From: an uncultured delta proteobacterium
GTDB taxonomy: Bacteria > Desulfobacterota > Binatia > UBA9968
DNA length: 64,000 nucleotides
NCBI GenBank assembly: GCA_963745835.1
Contig: CAVUZH010000024.1
Span: 320,001 to 384,000 of the forward strand
Reading direction: 5' to 3'
Shown here piece after piece: positions 1 through 64,000 of the stretch (position 1 is its first letter; each line of letters begins with the position of its first letter). Below the pieces are notes generated by a model. The model had not been told where the DNA came from. It did not search any database and worked only from the letters and a program-made list of their open reading frames with translations. Position numbers and translations under genes: made by a program.

Positions 1-42
1 ACGGCTTGAACAAGTCCATTTAAAAGCAACGCGCACAAAGTC

Positions 43-327
43 ATGACCACAAACTTAATCGGTTGGATCTTCGGCATAGCTGTTTTGGTAGCCGGAGTAG
101 TGAATACGTTTTGGGGGAACGACCCCGAATTTGGAGTTTTTATTCTCCTTCTTTCTTTCGTTTACTTTCCTCCGACAAGTAAAATTCTCAGTGCCATTTA
201 TAAGCAAGTGGTCGGTTCCCCAATCCCCAAAATAGGAAAGATCGTCTTGAGTATCTTTATTGTCTGGGCCACGTTAGGCGTAGGTGAATTGTTCGATAAG
301 ATAGATCTCATGATACAGGATTTCTAA
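43..327 (+). CDS. small hypothetical membrane protein
   Basis: 94-aa ORF with about three hydrophobic segments; lower GC than its neighbours. Confidence 0.6.
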   Translation: MTTNLIGWIFGIAVLVAGVVNTFWGNDPEFGVFILLLSFVYFPPTSKILSAIYKQVVGSPIPKIGKIVLSIFIVWATLGVGELFDKIDLMIQDF

Positions 328-448
328 TGCATTTTTTTTCTTAATCGAAAAATCGCCTAACAGGTTTGAGCGCAACGACACATAAGAGTTTTGTCAAAGC
401 CTGTTTCTTATCGAACCAATCTCAGTCGAAATACCAGGAGACACAATC

Positions 449-1816
449 ATGAAAGCCGAAAACAAAATCTGGCAGGCGCCTGAATTCATCTCACGAGAAC
501 AGTGCATCAGGGACACCGAGGAAGTTCTTGGCATGCCCGATATCCACACCAAACAAACCGAAGATATTTTTCGTGTCAAAGTTCTGGGCATGGATTGGGA
601 TATCGGCATGGTCATCCATGAACCGGAGGACTCAAGCAGGATCCCGATTGGCGCCGACGGCAAAAAGGCCGGCTTCTTCTTGCTTCATGGTGGCTCGAGC
701 GACTTCAAAGGCATCGAGCGTCATGCCAAGCTGCTCGCCAGCAAGTTCGGCTTCAGAGTGATGGCCGGCACCTTTCCCGGCAGATTCTACTTCCCCGATC
801 CGACCCGAGATTGGCCCGACGATACGATCCACGCCGACGGCACCGTGCGCACGCCCATCTGGAAACAAGGCGAGCTGATCACGCCGGACCAGTACGACGT
901 CGTCAAGGATCCGTCCAAGCGCAATCGTTACGGCACCCGCACCCTTGCGCGTGCCAAGCCGGATAGCAATTTCTGGTATCGGATGGCCGCCTGGCCGGCG
1001 GCTTTTGAAGAAGGGATGATCGAAGCTTGCCGGCGCCATTTTCCCGAAAAGGAATTTTCGATCTATGGGCAGGGCCACTCCACCGGCGGCCCGTTCATCT
1101 GCATGCTCTCGCAGCGCATTCCCAACATGGCAGGCGTCTGCGCTACAGAGCATTCGCCGTTCGGCTATCTCTGTTGCGAGCGCGACAAGTGGGGCGGCGA
1201 CATGGGAAAGATCACCGGCTACGAAAAAGTTGAAAAGAAGGGCCAGGGCCGGACCGATCCGTTCAACGAGCTTTACATCCGCACCTGGCGCGATCTCGCG
1301 CGTTATCAGGGGCCCGAAGCATTGGGACAGGAAGGCCCCGCGGCTCTCATGCGCTTGCCTGCGATCATGGAAGATATTTTCGACGCTTGGGAGAAAGCCA
1401 AGTCGCGACCGCAATTCAAAGCCGAATACATCGTCACGCATGCGATCACCGATTCACTGGCCGAAGGAGCACGGGTCAGTGCCGCGCGGCTGAAGATGAA
1501 CAAAGAAGAAACCGAAGCGCTGGTGCAACGATTCGTCGGTTACACGCGCGAGCTTACCGGTCCGAACGTAAAGCCGGTGCCGCCTTTTCTCTTCGAAATA
1601 TCCAAAGACAGCCGCGATCACAGCCCGGAGGTTTACAACGAGGTGATCATCCCCGGCTTTCGTGCGATGAAACCAGCGCCGAAGATCGCCATCACCCGTT
1701 TCGGCGCCGGCGTGCACAGTTTCTGGAAAGCGGAAAAAGATTTGCCCGTCGGCATCGTGCCGTCGGTGATCAAGTCATGGAAGGAAGCAGTCATGAACGG
1801 ATACTTTGTTCCTTAG
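449..1816 (+). CDS. alpha/beta-hydrolase-fold protein
   Basis: LLHGG oxyanion-like motif, GHSTGG nucleophile elbow, C-terminal His (GVHSF); GGAG RBS upstream. Confidence 0.75.
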   Translation: MKAENKIWQAPEFISREQCIRDTEEVLGMPDIHTKQTEDIFRVKVLGMDWDIGMVIHEPEDSSRIPIGADGKKAGFFLLHGGSSDFKGIERHAKLLASKFGFRVMAGTFPGRFYFPDPTRDWPDDTIHADGTVRTPIWKQGELITPDQYDVVKDPSKRNRYGTRTLARAKPDSNFWYRMAAWPAAFEEGMIEACRRHFPEKEFSIYGQGHSTGGPFICMLSQRIPNMAGVCATEHSPFGYLCCERDKWGGDMGKITGYEKVEKKGQGRTDPFNELYIRTWRDLARYQGPEALGQEGPAALMRLPAIMEDIFDAWEKAKSRPQFKAEYIVTHAITDSLAEGARVSAARLKMNKEETEALVQRFVGYTRELTGPNVKPVPPFLFEISKDSRDHSPEVYNEVIIPGFRAMKPAPKIAITRFGAGVHSFWKAEKDLPVGIVPSVIKSWKEAVMNGYFVP

Positions 1817-1955
1817 AGACAAATTGCTTAAGAAGCACCGTCCTTGCGCTTACGGGCTATGTAACTTCAACCGTATTGTTTCCATCGTAAGCGTCTCTTG
1901 TTGAATACGAACCGAGCGGCTTGCAACCAGTCCGCTGCCCGATTATTCTTTGCGC

Positions 1956-2282
1956 ATGTTAAACGAATCGAAGGCACTGTCTTATGACGAGCTCCGTGAA
2001 CGGCTACGTCCGTTTTGCGAGAAACATCGCCTACGCCGACTAGAGGTTTTCGGTTCGACCGCGGCTGGCCTCGCGACATCAGGCAGCGACGTGGACCTGC
2101 TGGTGACGCTCGACGAAACGATTCCGGTGTCCACCTCCGAGCTGCTGGAAATGGCAGGCGAGGCCGAGGAGTTGCTCGGCCGCGCGGTGGATTTTGTCCT
2201 ACGTCCATCCTTAGAGAAGTCGCCGAACCACTTTGCGCGCGAGCACATTCTGGCTACCGCCGTGTGCTTATATGGAAACTGA
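1956..2282 (+). CDS. MNT-family minimal nucleotidyltransferase (antitoxin)
   Basis: VFGS...SDVDLLV and VDFV motifs; overlaps the downstream HEPN gene. Confidence 0.85.
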   Translation: MLNESKALSYDELRERLRPFCEKHRLRRLEVFGSTAAGLATSGSDVDLLVTLDETIPVSTSELLEMAGEAEELLGRAVDFVLRPSLEKSPNHFAREHILATAVCLYGN

Positions 2283-2613
2283 TCAACTCGGCCGGCTGCG
2301 CGATATCTTGGAAGCCGCGCGGCTCATCGGCACATACGTCAAAAACACCACGGAAAGCGATTTCTACGCCGACAAGCAGAAACAAGACGCCGTCATCCGG
2401 CGTATTGAAATTATCGGTGAAGCCGCGGCGCACGTGACTGCGGCGAGCCGACAGGCCGTCCCAGAACTCGCCTTTAGGAAAATGCGCGGCATGCGCAATA
2501 TCGTTGCCCATGACTATGCCAACGTGGAGTTGAGGATCGTGTGGGAAGTCGCTACCGTGTATGTACCGGAGATTTGCACTGCCTTGGAGAAGTTTTTCGC
2601 TCGCCAGAAATGA
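2272..2613 (+). CDS. HEPN/DUF86 (HepT-like) RNase toxin
   Basis: RNIVAHDY (R-x4-H-x-Y) and IEIIGEAA motifs. Confidence 0.85.
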   Translation: METDQLGRLRDILEAARLIGTYVKNTTESDFYADKQKQDAVIRRIEIIGEAAAHVTAASRQAVPELAFRKMRGMRNIVAHDYANVELRIVWEVATVYVPEICTALEKFFARQK

Positions 2614-2653
2614 ATCCCCCGCTTTCGCACTTGAGTGACAGCCGCTCGGTCAT

Positions 2654-2818
2654 ATCCCCGGCTTTCGTGCGATGAAACCAGCGCCAAAGATCGCCATCAC
2701 GCGGTTCGGCGCCGGCGTGCACAGTTTCTGGAAAGCGGAGAAAGATCTGCCGGCAGGCATCGTGCCGTCGGTGATCAAATCGTGGAACGAAGCCGTGATG
2801 AACGGGTATTTTGTGTAG
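2654..2818 (+). repeat. diverged copy of the hydrolase 3' end (about 1649-1816)
   Basis: ATCCCCGGCTTTCGTGCGATGAAACCAGCGCC...ATGAACGGGTATTTTGTGTAG aligns to the gene end with mostly third-position changes. Confidence 0.9.
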
Positions 2819-3070
2819 GAGTCAAAGGCGCGAAGCGCAAGATCTGTTAACCGGCTCCTTAATCTATTCCTGGCGTTTTTCCTAGCGAATAGGTAATCGT
2901 CGCTAGATTTTAGGTCTGCTCATGCATGCGAGAAGCTTGAGCCGTAAGTATCTTCATGCATAAGCCGTGGCTTTATCGCTGGATTCCATGAATCTGTTAT
3001 TGAACCCTTCCCACAAAGCCGAGTGCTATGTTCGCGAATTATAGTACCCTGCAGTTCGGTCTAACGCTTA

Positions 3071-3099
3071 TTGACCACTATCTCAAATCGAGATATCCT
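3071..3099 (+). promoter_or_regulatory. sigma70-type promoter with an overlapping palindromic operator for higBA
   Basis: TTGACC-N17-TATCCT with the inverted repeat TATCTC-N5-GAGATA (3079-3095). Confidence 0.65.
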
Positions 3100-3107
3100 G
3101 CTTGTGT

Positions 3108-3395
3108 TTGCATGTCATCACGCGAAGACGGTTGATCGAGTTCGGTCACGAGCATCCCGATGCGCGGGTTCCGCTAAACCATTGGTACACCATCGTTAGC
3201 AAAACGGACTATGCCTCTTTGGTGGAATTGAGGATCACGTTTCCCTCCGCAGACCAAGTAGGAAAATTTACCGTGTTCAACATCGCGGGTAATAAATATC
3301 GCTTGATTGCTGCGATTCACTACAACCGGAAAAAGGTCTATATCCGGCATGTGCTTACTCATGCGGAGTACAGTCGGCGGCGTTGGAGGAAATAG
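3108..3395 (+). CDS. higB: HigB-family mRNA interferase toxin
   Basis: FPSAD.VG...VFNIAGNKYRLI...YIRHVLTHAEY signature. Confidence 0.88.
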   Translation: MHVITRRRLIEFGHEHPDARVPLNHWYTIVSKTDYASLVELRITFPSADQVGKFTVFNIAGNKYRLIAAIHYNRKKVYIRHVLTHAEYSRRRWRK

Positions 3396-3396
3396 C

Positions 3397-3861
3397 ATGT
3401 CTGCCATCCTTGTCCGTGAAACCCACGCTGCCTATCAGCGGCTTCGTCGATTCGTTCCGCTAGGCGTGCTGCGCTCCGAGAAGGACTATCGAAAGGCTAT
3501 GGCAATGCTCGATGAGATAATCGATGACATCGGCCAAGACGAAGCTCATCCTTTGGCCGATTTGGCTGAAGCGCTCGCCCTTTTCATCCACTCTTATGAA
3601 GAGACCCATGCCAAAATCCGCGAGTCAACGGGTCCGGAAGTTTTACGACTACTTATGGAAGAGCACGGCTTAACACAGTCAGAACTGCCGGAGATCGGAA
3701 GCCAGGGAGTCGTATCAGAAATTCTCTCCGGTGAACGCGAACTCAACATTCGACAGATCCGCCACCTGTCTAAACGATTCGGAGTCTCCCCTGCAGTCTT
3801 CATCGGGACCACAGCCCGGAACACTATGAAGAGGCGACCACGCCGGGGGTCCGAAATTTGA
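3397..3861 (+). CDS. higA: HigA-family HTH antitoxin
   Basis: LMEEHGLTQSELPEIGSQGVVSEILSGERELN Xre-type HTH, directly after higB. Confidence 0.88.
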   Translation: MSAILVRETHAAYQRLRRFVPLGVLRSEKDYRKAMAMLDEIIDDIGQDEAHPLADLAEALALFIHSYEETHAKIRESTGPEVLRLLMEEHGLTQSELPEIGSQGVVSEILSGERELNIRQIRHLSKRFGVSPAVFIGTTARNTMKRRPRRGSEI

Positions 3862-3865
3862 ACAG

Positions 3866-4009
3866 CCAGCCGAAGATCGCCATCACCCGTTTCGGCGCCG
3901 GCGTGCATAGTTTCTGGAAGGCGGAAAAAGATTTGCCGGTCGGCATCGTGCCGTCGGTGATCAAGTCATGGAAGGAAGCAGTCATGAACGGATACTTTGT
4001 TTCCTAGAG
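3866..4009 (+). repeat. near-identical copy of the hydrolase 3' end (about 1673-1819)
   Basis: GAAGATCGCCATCACCCGTTTCGGCGCCGGCGTGCA...GTCATGAACGGATACTTTGTT matches the gene end. Confidence 0.92.
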
Positions 4010-4021
4010 CGGAGTTAAGCG

Positions 4022-4751
4022 GTGGCAGAGAATCCGGTCAGATTGAAATACATCGAGTCAGACAACTTCTCGCCCGGCGGCGGAGTGACCGGCGTGAATA
4101 ACACCAAGATCACGGCAAAGGTGAAGAACATCGCCTTCGCCAAGGATGTGGCGATTCATTATGCCCAAGCCGATGGGGCATGGAGTGAACGGACATTATC
4201 ATGGCAGAAGAATTTCACCGGTTACGATCTGTTCAGCCGAAACGACAACACCTTCTCCACCACCGAGTTCGTCATCCGCTACACTGTCAGCGGCCAGACA
4301 TTCTGGGACAATAACGGCGGAGCGAATTATCATGTGGACTCGGCGCGGCCGAATACGGTCGGTGGGATTGTGATCCTGAACAAGGCGGTTGCGCGGCGAG
4401 GCTCTCAGGCGGGCGGTGGGTTCGTCTTCACCACCTCGTGGGTAGAGGGGGAAATCTTCGTCAAGAATTTATCCTCCCAAAAACACGTGGGCATCCGGCT
4501 TTCGTCTAACGGAGGTGCGAGCTTTCACGATACGAATGCATCGTTTAGCGGTAACGTTCCTGTGGCTGTAGGGCTGTCGCAGGTGGAGATCTGGAAGTTC
4601 AAGACGCCGGAATTAAATCTGGATCAAAGCACTCCCAATTTCAGGTTTGCCGATATTCTACAATAATCTAGATAGCGGCCAGTGGTTTTGGGACAACAAC
4701 TTTGGCCAGGATTATTCGCTGAGCAAAACCGACCTCGCCACTATTGAATAA
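4022..4751 (+). CDS. tandem CBM21-like carbohydrate-binding protein (frameshift near 4650)
   Basis: Two repeats of VKN[IL]..K.V.I...WDNN.G.[ND]Y; the second WDNNFGQDY lies in the shifted frame. Confidence 0.7.
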
Positions 4752-4774
4752 GCGGACAGACCTAGTAGCAACTA

Positions 4775-4927
4775 TCGATTGCCGATTTACCGGCCGAAGC
4801 TGCGGGTTAGCGCGGCGCGATTGAAGATGAAAAAGGAAGAAGAAACCGAGGCTGACGCAGTGGTCCCGGGTTACTCGCGGAGGTTACGGGGCCGGAGGTG
4901 AAGCCAGTGCCGCCTTTTCTTTTTCGA
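4775..4927 (+). repeat. degenerate copy of an internal hydrolase segment (about 1443-1596)
   Basis: TGAAGATGAA...GAAGAAACCGA...AAGCC[AG]GTGCCGCCTTTTCT. Confidence 0.75.
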
Positions 4928-4945
4928 CTTCGGTGGTGAGGACAC

Positions 4946-5248
4946 ATGCGCGAGTACGGAAAGAACACGACATGTATACAGGTCCGTGTTGGGGAACGCT
5001 TCGTGCTGGCGCTTCCCGCGGTTGCAACCGGCGGCTTCACATGGCTGATGGACCGAGAGCCCGAAGTCGCCGTACTCACGGAGGAGCGGATCCGGCCCGG
5101 TGGTCCTGGCATTGGCGCATCCTCCGTCCAGGAATTCGAGTTTGCTGGCATGCACGCTGGAGTCAGCACCTTGGTTTTGGAATACAAGCGGCCCTGGGAA
5201 AACGTGAAGGGAGAGCGGCTCGAAATAAAAATCGTAGTGGAGCCGTGA
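4946..5248 (+). CDS. chagasin-like (I42) cysteine-protease inhibitor
   Basis: GERFVLAL...TGGFTW, GIGA and YKRPWE loop motifs. Confidence 0.8.
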   Translation: MREYGKNTTCIQVRVGERFVLALPAVATGGFTWLMDREPEVAVLTEERIRPGGPGIGASSVQEFEFAGMHAGVSTLVLEYKRPWENVKGERLEIKIVVEP

Positions 5249-5336
5249 ACCATGTAATCGCGGGCAGCCGGTAGCTAGCCGGCCGCCCCTCGCTTCAAAC
5301 CGTTGTGTTAGCGCGCGCTTCGGTTGCGCACAGCCC

Positions 5337-6119
5337 TCACCGCCGAGACGCACGCCGTTTGCGGCCGCCGTCTTCGGACTCGGTGTCGAACGCTCCTCTC
5401 GGCAGCGGCATGACCGCTTTGGCTTTGAGTTTCTGCTGAACCGCGGAGCAGGCCTCGCCGTCTTCATGGATTAAGCGTTCGAGATCCCGGAAGGGCAGGA
5501 AAAACTCGCCGGATTTGCCCCAATTATCACCCCACGAGTTGGAGCACAGCGCAAGCGCTCTTCGGGTATCGACACCGCGCCAGAGGTACGCATGGCCGCC
5601 GGCGACTGAGGCGTCCGCTGAGATCCGAACGATACCCTCGTTGTCGGGACGCTGAAAGCTCGAATACCAATTAGTGCCGAGCACGACCGGCCCCTCGGTG
5701 AGCACCCATTCGACCGCTGGCTGCAGCTCGAATGCCCATACATAGGATTTGAGCAAGCCAAAGCCGGTGACGGCCTCCGCGCCGGCGCGTATTGAGGTCC
5801 CGACATCGAGCCCGCTGTCACCGTCCGGAAGATTGGCCTCGTCATCGTTGTCCGTCCACGGGTCCTTCAAGACGGCCGAGCGGTAGATATCGAACGGGGA
5901 CGGGTCAGCTCTTACCGTCTGGATTGGCGCACAGCGAAGAAAGTTACGCCAAGCGTGTCCCACGCACGTCCCGGTATTGCCCTGATTGAGAGCAGTTTTA
6001 TTGATGCCCCACGTCTTACGCACAGGCAATGTGAGAGCTCGCGCATCGGGTAATAACCGGCGCATGAGGTAGTTGCGATCTCGAGGATCCGCTACGAATC
6101 GTCTTCCAAATCCCGGCAT
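5337..6119 (-). CDS. papain-like C1 cysteine peptidase
   Basis: NQG.TGTCVGHA (Gln/Cys), GGHAY (His) and NSWG..WG (Asn); GGAGG RBS. Confidence 0.85.
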   Translation of the reverse strand: MPGFGRRFVADPRDRNYLMRRLLPDARALTLPVRKTWGINKTALNQGNTGTCVGHAWRNFLRCAPIQTVRADPSPFDIYRSAVLKDPWTDNDDEANLPDGDSGLDVGTSIRAGAEAVTGFGLLKSYVWAFELQPAVEWVLTEGPVVLGTNWYSSFQRPDNEGIVRISADASVAGGHAYLWRGVDTRRALALCSNSWGDNWGKSGEFFLPFRDLERLIHEDGEACSAVQQKLKAKAVMPLPRGAFDTESEDGGRKRRASRR

Positions 6120-6529
6120 AAATACACCTCCTTGTTTTCTCGACAATAATTGCGGCGGCCACTTTATCTAGTCAAACTTCCGACAAGCTATCTTTATCGA
6201 CTCAAGTCACAGCGCTACCTCCTTCTTACAATCCCTTGTTAACAAACGCTGTTGCGGCGGTACTGTACTCTGCCCGCGTCTCGCCGCCCTGAGGTCTCGG
6301 CGCTTCGTTAAAGCAGCTCTGGTGCCATCAGAACTTCTACAGACGAACACCCCCTCCTGGTTTTGGAGGACATTGAAAACATTGCTGATCCAGGTTCCTT
6401 GCGCTGTTAGGCCATGGGAAGAGATCTGCAACGCGTGTATACGGCGGTATACGCTCGTGGTCCTTGTTGGATGAGAAACAGTAACCACGTTGACAAGGAT
6501 ATTGATCGAATGGGGCGCCGCTTTGAGTG

Positions 6530-6604
6530 ACGGAGGAGCGAATTATCACGTGGACTCGGCGCGGCCGAATACGGTCGGCCGGGATCGTGATCCTGAACAA
6601 GGCG
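6530..6604 (+). repeat. duplicated fragment of the CBM21-like gene (about 4315-4387)
   Basis: GGAGCGAATTATCA[CT]GTGGACTCGGCGCGGCCGAATACGGTCGG...GTGATCCTGAACAAGGCG. Confidence 0.85.
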
Positions 6605-6803
6605 AGGAAGAAGAACCCGAGGCTGGCGCATTGGTCCCAGGTTACTCGCGGAGGTTACGGGGCCGGAGGTGAAGCCGGTGCCGCCTTTTTTCTCCAAGGT
6701 ATCCGAAGACACTCTCGATCACAGCCCGGAATTTACAATGAGATATCATTCCCCGGCTTTGGTGATGAAATCCGCGTCTAAGTCGCCCTCATCCGTTTCG
6801 GTG
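6605..6803 (+). repeat. degenerate copy of a hydrolase segment (about 1503-1707); also matches 4835-4920
   Basis: GGTTACTCGCGGAGGTTACGGGGCCGGAGGTGAAGCC is shared with about 4870; GATCACAGCCCGGA and CCCCGGCTTT match the hydrolase. Confidence 0.8.
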
Positions 6804-6867
6804 TTCAGTGCTATCCTGCGTGTGCAGAGCACGCTTGTCCGAATGAGTCAAAAAGCTTTTAAGTGCC

Positions 6868-7635
6868 TCAGGATCTTCTTGCAACGAAAATACCCTAGCC
6901 GGACAATCGGTGGTTGGACGGAGAGTGGTTGCGTCGTGGACGCCTCGGATTAAAAAACCAATATCTAATAGCCAGCGGCCTACGTCCGAAGGAAAGTAAG
7001 CCCGTTCGCGATGTGATTCTGTGATCGGCGCCGAAGATCGCGGAGAGTTTAAAGTCACTTTGATCGCCAGCATTCTTTGACGCGGCTGCCAGCCTATTCT
7101 CTGCGTGACGCGGCAGCCCTTTGATGCGAGTTCTCGAAACTGCGTCAACGCGCCTCCGAGAGGTTCGCAGGGCGTGATCAGATCAAAGATAAAATGGCCG
7201 CCATGCCGCAGATTTCCGGCGACGCGCCGGAGCGCCATGACAAAATCATCAGGGTTCAGCAAATGGTTCAGGGTATCGAAATTCGCCGTGATCAAATCGA
7301 CCGGAAAGGGTAATTGCAAATAGCGAATATCCTGTTGCAAGAAAGAAACCTGTGATGCGCGGCAGTTTCGCATCGCAATCCGCAGCATTTCCGCTGATCG
7401 ATCCACGCCAAACACCGGTACACCCCAACACTGACTCAAGTAGCGGGCAAAGAGCCCAGTGCCACAGCCGATGTCAGCAGCGGAACGAAACGAAATGCGT
7501 GTATCGTTTCACTAGCGCTTCGAAAGCAGCGCGCGTGCCGATGAAGTTAGGAATTCCAAGAGCACGATCATAAGCCGGCGCGAGCCGGCTGTAAGCCCGC
7601 GCGAAACGTTGCGTGGCATTAATCGTGTCGATCAT
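6868..7635 (-). CDS. class I SAM-dependent methyltransferase (frameshifts near 7495 and 6890)
   Basis: DIGCGTG motif I upstream of the called ORF, plus GVDRSAEML, DLITANFDTLNHL and GGHFIFD. Confidence 0.8.
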
Positions 7636-7675
7636 ATCCGCGGCTGCCGTACAAAAAATCTGATCTCCTTAGCCG

Positions 7676-8124
7676 TTAGATATCGATTAACCTCCACCAC
7701 TGACGCAAAGAACTATCGTTAACCAGCCATGTAGTACCAGGCCTTCGATAGTTAAGACCGGCGACAATGTTTATAGGATCGTTATCAAAGAGCTTCTGGT
7801 CAAGCATTTCCTGGTGCCACTTTTGGAGCTCCATCTGCAGCTTTTGAACCAACATCCGTGCAGTTCGTTTGTCCATCCACCTTCCATAAGCATTTTCCAC
7901 TGCACGGAGAAACTCATCAAAAGAACGGCGAAATCTAACCTTCAGATTTAGGTCGCAACTCACGGAGCGCTTATCGGGAGCACCACAGAACCGCCGATGG
8001 CCATCCTTCGCGATCCAACCCTCTTTCGGTGGCCGTTGGGCCGGTGGTTTCGGCGGCGGTTTGGGCGTCGGTGCGGCCGGTCGCGGTTTGAAAACTTCTC
8101 CCAAGGCATTTTCAAAAAGTACAT
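7676..8124 (-). CDS. hypothetical protein with MY..ENALGE leader and Pro-rich linker
   Basis: GGAGG RBS and ATG at 8124; one extra base in the homopolymer gives MYFFENALGEVFKP in frame with ORF 7676-8104. Confidence 0.6.
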
Positions 8125-8144
8125 GGTTTCATCCTCCAGCAGGC

Positions 8145-9284
8145 TCAGCGTAACCGCCTGATTCGACGGATGTGCCTTCTCCTAAGTCTCGTCTGCATGC
8201 CAATGATTGCGCCCTCTTGATTGTCAGCGCCGGCTTCGGAAGAAGAAATGCGCAGCTGTCCCCGATTGTCTACCCAGAGATAATAGGTCGGTGCCATTTT
8301 CATCATAGAGAACCAGCATACCCGGACGCCGAGGAATCCCGGCGTTGCCTGTTCCACCCGGGTCGTGGCGGATGTCAACACGGCCGCGGTTTTGAAGTTC
8401 GCCGCCCAACTCAAGCAGGGAAGCGTTGCTCTCGAGCGGCGTTGCACTTGACCGATTACTACTTGATCGAGGTCGCCACTCAAGAAGGTCACCTTCTGGA
8501 AAGCGGCCAAGGTATGCGCATCCGCATAACGCTCAACGAGGTTGCCGATGGCGCTCGCCAGGTGCTCAATAAATGCCTCACGCTTTTCTTTTTGCTCCCG
8601 CGGCGATGGCGCGATCTCGATCTGGGTCGCATCGATGCCGTTCGGGTGCGAGCTCCCGTAGGTTCTTACGGTGTACCCTCCATCGACGCCCGGCGTTTCG
8701 GGGGTTTCTGGTTGCTTAGGCGACACGATGTAGCCGGCCGCCTCTGGCCCCAGTAGTCCACGCAGGCTGCGGCGCCGCCACAAAAGCTGCGGATCGATTT
8801 TCTGCAGACGCTCCACGGTCTTTCCATTATCCGTGCCCAGGTATAGATCAGCCGGATCAGTCTCTATCAACCCGGTCCCGTGGATATCGATGAGAAGACC
8901 CAGCCCGCCGTTTTCGGCCCGGATCTCGTTTACGAAGCTGCGTAACGTGCCGTGGTATTCGGCATAGAACGGCTCTGCCGCGGGAACCTCAAAGCCACAT
9001 TCCGCCGGCCGGTTTGAATCGATGTACTGCCGGTTGAATTCGGCGATCACAACGTAGGGCGCTTCTCCGTAGACTTCCAGCAGGCGCTGCGCAACGCCCT
9101 CGGTGATTTCGCGCGTGCGAAGATCGCGGCTGGTCTTGAATGGCGGGCAGTCGGAGTTCGATCCTGTTCGCTTGGGGACCTCCGGCGGCACCTTTTTGCC
9201 ATCGTGCGGGCAACTTATTATCACCGGCAATGTGCCGCGATGGCGACTGACGAGATTGGCCTCTTCGTAACGGATCGCCCACAT
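8145..9284 (-). CDS. N-formylglutamate amidohydrolase-family protein with an extra C-terminal domain
   Basis: ISCPHDG, IDSNR, LIDIHG and QIEI motifs; frameshifts in the C-terminal part. Confidence 0.75.
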   Translation of the reverse strand: MWAIRYEEANLVSRHRGTLPVIISCPHDGKKVPPEVPKRTGSNSDCPPFKTSRDLRTREITEGVAQRLLEVYGEAPYVVIAEFNRQYIDSNRPAECGFEVPAAEPFYAEYHGTLRSFVNEIRAENGGLGLLIDIHGTGLIETDPADLYLGTDNGKTVERLQKIDPQLLWRRRSLRGLLGPEAAGYIVSPKQPETPETPGVDGGYTVRTYGSSHPNGIDATQIEIAPSPREQKEKREAFIEHLASAIGNLVERYADAHTLAAFQKVTFLSGDLDQVVIGQVQRRSRATLPCLSWAANFKTAAVLTSATTRVEQATPGFLGVRVCWFSMMKMAPTYYLWVDNRGQLRISSSEAGADNQEGAIIGMQTRLRRRHIRRIRRLR

Positions 9285-9288
9285 CGGT

Positions 9289-10080
9289 TCACCTCGGAGA
9301 GCCCCTAAAAACTTGCTGGAATTGGATGACTCGCGGTTTGGAGCGGAAGGTTTGCTCCAAAACTCCAATCGCTTGCAACGCCTCATGCGTTTTCTTCTGG
9401 TTCGTGAGCCGGCGTACGCCTTGAAAACCAGCGATGGTCCATCTTCTCTCGATGGCATTTATCAGCGGCGTGATTCTGCCGTCGAAGTAAGCATCCGCAA
9501 CTAAAGCTGGCGTGATAGTCTCAAGGAATTTCCGCGCCACGGGAATGTACTCCTTATAAGGCTGCCATGCAGCCCGCAGCGGCCGAATACATTGCGCCGA
9601 CTGAATGTCTTCTGTGACGATTTGGGTCATCCCTTCGAGCAAACCCTCTTCCAGCAAAGCATAAACCGTAGCTCTCAACGAATTCGATTTACCCGGCGGA
9701 TGTGAAAACAGATGAACCGCCTCGTGCAAGGCTAAGCCTGCTTTCGTCTGGTTGAAGTTTCGCGCGGGAAACTCGCGCAGGAAGATCGTGGCATTCCGAC
9801 GGTCGATAAAACCCTGGGCATGCGGCGGTGGCCGGCGAAAGATAGCGCTGTACGTTGTCGCAAACTCGCCGTCGGTGACGATGCGCATCGGCCGGGCTGG
9901 GAGGCTTTTCTGATGCGCTGCAAGGTTGCGTTGCAAGTAGCCTTGCCACGGCGAGGGACCTCCCAGAATTGCGAAGATATGCGGCGCATCGGCCTCGGTG
10001 ATGTTTCTTTCTGCCGAGTTGAACGGCGGCTGGAAATTGCACGCCGATAGCGGTTCCGCCAGCGTGGTCATAATGTACAT
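9289..10080 (-). CDS. zincin metallopeptidase-like protein
   Basis: LHEAVH with a downstream LLEGMT (gluzincin-type third ligand); N-terminus MYIMTTLAE. Confidence 0.65.
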   Translation of the reverse strand: MYIMTTLAEPLSACNFQPPFNSAERNITEADAPHIFAILGGPSPWQGYLQRNLAAHQKSLPARPMRIVTDGEFATTYSAIFRRPPPHAQGFIDRRNATIFLREFPARNFNQTKAGLALHEAVHLFSHPPGKSNSLRATVYALLEEGLLEGMTQIVTEDIQSAQCIRPLRAAWQPYKEYIPVARKFLETITPALVADAYFDGRITPLINAIERRWTIAGFQGVRRLTNQKKTHEALQAIGVLEQTFRSKPRVIQFQQVFRGSPR

Positions 10081-10256
10081 GAGATCGCTCTATCCCGTCG
10101 GCCGTCAATATGCCTCTCCTGGCGCGGAACCGGACGCATTGACCGGCGAAGTGTCGTCGGTTCTTCGCCTGATACCGATATTGAAGAAACATTCACGCTG
10201 ACGTGGTGAATTCATAAAATTTGGCAAAACGATACTTCTTGTCGGTTGCTCGATGG

Positions 10257-10874
10257 CTAAATCGTCTGAGAACCACTCACGAAGAATTCAATCACCACCG
10301 ATCGGTTATTCGCCCTTGTCGCAACGGTCGAATTTTCCGTCAAATAGGTTTGAGGCGGCGCGGCGATTACCGCCATGACACGCGACCGTGCGCTTTTTCC
10401 GAGCAGTCGAAAAACGTTTTGGGCTCTGCCTCTGCGCAAAAACAAGTTCCGGCGTTCAACATCCACGCAATCGCTGTAGCCGACAATGCGGAAAAATAAT
10501 GACTTGTCGGTTTCAAATCGATTCAGGTGATCTCTTAAAAGCTGTTCATTTCTCGCGGCCAGCTTGACGTGCCGCCAATCCACACCGAAATCACGGATTA
10601 CCAAATATCGGCACGAGACCACGACGTTTGGCAGCACCTGTCCCGGTTGTACCAAAACGACGTCCGGCGTCAGATGTCCCGCCGCAGTGCGTGAGATGGC
10701 AATCTCTTGCGCCTCATATGAAAAACAAGTGCTGCTTTTAATCTTGCCAAGTTCAGGACACCAGTGTTTTGGCACCAGCGGGTTTGTCGGCATCCGGGCG
10801 GGCGGTGTTCCTGGGACTACGGGCTGCGGCAAAGGGCCGCGAGGCTGTCCGAGACCGTTTAAATGGATATACAT
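10257..10874 (-). CDS. OmpA-like peptidoglycan-binding domain protein with MYIHLNGLGQ leader
   Basis: IVGYSD...N..LRRGRA..V...RANNRSV; no signal peptide. Confidence 0.75.
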   Translation of the reverse strand: MYIHLNGLGQPRGPLPQPVVPGTPPARMPTNPLVPKHWCPELGKIKSSTCFSYEAQEIAISRTAAGHLTPDVVLVQPGQVLPNVVVSCRYLVIRDFGVDWRHVKLAARNEQLLRDHLNRFETDKSLFFRIVGYSDCVDVERRNLFLRRGRAQNVFRLLGKSARSRVMAVIAAPPQTYLTENSTVATRANNRSVVIEFFVSGSQTI

Positions 10875-10997
10875 GAATTCGCTTCTCCTTTATCGCATCC
10901 CTTGTAACCTCGAAGTCGTTTGGCTCGGCTCCGACTCCGTTTGTTCGGAGTTAATTTTGTCTCACTAGCCAATTTCCAGTTCAAAGATGGGCCTCGC

Positions 10998-12236
10998 TTA
11001 GAACGGGAAATCGAGCGAGCGCTCGGCGGCAGCGTAGCTGCGGCGACGGCTCTCGTGCCCTGCTGCCCCTCCAGCGTGGTGATCGAGGAAACGATGTTCG
11101 TTTTGTCGGCCGTTGAAAATGTTACTGCGTCTTTTCCGAACAGCCGCGCGCTGTCGCTGCCAAGCCCGTCGGCTGCATGAACCGGGTTGCGGACATACAG
11201 GTGCCGTACCTCGTGAGCCATTGCGCGACCCAGCGCGATTCCACCAGTTCCTTTTGCTGGGCCGTCCACATAGCCTTGTCCTTGGGAATGTTGTTCTTCT
11301 TGGTGCTGCGGCCGTCGCGATAATCCCGCCGGGATGTATTCCTTGTTAAGGTAATCAATCAGTTCGTTCACCCTGACCGCGCTCGCCATCAGCGGCGCTG
11401 CGACCTGCGTTCCGCCGGCCACTGGCGTCACAAACTTGTTCATCGACGCGATTCCGTACCTCTCAGGATTCAGGCGCGTCGGTCGGGGGCGGGAATTCTG
11501 AACGGTTGCCCAAGGCGTCGATGGCCCGGTTGAGGTTGTTTACTTGCTGCCTGAGCGCCCAATAAACATGAATGTTCGGAGGAGTATTGGGATCGGTTAC
11601 GCTAACAACTGCATCGGAAAAATTGAACGCGTCGGGAAAGCGGCGGGGCTCGGCAAAGATCACAGTCATCGGCGCGTTGCCGTTGACGAACGCGAATTGG
11701 CCGGCTATCTCTTCGCCGGCGCGGGTCCGCGTCTCCGGAGGCAAGCTTCTGAAAGCTCATTGTCGACGACGAAAATAGTGCGACTGTTGACCGCGCCGCG
11801 TGCAAGCTGAACCGCCAGCCAGGGTGAACGATATTTGTGCAGATGTCTCGAATTCTTGTGAGAAGCTTTTGTTGTTTGTCCTTGGGCTGCTGCTTGAAAC
11901 GGCCCAGAACGTCGGGATGGCGGGCGAAAAAGATTAGTTGACCGATTTTACGTTCGGTGGAGCTGTTATGCAGCGCAGGCCTGACGTCGGCCTTCAGGAT
12001 CCGGCTCCACTCGGCCGTCTCTTTGGTGTTCGGTTTCGGTGGTCGACCCTTTAAATTCGGATGGCGGGCCCAAAAGACGAGGTTCGTGAGGCTGGCGGCG
12101 AGCTTGGCTATAGTGATGGGCCCGCTTTGAGGGGAGACGTCAGCTAATGGCGTGTACCTTCGGAACTCATTGATGGGAGCATCGTAAGAGTATGACGTCG
12201 GGATTCGCCCAAACCTTCGTGCGTTCGGATATACAT
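10998..12236 (-). CDS. HExxH metallopeptidase-like protein with MYIRTHEGLGE leader and two LxFxARHP repeats (several frameshifts)
   Basis: GGAGG RBS and ATG at 12236; manual translation gives LTNLVFWARHP and GQLIFFARHP; AHEVRH.....HAADGL near the C-terminus. Confidence 0.6.
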
Positions 12237-12251
12237 TTTATCCTCCGCAGT

Positions 12252-13598
12252 TTACGGGTTGTTTGCCCTGACCAGCTGGTCCACGTCTTTGACGAAACTG
12301 TTTAGGAACAACTTCGTCTTCGATTCAGGTTCACCTTTCCGCAACACCAAGACCGCCAGCGTATAACGACGGTTACCGGATGCGGACTCGAGCAGCGTCG
12401 CCACTGATGCATGACGTCCGAGGTGAGTCCGCACTTGGTAGCGCGAACCTTGATGTCTGGCAATGGGAAAAGGATCGAGGGGGAAGATGCAGCCTTGCTT
12501 GAGCAATGCTTCCATCGCCAGGGAGGCCGACTCGTTGACGAGTCGGCGTTGCGCCAACAGCGTGAACAACGTAACCACCGAAAGCGCTGTCAGACTCGAA
12601 CTCCGTGTCGTCCGTCGGATCCTGATACCACAATATTCGTTCTCTCTCTCCTTCGGGCGTCTTGTAGCGTGTTCTGTAGTTGCATTTGGAGTTGGTCGTC
12701 GCCAGGATCTTCGCTTGCTGGTAGGTGTTCCTCACCCATAAAGCCTCGGACCCGCGAGTGGCGCAGACCCGACTGCCACAACACTCATGCGATGTACTGG
12801 AAGCCGAGACGCATGATGAGCTGATTGGCTTGCCCCACGCTGCTATTGGAGAAGGCTGCGATCACCATCTGTTTCAGATGTAAATCGAGGGACCGGCTGG
12901 CCTTCGCTTTAACGGTCGGCCCGCTCGAGTCGAACTCCACGAGCCAGTCCAGGTCAGGTGGGCAGATTAGCTGGGACCAAACTTCGTCGGCCTTCTTCTT
13001 CAGCTCGGCGGCGGTCTTGAGGCCTCCGCTACGACCCATCTCGTTGAGGTCGAAAAGAAGCTGGTGCGCAGCATACAGAATCGCGATTTTCACAGTGCTC
13101 CCGCCGGTGATGGGGAACGTCGAGCCCCAATCGGCATACCCAGGCTTGCAGATTTTGGCGCCGGTCAAGTCAACCACCGCCACTCTCAGCCTGTCACCGG
13201 GGCTCGCATCACGTTTGTGTTTACTCTGGTCGGCCAGCATGATCGCGTATTTGGTAAGGACCAAACTCTGTAGCTTCGCATGGAGCACGGTGTCGAATTC
13301 GTGAAAACCGTCGCTCGCCCTGAAGAAGCCGGGGTCCATCGCCGCGCGCATCATGGTTCTTGGAGCCGCGACGCTGGTGCAACACTTTGCCGTCGGCGCA
13401 GGCGCGGGGCACGTGCTGGTGCGGGACACATTTGAGCGCCGAAAGGCACGCGAGATCCGGCGCGGCTTGACCTAACACATACTCTCCGGTTCCATCGATC
13501 GACTGAGGGTCGCGATAGACCTTGGAAGGCCGCAAAAGAATGGGAGTTTCGCTATGAAGACCTTGCGCTCTGGATGGTTCGCGATCGTAGATATACAT
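12252..13598 (-). CDS. serine beta-lactamase/PBP-like hydrolase with MYIY...VLGQ leader (several frameshifts)
   Basis: STVK (SxxK), ANQLIMRLG helix, and a KCG (KTG-like) motif in a shifted frame near 12430. Confidence 0.65.
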
Positions 13599-13687
13599 GA
13601 GTTTAGATGCTCCCACTTAGTCGACGTTCGTTCGGTTGATAATCGTCGACCAGAGCATCACCGGTTGGTCTTGCACTCACTCTTTCT

Positions 13688-14542
13688 TCATTGAAGTTTT
13701 GCTTTGCACGCGGCAACGCTCGCAGGATCGGCAGCCGCAGCTCCGCCACAGGCGAAGACTTCGTAGCAGTGGGCACTATTTCTTTTCCGCTCTTTTTGGT
13801 CGTGCTGAAACCAGGAGCAAGTCAGGCCAAAACATAAGTGAAACATCTCATGAAGGATCGTGCCCTCCTGCCAGAGGGTTTTCAGTTGCCAGAAGGGTGG
13901 ACACAGCCATACCTCGTTCTTGCACAAAAAGGCCATGGCCACATTGTCAACAACGATGGTTTCGGTAGGGTGGCAAGATCGAGATGGAGGCGAAGGTACG
14001 GGTACGAGATCAGGCCCTGGCACGCCGGGGCGCTCAACTATTTGAAAATTGCCCAGGCCATCCAGACTGCGAACGGCGCCGCCATTGCTACAGCCGCCTA
14101 CGCTCTTCATGGTTTGACAGCGATCGACGTTGACACATCGATAGATCGTGTCACTCGTTTCCAACTCGTTTGCGACAGCGCGGAAACGGCCGGCTACAAG
14201 GGCGCCCGCAGCTATTGTGCGGCCGGGGCGGCCAGGCACTTCCCACAGATCGCTCGGAGCTTGACCGAAAACCTGGCCGAACACCGTGACCACGACCGGA
14301 CTCAGGTGTCTGGTCTGAAGCAGGGCCGCAGCTTTTTTGGCAAGATTGATTGCGCCGAGCACCCTATCGCACAGAGCTTTTCGCTGCTTGCACGAGCTGG
14401 AAGGGGAAGGACAGTCGGGGCTGCAAACGAATTTCAAGGGTGGACAAGCCTGCGTTCTGGCTTCGCTAACCCCCCCGATCACGCCCGGCCCATCATAAAC
14501 AAGGCCGCCATGCGGCGCGTCGCCGATCATCTGGTAAGCCAT
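13688..14542 (-). CDS. M35-like (deuterolysin/lysine-specific) metalloendopeptidase, Cys-rich
   Basis: VWLCPPFW...GTILHEMFH...NSAHCY. Confidence 0.7.
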   Translation of the reverse strand: MAYQMIGDAPHGGLVYDGPGVIGGVSEARTQACPPLKFVCSPDCPSPSSSCKQRKALCDRVLGAINLAKKAAALLQTRHLSPVVVTVFGQVFGQAPSDLWEVPGRPGRTIAAGALVAGRFRAVANELETSDTIYRCVNVDRCQTMKSVGGCSNGGAVRSLDGLGNFQIVERPGVPGPDLVPVPSPPSRSCHPTETIVVDNVAMAFLCKNEVWLCPPFWQLKTLWQEGTILHEMFHLCFGLTCSWFQHDQKERKRNSAHCYEVFACGGAAAADPASVAACKAKLQ

Positions 14543-14613
14543 GGCTGCCTCCTATTTGTTTGGACTGTTCTCATGATGCTGCGCCATGACAGCTTCTCGG
14601 CTTGCGGCAACTC

Positions 14614-15531
14614 TCACTTACTCCGCACAGCAGGCCGGCCTTTGGGCCGGACAGCGTTCTCGGGCCGGAAGCTGGTTCTCACGACCCGAATAGCTCCAGT
14701 GGCGGCAGCACCGAGTCCGGCCGTTCGCGGCTGTCCCGCAACGGCCACCGGACCGCAACGGTTTGTCACGGCGCATCTTGCTTCGAAGCCTGGGTCTAGC
14801 GGACTGTCGTTCGTCGCCGCGACGAATTGTGCCAGGCATTCCGCTACGCCAATGGTTGAGCCTCTCGCATCAACAGTGCAGTGATACAAGTGTGACGCCT
14901 CATGAATAATTGTCTGTGCCTGAAACTCCGCGTGGATCTTCGGATCGACGGTGGCTATCCAAAAGTTTCTGCAAAGACGGATGATGGTGGGCTCGGTGCG
15001 ACGGCAGGTAGGATCTATGAGAACGTACGCCCAGTCGCCACTAGCGCACTGGGGACCGTGACAAACATACAGGATCGCATTACTCGCAATCAGATTTCTA
15101 ACTCGCGTCAATCTGCGGATTACTTCCGCTACCGACCTATTCACGAGCGTACCCGCAGTCCAAACCCCGATATCATCAACGCATACGCCCAACCGATTCC
15201 TCAGCCACTCCAAGATAACGTCGCCTAGCAGAGGCCACGCCGGCGTTTGCCCGGCGCAGACGGCGTTCCTCGCATTCACCAGTTCGCCGATCGTATTGTC
15301 CAGCATCTCAATAGCTCTGGCGACAGCGGCGGCAATGACTTTACCTGGATCGCTGATACCAAAAGGGCTGCGTTTGGCGCAGGTTCCGAACAGCTTCTTT
15401 GTGGTGAACGGGGTAACGGTCTCGAGTGGGGGAATGCGAACCTTGTTGTCGCACGTCCGCGGTGTAAGCGGCGGCTCACCGTAACGCGCACCGGTCAGGG
15501 AACGTGGATATACCATTGATTCATGCCTCAC
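14614..15531 (-). CDS. M35-like metalloendopeptidase, Cys-rich
   Basis: IRLCRNFW...QTIIHEASH; paralogous layout to 13688-14542. Confidence 0.7.
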   Translation of the reverse strand: MRHESMVYPRSLTGARYGEPPLTPRTCDNKVRIPPLETVTPFTTKKLFGTCAKRSPFGISDPGKVIAAAVARAIEMLDNTIGELVNARNAVCAGQTPAWPLLGDVILEWLRNRLGVCVDDIGVWTAGTLVNRSVAEVIRRLTRVRNLIASNAILYVCHGPQCASGDWAYVLIDPTCRRTEPTIIRLCRNFWIATVDPKIHAEFQAQTIIHEASHLYHCTVDARGSTIGVAECLAQFVAATNDSPLDPGFEARCAVTNRCGPVAVAGQPRTAGLGAAATGAIRVVRTSFRPENAVRPKGRPAVRSK

Positions 15532-15675
15532 TTTCGATCGCGGAGTTCAGCAGCCTTGAGCTGAACATCATTTCCTCTGGCTTTAGCGGGATCACCATGC
15601 GATCGCATGCGGATAAAAACTGCCGGCTACCCACTTCCACTGGGATTTCGCGTCACCGACATGGAATACCACCCT

Positions 15676-16647
15676 TCATCTGATCGGTGTTTTCGCTGCG
15701 GCGCGAACCGCGCCCCGAATTGCATCTTTGGCTTCGCTGCCGAGATCAGTTTCATCCAGCGCCCGAGTCAACAGACTCTCGGCTCCCCTTTCGAGGGCAG
15801 CATGAGCGGCATTTCGAATTGGGCCGCGGAGCGATGGCGGCACGCCTATCCTGGTCATGGTTGAATTCAAGTTGTCATCAACTTTTTTCCAAAACATTTC
15901 GCTGAAGGACCGTCGCTGCGGGGAGGGCGGCAGAGTTCGTAATATGCGTTCGATCCGTTGTGCCGCCGTTTCCGGCTCTGTCGGTGCAATTCGGCGCGCC
16001 GCTTCGGCGGGCGAGGGAACGCGCACGAGCGCCGGCACCGGCATCGGCGTTGGACCCACCCAGAGATAAATCTCCACCTTGGCGGAGTCCGAAACCCCGC
16101 GGTCTTCGATGATCCAGCGCAGGCGCGTCGCGAGTCCCGGCCGCACCGTATTGAGCGCGCCGAGCAGTGCGTCACGCACCGCGACCGCGCGGCTTTGGCC
16201 GAGATCGGGCTGCGACTCGCGGGCATCGATGTAGCCGGTGATTCGAACGGAAGTCACAGGCGACTCGCCGGTCCAACTGCGCGCGATGAATTCCGCAGCG
16301 CGCCTGATGCTTTCGAGCTGAGACGCGCGGAGACTCGCGCCTCCGGGCGGGAAGCCGGTCATCGTCGCGAAAGCGGGCATGCGAAGCTGCAAGCCGCCGG
16401 TGAGAGGACCCCTAGGCCGTGGCAACGCTTCGCCAAAACGGCCCCAACCGCTCAGGGCCGGCGCCACAGGTCGAACGCGCACCAGTGGAGTTGGCGGCGT
16501 GGCTTCTGTTTCTTCACGCTCGTAGCGTTCGCCTAGACCGGATGTGTTGTTGCGCGCAGTTTTCCGACAGCCGCGGCAGCCACACCCCGAACCGCAGCCA
16601 AATGATCCGAGCGCTGAATCCGCTTCAGGAATACGAACGTAAGCCAT
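15676..16647 (-). CDS. OmpA-like domain protein with a Cys-cluster/GLGE leader
   Basis: F..G.ASL...VRITGYID...LGQSRA.AV; N-terminus MAYVR...LGSFGCGSGCGCRGC...SGLGE. Confidence 0.65.
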   Translation of the reverse strand: MAYVRIPEADSALGSFGCGSGCGCRGCRKTARNNTSGLGERYEREETEATPPTPLVRVRPVAPALSGWGRFGEALPRPRGPLTGGLQLRMPAFATMTGFPPGGASLRASQLESIRRAAEFIARSWTGESPVTSVRITGYIDARESQPDLGQSRAVAVRDALLGALNTVRPGLATRLRWIIEDRGVSDSAKVEIYLWVGPTPMPVPALVRVPSPAEAARRIAPTEPETAAQRIERILRTLPPSPQRRSFSEMFWKKVDDNLNSTMTRIGVPPSLRGPIRNAAHAALERGAESLLTRALDETDLGSEAKDAIRGAVRAAAKTPIR

Positions 16648-16680
16648 TGCATCGCACCTGGAAGCTATCCGTCTCAACTG

Positions 16681-17139
16681 TTAATTTTTGCCGCCTTTCG
16701 CGGAGACGCCGGAATTCGGTTCCAGCTCCTTCAGTTCGCGCAAAAGGTTTTCAATCCGCGCATTAAAATATCCCTTGTCTTTCTGCTGCGCATCGCGCTT
16801 CTCGCTCAGCTGCCGGACCTTCTCTTTGATGAAAAACGCCACGGCATCGGCGCTGCTTTTCTTATATCGGCCCAGTTGTTTATCGAGAGCACCGGAGAAA
16901 AACTCGGCCGCGGTGATTCTCTCGTTGAGTCGTTCTTCGGACTCTCTCGCTTCGCGGTGCCTTCGCACCAGACCGTCGAGGCTGAGTTCCCGCATCGCCG
17001 TCTCGTCAGCAAGCGCCTGCACCCATTCTCCTTGAATCGATGTGCGGTGATTTTTTAAGTCTTGAATGGCGCTCGTGGTCCTCTCGCGAGCCTCTACCAA
17101 GTTGCGGATTTTGGCCGTCAACTCGGAGGGGACGCCCAT
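16681..17139 (-). CDS. predicted coiled-coil protein
   Basis: E/K/R/L-rich heptad-like helical sequence, co-oriented with the cluster. Confidence 0.6.
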   Translation of the reverse strand: MGVPSELTAKIRNLVEARERTTSAIQDLKNHRTSIQGEWVQALADETAMRELSLDGLVRRHREARESEERLNERITAAEFFSGALDKQLGRYKKSSADAVAFFIKEKVRQLSEKRDAQQKDKGYFNARIENLLRELKELEPNSGVSAKGGKN

Positions 17140-17208
17140 CGGAGTTTCGCCGGGGTTTGGAAGCAATTTCCCGTCTTACTCGAACATGCGTGCGTGCCCT
17201 GGCCATAA

Positions 17209-18598
17209 TCAAAGTCCCTTGCGGCGCCAAAAGATTTCCCATTCGAGCAACATCGCATTCGAGTCATAGCCGGCGGACTCCAGCGTTTCGAGCGCCCAGC
17301 GGCGGATCTTCGGATGCGAGAGCGCGCCCTTCGGCGGTATCACGCCCCAGAGTTGATCGTCGAAATTTTTTCCACGCAGGGTCTGTTGCCAATGGCGCAA
17401 TTGATTGCGCTTCGCGAAAACAAATGCTCAGGCCCCGAACAATGGAGGCCAGAGCGCCACCAAAAATCGATCCGGCATGCATTTCGTAGAGCGCTTCTTC
17501 GCGCGTAAGCTTGAATTCCCAAGGCTTAATGAAACGTTCCGGGATCGAGTATTTCCGCTGCTGCGGTTCCTCTGCAGCTTGACCGGACGGCGCTGATCTA
17601 GCGGCATTTGCCTGCGCCTTCTCTGCACCACCCGCTAGCCGCGCGTCGGCCGTGGGATCTTGCGCGACCCGCAAGCGAAAGACCCGCTCATATGGAAAGA
17701 TCATTCCAGGCGGCCGTTGATACTGGGGAACGACGGCATGGCGTGGCCTGGGTAGCCCCTGAAGACCCAGCACGCGCGATACCGACTCGGTAACGAACTG
17801 GATCTGGTTCGGGAACGCATCGCAGCCTAGTTCGGCAGCGAGAGCCGTGAGCGGTTGCGCTGTGGTAGCTTCGTAGAGCTGGAGATAGCACGGGAGCCGA
17901 TGAGCGTCGCGCAGGCGCTCAGCATGCGCCAACTGCGGCGTCAGCATCGCTCTAAAATCGCCGAGCTGCACGAGCCGTTTTTGGCCGGGTTCGGCAAAGA
18001 GGTGTCTGTACGGCCCCGCTTCGTCGTTGGTTGCCGCCGGATTCTCCAACGCTGGGCTTCCGGATGCTCTTGAGTTGCGCTGCGGCTCGAGCTTTTCATC
18101 TCGTCGTTTCACCGTGCTGTAACTGTCCTTAGCGTCGTCGGCTGTCGCTGAAGGCTCGGCGGGAAGCTCGACAGCATCGTCGCGGTTCAGACCGGCTGTC
18201 GCGATTTCCAGGATCTCACCGCGAGTTCCGGAAAATACCTGTTGCAGCGGACGAATCGTGCCAGCGCTATGTTCGTACAGCCGTCCCTGCTGATCGCGCA
18301 GAATTTCACCCTGCACGATCCGGGCGTGCATCGCTGCGGGCGGCGCTCCGGTTAACGCACGAGGCAAACTAGGCAGCGTCCGGTGAGACTTTTCCGCCGG
18401 CGCATTCGGGATCTCCCATGACTGCGATTCATGCTCAGGCACCAAAGTGATCCGTGTCCTCTGCAGCGGCGTACCCTGATAAACGATCGACGGCATGAGC
18501 TCGCCCTTTAGGGCGACCAGTACTACCCGGCCGCCGAATTCCACCCCGGCATGGCGCGACCTGCCATAAAAATTTGTAGTGCCGAAAGGATGGGTCAT
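17209..18598 (-). CDS. hypothetical protein (frameshift near 17410)
   Basis: AGGAGG RBS at the start; the C-terminus continues in ORF 17209-17400 (...LLEWEIFWRRKGL). Confidence 0.6.
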
Positions 18599-18698
18599 GG
18601 GAATTCCTCCTTGCCGGACTCATGCGCTAGTAGCAGCGCAGCCCAGCTCAAGACTTTTCAGATTGAAACTGCTCGAACCGCTCGAACGCTTGTTGCAC

Positions 18699-19236
18699 CT
18701 ACTTGGCCACATGAATGTGATCGCGATGGGCGTGCAGCAATGCATCGCTGATGAAGATCCATGGCCCCTCGCTCCGCGTCCATGGACCGAAGAGCTGGAT
18801 CGGATAACCGTACGGCTGCGCCCAGCGCCCATGGAGTTGGAGCGCTTTGTAAAGGCGCCAGCCGAGATTTCTGCGCCGCTCTTCGCGTTCGATGCCGTGC
18901 CTCGCCTCAAGATCGTCAGCTTGAGCACTGCGTCGCCATCGCATCGGTCCAACGTTTTTTCCAGATACTGAGCCCGAACCCGCCCACGGCGTAGATGTCG
19001 GCCGCGCGGCCAACCTTGTGATGACCGACGATGCCCGGCTTAAAGAAAATGCCCACGGGACGAGCGGTGCTGTAGCCCGCCTCGCGCGAAAACCGCTCCA
19101 GTGCTCGGCACAGTTCAGCCGCAAGCTCGGGCGTAACGAGAGCGTTTGTCGGAGGCGAATCGACGCGATAGCCGATTCCCGAAGGGACCGCCACTCGTTG
19201 GAAGCTCGATCTTGAAACAATGTCATACAACATCAA
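18699..19236 (-). CDS. M15/LAS-type Zn peptidase (putative peptidoglycan peptidase; frameshift near 18925)
   Basis: GHHKVGRAADI (H-x6-D) and HRDHIHV (H-x-H). Confidence 0.65.
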
Positions 19237-19696
19237 CCGTAAACAGGGTTGTACCAGTAGCGGCCCATCAGTCTGCCGCCCACCTGCTTCACGTCCGCAG
19301 CGCTGTCGTTTAAACGACGCACGACGAACTCGAGCGTGGCACTCTCGTCTAGTCGAAGCGAGACTTCGAAGCTGCCGTTACCCCATGGATTAACGATGTG
19401 CTCGAAGCTTGACATAGGGATACAAAGGTCTCTTGTTCACCATAATCAGCCACTGCAATCCTGGCGTCGCGACTTGCGAGGGATCTTTGGCGTGCGCATC
19501 GGTAAACTGCGCAAAGAAGCGGAGCACGCCGCAATATTGCGGCGGCAGCTCGAAACGCGCCAGGACAACTTGCTGACCCACCCGAGGAGCATCCTCTATT
19601 TTTGACTCATCGAAATGCTGCGAGTCTAGCGGTATGCCGCAGATCGGGCAGTCGGCCGCTCGAACGACCGTCGACTGTTTACTTGCGCGCTCTCAT
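19233..19696 (-). CDS. small beta-rich protein, putative minor capsid/vertex protein (frameshifts)
   Basis: Joined frames read CPICGIPLDSQHFDES...VLARFELPPQYCGVLRFFAQ...VGGRLMGRYWY; ATGA-coupled to the upstream gene. Confidence 0.45.
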
Positions 19697-20458
19697 CGTC
19701 GTCTCCCGAGACGCTGTACTCTGCCGGTTGGCGTGCCGCTTTCCCCAAGGACCTTATAGCCGTGCAGAGCGACGTGCAGCTCGCCTTGGAAATCCGAGAC
19801 CTCGCGCACCTCCAGGCGTATGGTTGACTGCGGCGCAAAAACAATCGGCTTGGCGAAATATCGAAAGGGCCGGTCGCCATTGGAGATGCCCAAGCCCGCC
19901 GTGCTGAGAATCGGTTCGCTCTGAAATTCGCGGCCAGAGCCTTCGTCAAACAGCGAGTACAAGAACTGGATGTTTTCCGGCGGGGCCGCAACTACCTGAA
20001 AGAGATTTTCCAGGACGCTCGGATCCAACGGAATATTGCCGCCGTTCTGCAGCGCGAGTTCCACAATATCTGGATTAAGTTTGAAACCGTTTTTGAGCAC
20101 CGCTTCCGCTCCGGTCTCGCGCTTGAGTAGCCGGGACGTCTCGGGCAGCTTGGCATCGAGGCCGTCGAGCAGCGGACCGATCACATCGTGCAAGCTGAAT
20201 CGTTGGCCGGCGTCGTGACAAGGATGATCGGCGCCGAAAGCTTGGGACCGAAAGTCAGCGCGGCGACCTTCGGCACCAGTCCGTAACCGATGGAAACGGC
20301 AACGAAGGTCGCTTCGATACTTACGGTGACGGTACGATTAAGAACGTTGTCGCGCCTGCCGGTCAGATCGTAGCGGAAGGCGTATTCGAACGGCACCGTG
20401 CGCCGCGACGTCAAGGCTCGGTCTTCGGCAAATCCCGACGTGACTGAGCCGGCGTCAT
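19693..20458 (-). CDS. putative single-jelly-roll capsid-like protein, family 2, one domain (frameshifts)
   Basis: VPFEY...IGYGL...FLYSLFDEGSGREFQSEP...GLGISNGDRPF...LHGYKVLG; paralog of both halves of 20455-21810. Confidence 0.55.
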
Positions 20459-21810
20459 CGGCGCATCCCCTGGGAGTTGATTCCCAGCACTTTGAAGCCT
20501 TGGAAGACGAAGTAAAGCGTGCCGCGGCCAAAGTGTTCTTGAACAGTAACGCGGATCGCGGCGCGCGGTCTGAAAATCATGGCCCTCGCGAGCTTTTTAA
20601 ACGGCCGGTCGCCGTTGGCGATGCCAAGCCCGGCTATATTATGGATCGGCTGGTTCTGCAGATCGCGCCCAGCGCCGGCGTCATAGATCGATAACGAAAC
20701 GAGACGTCTTCGGGCCGATTGAGGTTCTCGAAAATTTTGCCGGCGACGCTCGCGCGCACCTTATCGCTCAAGCCGCCTCCGCTGTCGAAAGCGATGCGCA
20801 GAAAACTCGGACGAATTCGGATCCCGCCGAGCAAAGCGTCTTGCGGCAAGGCGCCGAGCGGGAGTCGCGAGAGCTTGAACGTTTTTCCGCACCGCCCTCG
20901 CTCGGCGGACTGACAATATTGCCAGGCAAGGTAACCGGGATCTCAGCGGCTCCCGTTTCTAAGCCATAACCGATTGCAGTTGTGACAAATCCGCCTTCAG
21001 CGTTGATCGGAACTTCGGTTTCAATCAGGTTTTCGGCGCGGCCGCTGAGTTCCAGGCGCGCCACGTAATCAAACGGCACGACCCGTTCCGACGGCTGGCC
21101 GATGGTCTCGATGCGGCACATGGGGGAACCGTGCAAGCGCCGCAGCAAGGGCTCCGGACAGTTGGATGCGCCGAGCAGTTTGTAGCCGTAGAGAACGATA
21201 AACAGGGTTCCTTTGACACCTTCGGAACGTTCGACGATATGCAGCCGAACGCTCGAGCGCGGCATGAAGGTCAATGGCTGTGCAAGCTGACGGAAAGGCC
21301 GCTCGCCATTGCTTTTTCCGAAGGAAGCGAGATTGTGGTGGGCTCGTCTTGCAGTTCGCGCCCGCTGGCGCTGTCGACGAGGCTGAAGAGAAAAGAAATA
21401 TCTTCAGGAGGTTTTAGCCGTTCGAGGATCCCGGCGTCGAACTGAGGCGCTAACTGTTGATCGAATGCGACCGGGCGCAATCGCGGACTCAGCCGGAAAC
21501 CAGTAATCAAAGCGTCAACCGGAATTTTCCCGAGCTTGATCTCGTTCGCCGGGAGAGAGCTCTCGAGGGAGACAGCCAGCGATCGGACGCGCTCCTCTTG
21601 CAACCCGTAGCCGATGCCGGTGGCGACAAAGACGCCGTCGCTGCTGATGTTGATCACATCCTGAACGATGTTGCCTGGAATGCCTTTGAGCTGAAAACTT
21701 GCCGCATAGTCGTACGGGATCACGGCCCCCGGAACTGCCTGCGGCGCTGTCCCGCCGCGCCGGACCGGCGGAAACCTGCGGGTGTATGGACGTGTTTGAG
21801 TCGATATCAT
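20455..21810 (-). CDS. putative jelly-roll capsid-like protein, family 2, two tandem domains (frameshifts)
   Basis: Two copies of [IV]P[YF]DY...IGYGL...PED[IV]SF...GR[ED]LQ..P...NG[ED]RPF...G[YF]K[LV]LG. Confidence 0.55.
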
Positions 21811-21941
21811 TTCAGCATCGCTCCAGATTTTTTGGCGAACAATTCACACCCAAGCGCGGACATCCTGGGATGATCGTTCATATCGAGTTGTACAAACTCC
21901 TGATATGAGCACCGGGTGATCGGCACCCCTGCCATAGATGG

Positions 21942-22964
21942 TTACTGCACGTCTCTGGTCATGTAGCCGTCCAACACGACCCAGATGTAGAGCGGGCCGT
22001 AGATCCTCTGCAGCTCTTTCAACACATCGGCATCCGGCACTTCGATTTCGACCCGGAAGTTCTGCTGTTTGTCGATGAATACCGGCTCAGCGAAACGGAA
22101 CGTGGCGGTCGGCGAGGGTTCGCCATGAGTTGTAAACGCCGCCGTCTCCGAATACGGGCCGGCGCCCGCGGGGAAAAACCACGTGGGCATCTGAATCATG
22201 ATCTTTTCGCCGACATAAAGCGTCGTAACCGTGTTGTAGATGAACTTGCCGATGAGCGTTCCGGCGCCGTTGTTCGGGTGAATCTGTGCCTTTGGCGGCC
22301 GTTTGCTGTCGGGGCGCACCTTCTTGATGATCGCTTCGATATCGGAAACATGCAGCCAGATCACGCCTTGCATATTGACGATATCTTCGCCGCCGATGGT
22401 TTTGTCCGGCTCCGAATGGAAGAACGTAAACGACTCTTCGTCCGCGAACAGCGGCGCATACCCGTCTCGGTCGGCACGCGCTTCAGTCAACAGCTCCATG
22501 AGCGGGCCCAAGCCGATCTTGAAGTTGGCGAGAATCGGCTCGGCGTTACTGGGCAGAGTCGTATCGATGAGCGCTGGAATCGTCGAGTCGATGATTTTGT
22601 TGTTGTCATCGGCAATCACGATGGCCGGATTGCCGGCGTCCCGCGCCACGAAGTAAAAAACGTTCTCGTCTAGATCTTCGACCGGATACTCTTTGTCTTC
22701 CACCGTGATGTCGTCGGGGAATTCCGGCGGCAAATCGCTGATCACCACCCGCATCGCTCGCGCCTCGAACGTATTGTAGTGCGGCAAAAGCGAGGCCGAC
22801 TGCAGGTTGGTTTCCAATTTGGTCTTGTTCTGCACATTGACGAAGAATCGCAGGACTCCCGTACTTTCTGCGTCTCGCAGTTGTTTCTCCGGTTCCACGG
22901 TGAGCGAGTCATAGATGGGCAGATGGACTTTTTCTCTTACGCCTTGTACGACAGCCATGGTCAT
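21942..22964 (-). CDS. putative major capsid-like protein (single jelly roll, family 1) with an acidic insertion
   Basis: PIYDS..LRFF..KTKLETNL..LP..F, then YVGEK, FPAGAG, QNFRVEI and C-terminal LDGYMTRDVQ. This resembles, from memory rather than a search, major capsid proteins of tailless viruses; strong AGGAGG RBS. Confidence 0.55.
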   Translation of the reverse strand: MTMAVVQGVREKVHLPIYDSLTVEPEKQLRDAESTGVLRFFVNVQNKTKLETNLQSASLLPHYNTFEARAMRVVISDLPPEFPDDITVEDKEYPVEDLDENVFYFVARDAGNPAIVIADDNNKIIDSTIPALIDTTLPSNAEPILANFKIGLGPLMELLTEARADRDGYAPLFADEESFTFFHSEPDKTIGGEDIVNMQGVIWLHVSDIEAIIKKVRPDSKRPPKAQIHPNNGAGTLIGKFIYNTVTTLYVGEKIMIQMPTWFFPAGAGPYSETAAFTTHGEPSPTATFRFAEPVFIDKQQNFRVEIEVPDADVLKELQRIYGPLYIWVVLDGYMTRDVQ

Positions 22965-23019
22965 GCCTCCTTTCGAATGTTAACGAGCTACCCGCCCCCG
23001 AAGCGGGCTCGATGTGGCT

Positions 23020-23719
23020 TCACCACAGGGGCTTGAACGTCTCCGGTATCGAAGTTGCGGTTCCCGGTTGCGCCGTGAACCCGTTGCAGCTGGCGTTCAC
23101 GGTCGCGGGTTGAACGTAGCCCTCGAGCGGCTCCGCCTCGCCGAATCCGCTGACGTTGGTCGGAAGCGGGCAACCGGCATTGAACGCCGGCTCCATCTCG
23201 CGCACGTATCCATCCATCTCGGGCTCGCCGTAGATCTCCGGCGATTCACCGTAGTACCCGTACGGTTCAGTCTCACCGTAGGGCATCTCTTCGGAGAGAT
23301 AGGGCTCCTCTCCGTAGTAGCCGACCGGCTCGTACTGGCCGTACATCTCCGGTTCCCCGTACGGCTCCGGCGCCTGCGCATAGTAGCCATACGGATCAAT
23401 CTCTCCGTAGGGCATCTCTTCGGACAGATAAGGTTCTTCGGCGTAATAACCTATCGGCTCGTATTGGCCGTAAACATCCGGCTCGCCCCAGCCGTACATT
23501 TCAGGCGGCTGGGCGTAATATCCGTAAGAATCGACCTGGCCATAGCCGTAGCCCTGAGAGAGATACGGATCCTCGGCGTAATAGCCATAATCCTGCGGCA
23601 GCTCGCCGTAATAGCCCATGTCGGGCTGCTGAGCGTAGTGAAATCTCATTGTTCTTCCTCCATAGTTTTCGCTCGGGATTAACAATCATGACTTCGTCAA
23701 ATCCAAGGTTACGTTTCAT
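23020..23719 (-). CDS. Tyr/Gly/Glu-rich repeat protein (frameshift near 23675)
   Basis: Start MKRNLGFDEVMIVNP joins ORF 23020-23685; three tandem repeats of about 43 aa. Confidence 0.7.
23205..23575 (-). repeat. three intragenic tandem repeats (PYLSEEMPYGE.DPYGYY...YGEPEMYGQYEP.GYY.EE)
   Basis: Visible in both protein and DNA (CCGTAGGGCATCTCTTCGGA occurs twice). Confidence 0.85.
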
Positions 23720-23753
23720 AGTGAAAGCTCCGCAAAAGGTCGCTGCGGGTCGT

Positions 23754-24134
23754 TCAGCCTTCGATTCCTCGCGCGTGATCCGGTAACGTCCGCCGATGAT
23801 GTAGAGCTGGGTTCCTTGCGGGATTGCACGCCAGTCGCGCCGGCGTCTCCATAAAATGGATGTAAGTCCTGGATTGCTTCGGCGTTTGTTTGTCCGAGCT
23901 GTAAATCAGACCACGCAGATAGCCCAGATGCACCAGCACCTCTGGAATCACTCTCCGGCAAGGCGCGCGAACCACCTGCGCAGGTGCAAAGCAATGGAAA
24001 CAGGCGAAATTTCTTCTTGAGCTCGCTTGAATGCAGCCTGGAGGCCGCGCTCGCACCGACCGCGTGCCTGGCGAGATGCGCGAGCGATGACATAACTCAC
24101 TGAGGTCGTCCTTATCTCTGAGGTGCGTGTTCAC
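23754..24134 (-). CDS. conserved-looking hypothetical protein, putative virion-type protein (frameshifts)
   Basis: LG.LRGLIYSSDK...YIHFME.P..LA.....QLYIIGGRY.I...GIEG. Confidence 0.5.
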   Translation of the reverse strand: MNTHLRDKDDLSELCHRSRISPGTRSVRARPPGCIQASSRRNFACFHCFAPAQVVRAPCRRVIPEVLVHLGYLRGLIYSSDKQTPKQSRTYIHFMETPARLACNPARNPALHHRRTLPDHARGIEG

Positions 24135-24144
24135 CGGATATCCT

Positions 24145-24877
24145 CTAACGTCGTCGCCGCACTCGGACCGGCCTTCTGACGGACATCGCCCACTTCGGGT
24201 ACAACAGGCCGGCGGCGGAATCATGCGTCGGGTTGCGCGTGCGCAGCGGCGCCCGGAACGAGGCCTCCGGGACCGCGCCATGCGAGGCAGCGCATGTAAA
24301 GTCGCCGCGGCTGAACTCCAGTGTAAGGATGGGGACGTGGGATCCACCCTGGCGGCATGTACGGCCGCATCGGCGGCGCCATCATTGGCATGGGAACCTC
24401 GGCGAATTCATCGCCAGCATCCGGTGCATAGACCTGTTGTGCCGCCTGGGCTACAGGCTGCAACTGTTGGATCGCTCCTGGCAGCGCTTGTTGGTACGCC
24501 TGTACCGCCGGCGCAAGTTGCTGCATGACGCCCGGCATAGCGCTTTGAAAAGCCTGCACCGCGGGCGTGAATTGTCTGACGACTCCGGGAAGTGCCCGCT
24601 GCGCCGCTTGAGCTATCGGGGCAAAGCGTCGAAGCGCGCCCGCTGCTCCTCGAATGATCCCCGGCAATGCTCTCGCCGCATGGGGAAGGACTTTCGCGGC
24701 AATAGCCGGCAACACCTTGGCCGCGAGCGGCGCCAAAAACGGCAACCCAACGGGATTGCCAAAACCGTCGTAGACGACTTCACCCATCGGCTCTGGATAC
24801 TCTCCGTATTGAGAACCATAGATTTGAGCATCCGGAACTTCATGCAGGTATCCCGTTAACGTGTCTTGGACGAGCAT
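24145..24877 (-). CDS. Ala/Gln/Pro-rich amphipathic protein with YGE leader and Arg-rich tail
   Basis: IYGSQYGEYPEPMGEVVYDGFG; repeated (A)LPG..QQL.PAVQA helices; the shifted frame ends RRPVRVRRRR-stop at 24145. Confidence 0.65.
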
Positions 24878-25418
24878 TTCATTCCCTCCTTTTCAATTTC
24901 ACAAACCCGTTTCCAAAGCGCCGGCGGCGCCCATCCTATCCGTCGTTCACAGTCGCGTCCACGGCGATCCATCGGCCGCGAACATTCACCTCTGGATAAA
25001 TGTGCGAGTATGCATGCGGCTTGTTCGGGCGAAAACCGGCCAACACCAGCCTCACCGGATGACCGGTAGACATGAGCATCGCGCCCAAAAGAATGGTCAT
25101 ATCGTCGCAATCGCCCGCCCGAAGCTCGAGCATGCGACGCGCTGAGTGCAGCAACTCCACACGGAAGATATCCCTCGTGTAGCGAATATTGCGGCGCACC
25201 CAATAGAACAAAGCGCAGACCTCGCCAAACCGGTTTTTTGGACGGATGCCGTACTCGCGAAAGATTTGAATCGCCTTTTGTCGAACGTAAAAATCTTTGG
25301 CTCCCGCGAGAATCATCCGCGCAATAATTTGCGCCGTCACCAGGGTGCCCCCGGTTCCATTGGGAACGCGATGAATGCGAATGCGAGGCGTCACGAAACG
25401 GCTGCATAATTGTATCAT
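24856..25418 (-). CDS. transglutaminase-like cysteine enzyme
   Basis: GDCDD (Cys), HIYPEV (His) and WIAVDAT (Asp) triad; IRYTRD; probable frameshift near the C-terminus. Confidence 0.85.
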
Positions 25419-25670
25419 TCACACCACACCGAGAATCCGTTGAATGGGAACGATCAGTTGTTGCTTGATTCCTTCGACCTCAACAACGGCAAAAGCGCCC
25501 TGCGAACTGCCGCTGTCTGAAATATCAAGAACCTTCCCTTGCAGAAGATCATCTCCGTAAACTTCGAGAAGCAGCATTTGAACATCTGGAACGTAAACAT
25601 CGCGGATTTTGAAATGGACCCAGCGATGCTTTAGTCGAGAAGTCTCGCTCTTGAGTTGTTCCGCAGCCAC
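25419..25670 (-). CDS. small beta-rich hypothetical protein, first gene of the operon
   Basis: ORF abuts the transglutaminase start; GTG at 25670 lies just downstream of the sigma54 promoter. Confidence 0.55.
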   Translation of the reverse strand: MAAEQLKSETSRLKHRWVHFKIRDVYVPDVQMLLLEVYGDDLLQGKVLDISDSGSSQGAFAVVEVEGIKQQLIVPIQRILGVV

Positions 25671-25682
25671 ACTGCGCAGTTC

Positions 25683-25699
25683 AGCAAGCGACGTGCCGG
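25683..25699 (-). promoter_or_regulatory. sigma54 (-24/-12) promoter
   Basis: Minus strand reads CCGGCACGTCGCTTGCT, matching TGGCACG-N4-TTGCW with exact GG-N10-GC spacing. Confidence 0.75.
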
Positions 25700-26144
25700 T
25701 TCGGGGCGTGCGTAATAACGAGACGAACCCTAGCAATTTTCGATAGCTGGGCTCTGCGCAGGTTTACGTCGTTGGAAGCAGCTAAGACGATGCAGAAAAA
25801 ATATTCCGGTTCGTATCATGATTTTCCGGAAGACTCTTTCTGCAGGCGGGGAAAAAACTCGAGCGGCGCATTGCTGGCGTGCTTTGCGTAAATTCTGTAA
25901 CCGATACTCCTGCAACCCCGGAGCTGTGATAGTCAAACCCCGTGTTATTCGCTTTTTTCAAATGGGAATAACATTGCAATGCGCCTTCATTCGACCGTTG
26001 TAGTGCGAGCATGCGTCGGGGAAGCTGTGAAAAAATCCCCCCTGATCTCCCTTTACAAAGGCAGAACGAAAACCGCGCGATCGATCATAGGTTAGGATGC
26101 AGGAATCCGAATTGCCGCGGCACCAACATCTAAACGGCGCCAGT

Positions 26145-27720
26145 CTAGCGGTCAACGGTAGAGTTCAGGTGGTACTTGCGCAGTTTGTTATAAACGCTGC
26201 GCGACGTGATACCAAGAAGGCGTGCGGTTTGGGACTGGTTGCCGCGTGTCTTGCGGAGCGCTGCCTCAAGGAGAAGCTTTTCACAAGAAGCAAGCGACCC
26301 ATTGAGCCGCCAGTTGTTCGCATCCAGCAACCTGACAACGGACGAAGTCACCTCGCGCTGTGGCGACGACGCCAGCGGACGATCATCAACGGATCGCGGC
26401 GGCCCGTGAGATTCTTCTCGCAATGCAGGCTGCCAGCGCGATAGTTGTTGCAAAATCTCCGGCGGCAGATCAGCCAGAGTGAGAGGGGCAATATCGTCCT
26501 TTTTAACCAGCGCCTGCCTGACGATATTCTCCAGTTGCCTCACGTTGCCGGGCAGTCCGGCTTCTGCGAGCGCTTCAATGAACTCGTCTTCGACAGACAG
26601 CGGCAGCGCCGGTGCGAGGGCGCGATACTTCTGAAAAAAATAATCAACCAGCGGTCTAATGTCCCCCGGTCTTTCCCGCAATGACGGAGTATGGATCGAC
26701 AGTACGTTGAGCCGGTAAAAAAGATCTTCGCGAAAGTTCTTTTCTTTCACCATCTGCTCGAGAGCCCGGTTGGTTGCGGCAATGACTCTTACATCGACGG
26801 ACGTTTCGTCGTCCTCGCCAACGCCCAAGACGGTCTTTTCTTGCAGCATGCGCAACAGCTTGGACTGTAGCCCATCCTCCAGTTCGCCGATTTCGTCAAG
26901 AAAGAGAATTCCGCCATGCGCGGAACGAACCAGGCCTTTTCGATCGCGATTCGCACCCGTGAATGCGCCGCGTATGTGGCCGAATAGTTCACTTTCAGCT
27001 AAGCCCGCGCTGATGGCGCCGCAATTGACTGCGACGAAAGGGCCGCTGCGGCGTTTCGGGTCTAAGGCATGAATAGCATGGGCCAACAGTTCCTTGCCCG
27101 TACCAGTCTCACCCGTAAGCAGGATGGGGAGGTCGCTAAGAACACTGACTCGGAGAACTGTGCGAAACACCGCCAGCATTGATTGGCTTTCCCCAACAAT
27201 CCCCGCCTGGATCATATTCTCTTTGATGCATCGCTCATCCTCCTCCCGTCGTGCTTCGGCCTGAAAGAGCTGAACGAGCAGCTGGAAAAGTTCGGACTCA
27301 AAATCTGATCTCGAGCTATCCAACAAATTGGATGCGCCGGCTACAAGGGGCAAGCAGCGAGTCCGTATCGGCCAATTGTGAGCTCCGTCTGCATAAGCCA
27401 ATATGCCAAGTCCGGAGCCTTTAAGAGCATGCAGAGCGTCCAGCAGAGATGCGTTTGGGCCAAGCTCGTCGTCCAATGCGACCAGAAGAACATTGGCGCC
27501 AGACGTGGCGCGCGCTCCTCCGACTTCGTTGATATCACTAAGCCACCTAGGGGTAGCGCCGCACTGCGCGATGATTTGCTCAAGGCGCGAGCGGTTAAGG
27601 TCCCCACGATCAAGCAGCATAATCGTAGGGGGTGAACTATGCGTGGGTATTAGGTTGGAATTTGACCGATAGTCTGCGGGAGAACTTGACAGAGCTTTCG
27701 GCTTGGTTGGCTGACTCATC
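26145..27720 (-). CDS. sigma54-dependent enhancer-binding protein (NtrC/Fis family), degenerate N-terminal domain
   Basis: GETGTGKE Walker A, GAFTGA loop, LFLDEIGE, FREDLFYRLNV and a C-terminal Fis HTH; start uncertain. Confidence 0.92.
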
Positions 27721-28259
27721 GGCACGCTGGTCATCTTTCGGCGTGTGCGTAACTTCGAAGCTGTGATCAAAGCTGATCGCATCGGTGTCGACACTGCGGC
27801 CAGCCGTTGTTACGCCGGACTATTTTTTGACTTAGTACAGTCTTTATCACTCAGTCAAGCAGTTTTTGCCAATCGTTAATAACGTTAGGTGACATTAACG
27901 TTGCGTTAAAGCAAACGCGAGACCGAATGCGAGGAGTCCAGGGCCCGGTTCGAAGCTCGGAAACTTCGGAATTTTTTACCGAAGATCAATTTTTCAAAAG
28001 CAGGGCGCAACTCTAGACACACTGCGCGTAACAAAAGTTTACGGATGAAGGAGCAGCCTCCATCTGATGGAAATTATGAAATCTCCAGAATCGGAGCGTG
28101 AAGCAGGTGTGATTAGCGGTTGATCAAAAAGCTGCAGCTGCAAGGCGCGCGTTGATCGCTGGAAGCGGAGACGTACTCAGCCAGTACATGCGTGTGAGCG
28201 TCGAACCGAAGCAGTCAGCGCAGACGAACAGGACGCAATGTGCCTTTTTCATCAGTCGC

Positions 28260-28560
28260 TCACATGCCAAAAATTTTCTGAAAATCCGTCATGTGTTGCT
28301 TCAACTGATTGCCAAATTCGGGGCCGACGACATAATCGGGCTCGCCCTGGAACTCTTTATATTTTGCCGTATGCCTTTCATCGCAACGCCTTTGCCCAAA
28401 TCCACAGCGAGAACCTTTTGCCCTTCCTCCGACAGCGACCAATCCGTAAAGAGCAGTGCGGCGTGCGGGTGCGGCGCATTCTTGGCGACAAAAAATCCGT
28501 TTGGTTTGATGATCCTCGGCGGCAGCACGCTGAAACCGAGCGGCGCGCCCGTAGTGTTAA
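28260..28560 (-). pseudogene. 3' remnant of an ABC substrate-binding protein gene
   Basis: KNAPHPHAALLFTDWSLSEEGQ resembles the C-terminus of 52974-54005; no 5' part is present. Confidence 0.6.
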
Positions 28561-28679
28561 AACGCAGAAACCACCGCGGAGATGCGCGACAAGGCGACGA
28601 ATAAGCTCGATTTCCTTTGAGCCATATCCCTCCGTTGATCGCTGGTACGATTCTTATGCCTAATTAAAAAACTTTAATA

Positions 28680-28801
28680 CAGGCTGCTCAAAAGATCTCA
28701 GATGCGAGGCGCGTGAAGTTCGATGAGCGGAGGCGTATGGTCAGTACGTTGAAGCGAGTCGACCGAGCGAAACGAAGCAGGTGAGGCTTTTCAGCAGCGT
28801 G
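28680..28801. repeat. short MITE-like element with terminal inverted repeats
   Basis: CAGGCTGCTCAAAA...TTTTCAGCAGCGTG; similar ends at about 32990, 58350 and 59906. Confidence 0.55.
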
Positions 28802-29911
28802 TCAGTGCGTCGCTGCCGCTTTCATGCGAAACAGCTTCATGGCATTGCCGCCGAGAATTTTGTCTTTGTCTTTATCCGACAAACCGGCCATCGCTTTGAT
28901 CGGCGCGACTGTATTAGGCCAGGTCGAAATCGCATCGCCGTGATCGAAATCGCTGCCGATGATGATGTTGTGATCGGGCCAGATCTCGACAATCTTCGGC
29001 AGATAATCTTCCCACGAAATCGCCGCGACATAGAGCTGCTCGAAATAAGCGCTTGGTTCTTTCTTCAACCGATCTCTGCCTTTGAAAAAATCATTGACCG
29101 AAGTCGTTCCCGGAGATTCCGCCAGAGTGTGATGGTTTAGCGTCTTCATCAGCCACGGCACCCAGCCGATGCCGCCTTCAAAGAAGGCGAAGCGCAAAGT
29201 CGGAAACCTATCCAGCACGCCGCTCATGATCAAACGCGCCGCGCTCACCATATAAGTCAGCGGGAAGCCGAGCGCGGTCGCGAGCATCTTGAAACCATCA
29301 TAGCGGTCGCTGCCGACCAGCCATGGGTGGCAGTCCTGGGCTTCGAAGATGCGCGTTCCTGGATGCACGAGAATCGGCACATCCAGCTTGCAAACCTCTT
29401 CGTAGAACGGCCAGAGCACTTCGGCGTCGAGATCGCAGTCTTGGTGCCCGCCCATCAGTTTGACGCCTTTGAAGCCGAGTTCAGTCACCGAGCGTCGCAG
29501 CTCGCGAACCGCTTCATCGACATCTGGCAGATACACCCAGGAGATTGCGATCAACCGATCGCGACCGCCAATATCCTCGGCAACCGTATCGTTGTAGGCT
29601 CGCGCCATGGCGGTCCCTAAAGACGGCTCGACTTCATAGATGAGCGGTCGATTATCCGGAATGACAACTTGATAGTCGAAGCCTTCGCGTTTCATGACCT
29701 CGTAGCGGATGTCCAAATTCCAGCGCGTTTCACTGAAGGAATGAATTTTCTTGCCGTCGCGGTAGTACGTCGCTGCATCTCCGGGAAATTTCTCGCCGTA
29801 GCGGATCATTTCACCGGCGCCTTTTTTAATTTCTACGTGTCCCCGGCCGGGATGATCGACTCGATCGATAAAACGAACCGGCCAGTAATGAGTATCGCCG
29901 TCGATGTACAT
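28802..29911 (-). CDS. amidohydrolase_2-family metallohydrolase
   Basis: IDGDTH, ILVHP, FFEGGIGW and GSDFDH motifs. Confidence 0.85.
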   Translation of the reverse strand: MYIDGDTHYWPVRFIDRVDHPGRGHVEIKKGAGEMIRYGEKFPGDAATYYRDGKKIHSFSETRWNLDIRYEVMKREGFDYQVVIPDNRPLIYEVEPSLGTAMARAYNDTVAEDIGGRDRLIAISWVYLPDVDEAVRELRRSVTELGFKGVKLMGGHQDCDLDAEVLWPFYEEVCKLDVPILVHPGTRIFEAQDCHPWLVGSDRYDGFKMLATALGFPLTYMVSAARLIMSGVLDRFPTLRFAFFEGGIGWVPWLMKTLNHHTLAESPGTTSVNDFFKGRDRLKKEPSAYFEQLYVAAISWEDYLPKIVEIWPDHNIIIGSDFDHGDAISTWPNTVAPIKAMAGLSDKDKDKILGGNAMKLFRMKAAATH

Positions 29912-30068
29912 TTTCACCTCATCGAAACATTTTGATGGCTGCACTGCGGATCTTATTTGCAACAATAGGTGGGGTCAACCGATCCGACACTTTGCAGGAC
30001 AAAGTTGACGGTTACTCGCGGCAACAGTTAGATTGCCACTCACATCACCACACTGATCTCAATTCCCG

Positions 30069-31329
30069 GTGACAAAAGACATCGCAACACACGCCGCCAA
30101 CGATCCCGCTGCGCCAATCCGACCGTGGTCTGTCCCTCCTCATTCGGGACTATCGCCTGATCTTTATCGCGATTCTTTGCTCGAACACGTCAATGCACAT
30201 GCGCAACGTGGCCAGCTTGTATCAGGTTTACCAGTTGTCGGGATCTTCCGTGCAGCTTGGCATAGCCGGTTTTTTCCAAGCACTGCCGTTCATCTGTTTT
30301 GGTCTTTTCGGCGGCGTACTCGCCGACACGTACAACCGTAAAAAGCTGATCTTATTCACCGCCGGATTTAACTTGCTGCCCGGTTTGGCGCTTGGAGTAT
30401 TAACCGCCACGGGAGCCGTGCAGGTTTGGCATGTCAACGTGTTGAATGTCGTAACCTCATCCTTGCAAGTCCTCGGTGGTCCGGCGCGCCAGGCAATTTT
30501 TCCGAGCTTGGTGCCGCAAGCTTATCTTCTAAACGCGGTTACTATGGTGGTGTTAGTGATGCAGGGAACACAGCTAACTGCGCCGGTTTTTGCCGGGTTC
30601 CTTATCGATTTCTTCGGCGTGGCTGCTTCCTATATCGCCGATGCTTTATTGCTGGTACCGGCTATCTGTTGCGTTTTGCTGGTCCGCAGTTCAGGACAAC
30701 CCCAAGGCGCGCGCCGACAGGTGAGCTGGCGCAGCCTGATCGAGGGTTTTGAGTTTCTCTACCATACGCGCATTATCCTCTCGCTGTTTCTGTTGGATTT
30801 CTTCGCCGTGCTGTTCGGTTTTTACCGTCCGATACTGCCGATCTTCGCCGCCGACGTCTACAACGTCGGCGCACGCGGCCTGGGCGCGCTCTACGCCGCC
30901 CCAGCGATTGGAGCTCTCATCGGCTCCGGCATCCTACTCGCTGCCGGAGAGATCAAGCGTAAGGGAGCCCTGTCGATTGCCGCGACATTGCTCTTCGGGT
31001 TGAGCTTGGGATTCTTGGGAGTATCGAGATGGTTTTGGCTCGGTCTCGTCGCGGTCGGTATTTTGGGATTGGCCGATGCCATCAGCGTGACGGTACGCCG
31101 CACGGTTGTGCAGACTCTCGCGCCTGACGATATGCGCGGCCGTGCAACAGGCTTCTTAACGGTCTTTGCCCAAACCACCAATGCGCTTGGAGCAGTCATG
31201 GCGGGTGCAGGAGCCGCGCTGCTCGGCGCTCCAAACGCCGCCCTCGTCGGCTGCATACTGTGCACGTTAACGGTTTTGGCTGTTTGCTGGGCGATCCCCC
31301 AGCTGTGGTCGTATCGTTCGGGCCGTTGA
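30069..31329 (+). CDS. MFS transporter (frameshift near the start)
   Basis: About 12 TM segments; GGVLADTYNRK motif A. Confidence 0.85.
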
Positions 31330-31515
31330 GTGGAAACAGTTCAAAAGTTCAACCGTTCAAGGTTCAACGTGAAGAAATTCGATAGACGGGTCATCAGGTT
31401 TGTCGTTAAGGATCAACGTCGATGCTCCCGGTGGAGGGTAAGCTTAAAGGAGAAGTAAACCATCCCGCAGCAAGTTGACGGGTATCAAAACATGGCGGTG
31501 CGAATCTACCGAAAG

Positions 31516-31592
31516 GCATCACCCGAATGTTTTAATGGGGGTCTAGTTCCGGTCTCGCCTGGATTCCGATAGAAGCATTCGGGAATGACGGA
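31516..31592. repeat. REP-like palindromic element (…GGATTCC…GGAATGACGG family)
   Basis: CTGGATTCCG...CGGGAATGACGG, the same family as the element at 48311-48400. Confidence 0.45.
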
Positions 31593-31636
31593 CTCTAAGA
31601 GGCCCGGGAATAACTCTTTACGCAGCAAGCCACGGG

Positions 31637-32933
31637 TTAACTTCTCGTCAACAAAACGACGGTTTCCACTTGCTCGGTTTGTGGGAACATATCGAGTGGC
31701 TGCAACCGGCGCACGCGGTAACGATGATCGACCAGTTTAGCGAGATCGCGCGCCAAGCTGGTTGGGTTGCACGACACGTAGATTAAATTAGAAGCGTTCA
31801 CCTCAAGGATCGCCTCCATGGCCGCTGGCTGAACCCCCTTACGCGGCGGATTGAGCACGACCAGATCAATTTCACCCAGCATTTTTTTGGTTTCGGCCAG
31901 CTTCCCTGCGACATCGGCCGGGAAGAAGCGGCAATTCGATATGCCGTTTCTGCGTGCATTCTGTTTCGCTGTATCAATCGAAACCGGGCTGTCATCGATT
32001 CCCCAAACCAGCCGGGCGCTGCCGGCCAGATAAAGAGATATCGGCCCGACACCGCAATACAGATCAAGCACCGTTTGAAGACCGTTGAGTGCCGCCATCT
32101 CGGCTACCAAATCGTAAAGCCTTTTCGCGCTGGACGGATTTGCCTGTGAAAATACGCCGGCGGGAAATCCAAGAATCAACGAGCCGATATTTTCGAGCAA
32201 GGTGTCGCGACCGGAGATGATGCGGTACCGGTCTCCCCAGATCACGTTACCGTGCTGTTCGTTGACGTTCTGGATAACGCCGTTAATGAAAGAAAATTTG
32301 CGACTCAGCGATCGAGCCAACGCGCCTCCTTGAGGAAAGTCGCGATGGCGCGTCACCAAGGTCACGCTCAGCTCGCGCCGGGCAAAGCTGTAGCGAAAAT
32401 CCAAATAGCGTAACTGGCCGCTGTCGTCTCTCTCGTCATAAGGTTCGATTCCCAGTTCAAGAATTTTTTTCTTCAGATACCCGAGCACCTGATTCACTGG
32501 ACGGGGATGTACCGGACAGGAAGAGATATCGATCACCCGATGGGTACCCGGCACATAAAGACCGGTTGCGATCTCGCCGCGAGTCCTGCGCACGACCAGT
32601 TTGATGCGCGCCCGGTAGCCCAGCCGGTGCGGTGCGGCGATCACCTCCGGCACTTCGGTGTGAACCAACGACGGATAACCGGCCAGCGAGCCGGCGACGC
32701 ATCTCCCGTTTTTTGAGCAACTGCGCGGGATATGGAACATTACTGAGGGGACAGCCGATGCAATATGGATAATGAGGGCAGGAAGATTCGTGCAGACCCT
32801 GTAGCGGCGTCGGATCATGCCGCTTCTGCGCCGGCTTAAATCGCCGATCGCGCTGGGTCTTAAACGAGCCTCGAACACTGTCGGATCTCGGTCGATTCCC
32901 TGGTGATGAACTGCTTGTAGATTTACTGTTCAC
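31637..32933 (-). CDS. rlmD: 23S rRNA m5U1939 methyltransferase (frameshift near 32690)
   Basis: CPHY..CIGC Fe-S motif, FSQAN, DLYCGVG, NPPRKG, YVSCNP and DMFPQT. Confidence 0.88.
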
Positions 32934-33024
32934 CCTTGAACGATACCGACCAGCCCCATCCAAATCAATTGCGAGATTTATTCTAATAGCAGGCTGCTTA
33001 AAAAGCCTCGGAGCGATGACCAGT

Positions 33025-33107
33025 ATCCTCGTGATCGTGTCCGTGCAAACCTGATCGAGAACTCCGAACGAACACGAACACGCGAGCACGAATTCACGAA
33101 TTGGGGG
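33025..33107 (+). repeat. interspersed CACGAA-rich repeat, copy 1
   Basis: CTCGTGATCGTGTCCGTG...GATCGAGAACTCC.AACGAACACGAACACGCGAGCACGAA also occurs at 58232 and 59920. Confidence 0.85.
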
Positions 33108-33255
33108 CGAGGCGGGCGGCGTTGGATCGATCTCGTTTCTCACCTACCATGATTCCAATCACGCGTTGGCTTGGTCGAGGATTCCGGTCACGAGATCTGG
33201 CACAACCTACTCAACCCATTGACAACCTATTAGGTCTACGATAAAGAACCTTTGT

Positions 33256-33332
33256 AAGTTTTGCGCGACTGGCGTTACGTGGAATTAACCACGAGGGAGT
33301 GCAAAGCATTAAGACGGCCGAACGCCTGGGTC
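33256..33332 (+). ncRNA. ZMP/ZTP (pfl) riboswitch
   Basis: GCGACTGGCG-N4-GTGGAATTAACCAC-GAGGGAG...GCCGAACGCCTGGG matches the pfl consensus; lies upstream of serine/purine genes. Confidence 0.85.
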
Positions 33333-33360
33333 TCTTAGCTAAAGAGGTTCAGGCTTTTTT
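33324..33360 (+). terminator. intrinsic terminator (riboswitch expression platform)
   Basis: GCCTGGGTCTCTT-loop-AAGAGGTTCAGGC followed by T6, overlapping the 3' aptamer stem. Confidence 0.75.
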
Positions 33361-33529
33361 ATGCCCTGCCAATCAACTTCGCCCAATTTCGTTTTTCGTC
33401 CATCGCTCTCCCTGCGACGTTTAGCTGCCGTCTGCCTCCGCCGGCTCAGGGCTGACGCCTGGTTATGCTCGTCCCTTGACCCGGCACGTTGCGTAGGTGC
33501 TAGAGTTTCCAGGGAGAAAAAATAAACCA

Positions 33530-34672
33530 ATGATCAAGCATTATCTATTGTCGCCCGGTCCGACGCCGATTCCCAACGAAGTCGCCTTGGCGATGTCGGA
33601 GACCATGATCCATCATCGAACGCCGCAGTTTAACAAGGTGTTCGAGCAGTCGCGCGAGGGACTCAAAAAGCTCTTCGGTACCAAAAATGACGTACTGATG
33701 CTCGCCTCTTCAGGCACCGGCGCCATGGAGGCATCGGTCGCCAACTTATTTTCGCCAGCCGATAAAGTCCTGGTTATCAATGGCGGCAAATTTGGCGAGC
33801 GCTGGCTCAATATCGCAAATGCTTTCGCTCTCCACCCCATCGAGCTGAAAGTCGAATGGGGGCAAAGCGGTAGAGGTCGAAGCTGTCGAGAAGCAACTAA
33901 AGCCCATCCCGACCTCAAGGGTGTCATGATCCAGGCCAGCGAAACCTCCACGACGGTGCTTCATCCCGTGAAGGAGATCGCCAAGCTGACTAAAAACGGC
34001 CCGCTATTTCTCGTTGATGGTGTCACTGCGGTTGGCGTGGTTTCGGTACCGCTCGATGACTGGGGCATCGATGTATTGGTAACCGGCTCGCAGAAAGCAA
34101 TGATGTTGCCGCCGGGCCTTGGGTTTATCGCCCTGAGCGACCGGGCTTGGGAAAGAACTAAACAAGCAACCTTGCCGCGCTTTTATTTCGACCTAAACCT
34201 CGAGCGCAAAAGCCAACAGAAAGGCTCCGGCGCTTTTACGCCGGCAGTCTCGCTGATCTTCGGTGTGCGCGCCTCGCTCGACATGATGCAGCGTGAAGGT
34301 CTCGATAACGTGTATGCCCGCCATGCGCGCATGTCACGGGCGACGCGGGCGGCAGCGACTGCTTTGGGATTGAAGCTACTCGCTCCCGATAGTCCCAGCC
34401 CGGCAGCGACCGGCGTCTACCTCCCCGAAGGAATCGACGCCGATCAGGTACTCGATTATTTGCGAGATCACATGAACATTACACTCGCCGAAGGACAAGA
34501 TCAGTTGAAAGGAAAAGTCATTCGCATCGCCCACGTCGGTTATATGGGCGCTTTCGACGTCATCACCGCTGTCGCGGCGCTGGAGATGGCGTTGCGTAAA
34601 TTCGGCGTTGAGCTTCCTTTCGGCAAAGGCGTGGCGGCGGCGCAAGAAGTTCTCATGGAGGCTTTGGCGTAA
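33530..34672 (+). CDS. class V PLP aminotransferase (serine-pyruvate/phosphoserine aminotransferase-like)
   Basis: PGPT, SGTGAME, VDGV and GSQKA (PLP Lys); adjacent to serA. Confidence 0.9.
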   Translation: MIKHYLLSPGPTPIPNEVALAMSETMIHHRTPQFNKVFEQSREGLKKLFGTKNDVLMLASSGTGAMEASVANLFSPADKVLVINGGKFGERWLNIANAFALHPIELKVEWGQSGRGRSCREATKAHPDLKGVMIQASETSTTVLHPVKEIAKLTKNGPLFLVDGVTAVGVVSVPLDDWGIDVLVTGSQKAMMLPPGLGFIALSDRAWERTKQATLPRFYFDLNLERKSQQKGSGAFTPAVSLIFGVRASLDMMQREGLDNVYARHARMSRATRAAATALGLKLLAPDSPSPAATGVYLPEGIDADQVLDYLRDHMNITLAEGQDQLKGKVIRIAHVGYMGAFDVITAVAALEMALRKFGVELPFGKGVAAAQEVLMEALA

Positions 34673-34674
34673 AG

Positions 34675-36258
34675 ATGAAGATCCTAGTCAGCGATTCTCT
34701 TGCGCCTCAAGGCTTGGAAGTATTTCAGCGCGCCCAAGGCTTTGAAGTAGATGTACGGATCGGCCTCAAGCCCGATGAGCTAAAAGAGATCTGCGCTGAC
34801 TATGACGGCTGGGTGATCCGCAGCGGCACCAGAATCACCGCCGACCTGATCGAAGCAGCGAAGAACTTGAAAGTGATCGGACGCGCGGGCGTGGGTTTTG
34901 AAAACATTGACGTCAATGCGGCAACCCAAAGAGGCATCGTCGTCATGAATACACCAGGTGGCAACAACGTCACCACCGGAGAACATACGATTTCGCTGAT
35001 GATGGCTTTGGCGCGTCACATCCCGCAAGCGGTCGCCTCTCTCAAAAGCGGCAAATGGGAACGCAACAAGTTCATTGGTATCGAGTTATGCAACAAGACC
35101 ATCGGCGTCATCGGCCTCGGCAATGTCGGTCGAATCGTTGCCGAACGCGCCGCCGGTCTGCGAATGAAAGTTATCGGTTTCGACCCGTTCATCTCAGCCG
35201 AGAATATCGCGCGCATGGAGGTCGAGCCCGCCACATTGGAAGAAATTTTTTCCAGGGCTGACTTTATTTCTGTTCACGTGCCGCTGACCGCTGAAACCCA
35301 TGGGCTCATCAACCGCGAAGCTTTCGCGAAAATGAAAACCGGCGTACGGATCATTAACTGCGCGCGCGGCGGCATCGTCGATGAACAGGATCTAGCCGAC
35401 GCGATCAAAGAGGGGAAGGTCGCCGGCGCCGCTCTGGATGTGTACGTCGATGAACCGCCCGCGGCTGACCACCCGCTGCTAAAAATGGACCAGGTCATTA
35501 CCACGCCGCATCTCGGCGCATCGACTGACGAAGCCCAGCTGAACGTGGCGGTCGCCGTGGCCGAACAAATGGTCGATTTTCTTGCCCAGGGCCTGGTTCG
35601 ATATGCTGTTAATGTTCCTTCTGTCAGCCCGGAGCTTCTAAAGATCCTCCGGCCATACCTGATCCTTGCCGAAAAGCTCGGCAGCTTACAGGTCCAGATG
35701 GCCGATGTATTGCCCCAGGAAGTTCACGTCGAGTATCGTGGTGAAGTGACCCAATACAACATCGCTCCGCTGACGTTGGCGGTCCTCAAAGGCTTGCTCA
35801 CCCCGGTGATGGAGTCGAGCGTGAATTACGTCAACGCGCCGATCATTGCAAAAGAGCGCGGTATTCAAGTTGTCGAATCGAAGAGCAGCAAGGCCGGCGA
35901 CTTTTCCAGTTCTATTACCGTCAAGATCGCCACCCAGGACCGTGCAGTGGAAGTGGAGGGAGCCATTTTCGGCGACAAACACCCGCGCATCGTCCGTGTC
36001 GATAACTTCTATCTGGAAGCCGCCCCCGAAGGATACATTCTCATATTGCGCAACAAGGACGTGCCCGGTGTGGTCGGTAACGTCGGCACGATATTGGGTA
36101 AAAACAGCATCAACATCGCGGGCATGGAACTCGGACGCGGCGCGAAAGGCGGCAATGCCATCTCGTTTATACACGTCGACGATCAAATTCCCAAAGAGAC
36201 CATGAAAGAACTGCGCAATCTGCCGCAAACGGTTTCAGCGGAATTAGTAAAACTATAA
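34675..36258 (+). CDS. serA: D-3-phosphoglycerate dehydrogenase
   Basis: RAGVG, GLGNVG, NCARGG, TPHLGAST and C-terminal ASB/ACT domains. Confidence 0.95.
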   Translation: MKILVSDSLAPQGLEVFQRAQGFEVDVRIGLKPDELKEICADYDGWVIRSGTRITADLIEAAKNLKVIGRAGVGFENIDVNAATQRGIVVMNTPGGNNVTTGEHTISLMMALARHIPQAVASLKSGKWERNKFIGIELCNKTIGVIGLGNVGRIVAERAAGLRMKVIGFDPFISAENIARMEVEPATLEEIFSRADFISVHVPLTAETHGLINREAFAKMKTGVRIINCARGGIVDEQDLADAIKEGKVAGAALDVYVDEPPAADHPLLKMDQVITTPHLGASTDEAQLNVAVAVAEQMVDFLAQGLVRYAVNVPSVSPELLKILRPYLILAEKLGSLQVQMADVLPQEVHVEYRGEVTQYNIAPLTLAVLKGLLTPVMESSVNYVNAPIIAKERGIQVVESKSSKAGDFSSSITVKIATQDRAVEVEGAIFGDKHPRIVRVDNFYLEAAPEGYILILRNKDVPGVVGNVGTILGKNSINIAGMELGRGAKGGNAISFIHVDDQIPKETMKELRNLPQTVSAELVKL

Positions 36259-36322
36259 GGAGAACGCCAGGAGGCGCGAGGTTCTGTGGGAGGATTTGAC
36301 ATTCGCCCCTACCGTGTCCTAG

Positions 36323-37637
<1,315 letters not shown>

Positions 37638-37772
37638 CCCGCAACCGGCAGCTGTTCTTAACCTTCTTTGGAAAGTCCCATTAAAAATAATTCTTCGGGA
37701 CCGAAGCTTGAATACCTGATCGGCGCGTGATTATCATGAGCGTATAGTCGAAGCAAACCCGGAGGAAGACAG

Positions 37773-38078
37773 ATGAACGGCGAAACTTCAAGAGAGAAAC
37801 TGATCAGCGATCTCAGAACCCTGGTCGGTGATGCCGAAGAGCTGTTAAGAGCCACGACCACCCAGGCCGGCGAAAAAGTCGCCGCAGCGCGACAAAGAAT
37901 CGAGCAAAGCTTGATCGAGGGCAAGAAGGCGCTGGCCGATGCCGAACAGGCCCTAATCGATACGTCCAAAGAATACGCCGACATTGCCGACGACTACATC
38001 CGGGAAAACCCCTGGAACGCAATCGCCATTGCCGCCGCCGTAGGGCTGTTATTGGGCCTGATGCTCCGTCGTAGCTAA
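37773..38078 (+). CDS. DUF883/ElaB/YqjD-family membrane-anchored protein
   Basis: YIRENPW..IAIAAAVGLLLG C-terminus. Confidence 0.85.
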   Translation: MNGETSREKLISDLRTLVGDAEELLRATTTQAGEKVAAARQRIEQSLIEGKKALADAEQALIDTSKEYADIADDYIRENPWNAIAIAAAVGLLLGLMLRRS

Positions 38079-38236
38079 ACGTATCCGATGACGCTTATAA
38101 AGAAGCATTGCACTAAAAAGCGCCCCAAAGGATCTTGCATCCTCCAAGTCGCTAGCCAGGGATCCACGCAAGCTCTACCAACTGATCAGAGTTATTGGTT
38201 GCCGAGGACAAGCTTCTTTGCCTTACTGGCGTGAAT

Positions 38237-39917
38237 TCATTCGGATCGCGCCCTTTCCTCTTTCCGCGGATCGGCCGCCCCGCTTAGTGAACCGCGATGC
38301 GCGGTGATCGCCTGCACCACCCCGAGCACGCTTCTCTCACGCAGAACGTGCCCGCGCCGCTCAAGTGATTTTTTCGTCTCGTTGGGAATATCATTCTCGA
38401 CGTTTAACTGATCCGGCAGCCATTGATGATGCACGCGCGGGGCTTCCACCGCTTTCCTCACCGGCATGCGAAAGTCCAGCACATTGAGAATAGTCTGAAG
38501 CGTGGCGCTGATGATCCGGGGGCCGCCCGCGGCGCCGACCACGAGTTCCGCCCGGTCGCCTTGCAGAACGATCGTCGGCGACATGCTGCTCAGCGGCCGC
38601 TTTCTAGGTTGGAGGGAATTGGCCTCATTGCCGACCAGACCGTAAACATTGCCGCTCGAATGGATCGCGAAATCGTCCATCTCATTGTTGAGCACAATAC
38701 CGGTGGCCGGCACCAGCAGTTTGGAACCGAACCGCGTGTTGACCGAAACCGTGCAAGCCACAGCGTTGCCGAAACGATCGATCACGCTGAAATGCGGTGG
38801 TTCCACCCAGCTCGGACTTAAAATTATCAGGCCGTAATATTTTGGCGGATGGGTTTTCGCCGCGGAAATACGACTTCGAATCCACGCGCCGTAGTCTTTT
38901 GACGTAATTAATGCAATCGGTGCCTTGACGAAATCCGGATCGCCTAAATATTGCGCGCGATCGGCGAATGCATGTTTCATGGTCTCGGTAATCAGGTGGA
39001 GATAGGTTGCCGAGTTGTACGGCAATCCGCTCAGCGGGTAGCCTTCGAGAACTTTGAGCATTTGCAGAATCGCCACGCCGCCCGAGCTGGGCGGCGGCAT
39101 GGTAATGACGGTGCGCTGGCGATAGTTGCCGATGAGAGGTTCCCGCCATACTGGCTTATAGCTTTTCAGATCGTCGCTGCTTAAAACTCCGCCTTCGCTT
39201 CTGATCGTTTCAACGATCGCGTCGGCGACCCAGCCTTGATAGAAAGCGTTGGCACCTTGAGAAGCGATCGCCTTCAAGGTTTCAGCCAATTGCGGCTGGC
39301 GAATCACGTCGCCTTCGTTTGGCACCTCATGGTTCGGCATATAGATCCGTCCGAGCGCGGAGAACTTCTTGATCGATTCCTGCTGACGATCGATCGCGTA
39401 ACGCAGTGTCGAGTCCAGGGGAAAGCCGTCGGCGGCGAGCGCGATCGCCGGCGCGACAAGAACCTGCAGCGGCATGCTCCCGAAGCGCTTGTGCGCCTCG
39501 GTTAAACCGGCGACTTCGCCGGGTACTGCTACCGCCAAAGCTCCGGTCAGGCTTAACGACGACACCGGCTTGCCGTCCTTCATGTATGTTCCTTGCGCGA
39601 CCCTTCCGGTGCGGTTTCGCGAAAATCTAACGCATGCGCACGCCGGTCCTTTGCTTGATAGATAACCATGAAGCCGCCGCCGCCGATTCCTGATGAAGCT
39701 TGATCCACCACAGCAAGCGCGAATGCCGTCGCAATCGCGGCGTCGACCGCATTGCCGCCACGATCGAGCATTTCCATCCCGATTTCGTCGCCAATGGGCT
39801 ATCCGACACCACCAAGCCGCTAGCGGCGCGCTGCGTGCGCGCTAACGACGGTTCAGTAAAAATGTTGAACAGGAAGAAAAAAACGCAGATGAAGGATCGG
39901 TGAATCAGAACGCGCAT
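38237..39917 (-). CDS. ggt: gamma-glutamyltransferase (frameshifts)
   Basis: [40 protein letters not shown] and GGPRI. Confidence 0.92.
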
Positions 39918-40108
39918 AAACTGATCATGTTTAGTTCTTTGCCTGGAGATTTGCAACTGAATTGCGTTCGAGTGAAAACCTTAACAAGAATGCTGGGGCC
40001 AGCTTCGATAAAATCGAGTGAGCAAACGATCATCGAGAACCAAGCGAGGTAGTTTACGCTTGCCATACCGTGCCCATTCCTCCATATTAGCTTGAACAGT
40101 TCAAAGTC

Positions 40109-43100
40109 ATGCAGACCATTCTCGGTCCCTTCCATCCACATCTGGAGAACGCGCTAGTCGAGGAGATTTGTAAATACAAAAATGCCGACCTCATCTGCCC
40201 GCTGCTGATTTTAGTTCCTTCTGATGCCCTACGGCGCCGTTTGAAAGTTCTGCTTTCGCGGGAGCGCAGTCTATCTTTCCTAAATCTGCAACTGCTGACG
40301 TTTTATCAATTGTCGGCGAAGCTGTGCGCTGAAGCGGAGGGACTCAGTCCGCCGATCCTGCGTGAAGAGCTCTTTCTCGAAGAGGCGTTGCGCCAGATCA
40401 TCCGCACGCGGCAGCCGGGCACGGAACCCTTCAGCGGTATCGAGGAACGCGCCGGCGGGTGCGCCGCGCTCTGGCAAAGCCTCAGAGATCTACGGGACGG
40501 AATGGTGCAACCGACTGTCGCGGAGGAAGCGCTGCGCGAAGGTCACTTCGATTCGAGAACACAGGAAAGGACAGCCAATCTCTTGAACCTGCTTCGGAGT
40601 TTTCTTAGTTTCTGTCACGAGCGCGACATCCGAGATTACTCCACCCTCGACAAGTTCGCCCTCGCACAGGCACCGTCATCGGTTTTCCTGGGGCAATTCG
40701 CGCAGGTTTTCTATTACGGCTTCTACGATTTAACCCAAATTCAGGTGGATCTTTTCCATGCCGTCGCGCAAACCTACCCAACGACTCTGTTCTTCCCTCT
40801 GTTAAACACTCAGCCGGTCCATGAAGGCTGGCAATTCGCGGCGCGCTTTTATCACGGCTACGTACAGGGCCGGGCCGGTACCGAGGCGACAAACAATCTG
40901 GTGATCGAATCCGCATCACGGAGCTGAGTTGCCTCAAAGTTTCGGTATTTTTGATCAACACCCTCTAAGGCATTACCAATCGATGCCTGCCAGTTGGCGG
41001 TGCCGGATCTTTAATACTTTCGGCATTCACGACGAGATCAGCGCGGTGGCAAAGCAAATCCTGCTTCTGACCGGCGAGGACAACATGGCCTTCGATCAGA
41101 TAGGCGTGGTCGCGCGCACTCTCGATGATTATGGCGCCACCATCAAAGAGGTCTTTGCCCAACATAAGATCCCGATCAGCGGCTCCATCGAGGAACCCGT
41201 GGTGCAGTTTCCTTTGACCAAGGCTGCCATCCTCTTGATGAACCTTGCGGCGCAAAACTACCCGCGCTCGCACGTGATCGATCTGTTGTCGTCTGCCTAT
41301 TTTCGACTGAACGGGTCGGCAAAAGAGCCAAGCGAGCTTCGTACCGATCTATGGGATTTGGCCAGCCGGGAGCTGGCGATCTGCAAAGGAATCGAGGAGT
41401 GGCAAAGAATCGACCGGTACACCTCCCAAGGTATGAAGTTGTCCCGAGTATCGGATGACGATGACCGGCGCTTTATCGAGATTCCAGCAGCGCAGCTGCG
41501 CACTCTGGCAACTATTTTAAAAAGACTCCATAGCCATTTATCCCGGTTACCGCAGCACGCCTCTTGGAGTGAATATGCCGATTCATGGAAGAAATTGTTC
41601 GCGGAATATCTCGGCATCGAGCCTGAACCGAGCGCCGACTTCAACGCCGCTGATAGATTGATCTGTAAGCAAATCATCGAGATTCTCGATGAAATCGCTG
41701 GTCTTGACGCGGTTCAGGACGATGTTCCGCTAGGCGACTTTACCGAGAGTTTTGCGCGCTGGCTCGCCCGCAGCACCATCGTCGAAAGCGATAAGAATAT
41801 AGGTGGCGTCACCGTGTCGAGCGCCAGCGCCGCTCGCGGGATTAGATTTCGCGCGCTATTCATCGTCGGCATGAACGAAGGCGTTTTCCCACGCACGATT
41901 CGTGAAGACGCGTTTCTGCGCGATCGCGATCGCGAGGTGCTGGAGCGCGATTTCGGCTACAAAGTGAGTCAGAAGCTCGCCGCTTTCGATGAAGAGAAGC
42001 TGGTTTTTACCCTGCTGGCAAACTCGGCCAGCGAGCGGCTCTATTGTTCGTTTCAGCGCTCCGATGAAAGCGGCAGAGCGTTAGCGCCGTCATGGTATCT
42101 CGACGAGCTCAAACGCGCATTTTCAGGCGGAAAGCAAAAATATGTTGCCGAAGATACGATTCCGCGCAGCGCCATCGACAAAGCGATTTGTCATCCTTTC
42201 GATCGCGAAGAATTGCTCCTCCCGTCCGAGTTAGCTATTCGCCTCAACCTCACAGGCAGAGACTCAAAATCCTTGATCGAAGCGGCCGATCTTTCGCCCA
42301 ATCTATACAAGCAAGGCCTTGAAAACATACGACGGATCGATCTCAGCACCGAGCGGGTCGGTATGTTCGACGGCATGATCCAAGCACCGGCTAAACACTG
42401 GCTGCGCTTTACACAGCACGGCCTCTCGCCCACCGCATTGGAACTTTACGCACGCTGCCCATTTCAGTACTTCGCGCGCCAGATGCTTGGACTCGAACAG
42501 TTGGAAATACCTGAAGAAGTGATCGAGCCATCGGTAGCGGAAGCCGGCAAGCTGGGTCACGACATTTTAAAAGCTACCTACCAGGTATTAATCGATGCGC
42601 GGCTATTTCACAAAAGATTCCTCATTCATCGATGTCGATACATTTTATCGGCGGCGTCTCAGGATATTTTTACCAAATATGAGAGCCGAGCATCCTGTCG
42701 GTTATCCTTTGCTCTGGGCGAGCTTTTGCGAAGGCTTAACTGAGCTTACCCGCGCTATTCTGCACGCTGATCTCGAAGATCTCCGCCAATCGGGCTATAC
42801 GCCCGTGGAATTGGAACTCGGCATAACCGGCCAGCTACCCGGTGACTGGCCCGAGGTGATTCGAGGCCTTGCAATTCGGGGACGCATCGATCGCCTGGAT
42901 GTGGATCGGACCCGAAATCGTCTGCGCATTGTCGATTACAAGTTCAAACGTAGCAGCAGTGCTACTGCCGCGGAAAAGGATCTCGATACAGCCGCGCTGC
43001 GCGGCGAGAAGCTACAGCCGCCGATCTATTCGCTGCTCGGCAAGTATTGGGTGGAAGTCAACGAAAGAGAGATACGCAAGCCCGAAATCGAGGCCACTTT

Positions 43101-43386
43101 ATTCTATATTGCGCCGGCCTGGAGTGATGGCCCGCTCGTGCGAAAGACATTCAGCGCGGTGACTCTCGGAAGCAAAGTCGGAGAGGAAATTAAAAAAACC
43201 GTCGCTGAGCTTGTTACCGGCATCCGATCCGGCAGATTTTTTATGCAGCCAAGCCACTACTGCAAATATTGCGAAGTCGCGGAAATATGCCGCAAAAATC
43301 ACCCGCCGAGTCTCTGGCGCACGGAAAACGATCCGATCACCGCGCCGCACCGACAGTTGCGCGAGAAAGAGTCCAAAAAGTGTTGA
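40109..43386 (+). CDS. addB: AddB/RexB-like nuclease subunit (frameshifts near 40925 and 42600)
   Basis: Inactive helicase-like N-terminus; SPTALE.YARCPF, RGRIDRLD, VDYK and C..C...C Fe-S motif. Confidence 0.75.
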
Positions 43387-46300
43387 TGGTGCCGGCAAAA
43401 CCGATCGAACTACCGGACGCGCATGACCGCCGCATAGCAGTCGAGACTTTCGATCGCAACCTGGTGGTCACGGCTGGAGCCGGGACCGGCAAGACAACTC
43501 TCCTGGTCGACCGGCTGGTCCATCTATTGTTGCGCAACCCGGACCCTCTGCAAATCACGGAGATTGTCGCGCTGACTTTTACCAATAAAGCCGCCGATGA
43601 GATGAAGCAGCGGCTGCGCGATCGACTTCAAGATTACCTGCAGGCGGATCTTCGAAACGAGCCGGTCGAGGAGACGAAAAAGAAGCTGCAACAACAGGTT
43701 GAATCGTTTATTGGGACGTATCAACTCTCTAAAGACGAGCTCGACCGCCGCGTGCAGGAGGCATTGCGCAATCTCGAGCGCGCCGAGATCGGCACGATTC
43801 ACAGCTTTGCGGCCACTCTTTTGCGCCTTTTCCCATTAGAAGCCGGCGTCGATCCGCAGTTTGGTGAGGACGACGGCAAACAGTTCCGGCGCATCTTTGG
43901 CCAGCAGTGGAATCTCTGGCTCGATCACCAGCTCGCGCTCGAAAACAGCCACGCCGACGATTGGCGCAAGGTTCTCAAACAGCTCACGCTCGAGCAGATT
44001 GAAGAGCTGGCGAAATCTTTATGCTCCGAAACTGTTCAGCTCGATCAGCTCGAACCGAGCAAACTAGGACAGGCCATCTTGCGCTCATGGCTGCGCAACC
44101 TTCTCGAAAGCGCCTCCGGCTTAAGCCAACGCCATCCGGAAGATCGGATCAACGAGAGGCTCGTGCGCGCCGCATCGATGGTGATCCAGGCATTTCTCGA
44201 TGGCGGTGATTTTAGCGGGCCGGCTTTAGCCGAACAAAGCGCTTATTTGCTCGAGCGCTCCATCGACCGGGACACCAAAGGCTGGAGCGAATGCGATGTC
44301 GAGGAGGCCCAGAGGTTACTTAGGGCGGCAAAAGGCTTGTGCAGAGTCGATGCAGATTTGTCCCGGCTTATCTGGCAACTCCTGGTGCCCTACGCCGCGC
44401 GTTTCCGCGAGACATTTGTCCATGAAGGATTCATCTCATTCGACGGCCTGCTGATTCGCGCGCGCAATTTGGTCCGCGACCATCTGCGCGTGCGTGAAGA
44501 ATTGAAGCGCCAGTATAGGACGATTCTCATCGATGAATTTCAGGACACCGATCCGATTCAGTACGAGATTCTACTTTATCTGGCTGAACAGCCCGGCAAC
44601 TCGGCCACCGATTGGCGCAAAATCAAACTGACCCCCGGGAAAATTTTTGTCGTCGGCGATCCCAAGCAATCGATTTATGCATTCAGGCGCGCCGACATCG
44701 AGGCTTACCTGGAAGTGGTCGAGAAAATCATCAAAGCGCAAAACGGCGTTGAATGCCGTTTGGTTACCAACTTTCGCAGCGATGCAGCGATTATCAATGT
44801 CATCAACGGCGTCTTTTTACCCCTGATCCAGCCACAAACCGGTGTGCAGCCGCTCTACATAGGAATCGAACCGGCGCCGCAGCAGAGCTTCGCGTCGCAT
44901 CGCCGGCACCGGCAAATCTCTGCCGAAAGTGCTCGTACGAAAGATCGTAGCCCCGGATGAAGAGGTGGACGCCGACACGGCTCGCCGTCTCGAAGGCGAG
45001 AGTCTCGCAGCTTGGCTCCAGGATCAGGTGTTGGAACCGGGCCAGCTTCGTCAATGCAGAAGGCGAGCAGGCTCAGGCGCAGCCCAAAGACATTGCGATG
45101 CTTTTCCGCAAGCTCACCGACATTCATGATTATCTCGAACCGCTGCGGCGTCGCGGCATTCGTTATGTCGTTGAAGGGGAGCGCCATTTCTATGCCGCCA
45201 AAGAAATCATCGATGCCGTCAATTTGCTTCGAGCCATCGACAATCCCAACGATCGCTTGGCGCTCGTCGGCGTCCTGCGCTCGCCCATCGGCGGCATGAC
45301 AGATCAGAGTCTTTATGATCTGCACTGCCAAAATCTACTCGACTACCGTCTTTCGGAACAGGTTAGCGGTAAGGATTTTCCACCGGCGCTGGCAGAACTT
45401 TACGCTACCTTAGCCAAGCTGCACAGGGACTGCCGCACCTTGCCGGTGGGCGACGCCGTATCCCACATATTCCATGCTCTGCCGCTAAAGCTTTTGGCGG
45501 CAAGCCATCTTCACGGCGAACAGGCGGTTGCTAACCTCGATAAGTTGCGCCGGCAGGCCGAACTGCTCGGGCGCGAAGATAGCGCGATGACCTTCAAAAC
45601 AGCTATCCGCCAGCTGCAACAGCGCGTGCTCGACGTCGAAGAGGAAGGCGAAAGCGTGCTCGCCGAAGAAGCTGTCGATGCGGTGCGCATCATGAGTATC
45701 CACAAATCGAAGGGACTTGAATTTCCGATTGTGATTCTCGCCGGCTGCCACGCCGGCATTAATGGCCGGCAGAAACGGCCGGCAGAAGCGCTGTTCGATT
45801 GGTCCAGCGGACTCACCGGACTTCATGTCGGCTCGTTCACCGATTTGGCCGGCGTCTACATCGCTGAAAAAAACCGGCTGAGAGCCGAGGAAGAAACCAA
45901 GCGAGTGCTTTACGTGGCGATGACCCGCGCTCGAGAGCACTTGATTGTTTCGGCCGGCCCGAGCACCAAAAAAGGCGCCGGCAATTTTGTCGGCATGTTG
46001 GATGAAGCGCTCGACGATCAGATCGGCGAGGCCGCTCAGTCGAGTTTGATCGACATCGGCGGTGCCAGGCTTGAAGTGGAACTCGTCGAGGCGAGTCTTA
46101 CTGCGCCGGGGCCGGCCACCAGCAAGAAAAAGCCCGCCGATAGAAAAAGCAATTGGCAGAGCTACATCGACACATGGCAGCGCCGTGGGGAAATCTATGG
46201 AGCGGCTCTAAAAACACCGGCCTTTGTGACGCCGACGTCGCTCAAACGCAACGAGCAAGAGCTGAGCGAAGCGGCGGCGACGACTCAGCGATTCGCGCAG

Positions 46301-46825
46301 GGGCGCACCCCGGCCATGCTCATCGGAGAACTGGCGCACCGATTTCTCGAAGACTGGGATTTCGGCAGCGATAAAAAATTATTGAGCAGTCAACTCGATC
46401 GTTTTCTTTCTACATCGCTGCCGGCCCAATACCGCGCAGACGCCGATTCCATAGGCGAAGAGCTGAAAACCATTTTCGAGCGATTTCTAAATTCAAATCT
46501 CTACACCGAACTATCCAAGGCTCAGATCCTCGGCCGCGAAGTGCCGCTATTGATCCCATGGAACGGCCAGATCATGGAAGGGGTCATTGATCTGATCTAT
46601 GAGCGCAAGGGTTTGCTTTACCTGGCCGACTATAAGACAGATACGATCGAAAGGAAGGATTTGCCGCTGCGCGCGCAATCTTACCGCCAACAAGCTGAGA
46701 TTTACTCGGAAGCGGCGCGCCGCAGCTTGAAACGAGAAATCGCGGCTTTCAAATTGATTTTTTTGCGGCTCGGCGAGGCAGTGGAGGTCGATCTTAATTC
46801 AAACAAGGAGCTGTGGCTTTTCTAG
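43386..46825 (+). CDS. addA: AddA/RexA-like UvrD helicase-nuclease (frameshifts near 44900-45040)
   Basis: AGAGTGKT, DEFQDT, VGDPKQSIY, HKSKGLEF, YVAMTRA and GVIDL...DYKT. Confidence 0.85.
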
Positions 46826-46827
46826 AT

Positions 46828-47439
46828 ATGACCATGAGAACTTTCTTTTTCGATATTGAGACCATTCCCACCGACCAGTCCCTGACCGACAACAATCTGT
46901 TCGCTGCGCAAATGCATCTCGATGAGGCCGAGATTATCAAGAAGCTAAGTCTTTCCGCCGCAACCGCGAGGATTCTCTGCTTGGCCTACGCCATCGAGCC
47001 GCAAGCCGACTCCCCTGTCGAGATCCTGCATGGAACCGAGGCCGAGATCATCAGCAGTTTTTGGAAGCTGGCCGGGGATTGTGATTTGTTCGTCGGGCAT
47101 AATGTCTTCGATTTCGATCTGCGGTTTATTTATCAGCGTTCGATCATTCATCAGATCAAGCCTTCGCGTGAGATCCCGTTGGCCCGTTTTCGCAGCCATC
47201 CGGTTTACGACACGATGCAAGAATGGAGTCAGTGGGGCCGCGAACACGTGAGCCTGGATCTGCTCGCGCGCGCCCTTGGGATCCCATCCCCGAAACAAAG
47301 CCTGGACGGCTCCAAAGTATATCCCTACTTTTGTGCGGGAAAACTGCCGGATATCTGTGACTACTGCAAACGCGATGTCGAAACTGTGCGGCAGGTCTAT
47401 CGCCGCCTTACGTTTACTTACGTCCCTCCGCAACTATGA
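46828..47439 (+). CDS. PolB-like 3'-5' exonuclease (DEDD)
   Basis: FDIET, GHN..DFD and YC..DV motifs. Confidence 0.8.
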   Translation: MTMRTFFFDIETIPTDQSLTDNNLFAAQMHLDEAEIIKKLSLSAATARILCLAYAIEPQADSPVEILHGTEAEIISSFWKLAGDCDLFVGHNVFDFDLRFIYQRSIIHQIKPSREIPLARFRSHPVYDTMQEWSQWGREHVSLDLLARALGIPSPKQSLDGSKVYPYFCAGKLPDICDYCKRDVETVRQVYRRLTFTYVPPQL

Positions 47440-47533
47440 TTTCGTCAGGACTGCAGGCAGCCAGCCTGTACTCGCGCTGTGATCCTACAGACTGCCGGTG
47501 TCTGTCCCAGAGGTCCGTTACGTTTTTCGGCCG

Positions 47534-48310
47534 ATAGGGGTCGGAAACGGCTTTCGCCGTCCCCGCCCTCCGAACCGTGCGTGCGGTTCTCCCGCACACG
47601 GCTCTCCAGTCGGTGGTTTCCTCATCGGGATTGGCTCGCTAGCTTGCAGGCTGTAGTCATGGTGAACAGTCCTGGGCCGCGATATGTATTTGCCAGCGAC
47701 GAATCGGCTCTACACTTTGTCGATCAGGCTGAACCATTTACCTCCTTTGACGCCGTTTCCCAGCGCCGCCAGCATGCGCTCGTTCCACACCGAAGCTTCC
47801 ACCCACGACCAATCCCGGCCGTGTGGCTCTGCGCCTTGTGTAGCCCGGGCACTACCGGCGCTTCGCTTTCGCTCTGCTTCGTTGTGCCACTCACGTTTCC
47901 ACCTTCCTATCTCCCTTCCCTCGGCGCGGCTTTGCTTTCCGCACCTGGCGCGGCTTTCACCGCTTCGGTACTATGGAGACTCTAACTCCTGCGCCGCTCA
48001 CCATCCACAGCGCAGGTCTCCCCGCTTACTGCGCTACACCTTCCTGTCGTTCCGTCTCCAACCACGTCGGGCTGCCTGATCATCGCTTACCACCACGCCA
48101 GCGTGACCAGCGAGTTTCGGACTTCGCCATGAATGAGCAGGCTCGTCGCAGCTCCCCGCCGAATCGAGTTCGTTATCCTACGGACCGACAGTTCGCCTCC
48201 GGTTGCTCTCCACGCCGCTTCGAGCCGACGCAGTTACCTTCAGCTACGGAGCTGTGGCATACTCCGACACGGACTTTCACCGTGCTGATGTGGCGCCATC
48301 ACGGGCGCAC
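47534..48310 (-). mobile_element. group II (IIC-like) intron with an internally deleted RT ORF
   Basis: 5' end GTGCG at 48310; domain V/VI GAGCCGTGTGCGGGAGAACCGCACGCACGGTTCGGAGGG...CCCCTAT ending at 47534; only the RT N-terminus (VWNERML..KWFSLIDKV) and C-terminus (GLFTM) remain. Confidence 0.88.
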
Positions 48311-48538
48311 TCATTCCGGGCAAACCCCCGGATCACAGTCCGGGGGTGGCGCGACCCGGAATCCAGGAAATTCAAAGAAAGCTGGTTTCCCGCTTTCGCG
48401 AGAATAACTCCTAGGAGCTCCGAATCTGAATCCAAGTTATGGTCACCACACTATTGGGCATAAATTTAAGCATTACCAAAGACTCGATTCGATTTTTTCA
48501 CCCCCGGTACCATTGAATACAAGAAGGAGGAAAACAGA

Positions 48539-48820
48539 ATGGATTTCGAAAAAGCAAAACTCAATCCCGCGGCCGTTTTCAAGAGCCCTCAAGAAGTCGT
48601 TTCAAACCAGGAATTGTCGCGCGAACAAAAAATTGAAATTCTCAAACAATGGGAACAGGACGCTAGGTTGATGGAAGTCGCCGAGGAAGAGAACATGCCC
48701 GGCCCGCAACCCAAGCTGCTCCAGCCGATTCGCGAGGCTCTGCACGCGCTTAACTATTGGCCGGATACGGAGAAATCGGGGCAAGCAAAGTCTGATAAAA
48801 ATCCTACCTCGGGCTGCTGA
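48539..48820 (+). CDS. small conserved hypothetical protein
   Basis: AGGAGG RBS; P..VF.SP.EV...LS.EQK..IL.QWE.D pattern. Confidence 0.7.
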   Translation: MDFEKAKLNPAAVFKSPQEVVSNQELSREQKIEILKQWEQDARLMEVAEEENMPGPQPKLLQPIREALHALNYWPDTEKSGQAKSDKNPTSGC

Positions 48821-48962
48821 GTAAGAACGGCGCGGACACGCCATTTGTGCGATGGTATTTCCCACTATCTTTGCAGTCCGAGGTTGTTTGCGAGAAACTA
48901 TTTTGGACAAGAGTGCTCCCGGTCCCTTTTCTTTTCCTCGTGGTATGATCCGGCGGCAAGGG

Positions 48963-49883
48963 ATGGGATACAAAAGATTTATTCCGCTGTTTGCTTTCGG
49001 CGTATTTTGCATCGCCGCCTATCTCCTCTATCGTGCGCTCAGCGCATACGAGCGCGCCAAGATCGTCGAAGCCATTTTCGCCATTCCGCGGCCGCGTTTG
49101 GCGCTGGGCGCGTTGTTCGTCGGCGCCAGCTACTTCTCGCTCACCCTCTTCGATACGCTCGCTGTTCGGTACATCGGCGCCAAGCTTCCCTACCGGCGCA
49201 TTGCACTAGCCTCCTTCACGGCCCTCTCCCTTGGACACACGCTCGGCGTCGCCGCCGCTAGCAGCGGCGCTATCCGCTACCGCCTCTACTCCCGCTGGGG
49301 CATCGGCCCAGGCGACATTGCAAGGATCATACTTTTCTGCGCTGTGACCGCAGGTCTCGGTCTCAACACGCTGATGGGGCTCGCGCTCTTGTTGCAGGCG
49401 CATGTGGCAACGAAGCTGCTGGGGTTTAGCCGCGCCGGCGCCATCGCTCTCGGCGCCGCGTGCCTTCTGTTAACCGCGCTGTACGTGGTCCTTGCGGCCG
49501 TGCTGCCCCGACCGCTGGCGATCAGGCGGTGGGAGATCCCGATGCCGCCGGTCAAGCTCGCGTTGGCGCAGGTTTCGATTGGCACAATGAACTTCTGTTT
49601 CGTCGCTGCGGCCTTGTACGAGTTGCTTCCGGCGACCGTAGGCGTCGGATATTTCGCCGTTGCCACGGTTTACGTGCTCGCTAGCGTGGCAAGCATCGTC
49701 AGCCACGTGCCCGGCGGTCTCGGGGTGCTCGAAGCCGTCGTGATTCACGTTCTGCCGGAGGCATCCGTGATCGGCGCGCTTGTCGTTTTTCGCTTTATTT
49801 ACTTCCTGGTGCCGTTCACAATCGGCGCGGTTCTGTTCGCAGCCTGTGAGCTAGTGCAGCGGCGTGGTTCTTTCCACTCATAG
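48963..49883 (+). CDS. lysylphosphatidylglycerol synthase TM-domain (UPF0104) protein
   Basis: Polytopic membrane protein; SGAIRYRLY and HVPGGLGVLE motifs. Confidence 0.8.
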   Translation: MGYKRFIPLFAFGVFCIAAYLLYRALSAYERAKIVEAIFAIPRPRLALGALFVGASYFSLTLFDTLAVRYIGAKLPYRRIALASFTALSLGHTLGVAAASSGAIRYRLYSRWGIGPGDIARIILFCAVTAGLGLNTLMGLALLLQAHVATKLLGFSRAGAIALGAACLLLTALYVVLAAVLPRPLAIRRWEIPMPPVKLALAQVSIGTMNFCFVAAALYELLPATVGVGYFAVATVYVLASVASIVSHVPGGLGVLEAVVIHVLPEASVIGALVVFRFIYFLVPFTIGAVLFAACELVQRRGSFHS

Positions 49884-50112
49884 TTTCATGTTTTCGCAAT
49901 TGCGAAAACGTGAAAGTGAGCTTTTCGATCTTTCGAGAATTCTTGAAGGGTAGGACTACCCGAGTAGATGTTCGTTCGGTCCAGCTACTGCTAGATTCCA
50001 ATCGGCGCACCCTGGTTTTTGTCCGCGCCGTTTCGTGAAATCTTAATGGCACTGGGTCAATATCTTGCGCGGGTGCGCACTTGGTGTATGTCTGCCGGTT
50101 CTACGATCGCTC

Positions 50113-51132
50113 TTAAAGTCCGTATCTCTTTTTCGCCTCGGCGATGAAGCCGGTTTCTTCGAGCGTCTTGACGAAACTGCCATTGATGATCTGATGAATA
50201 TCCAACTGGCCAACTTTGGGAGTCACTCGTGCAACATACTTTTGGATATTTTTCCAAGCCTCGGGATCCGGCGCTACATCGAGCGAGGAAACCGTCCGCA
50301 GTGCGTTGTAAGAGGTCTCGGCGTCCTCGTCCGTGCTCAGCCGAAGGTGTTTCTTTAGCACCTCCATCACCTCTCGTTTGTTACGCGGGCTTTGAATAAA
50401 GACCACGCCCTCAACCATCCCTTTCACCAAGCGCATGATCAGGTCGGGCGAATTAGCGATCCGGTCGCTGCGCGTACAAACGCCGACTCCCTGATACGGA
50501 ACCTTCAGATCCGCGGTACTCGCTAAGCCGCGCAGGCCGGCCCGTTTTGCCACCGCCGCCGAAGCCTGGGTGATCACCGCCGCGTCGATGTTCGAAGCGA
50601 GCAGCGCTTGGAGAATGGTCGGCTCGTCCCCGATCACGCGCATCTGCAATTTGTACTTGTCGGCGTCGACGCCGAGCCGATCCAAAACGATCATCGTTTG
50701 CAACCAGAAGCCGCCGCCGATGCTCTGCACCCCGAAGATTTTCTCGCGCAGCGCGCCAAGGGAGTTGATCTCCTTGCGCACGATTAGCTCCCGCGCAATC
50801 TTATTGAAGGGACTCGCGACACAGCCGAGCTTTGCTCCGCCGGAGACGCCGCTGATGACCGACGAAACGGCCGGCCAAAAAGCCTGTACATCTCCCGCCA
50901 TCACAGCGGTCAGGCTGATCTGGCCGTTGCGCACCTGGAGCATGTTCACGTCCAGGCCGTAGCTCTTGAAAATGCCCTTGTCCACCGCAACCCACATCGG
51001 GCCGACGGTCTCATTGTGGCCGCCGTAGGAAATCAGAAGCTTGTCCTGGGCCTGAGGTGCCGAGAGCATCGCCAGTATCAATATTAGAAAAACGCTGGTG
51101 CAAACAATCGGGTGCTTGCGTGTGGAATGCAC
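50113..51132 (-). CDS. ABC substrate-binding protein (NitT/TauT/SsuA-like)
   Basis: Signal peptide; WVA.DKG.F..YGLDV motif. Confidence 0.8.
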   Translation of the reverse strand: MHSTRKHPIVCTSVFLILILAMLSAPQAQDKLLISYGGHNETVGPMWVAVDKGIFKSYGLDVNMLQVRNGQISLTAVMAGDVQAFWPAVSSVISGVSGGAKLGCVASPFNKIARELIVRKEINSLGALREKIFGVQSIGGGFWLQTMIVLDRLGVDADKYKLQMRVIGDEPTILQALLASNIDAAVITQASAAVAKRAGLRGLASTADLKVPYQGVGVCTRSDRIANSPDLIMRLVKGMVEGVVFIQSPRNKREVMEVLKKHLRLSTDEDAETSYNALRTVSSLDVAPDPEAWKNIQKYVARVTPKVGQLDIHQIINGSFVKTLEETGFIAEAKKRYGL

Positions 51133-51765
51133 GATTTACCTCCGAAAAGTAGGCTATTCTTCTACTCGCTCCGCGGCCGGCGCCGGTAGCGCAACCTATC
51201 GCGGAACCACACTTACTTCAATTACATGAATTACGTTGAGCAAACCTGCAGCCGAAAAGAGGGGGCAACTCATGAAAAGTTGCTTCGCAAAATTCTCTGT
51301 TGTGAAATACGTAACGGCGGGGCGTGTACCGACTTCGCACAGGTGGAATTAAAATTCATAGCCCTAAGGCTTTAACTCTCATAATTGGTCGAGGATGTGT
51401 TGGCTAGCCTATTCTCCCGAACCCAGTCGCCGGTTCATTGCAATGGTGGCGGTGCTTGGTACGTTGAAACTGAAAATTTCGTCCGGAGAGGGAAGGAGGT
51501 TTTATGGCCACCCAGAAGCAACGCGCCGCAGCTCGGAAGAACATCAAAAAAGCCGCGAAGGCGGCAAAACGAAAACAAACTTTAAAACACTTGCCGAAGA
51601 AAACGCGACGAGCGCTCGGACAACAGGCCGCCAAAGTCAGACAATCACGGCGCTGACTTTGAAGTGAGACAACTAAACCACTCATCTAATTGATTAATTC
51701 TTGTCTCAGACATCGGTCGTGTGTGGCATATAACAACAATTTGGCTGCTTCGGTTGTTTCATGGA

Positions 51766-52860
51766 TCAATCTCCTCTAGGCGGCAACTCCGAACAACCGG
51801 AGCGCGTTCTGGCCAAGGATGCTGCTTTAGCCTGCGCCGATAGATCTTCCCGCGCATTGATCACCGGCACCGTGTTGGGCCAGCTTCCCATGGTATCGGC
51901 GTGCGGGTAATCGGTGCCGACCACCCAGTTTTGATGGCCGTATCGCTCGACCAGAACGCCCAACAATGCCTCATTCGTTCGTACGGAGAAATACAAGCGG
52001 TCGAGATAGTCGATCGGTTCTCGCTTGGGCTTCGTGAGTCAGTCTGTCGTAATCCCCTTCACCGGAATAGACCGCGGCAAGACCCTCCATCAGATGCGGC
52101 ACCTGCGTGCCACCGCCTTCGAGAAAACAGAAGCGCAGTTTCGGGAAACGCGTCGAGCACGCCACCGAACATGAGATTCGCGATGGTGATGGAATTCTCC
52201 ATCGAGTTCCCAGGGCGCTCCAAAAGCCATAACCCCGCGTGGCGTAGTGCCGCGTCATACGCCAGCCGCCGACGATTGGCCCGGTGTTCACCGGATGAAA
52301 AATGATCGGGACGCCGAGCTCTTCGGCTTTGGCGTAAACCGGCCAGAACTCTTCCCCGTCGAGATCGTTGTCACCGACAGTCGTATAACACACGGCGCCT
52401 TTGATGCCGAGTTCGCGCACGGCCCGATCCAGCTCATCGCTGGCGATCTGCGGCGCTTGCATCGGCAGCGTTGCCAAGCCGAGAAATTCCCGGGGTATTT
52501 TTTTACGATACGGCCGATGGCGTTGTTATACGACCGGCAAACCGCCGCTCCGAGCTCGGGCTCGACATCATAATAAAACGAGCCATTGCTCGGCACGAGG
52601 ACTTGAATGTCGATGTTCGCTTTCTCCATGTCCGCGACACGAACTTCCGGTTTATTGCCTGACGAACGCGGCCTCGGATTAAACGGGTTTGGAATGGTAC
52701 GCGCATAATCAGGAATGTTTCGTTGGCGCGCCGGGTAAACCACGCAGGAGTTTCCCTTCTCGTCCGTTTCGATACGTGGACCTTCCTGCCGAAATACCGC
52801 CGGAACATCGGCAAAAGCATCCTCAGGTAAAATGTGCGAGTCACAATCCACGTATGGCAT
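51766..52860 (-). CDS. amidohydrolase_2-family protein (several frameshifts)
   Basis: VDCDSH, IIFHP, FLEGG and GTDYPH across frames. Confidence 0.8.
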
Positions 52861-52973
52861 GGCATCTCCTTTGATAAACAAGTAACTCCGGGCCTACTTG
52901 GTCGAAAGCCTCTTGGCGCAAAGTATACGAGCCACAACCTACATAGACCATGTTTTCGCTTCCGGCTGGCCGA

Positions 52974-54005
52974 CTACTTCAGGCCAAGCAGATCGCGATA
53001 CTCGTCGCGGATCTGCACGTAGTTTTTGCCGAGGCTTAAGTCCGATGGCACGATCCTCACATTCTTGATCAGGTCGAGTGGATTACCCGCGACATCCTTG
53101 CGCACCGAGCTGCGATCGCTCTTGACGATCAATTCTTGCCCTTCCCGCGAGAGTACGAAATCGACGAACAGCCTGGCCGCATTTGGATGAGGCGCCAGCC
53201 TGTTGATACCGACAAGTCCGGCGGCGGAAACGACTGGATCCAAAGCCAAGAACTCCACTGGACTGCCTTTATGCTTGGCTTCAATTGCGTTTTGCAAAAA
53301 ATTGTTCACCAACAGTGCAATCTCGCCGCCGGAAAGCAATCCGGTCAACATCGAGCGGCCTTGAGCAAAGCGAATATCCTGCCTCTTCAGGCCTTCGAGA
53401 AAATTTCGCGCCTTTTCGGCACCCCAGATTTTTCGCAGATTCGCGTACCATTCTAAATCCGAAGAATCCATTCCAAGGCGGCCCTTCCATTTGGGGCTCA
53501 ACAGGTCGGCATAATCCTTCGGCAGATCGGCGGGAGCGACAAGCTTGACGTTATAGCTGACGACCATCGGCGTGGTATACATAGTCGCCCACATGCCGTC
53601 GTTGTCCTTGTGGCCCTCCGGAAAATCCCTTCGTTCGGCCGAATCGTATTTGGCAAAGTAACCCTGCTCCACCAGCGCATAAGGCTCAAATCCAGTGGCA
53701 TTCATGACGTCCCATATATGCGTGCCGGCGCGCTGCTCGGTTTGAATTCGCGAGACCAACGCTGAGCCGGTGGCCCGGTAAAAAGTAGTCTTGATGAAAG
53801 GATATTTTTTTTCGAGGGTCGACAGAATCTCTTGGGCATCGGGAATCGGCATGCCGGAATAAAAAACTAGCTGTCCTTCTTTTCGCGCGCCTTCAATAAC
53901 CTCTCTCGATTGCGCCGCTAGGTCGTCCGCCGATCCTAAAGAGATTAGCAACAAGAGGGAAACAACTATGTGTCGCAACGGATCCAACTTTTTGCTCGAC
54001 GTCAT
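52974..54005 (-). CDS. ABC substrate-binding protein (Fe3+/thiamine-like family)
   Basis: Signal peptide; ARKEGQLVFYS and APHPNAARLFVDF motifs. Confidence 0.85.
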   Translation of the reverse strand: MTSSKKLDPLRHIVVSLLLLISLGSADDLAAQSREVIEGARKEGQLVFYSGMPIPDAQEILSTLEKKYPFIKTTFYRATGSALVSRIQTEQRAGTHIWDVMNATGFEPYALVEQGYFAKYDSAERRDFPEGHKDNDGMWATMYTTPMVVSYNVKLVAPADLPKDYADLLSPKWKGRLGMDSSDLEWYANLRKIWGAEKARNFLEGLKRQDIRFAQGRSMLTGLLSGGEIALLVNNFLQNAIEAKHKGSPVEFLALDPVVSAAGLVGINRLAPHPNAARLFVDFVLSREGQELIVKSDRSSVRKDVAGNPLDLIKNVRIVPSDLSLGKNYVQIRDEYRDLLGLK

Positions 54006-54238
54006 TCAGCCTCCCTGGAGTCTAGGCCAAACCAAGTACCGCAACTTTCTACAAGTTGTCAAGCAATGGAATGTAAGCGCCTGCGCCAAAATTGCACGGA
54101 TCAAATGCAAACTCTACCGGAGGGCTTCAGTTACGCTTTCGCGAATTCTGTCAAGATGAAAATAAGAGTCACGTAACATGCGCTTAGTCATCCCTCGATC
54201 TCTGACAAAGTCCCTGGGTCACAGGATCTGGCCTCAGG

Positions 54239-55375
54239 CTAGCGCGTCGGGAGCGGTCCGGCGCCGGAAAGCTTCTTCAGCGTGTCGATGACCTCGGCGT
54301 CGCGCGGCGTCTCTTTGACGACTTTTGCCAACGCTTCCGGCATGATCGGATCGGCCTCATCGCCGACGATCTTCTCGTATTCCCTGTGGAAGTCGCGATC
54401 TTTGAACGCCATCCCGATTGCCTCTTCGAGAATCTTTACGCGATCGTTCGGCGTTCCGGGGGGTAGAACATAAGGTGAGCCGAGAAGTCTGAAGGCTCGC
54501 CACATCGACAACAGCTTGATCTCCTTGTCCGATTTCGCAAAGCTCTCGATCTCCGGCAAGTGCGCAAAGCGCGGATGCTTCGCGCCCTTCGGCGCCTCTA
54601 AGATAGAGTGGAAGTTCATCAGACCTCTCTCCACCCATTCCGGGTTGCGCCGCAAGACCGACGTCGGATTATTGGATCGCGCGTCCAATTCGCCGCGCAG
54701 CAGCGCCGCATCGACTTCGGGAGCGGTATAGCCGGCGATAAACTTTGGATCCTTCATGCCCAGGAAATACGCGAAAAATCGCGCCGCGACATAAGCGACA
54801 TGTCCGACCGACTGAGCGCCGATCCGGATGCCGGAGGCCGCTCGGAGCTTCTCTAGACTGTCCAACCCCAGTTCTCTTCTCGTGTAAATTATTTGGTGGG
54901 TTACGCTTTCCGGCGAGCCGAGATAGATAAATTTATCGGCCTCGTACATCACGCCGGTCTCTCCGAGAATGCTCAGGGCGATTACGCCGCCACTTAACGA
55001 TCCTAAAGTGAGTCCGTCCGGGCGAGCGTTCGCGTACATGTAATTCGCCGCTTTTCGACCGCCGCTACCATCCATGAACTCGAGAATCACCGTTGGGTTT
55101 CCCGGGATGTACTTGCGCAAAAACGGCGCTAGCGCTCGAACACGAAAATCTCCGGTGCCTCCGGGAGTCGCGGCGACAATTATTTTTATGGTCTTGTCTT
55201 GATAAAAGGGAGGTTGGCCTAGAGCAGAAATCGGCAAAACCGCCAGCTGTGTAAGTACCGTTATTGCGAAGATCAGAAGCGGAAATTTCGCTCGGGCAGA
55301 TTTGCTGTCCGGCGCAGCCGCGCGCTGCACGCAGTACATTAGTAACTGGGACTGGCGGAGAATTTTGTCTTGCAT
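54239..55375 (-). CDS. Bug/TctC tripartite tricarboxylate transporter receptor
   Basis: TPGGTGD..R, IPGNP and PDGLT motifs. Confidence 0.85.
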   Translation of the reverse strand: MQDKILRQSQLLMYCVQRAAAPDSKSARAKFPLLIFAITVLTQLAVLPISALGQPPFYQDKTIKIIVAATPGGTGDFRVRALAPFLRKYIPGNPTVILEFMDGSGGRKAANYMYANARPDGLTLGSLSGGVIALSILGETGVMYEADKFIYLGSPESVTHQIIYTRRELGLDSLEKLRAASGIRIGAQSVGHVAYVAARFFAYFLGMKDPKFIAGYTAPEVDAALLRGELDARSNNPTSVLRRNPEWVERGLMNFHSILEAPKGAKHPRFAHLPEIESFAKSDKEIKLLSMWRAFRLLGSPYVLPPGTPNDRVKILEEAIGMAFKDRDFHREYEKIVGDEADPIMPEALAKVVKETPRDAEVIDTLKKLSGAGPLPTR

Positions 55376-55641
55376 TAGCTGTCTCCTTTTCCCGATACTT
55401 CTCCGAGAAAAGAAAAAGATGCAACCATCAAACGCCCGTGTGTCTAAGCAGTTTCAGCAGTTTTATCCCAAACCGATTCGTTTTTTCCGCCCTAAGCGCG
55501 TCATTTGCGCGGGTAAATTCGCTGTCCTTACACGTGTGTCACACGGCACACGGTTACTCTCCGCAAACCCAGGGACTCGCGAGCTTCTCTTACTACAAAG
55601 AACCTCGTATCATTGGCAAGCTACATTCGGAGGAAAGCTTC

Positions 55642-56121
55642 ATGCGTATGAAACTGTTAGTAACTTCGTTTCTCTTGTTGATTGGATGTACAACGGTCCA
55701 GAATATAAGTCCGCCTCCTATCGCTGTACCCGCGGGTTTGACAGAAAATGATGTAAAGCTAGCGATTTTGATGGCAATTGCGAACCGGTCAGTCCCGCCC
55801 AAATTAGCTCATGGTGAAGTCGTCACGGATGGAGTTGTAAAAGCATTGTTTCAACAAAATGCCGATCCGCCGCGCAGAGATTCCTGGCACCTGGAAGGCA
55901 TGGAATCAAGCGTGATCTATGCTGGATACGAAAATAGGGAGCGTTCCATGAACGTTGCCGTGCGTTACGATGAGCGGACAGTGACAATGGAAATACTTGA
56001 CAGCCGGAGGCTGAAACAAAGCGACGACAGAATTCACAAGCGGGCTTTTGCCTTGCTTAAACCCCTGGAACATCGTGTGCAAGCTGCGCTTAGAACTATC
56101 GCCCGCCGGGACGTATCGTGA
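55642..56121 (+). CDS. putative lipoprotein
   Basis: GGAGG RBS; lipobox LLIGC. Confidence 0.65.
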   Translation: MRMKLLVTSFLLLIGCTTVQNISPPPIAVPAGLTENDVKLAILMAIANRSVPPKLAHGEVVTDGVVKALFQQNADPPRRDSWHLEGMESSVIYAGYENRERSMNVAVRYDERTVTMEILDSRRLKQSDDRIHKRAFALLKPLEHRVQAALRTIARRDVS

Positions 56122-56352
56122 ATGTCGACCGAAGCGACCGCGACAGCTATTAAGAATCGCCGAACCCTGCCGGTCACCACGGACTCTGTGGCGGTCAGGT
56201 ACTGCAATGCCACACCAATATCTATCAATGAGATGCCTTGCTGCGACCCGGAGAAAGCTAACCCGGAAGAGCTTGTATTGAACTGTATAAATCCACATCG
56301 CTGTGTCTAATAATCGCAGAAATCCCCATCGATTCGCCAATCTAGAGCGGCG

Positions 56353-56380
56353 GGAACTTTTTCCGAACCGGGCCGTCTAA
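56353..56380 (+). promoter_or_regulatory. ECF (sigmaE-type) promoter, probably autoregulatory
   Basis: GGAACTT-N15-GTCTAA, 14 nt upstream of the ECF sigma ATG. Confidence 0.75.
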
Positions 56381-56394
56381 TACTAAACAAGTCC

Positions 56395-56971
56395 ATGCTC
56401 GCAGACGGGATAGGTGACGCGGAATGCGTCAAGCGCGTTCAACGGGGCGACACCGAATCCTTCGAGATTTTGGTGCGGCGGCACCAGAAAGCGACTTTCA
56501 ACCTGATTTACCGGTTTTTGGGAGATTACGATGAAGCCGCGGAGATCGCGCAGGAAGTGTTTCTTTCCGCATTACAAGTCGATCCATCAGTTTCGCGGCG
56601 ATGCCCATTTTTCCACGTGGCTGTATCGGATCGCCTTTAATCACGCCAGCACCCGTCGCAAAAGCTTGAACAACAAACTACACCGCGATCTTGTCTTTGA
56701 TGGCACGGAAGTTTTGGCCGACGGCGCCATCGATCCTGCAACGAGCGCGGAGCGGAAAGAAGTTCAACAATGCGTCCAGCGGGCGCTCAACAACCTCGAT
56801 CCTGACGATGCGCAGATTATTCTACTCCGGGATCTACAAGATGTTCCCTATGAAGAGATCGCTGCAACGCTTGATGTCCCTGTTGGCACGGTGAAGTCCA
56901 GACTGCACCGCGCGCGACAAGCGCTTAAATCCAGCCTTTCACCTTATTTTACTGATTGGAAATCGACATGA
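56395..56971 (+). CDS. ECF sigma factor, RpoE-like (frameshift near 56570)
   Basis: AQEVF, FSTWLYRIA.N and YEEIA.TL..P.GTVKSRLHRAR. Confidence 0.9.
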
Positions 56972-58218
56972 ATTGCTTAGAGGCGGAGAAGAATTTCGCG
57001 GCGCTATTGGATGATAGCCTCGATCATGAACGGCTCCGCGAGATAAAAGATCATCTCAACGCCTGTTCACGGTGCAGTGAAGAGTTAACCGGCCTTGCTG
57101 AATCTCAACGACTCGTGAAGGGTTTGCCGCCGGTTGAGCCGCCGCTCGGCTTCACAACCCGGGTAATGGCAGAAGTTCGTGAAACAGCACATCGGCCCAC
57201 TCTCTGGCAGCGGCTGTTTTTATCTTTCCCAACCAAGCTTCCCCTGCAGGGTATGGCCGTGGTTTTGATAAGCGTGCTCGCCGCTTACCTTTATCAGACA
57301 GAGTCTGATCACGGCGAGCCAGCGAGAACGGCGCCGCCTGCGAGCTCGTTCCAAAATCGAGAAGAAACCGACAGATCGCCGTCATCCCCGGCGCAAGCGC
57401 CTGCAGTTGAATCGAAGGCGCAGGTCGCCGACGAGGCAGGAGCGCAGGGACGAAGAGAAAAACGTTCATCAGCACCAGAACAGCCTCGCTCACTTTCCGA
57501 ACCACAAGAGCAGAATAAAAACATCGACGGCATAAAGTCCGGCGCTGCGGCCATGGCGCCTGCTAGCCCCGCTCTCACCACTCCACAGCCGAATGAAAAA
57601 TCGTCGTCGGGCGATGAAGCTGCTTCAGCTCGACTGGAGCAGTCCTTACCCTCCGGAAGAGCTCAGGCGAAAGGAGGTCCGCCGCCGGGTTCCCTTCAAG
57701 GCAGTGATACTGCGTTGAAAGACGCAACCCCGACCGCAAAATCGCCCGCTTCCAGCGATCTGCTGGAGAAACGGGCCGCCCCATCATTAGATGCTCTCAG
57801 GTCCGCCGCTGCTCTCTCCCCGAATCACGAGTTGACGCTGCGTCTCAAGGAGTCCGCGCGCGATGACAAGAACACAGCCGCGCGACCGCAGTTGGAACGC
57901 TTCCAATCAGAACCGCAAACATCGACGTCCGGGGCAGAATTCAAAGAACTCGAGCAGGCGCGACAGCGCGCAATTAAAACCGGTCAGCCACAAACTCTGT
58001 GGACCACTATCCCTTCCGGCCAATACGACAGGTTCAAGAGCGAACTTGCCGGCTTTGGGAACATCGAGAGCGAATTGCCGCCGCCAGCCCCTGAGAAGGA
58101 TGCTGTGTCAAAATCGTCTGATCAACTTCGGATCAAAGTAACTATTCTCCCGCCGCTGCCTCAGCCGAGGTCCCTTCAAGCCGCTAGCAAACTCCCGCTG
58201 AAAAAAGCGCGGCTGTAG
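56968..58218 (+). CDS. ZAS zinc-finger anti-sigma factor with TM segment
   Basis: H...C..C (HLNACSRC), one TM helix, long low-complexity periplasmic part. Confidence 0.8.
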   Translation: MNCLEAEKNFAALLDDSLDHERLREIKDHLNACSRCSEELTGLAESQRLVKGLPPVEPPLGFTTRVMAEVRETAHRPTLWQRLFLSFPTKLPLQGMAVVLISVLAAYLYQTESDHGEPARTAPPASSFQNREETDRSPSSPAQAPAVESKAQVADEAGAQGRREKRSSAPEQPRSLSEPQEQNKNIDGIKSGAAAMAPASPALTTPQPNEKSSSGDEAASARLEQSLPSGRAQAKGGPPPGSLQGSDTALKDATPTAKSPASSDLLEKRAAPSLDALRSAAALSPNHELTLRLKESARDDKNTAARPQLERFQSEPQTSTSGAEFKELEQARQRAIKTGQPQTLWTTIPSGQYDRFKSELAGFGNIESELPPPAPEKDAVSKSSDQLRIKVTILPPLPQPRSLQAASKLPLKKARL

Positions 58219-58231
58219 AGCGCAAGGCAGA

Positions 58232-58362
58232 ATCCTCGTGATCGTGTCCGTGAACACGTGATCGAGAACTCCAAACGAACACGAACACGCGAGCACGAAC
58301 CGCGAATCGGGGCGCAGTCGAGCAAGCGCAACGAAGCATATGAGTGTTTTTCAGCAGCCTGC
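58232..58362 (+). repeat. interspersed CACGAA-rich repeat, copy 2, with a MITE-like right end
   Basis: Matches 33025-33107; ends TTTTCAGCAGCCTGC. Confidence 0.8.
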
Positions 58363-58450
58363 TCGCCGAGGAACATTTTCCTCCCTGGCGAAGTCTAATC
58401 AAGGAAATCGCAACGGCGGAAGTTCATGATCCGCCTTAGGAGGAAGCACA

Positions 58451-59905
58451 ATGCGAATACGCACCAAAAGCATACTACAATTGTCAGCCCTGGCTTTGAC
58501 TACGCTTCTTGCGCCGGGAGCGGAGTGGCGCAGGTTTGGCTATGCAGCCGGTCCTGCCGAACTCTCGAATCTTGCAACCAGCCTCAATGACCAGGAGGCG
58601 GTTTCGATCACCGTCTATAATAGCAACATCGGTTTGGTCAAAGACGCCAGACGGCTCACCTTGCCCAATGGCATTACGCAGCTAAAGTTCGGCGAAGTCG
58701 CGGCCAAAATTATGCCGCACACCGTGCATATTAAATCGCTGAGTGATCCCGCCGGCTTAAAAATTCTCGAACAGAACTACGAATACGATCTGCTGACGCC
58801 GCAGAAGCTACTTGAAAAGTTCGTCGGCAAGGAGATCACGATCCTCAAAGACAGCGTGGAAGTTCCAATCACGATTCTGAGCGTGAATCAGGGTATCGTT
58901 TACAGACTGGGCGGGCGTATCTTTACCGGACAGCCGCACAATCTGATCTTTCCCAACATTCCCAACAACCTCATCTCCCATCCGACCCTGGTTTGGTTAT
59001 TGGAAAACCGCGGCACAGCGCCGCATAAGATGGAGGCAACCTATCTCACCGCAGGCATCAGTTGGCGGGCCGATTACGTCGCCGTTCTCGACAGTAAAGA
59101 TAAGCTCCTGGACCTTTCGGGGTGGGTGACCTTGGACAATCAAAGCGGCGCGAGTTATCAAAACGCCCGCCTCAAGCTCGTCGCCGGCGACGTCAATCGG
59201 GTTATAGAACAGCGCGGCGCGGCAGATGCCGTGCGCGCATTGGCGGAATTATCGGCAAAGCCGGCTGCCGCTCCGTTTACCGAAGAGTCATTCTTCGAAT
59301 ACCACCTTTACAGTCTGCAGAGAGCCACGACGATCAAGGAGAACCAGACCAAACAGGTCAGCCTCCTATCAGCGACTGGCGTTCCCATCGCCAAGCGCTA
59401 TCTCTATCGTGGTTCACAACAATATCTTCGGGCCAGGCATGGCGCGCCGGTCTCGACCGAGAAGATCGGTGTTTACGTCGATATCGCCAACAAGAAAGAA
59501 CAAAACTTAGGCATGCCTCTGCCAAAAGGCATCGTACGAGTCTACAAAGCAGATAACGACGGCAGCCTGCAATTTATCGGCGAAGACCGCATCGATCACA
59601 CGCCGAAAGACGAGACGATCAAGATCAAGATGGGCAACGCCTTTGACATCGTCGGCCAGCGCAAGCAGACCGATTGGCGCAAGATCGCTGACAACGTTTA
59701 CGAGGCAGCCTTCGAGGTCAGCTTACGTAATCACAAGGAGGAAGCGGTCACCGTGAACGTCGTCGAGCCGATGCTATCGGACTGGGAAATTCTGAGCAGT
59801 TCTCACACTCACAAGAAAACTGACGCTCACACCGCTCAGTTCGATTTGCCTGTGGCGAAAAACGGTGAGACCAAATTGCAGTATCGGGTGCGATACAAGT
59901 TCTAG
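58451..59905 (+). CDS. DUF4139/DUF4140 family secreted protein
   Basis: ITVYN....LVKD.R, EQNYEYDL, YLT.GISW.ADY and GEDRIDHTP. Confidence 0.85.
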   Translation: MRIRTKSILQLSALALTTLLAPGAEWRRFGYAAGPAELSNLATSLNDQEAVSITVYNSNIGLVKDARRLTLPNGITQLKFGEVAAKIMPHTVHIKSLSDPAGLKILEQNYEYDLLTPQKLLEKFVGKEITILKDSVEVPITILSVNQGIVYRLGGRIFTGQPHNLIFPNIPNNLISHPTLVWLLENRGTAPHKMEATYLTAGISWRADYVAVLDSKDKLLDLSGWVTLDNQSGASYQNARLKLVAGDVNRVIEQRGAADAVRALAELSAKPAAAPFTEESFFEYHLYSLQRATTIKENQTKQVSLLSATGVPIAKRYLYRGSQQYLRARHGAPVSTEKIGVYVDIANKKEQNLGMPLPKGIVRVYKADNDGSLQFIGEDRIDHTPKDETIKIKMGNAFDIVGQRKQTDWRKIADNVYEAAFEVSLRNHKEEAVTVNVVEPMLSDWEILSSSHTHKKTDAHTAQFDLPVAKNGETKLQYRVRYKF

Positions 59906-59996
59906 CAGGCTGCCGAATGCTCGTGATCGTGTCCGTGCAAACGTGATCGAAACCCAGAACCAACACGAACACGGTAGCACGAACACGAATGGGGGA
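59906..59996 (+). repeat. interspersed CACGAA-rich repeat, copy 3
   Basis: CAGGCTGCC...CTCGTGATCGTGTCCGTGCAAACGTGATCGA...CACGAACACG. Confidence 0.75.
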
Positions 59997-60699
59997 GCCT
60001 CCCACTGGGGTCCAACACTCACGCAGGCAGGCCCAGGTCTCACAATTCGCTCTTTGCCGAAAATCTTCAATTTCCCTCTCGCCATTCCATCAAAATAATT
60101 CTCATTGACAGTCGCTCGATGATGGTGCGATAAGCAGACAACGATATAGCCACTTTCAGCGCTATCATCTCCAGAATGCCGAGGCTCTTCTGAAAATAGA
60201 GACCAAGGACGCTCTCCCGCCAGACCAAGAAGCGAATCAAATTTACTATGGTTGGTAGTCAAACCGATACATCGAGTTGTCTTTCGGCCGATTAAATTCC
60301 GAGCGACTGAAAGAGATTTCTCTATTAGTTTCAGTGCGCCGGCGCTGCCTATGAGATTGGTGGGCGGTGGCCTCTCGATTGCTGAAGAAATCTTTTAGCT
60401 CAGCAATGCCTATCAATTCGCTCGACAGTAAGCGTCAATAGAGTTATTCGGAGGTGATCGTATTGGCGGCCGACGATGTTGTTTAAATTGCTCCTCTAAC
60501 GTGGTCGCAAACTAACACTAAGTAAAACATTCCGGCTGACGCTGCTCAGGCTGCAATCCTTACTCTCCCCATTTCCATTTGGGCCCGATTGGTTTCTAAC
60601 CGGTCGGGCCCTTTTTAGTTTGAGCTACTAATGGACGCCAGTTTGGAGAAAACGAAGAGAAGTATTCCTATTTTTGGGTCCTGCACCAAGGCGGAGAAG

Positions 60700-61708
60700 G
60701 TGACCACAAGAATAATCACTCGCCCGTTGTCAGCAGTCAGCCTTGCTATGGGCGTTTTGCTGTTTCCGCTTTGCATATCCGCTCGCGCGCAGCAGCCGGA
60801 CGAAAGTCCCCCGGATAGGATACCTAACTGCTACCTCCCCTTCCGCTGATCGCGGCCCGCACCGAGGCATTCCGGCAGGGTCTGCGCGAGCTTGGGTACG
60901 TGGAGGGAAAAAACATTGTCATTGAGTATCGATATGCAGAGGGAAAAGCTCGATCGCCTCCCCGCCCTCGCAGCCGAGCTAGTGCGTCTCAAGGTAGACG
61001 TCATCGTCACGAGCTGGTCCGACAGCAACCCGTGCCGCCAAGGAAGCAACAACCACGATTCCCATCGTCATGACGCAGGATAACGATCCTGTTGGCAACG
61101 GGTTCGTCGCCAGCCTGGCGCGGCCTGGCGGGAACATCACTGGATTGTCAACCCTTGCCCCGGAGATAAGCGGAAAACAACTGGAGCTTCTGAAGGAGAT
61201 CGTTCCTAGGCTCTCCCGCGTGGCCGTCTTCGGGACTTCGACCGACCCGGGCAACGCACAAGCGTTAAGAGAGACGGAACTCGCCGCAGGGGCGTTCGGA
61301 GTGAAGCTTCAATACCTGGACGTACTAGGTCCCAAGGATATTGAGACTGCATTCCGAGCCGCAAGCAAGGGGCGTGCTGACGCAGTCCTCGTGCTGGCGG
61401 GCCGCGTCCTCATTTCTCACCGAACACAGATTGCAGAACTCGCGGTAAAGAGCCGGCTCCCGGCGATATACGGCAGAGCCAGAATATGTGGAAGCCGGTG
61501 GGCTTATGACCTACGGCGTGAGCTTCACCGACTTGGACCGGCGCGCCGCCACGTACGTGGACAAGATCCTGAAAGGCGCCAAGCCGGCCGACTGCCGGTG
61601 GAGCAGCCGACGAAGTTCGAGTTCGTCATCAATCTGAAAGCCGCCAAGCAGATCGGCCTGACGATTCCGCCGAATGTGCTGGCGCGAGCGGACAAGGTAA
61701 TCAAATGA
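60700..61708 (+). CDS. ABC substrate-binding protein (ABC_sub_bind family; frameshifts)
   Basis: [11 protein letters not shown] and [23 protein letters not shown]. Confidence 0.85.
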
Positions 61709-62691
61709 GATTGAGGCGCGGAGTCATTCATTTCGGTCTACTTGCGATGCTCTTGTCGCTGAGCTTTCCGATCGAGGCGCAGGAGCCGGCAAAGCTAGTA
61801 AAGATTGGGTTTCTTGGAGCCGGCCCCAGTTCGCGGCCCTGGCATGAGTCGTTCCAGCGCGAGTTCCGGAAACTCGGATATGTCGACGGGAAGAACGTAA
61901 CCTTTATCCATCGCTTCGCCGATACCAAGTACGAGCGACTTCCCGCTCTGGCTGATGAGCTAGTTCGGCTCGAGGTTGACGTGATCATCACGCCAGGTTC
62001 GAATGACACCCGCGCGGCCAAAAATGCAACCAAGTCGATCCCCGTCGTTTTCTTGGGAGCAGGGTCTGATCCCGTTACTCTTGGACTGGTTGACAGCCTT
62101 GCACGGCCCGGCGGAAACCTAACGGGAGTCAGCTCTATTGCATCCGCCTTAGCCGGTAAGCGATTGGAGTTGCTAAAGGAAACGGTTCCCAAGCTCTCCC
62201 GTATCGCGATGCTGTGGAATCCGCAGAATGCGGGATCTTTGCAGGTGTGGAAAGAAAGCGAACTGCCGGCAAAGGAACTGTCTCTGCAACTTCATTCCAT
62301 GGCAATAAACAGTACGGATGAACTGGAGAGCGGTTTCAAAGATGCAGTTAAGGTACATAGCGGAGCTCTCGCCGTGACAGCAGGCGCATTGCTCAGCACC
62401 TATCGAGAGCAAATCGTAGACCTTGCGGTAAAAAATCGGCTGCCGGCTATAGCCGGCGGAAGAGAATTCGTCGCTAAGGGGGGGTTGATGTCCTATGGAC
62501 CCGACCCGATTGAACCGTACCAGCGGGCGGCAGTGATGGTTGACAAAATCCTAAGGGGAGCCAAACCCGCTGACCTGCCCATCGAGCAACCCACGAAGTT
62601 TGAGTTGGTGATCAACCTGAAGACGGCGAAGCAGATCGGCCTAACGATTCCGGCCAATGTGCTGGCGCGGGCGGAAAGGGTGATCAAGTGA
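61705..62691 (+). CDS. ABC substrate-binding protein (ABC_sub_bind family), tandem paralog
   Basis: Same motifs as the preceding gene; intact ORF. Confidence 0.9.
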   Translation: MRLRRGVIHFGLLAMLLSLSFPIEAQEPAKLVKIGFLGAGPSSRPWHESFQREFRKLGYVDGKNVTFIHRFADTKYERLPALADELVRLEVDVIITPGSNDTRAAKNATKSIPVVFLGAGSDPVTLGLVDSLARPGGNLTGVSSIASALAGKRLELLKETVPKLSRIAMLWNPQNAGSLQVWKESELPAKELSLQLHSMAINSTDELESGFKDAVKVHSGALAVTAGALLSTYREQIVDLAVKNRLPAIAGGREFVAKGGLMSYGPDPIEPYQRAAVMVDKILRGAKPADLPIEQPTKFELVINLKTAKQIGLTIPANVLARAERVIK

Positions 62692-62895
62692 TTTGTGCCC
62701 AAAGGATCATGCGGTTTAGCTATAGCTTTCCAGCTCAGGCGCAGCGCCCGAAGAAAGTTCGTCGCAATAGTAGACGGCAACTTCTAACAGCGGCACCAAA
62801 CTACACCTGGGATATGGTGGCATCGACCTACAATAAATTGTGGCAACGTTTTCTGAGAATGTTCGTTAAGGTGGTCTCATAAACAGGAGGAAACC

Positions 62896-64000
62896 ATGCT
62901 TGTCGCCATCGCTATTTTTATTGCTGTCGCTACCGGCACCGCGCATGCCGATACTGTCACAGACTGGAACCAGACTGCGATCGAAATCATGAAAGTTGCG
63001 GGGTCTGGCCAACCCTTGGTCACGCACCTTGGCGATGATGCATGTTGCGATGTCCGATGCGATCAATTCAGTACAAGGCCGCTACACGCGTTATGTGGCG
63101 ACAATTCCTTTCGTGCCGAGCGCCTCAGCCGAAGCCGCGGCCGCGGCGGCCCGCAGCAAATTCTGCTCCAGCTGTTATCCCAATCAAAAAGCTATTATCA
63201 ACGAGGCATATGCGACATCAATCAAGGCCATTCCCGAAGGTCCCGCAAAGAGTCAGGTGTAACACTAGGCGAAGAGATCGCAGCGGCAGTTCAGGCCGAT
63301 CGCTGCGGCCGATGGGACGAAGTGGCTGACACATATCGGCCGATCACCAGCCCCGGTGTCTGGGTGCCGACCACGCTACCCTTGTTTGCGCAGTACGCGC
63401 AGGCAAAACCATGGGTACTCAATAGCGCCGACCAATTCCGGCCTGGTCCCCCGCCTGCGCTGACGAGCGAGCAGTATGCCCGCGATTACAACGAGACGAA
63501 AACCATAGGCGGCGTCAAAAGCAATGCGCGCACGCCGGAGCAGACCGAGGCGGTGAAGTTTTGGACCCAAGCCAATCTCGGCCCTTCGTGGCAGGCAGCC
63601 GCGCGCGAGCTCTCGGCGGCGAAAAAACTGAGCCTCGCCGAGAGTGCACGCCTGTTTGCGTTACTTAACATGGGCATTGCGAATACGTTCATCAACGACT
63701 GGGATGCTAAGTTCACGTACAATTTCTGGCGCCCAATAACCGCGATCCGGAATGGTGATACCGATGGCAACGCAGCAACCGAGCGAGAGGCCGGTTGGAC
63801 CCCATTAAACGCGACGCCGATGCATCCGGAATACCCGTCCCAAGCAGCAATTATCTGCGGGTTGGCCGTGCGCATTCTGGAGCCGGTTTTCGGGCCCAAC
63901 CCGGCTGTTCGCATCGTTGCTACAGATCGTTGCGAACCCTACCCTCAGGCGGGAGTTCACCAGTATTGCGGCAGCTGGCCGAGGAGCACGAAAACGTGCG
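62896..64000 (+). CDS. vanadium haloperoxidase/PAP2-superfamily secreted protein (frameshifted, runs off the window)
   Basis: AGGAGG RBS; DTVTDWN, KFTYNFWRPITAIR and P.HPEYPS motifs. Confidence 0.75.
   Translation, partial: MLVAIAIFIAVATGTAHADTVTDWNQTAIEIMKVAGSGQPLVTHLGDDACCDVRCDQFSTRPLHALCGDNSFRAERLSRSRGRGGPQQILLQLLSQSKSYYQRGICDINQGHSRRSRKESGVTLGEEIAAAVQADRCGRWDEVADTYRPITSPGVWVPTTLPLFAQYAQAKPWVLNSADQFRPGPPPALTSEQYARDYNETKTIGGVKSNARTPEQTEAVKFWTQANLGPSWQAAARELSAAKKLSLAESARLFALLNMGIANTFINDWDAKFTYNFWRPITAIRNGDTDGNAATEREAGWTPLNATPMHPEYPSQAAIICGLAVRILEPVFGPNPAVRIVATDRCEPYPQAGVHQYCGSWPRSTKTC

Follow-up and report, generated by a model that had tools for sequence, protein, structure and literature searches.

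The best fold matches to one product of the locus (g10) are the double-jelly-roll capsid proteins of tailless icosahedral viruses; the cellular enzyme PHM, however, obtained about the same Foldseek score. Jelly rolls are also frequent in proteins other than capsids, among them CBMs, PNGase F, and DUF2961 (PMC8812541). The gene cluster itself occurs widely among bacteria and is so far undescribed; our literature search found no paper that describes it.

The window, i.e., the whole 64,000-nucleotide stretch of DNA that was analyzed, contains about 21 co-oriented genes, all on the minus strand, downstream of a sigma-54 activator and a -24/-12 element, as an earlier note had read from the sequence. 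The head of the locus and its core genes are:

26145-27794, minus strand: sigma-54 enhancer-binding activator, NtrC-like AAA+ domain with Fis-type HTH, intact
25683-25698, minus strand: -24/-12 (sigma-54) promoter-like element, one mismatch to consensus
25419-25670, minus strand: small first gene, ~80 amino acids, start uncertain, homologs in 25 loci
24859-25418, minus strand: transglutaminase-fold (TGase; papain-like) Cys enzyme, frame break near 24939-24948
24221-24877, minus strand: low-complexity Ala/Pro/Gln-rich protein, tag-like motif within the N-terminus
23768-24100, minus strand: g07, small basic Cys-containing protein, ~114 amino acids, frame break near 23820
23020-23685, minus strand: g08, acidic Tyr/Gly/Pro-rich repeat protein with conserved C-terminus, intact
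21942-22964, minus strand: g09, 340 amino acids, very conserved, intact, predicted beta-sandwich core plus inserted domain
20455-21810, minus strand: g10, predicted two-domain (double-jelly-roll) protein, frame breaks near 21337, 20910, and 20691
19693-20458, minus strand: g11, one-domain paralog of g10, frame break near 20210-20245
19233-19696, minus strand: g12, ~165 amino acids, conserved, frame break near 19410
18699-19236, minus strand: g13, candidate LAS-motif (M15-like) zinc peptidase, frame break near 18910-18935
17209-18598, minus strand: g14, ~450-530 amino acids, conserved, frame break near 17400-17420

The core thus listed comprises the TGase-fold enzyme, disordered Pro/Gly/Tyr-rich proteins, g09, g10, g11, three proteins without a known family, and the LAS-motif peptidase. 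Pfam matches are limited to the TGase enzyme, and no relatives of core proteins were found among PDB sequences, PHROGs, IMG/VR viral contigs (searched with four core profiles), phage GenBank, or plasmid records. No core protein carries a signal peptide or membrane anchor, and the core proteins of one homologous locus (L015) have no transmembrane segments.

Related loci were found in MAGs (n = 51) of eight phyla, most commonly Acidobacteriota (28 loci), followed by Verrucomicrobiota (8), Pseudomonadota (7), Nitrospirota (3), and Myxococcota (2), with single loci in Calditrichota, KSB1, and Planctomycetota; phyla were counted from record titles. Core genes occur, with their order kept, in 36 to 48 of the 51 loci, counts that are affected by the contig ends interrupting many of them. 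Phyla are intermixed in the g09 tree, and g09 was found in none of 40 close relatives of the window's genome and in none of 400 genomes sampled from its phylum. The patchy, phylum-mixed distribution is in keeping with an accessory module; it is a conserved, horizontally spread operon dependent on a sigma-54 activator. The genes flanking it are unrelated housekeeping genes that differ at each locus.

The earlier note's proposal of sigma-54 control is supported. The activator has strong Pfam matches (Sigma54_activat, E 4e-64; AAA_lid_14; HTH_8), and a homolog heads the cluster in 28/51 loci, contig ends cutting many of the remainder. Scored against what we take to be the consensus, the -24/-12 pattern is not above chance across the whole window (7 seen vs. 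11.6 expected). The position of the element is nevertheless conserved: one lies on the coding strand, no more than 450 nt upstream of the TGase gene, in 25 of 39 related loci, compared with 1/39 on the other strand and 57/1470 (3.9%) of control stretches.

The small first gene has no Pfam match; in the Calditrichaceae copy, a DUF3467 protein occupies its place. The next gene had been called transglutaminase-like, and 24936-25418 indeed matches Transglut_core (E 1.3e-12); the enzyme was found in 40 loci, with up to 83.5% identity to copies from other phyla. The Ala/Pro/Gln-rich protein is probably frame-broken in its C-terminus, near 24190-24230, and homologs elsewhere end in poly-Arg. The small basic protein g07 (44/51 loci) is read here in two frames by tblastn and has no match in Pfam or PHROG. 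The Tyr/Gly-rich low-complexity protein of the earlier note is g08, present in 46/51 loci; its L015 homolog contains 14.9% Y, 15.3% G, and 13.8% P, with 40 D+E vs. 16 K+R.

Four genes had been singled out as beta-rich (g09 to g12), and all have conserved homologs. The confident model is that of g10: AF2 prediction of an intact homolog (pLDDT 85.9, pTM 0.84) gave two beta-sandwich domains, predicted to be jelly rolls. Foldseek returned 38 PDB matches at E ≤ 1e-3, headed by PBCV-1 Vp54 (E 2.8e-7, prob 0.99) and followed by PHM, vaccinia D13, the STIV triple jelly roll, PR772/PRD1 P3, and the mavirus capsid protein. TM-scores across all matches were only 0.12-0.27 and rmsd ~17-30 Å, so the likeness is local (3Di), without rigid superposition. 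The positions invariant in 41 g10 sequences are occupied by Gly, Pro, Phe, Arg, Asp, or Glu and never by His, Met, or Cys, which speaks against a PHM-type copper enzyme. The jelly-roll prediction, with capsid proteins as best matches, supports the earlier note, but the fold may be of either the capsid or the PHM type, since PHM matches about as strongly and the TM-scores are low.

The single domain of g11 shows homology to both domains of g10 (hhalign E 1.9e-51), whereas hhalign linked neither g09 nor g12 to g10 or g11, nor g12 to g09. Homologs of g09 are numerous (2545 proteins at E ≤ 1e-3, ~60% identity across phyla); among the 120 listed, none has a Pfam domain or a name other than "hypothetical protein". 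Its AF2 model (pLDDT 73.4) shows the jelly-roll part at low confidence, and although its best PDB and BFVD matches in Foldseek are penton/capsid jelly rolls, these are weak, none in the PDB reaching E ≤ 1e-3. For both g10 and g09, the closest unnamed ESM Atlas clusters, with scores of 0.94-0.97, are mainly viral; the closest Pfam-named clusters carry PM2 P2 or PRD1 P3 capsid domains, which at scores of 0.75-0.77 are leads only. Instead of the two single-jelly-roll families previously suggested, the models point to one double-jelly-roll protein, a one-domain paralog, and a third protein with weak penton/capsid-like matches. Complex prediction lends weak support to a pairing of g10 with g11: the score was 0.39, the best of three controls scoring 0.17, with at least 68% contact agreement between runs and partner pLDDT of at least 63. 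The mark applied was passed by 58/80 solved complexes and 2/110 mismatched pairs; at scores of 0.60 or below, however, just 7 of the 80 complexes passed, as did both mismatches. Because the two chains are paralogs, their adjacent placement may reflect nothing more than likeness.

ATGA overlaps, noted earlier as a sign of coupling, join g10 to g11 (20455-20458) and g11 to g12 (19693-19696). Homologs of g12 and g14 are present in 43/51 and 36/51 loci, respectively, and Pfam, PHROG, and PDB sequence searches with g14 gave no match. The putative M15-type peptidase g13 has H-x6-D and H-x-H motifs, with H76, D83, H176, and H178 invariant in 37 sequences, but it lacks a Pfam or PDB sequence match.

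The downstream block contains:

16681-17166, minus strand: untagged protein, reads as coiled coil by eye, homologs in only 3 loci
15676-16647, minus strand: tagged (MAYV...), Cys-rich stretch then weak OmpA-like region, family in 11 loci
14614-15516, minus strand: tagged (MVY...YGEP) aspzincin M35-like metalloprotease, intact (Aspzincin_M35, E 3.4e-8)
13688-14542, minus strand: second M35-like protein, tagged (MAYQ...), HExxH motif
12785-13598, minus strand: tagged (MYIY...) protein, frame-broken, homologs in 2 loci
10862-12236, minus strand: tagged (MYIR...GLGE) gene, frame changes after ~30 codons
10257-10874, minus strand: tagged (MYIH...) protein, 64% identity to an ORF of locus L043
9289-10080, minus strand: tagged (MYIM...) protein, HExxH-like motif, 56% identity to an ORF of L026
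8145-9458, minus strand: untagged FGase-family (N-formylglutamate amidohydrolase-like) protein (Pfam FGase, E 9e-14)
7679-8124, minus strand: small tagged (MYF...) protein, frame break in a T5 run right behind the tag
6789-7602, minus strand: untagged SAM-dependent methyltransferase, recurrent accessory gene, frame break near 7498 (tblastn)

The common N-terminal motif that had been remarked on in this block is found at eight starts (16647, 15516, 14542, 13598, 12236, 10874, 10080, and 8124), with the consensus M-(x)-Y-hydrophobic...(L)GE(P) on otherwise unrelated proteins. It occurs in 47 of 284 same-strand ORFs lying downstream vs. 0/619 control ORFs (opposite strand, 0/257; upstream of the activator, 0/362). 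In agreement with the reported lack of signal peptides, tagged proteins have no hydrophobic signal-peptide core. The assignment of 10862-11539 to the gene starting at 12236 is a guess. The first M35-like protein is 62.7% identical to the L015 copy, an ORF of L028 shares the ...GEVFKPRP behind the tag with the protein at 8124, and the methyltransferase recurs in 21/51 loci (L015 homolog: Methyltransf_25, E 5e-17). The gene set of this block changes between loci, with OmpA-like proteins and proteases of the M35 and trypsin-like types among its members. Among 58 tagged proteins, OmpA was the commonest Pfam family (10), followed by Aspzincin_M35 (7), Extensin-like_C (4), Trypsin_2 (4), and PG_binding_1 (2).

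The window's copy has at least 11 frame breaks across ~19 kb, affecting the TGase gene, g07, g10 (three), g11, g12, g13, g14, the methyltransferase, and the tagged gene at 8124, whereas the flanking housekeeping genes are whole and cover their Pfam models in full. We judge consensus errors of the assembly to be the likelier cause. That the breaks are real, a recently acquired island being lost in this copy only, is the less probable but still credible view and is compatible with any of the readings below; it would explain breaks confined beside intact flanks, long-ORF cover of the cluster stretch at the 2.5th percentile of the genome, and the absence of g09 from the 40 relatives and 400 same-phylum genomes. 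Against it, all breaks are indels, the orthologous alignment pieces are free of in-frame stops, and on either side of every break the protein remains 50-84% identical to distant copies; one break sits in a T5 run, and the many small genes of the cluster also lower ORF cover. In the part of g10 covered by short-read contigs of related strains (four records, three runs, two studies), the gap count equals the window's break count. Such contigs also have an extra G behind 24944 in the TGase gene (three runs) and an indel cluster at 24189-24229. Since the cluster is broken while its flanks are whole, the window's copy may be non-working.

Our preferred reading, a tentative one at somewhat less than an even chance, is that the operon specifies a shell built of jelly-roll proteins, lacking a genome and loaded with tagged enzymes. 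The activator would turn on the entire minus-strand operon, and g10 with its two domains, the single-domain g11 homologous to it, and g09 (beta-sandwich plus insert) would assemble in the cytoplasm, without a genome, into a closed capsid-like shell. We infer that the disordered proteins, namely the acidic g08 and those that are rich in Pro/Gly and end in poly-Arg, would form an internal scaffold and that the N-terminal tag would draw in variable enzymes, the proposed cargo including OmpA-like proteins that bind peptidoglycan, proteases of the M35 and trypsin-like types, and LAS-type peptidases. The TGase-fold enzyme might mature the assembly by tag removal or cross-linking, and particles may be released when the LAS-motif peptidase opens the wall of the producer. 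The neighborhood comparison that the earlier note proposed gave a conserved core, variable tagged enzymes, and loci consistently devoid of genes for packaging, replication, and integration: no Walker A motif, terminase, portal, integrase, or replication gene is conserved across loci.

OmpA-like and PG_binding domains usually act outside the cytoplasm, so export fits these proteins as well as does a role as cargo. It is conceivable, though unlikely, that the locus is an export or sorting pathway, in which the tag directs secretion or processing, the TGase-fold Cys protease acts as leader peptidase, and the jelly-roll proteins are lectin-like or chaperone/usher-like parts, with the OmpA-like, PG_binding, LAS-type, and protease enzymes carried to the envelope or to other cells. 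The tagged proteins have peptidoglycan-acting or -binding domains yet no Sec-type hydrophobic leader, and a papain-fold enzyme at the operon head, together with a tag, resembles double-glycine leader systems. The core, however, has no conserved membrane protein, ATPase, or channel-like gene, and all of its proteins appear to be soluble and to stay in the cytoplasm; structural subunits are the better fit for three to four paralogous, very conserved beta-sandwich proteins and for a g10 without an invariant catalytic-type residue.

It seems distinctly improbable that the product, rather than a closed shell, is an open layer or matrix of cross-linked protein serving as a coat or as cyst-like or adhesive material. 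The TGase-fold enzyme would cross-link Tyr/Gly/Pro-rich proteins on a jelly-roll lattice while tagged hydrolases remodeled the wall during sigma-54-controlled differentiation; the enzyme does lie alongside several such low-complexity proteins, wall-directed enzymes are present, and sigma-54 control is common in developmental programs. Core proteins nevertheless lack a signal peptide or anchor, a tag on unrelated enzymes requires a receptor, and eight host phyla share no common developmental biology, the patchy, horizontally mixed distribution suiting an accessory module instead.

A decayed or cryptic provirus of a tailless jelly-roll virus, its packaging and replication genes lost or elsewhere, might account for the capsid-like folds and viral ESM Atlas neighbors, the lysis-type motif of g13, the mixed g09 tree, and the broken copy, but is very improbable given the recurrence of a strongly conserved gene set and order in most loci of eight phyla (TGase identity up to 83.5%), the cellular-type activator and promoter at the cluster head, no conserved ATPase motif, no tRNA gene in the window, no integrase, portal, or terminase family that recurs among the 25 listed of 79 families from 82 flanking ORFs, and no counterpart in the viral, phage, and plasmid collections. 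Because PHROGs, IMG/VR, and phage GenBank gave no relatives, the viral origin of the genes proposed in the earlier note stays a hypothesis, and the interpretation of that note is, overall, partly supported. If the preferred reading of a genome-less, enzyme-loading shell is true, the operon would represent a new kind of protein container.

The co-oriented genes of the cluster extend to about position 6789 on the minus strand of the window. Gene models for this copy were built from homologues in other genomes, and a low-GC locus in a Calditrichaceae MAG (L015) served as the reference copy since its ORFs can be read without ambiguity. When one genome was scanned for each species, 51 related loci emerged, every one in a MAG and none in an isolate, and gene presence was scored in each against the L015 gene set. 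Gene order was constant across the loci, absent genes being mostly at contig ends, whereas gene content differed 3' of g14, the last gene of the core; a conserved core followed by variable genes, as the earlier note had proposed, is thus a property of the family.

Conserved features of the cluster, with the number of the 51 loci in which a gene was found
26145-27794, minus strand: sigma-54 enhancer-binding protein (activator), intact, Sigma54_activat E 4e-64; 28/51
25683-25698, minus strand: -24/-12-like element, 3' of the activator and ahead of the core genes
Core 1: small protein, DUF3467 in L015, without a family in the window
Core 2: transglutaminase-fold (TGase) enzyme, Transglut_core E 1.3e-12 (window) and 5e-13 (L015); 40/51
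Core 3: one to three low-complexity Pro/Gly/Ala-rich proteins, N-terminus conserved, C-terminus often poly-Arg
g07: small, basic; 44/51
g08: acidic, Tyr/Gly/Pro-rich, repetitive; 46/51
g09: 340 aa; 48/51
g10: ~460 aa, two domains homologous to each other; 48/51
g11: ~255 aa, a single g10-type domain (hhalign against g10, E 1.9e-51); 48/51
g12: ~165 aa; 43/51
g13: ~180 aa, H-x6-D and H-x-H motifs invariant; 39/51
g14: ~450-530 aa; 36/51

Within 450 nt 5' of the TGase gene, 25 of 39 loci have a GG-N10-GC element on the coding strand, compared with 1/39 on the other strand and 57/1470 control stretches of the same loci. Since its position is kept, control by sigma-54, which the earlier note had read from the activator and the promoter-like element of the window, is a conserved property of the operon. 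Only the conserved position speaks for the -24/-12 element, because the window-wide count of the pattern was not above chance. With its adjoining enhancer-binding protein and GG-N10-GC promoter, the cluster is, as judged from its sequence, a sigma-54-dependent operon. Two more -24/-12-like matches (6312-6327 and 9524-9539, minus strand, two mismatches each) sit 5' of genes starting at 6146 and 9458; given the chance-level count, they may be meaningless.

Among the core proteins, Pfam matched only the activator, the TGase enzyme, and the DUF3467 protein of L015. The last (5613-5897 of that locus; Pfam E 5e-13) also gave an unknown-function PHROG match at E 5.5e-6, which, with g09 at 0.015, was all that PHROGs returned for 10 core proteins. 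In the window and in 25 other loci, this small gene encodes a different protein or one far diverged from DUF3467. Sequence profiles of the PDB gave nothing for g10, g13, and g14, and only chance-level matches for g09 (E of at least 0.27). In the TGase enzyme, the Cys, His, and Asp of the triad, read from the translation, occur in the expected order, which with the Pfam match marks it as a member of the transglutaminase-like (papain-fold) superfamily. LAS/M15 zinc peptidases carry the zinc motifs H-x(3-6)-D and H-x-H, and the corresponding residues of g13 (H76, D83, H176, and H178) are invariant across 37 sequences. By these motifs g13 is a candidate for the M15-type peptidase that the earlier note proposed; it had no Pfam match at E<=0.1 and no PDB sequence match at E<=10.

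At E<=1e-3, a search with g09 brought up 2545 proteins; those listed, 120 in all, were 56-98% identical, had no Pfam domain, and were annotated at most as "hypothetical protein". By title count, 28 of the 51 loci are from Acidobacteriota, eight from Verrucomicrobiota, seven from Pseudomonadota, three from Nitrospirota, and two from Myxococcota, with single loci in Calditrichota, KSB1, and Planctomycetota; it turns up most often in soil MAGs of Acidobacteriota and Verrucomicrobiota. The cluster was flanked by ordinary housekeeping genes, different at each locus. Its distribution is patchy, and g09 was detected in none of 40 close relatives and in none of 400 genomes sampled from the phylum to which the window belongs. 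In the g09 tree, phyla are intermixed with strong support: the Calditrichota copy nests within Acidobacteriota (100/99), and a Nitrospira copy groups with one from Terriglobia (97/87). Errors in MAG binning could contribute to this mixing. Five loci (L034, L036, L038, L039, and L046) form a second g09 clade (100/100), in which g09 is ~415 aa (10001 to ~11250), the g09-g10 gap is ~1.1 kb larger, and g11 is more divergent; these may be a subtype with an additional gene. A Verrucomicrobiae MAG (L016, 10001-10987) has a solitary intact g09 homologue of 328 aa, neighbored by genes for an aldehyde dehydrogenase, a cation antiporter, APRT, and phosphofructokinase, with the other cluster genes absent within 10 kb.

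Compared with intact homologues, the window copy changes frame repeatedly, whereas the activator, g08, g09, and an M35 gene (14614-15516) are whole.

Frame changes in the window copy
~24945, minus strand: TGase gene
~23820, minus strand: g07
~21337, 20910, and 20691, minus strand: g10, three changes
~20230, minus strand: g11
~19410, minus strand: g12
~18920, minus strand: g13
~17410, minus strand: g14
Gene starting at 12236: also broken, minus strand
Tagged gene at 8124, minus strand: change in a T5 run
~7498, minus strand: methyltransferase gene

We judge it probable that these are errors of the consensus, in a stretch where strains are heterogeneous. A possible alternative is that an island acquired recently is truly decaying; against it, every break is an indel, one lies in a T5 run, no stop falls inside any orthologous alignment piece, and identity to distant copies is undiminished on either side of each break. 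In the part of g10 that they cover, short-read contigs from related strains (identity 90-99%; three runs from two studies) had gaps equal in number to the window's breaks, and over g09 they had none, and contigs of three runs carried an extra G exactly at the break in the TGase gene. Long-ORF cover of the cluster was 0.38, the 2.5th percentile of a genome whose median is 0.71. The breaks are concentrated in 6800-25800, the flanking housekeeping genes (28000-64000) being whole; the contamination estimate for the bin, from a phylum in which 0/400 sampled genomes had g09, is 9.3%.

The variable genes 3' of g14 are united by their N-termini: many begin with a tag, M-(x)-Y-[LIFVM], and (L)GE(P) often comes within the next 10-35 residues. 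Counting stop-to-stop ORFs of at least 110 aa and requiring an ATG with an RBS-like motif ahead of it, we found the tag in 47/284 ORFs on the operon strand 3' of g14, versus 0/257 on the opposite strand and 0/362 located 5' of the activator; many of the 284 are spurious because the genomes are GC-rich. Eight tagged starts are present in the window (16647, 15516, 14542, 13598, 12236, 10874, 10080, and 8124). The N-terminal motif that had been noticed in the second block of enzymes thus recurs in the related loci and, on these counts, is specific to the downstream genes. It has no hydrophobic core of the signal-peptide kind. Across the window's whole genome, 1.1% of comparable starts fit the motif in its strict form. 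Two other tag-rich spots, C3 (194 kb) and C18 (516 kb), were rejected as chance occurrences, e.g., repeated internal Met sites in paralogues.

Among 58 tagged proteins, Pfam matches were to OmpA (10), Aspzincin_M35 (7), Extensin-like_C (4), Trypsin_2 (4), PG_binding_1 (2), and a few other families; those matched are mostly proteases and proteins that bind or cut peptidoglycan. An untagged SAM methyltransferase recurs in 21 loci. The low-complexity core proteins hold the tag motif a few residues in, one cargo protein starts with exactly that stretch, and g08 is filled with Tyr...GE.P-like repeats. The tagged OmpA-like family (window 15676-16647; in related loci, e.g., L014:16237, L023:15994, and L042:16275) has a Cys-rich stretch of G-C-G-x-x-C-x-C type directly after the tag, which may bind a metal or form a disulfide knot. 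Beyond the methyltransferase gene, a 269-aa ORF (5337-6146, minus strand) lies on the same strand and has neither a Pfam match nor a tag. Just outside the cluster are genes for a CBM_21 starch-binding-module protein (4019-4663, plus strand; E 1.6e-19) and an HTH_3 protein (3307-3858), and no link of either to the cluster was seen.

The intact g10 protein of L015 was modeled by AlphaFold from 41 aligned sequences (pLDDT 85.9, pTM 0.84). In the model, short helical insertions interrupt each of two beta-sandwich domains, and the basic arm at the N-terminus is disordered. A Foldseek search of the PDB yielded 38 matches at E<=1e-3, the first being the major capsid protein of PBCV-1 (E 2.8e-7, prob 0.99); peptidylglycine hydroxylating monooxygenase (PHM) followed at ~1e-5, and further matches were vaccinia D13, the STIV triple jelly roll, PR772/PRD1 P3, and the mavirus capsid protein. 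All TM-scores were 0.12-0.27, with rmsd values of ~17-30 A; the likeness is therefore local rather than a rigid superposition, and these figures cannot rank the capsid proteins and PHM against each other as relatives of the g10 model. The major capsid protein of double-jelly-roll viruses has two vertical jelly rolls and forms pseudo-hexameric trimers. Four double-jelly-roll families are described by Krupovic, Makarova and Koonin (2022; PMC8812541), viral capsid proteins, DUF2961, PNGase F, and PHM, the cellular ones being known there only as enzymes; by its model, g10 looks like a further family beside these. A PHM-like copper enzyme (Cu2 monooxygenase) was rejected because the conserved His/Met ligands are missing, no His, Met, or Cys being invariant in the 41 sequences, and there is no Pfam match. 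When 1.84 billion representatives were searched with the jelly-roll domain profile, 418 clusters were found at E<=1e-3; the 150 listed all had g10-like or g11-like lengths, and none bridged to a known family. Prediction of a g10-g11 complex scored 0.39, against 0.17 for the best of three controls, with at least 68% of contacts agreeing between runs and a partner pLDDT of at least 63. The mark applied was reached by 58/80 solved complexes and 2/110 mismatched pairs, and scores of at most 0.60 comprised just seven of the 80 together with both mismatches. The score adds little because the chains are paralogues, and the models lend a g10-g11 complex weak support.

The g09 model, built from 36 aligned sequences, was poorer (pLDDT 73.4): an inserted domain at residues ~85-225 is confident, and the surrounding sandwich is less so. 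Its top PDB matches were the mavirus penton and the adenovirus penton base (E 7e-3 to 1e-2, TM 0.12-0.16), and the other best matches were nodavirus capsids, HHIV-2/HCIV-1 capsid proteins, and CRESS-virus capsids; at E<=1e-3, there was none in the PDB and one in BFVD. Comparisons by hhalign of g09 with g10 and g11, and of g12 with g09 and g11, were all non-significant. Neither g09 nor g10 had a Pfam match to capsid families (P2/P3 and others) or a usable PHROG match. In the ESM Atlas, the clusters nearest g10 and g09 are unnamed and largely viral (scores 0.94-0.97); the nearest Pfam-named clusters carry PM2 P2 or PRD1 P3 capsid domains at 0.75-0.77 and are leads only. For the capsid-type jelly rolls of the earlier note, g10 is a candidate: it has two confident beta-sandwiches and a capsid protein as its best Foldseek match, with a low TM-score (~0.17) and PHM scoring equally well. 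For g09, no PDB match reached E<=1e-3.

That note had also reported no Walker-A ATPase, terminase, portal, integrase, or replication gene at this locus, and this extends to the related loci. Walker-A matches occurred in 9/31 loci at scattered places, so no P-loop is conserved, and by Pfam the core proteins include no ATPase family that could be a packaging ATPase of FtsK/HerA type; families of terminases, portals, integrases, or replication proteins are likewise missing from the core. In the flanks, no terminase, portal, integrase, replication, or mobile-element family recurred among the 25 listed of 79 families (82 ORFs). Scans of IMG/VR with g10, g09, g11, and g13 profiles gave 0 relatives, the scan being pattern-based and detecting closer relatives only. 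By tblastn, neither g10 nor g09 matched any of 50,697 phage records, nor did g09 match any of 72,556 plasmids. An internal-membrane virus was rejected because the core proteins of L015 have no transmembrane segments.

Taken by analogy, the closest functional counterpart of the cluster appears to be the encapsulin operon and the closest structural one the capsid module of double-jelly-roll viruses; it belongs to neither because it lacks the HK97 fold, a packaging ATPase, and sequence homology. As in encapsulin systems (PMC8987985), a chromosomal operon without genome-packaging genes places a putative shell gene next to enzymes with a common short terminal peptide, here a candidate for targeting, and the candidate shell has a fold otherwise seen in virus capsids. 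Unlike the HK97-fold encapsulins, the predicted fold here is a jelly roll (the models are beta-sandwiches, with no encapsulin/HK97 Pfam match), and instead of one shell protein there are three to four candidates for a putative shell; the tag is N-terminal, control is by sigma-54, and disordered proteins, a TGase-fold enzyme, and a LAS-motif peptidase are also conserved. With the Varidnaviria (PRD1, PM2, PBCV-1, mavirus, and vaccinia D13), the cluster shares a predicted two-jelly-roll protein whose best Foldseek matches are their capsid proteins, extra one-domain jelly-roll candidates, weak penton-like matches of g09, and a wall-peptidase motif nearby. It differs from their capsid module in having no FtsK/HerA-type ATPase, membrane proteins, or replication genes, in showing no sequence or profile similarity and low TM-scores, and in being chromosomal under a cellular activator. 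PHM, PNGase F, and DUF2961 are likewise cellular proteins with two jelly-roll domains, PHM being among the best g10 matches; these are stand-alone enzymes (PMC8812541), whereas g10 has no Pfam match or invariant copper-site His/Met and sits in a 13-gene operon that also encodes its one-domain paralogue and the tagged enzymes. A further parallel is with tailocins, eCIS, and gene transfer agents, which are virus-type structural modules in cellular genomes, host-regulated and possibly delivering or releasing proteins, but they derive from tailed-phage tails or heads with clear sequence homology, whereas no homology to any virus was detected here and there are no tail genes. Internal proteins of phage T4 carry capsid targeting sequences that are cut by the prohead protease; similarly, the short N-terminal tag would bring unrelated proteins into a shell, and the co-encoded protease could cut it. 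In T4, however, the shell has the HK97 fold and DNA is packaged into it, and both the function and the cleavage of the tag are putative here.

Overall, the genes look like a module for capsid morphogenesis that has no genome. Its highly conserved jelly-roll proteins, several paralogues bearing basic arms, would form a closed shell, the disordered acidic and basic proteins could serve as scaffold, and the common terminal tag would load a battery of unrelated enzymes; the papain-fold enzyme at the head of the operon and the wall-peptidase motif would be further parts of a morphogenesis-type set. A closed shell loading tagged enzymes is quite possible, at a little under an even chance. An export or processing pathway, with the tag as its leader, is unlikely. 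The same proteins might instead form an open cross-linked layer or matrix, which we consider slightly less likely still. A decayed provirus is very improbable, given no tRNA gene in the window, housekeeping flanks, and no mobile-element family recurring among the 25 listed of 79. The rest of the probability is given to none of these readings.

As a bolder reading, with the chances about two to one against it, we tentatively suggest either the first known cellular compartment or released enzyme-carrying particle of double plus single jelly-roll capsid-type proteins (with its own N-terminal cargo tag, disordered scaffold, and maturation protease) or a cellular survivor related to the ancestors of double-jelly-roll capsids. 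To our knowledge, the known prokaryotic virus-like protein containers (encapsulins) are all HK97-fold. If a jelly-roll shell forms, prokaryotes would hold a second, independent class of such containers, a tailless-virus-lineage counterpart of what encapsulins are to HK97 phages, with direct bearing on the origin of double-jelly-roll capsids and a short N-terminal loading tag and multi-enzyme cargo system for practical use. In the text of a 2022 review of exapted mobile elements (PMC8987985), encapsulins are named and "jelly" occurs 0 times. Literature searches at the level of listings and abstracts turned up no description of this operon. Even without a shell, a conserved 13-gene sigma-54 operon, mostly of domain-less proteins and with a specific tag, is an undescribed system. 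It has perhaps gone unnoticed because all 51 genomes are MAGs, with no isolate among them, and it would offer the poorly known Acidobacteriota and Verrucomicrobiota a testable piece of cell biology.
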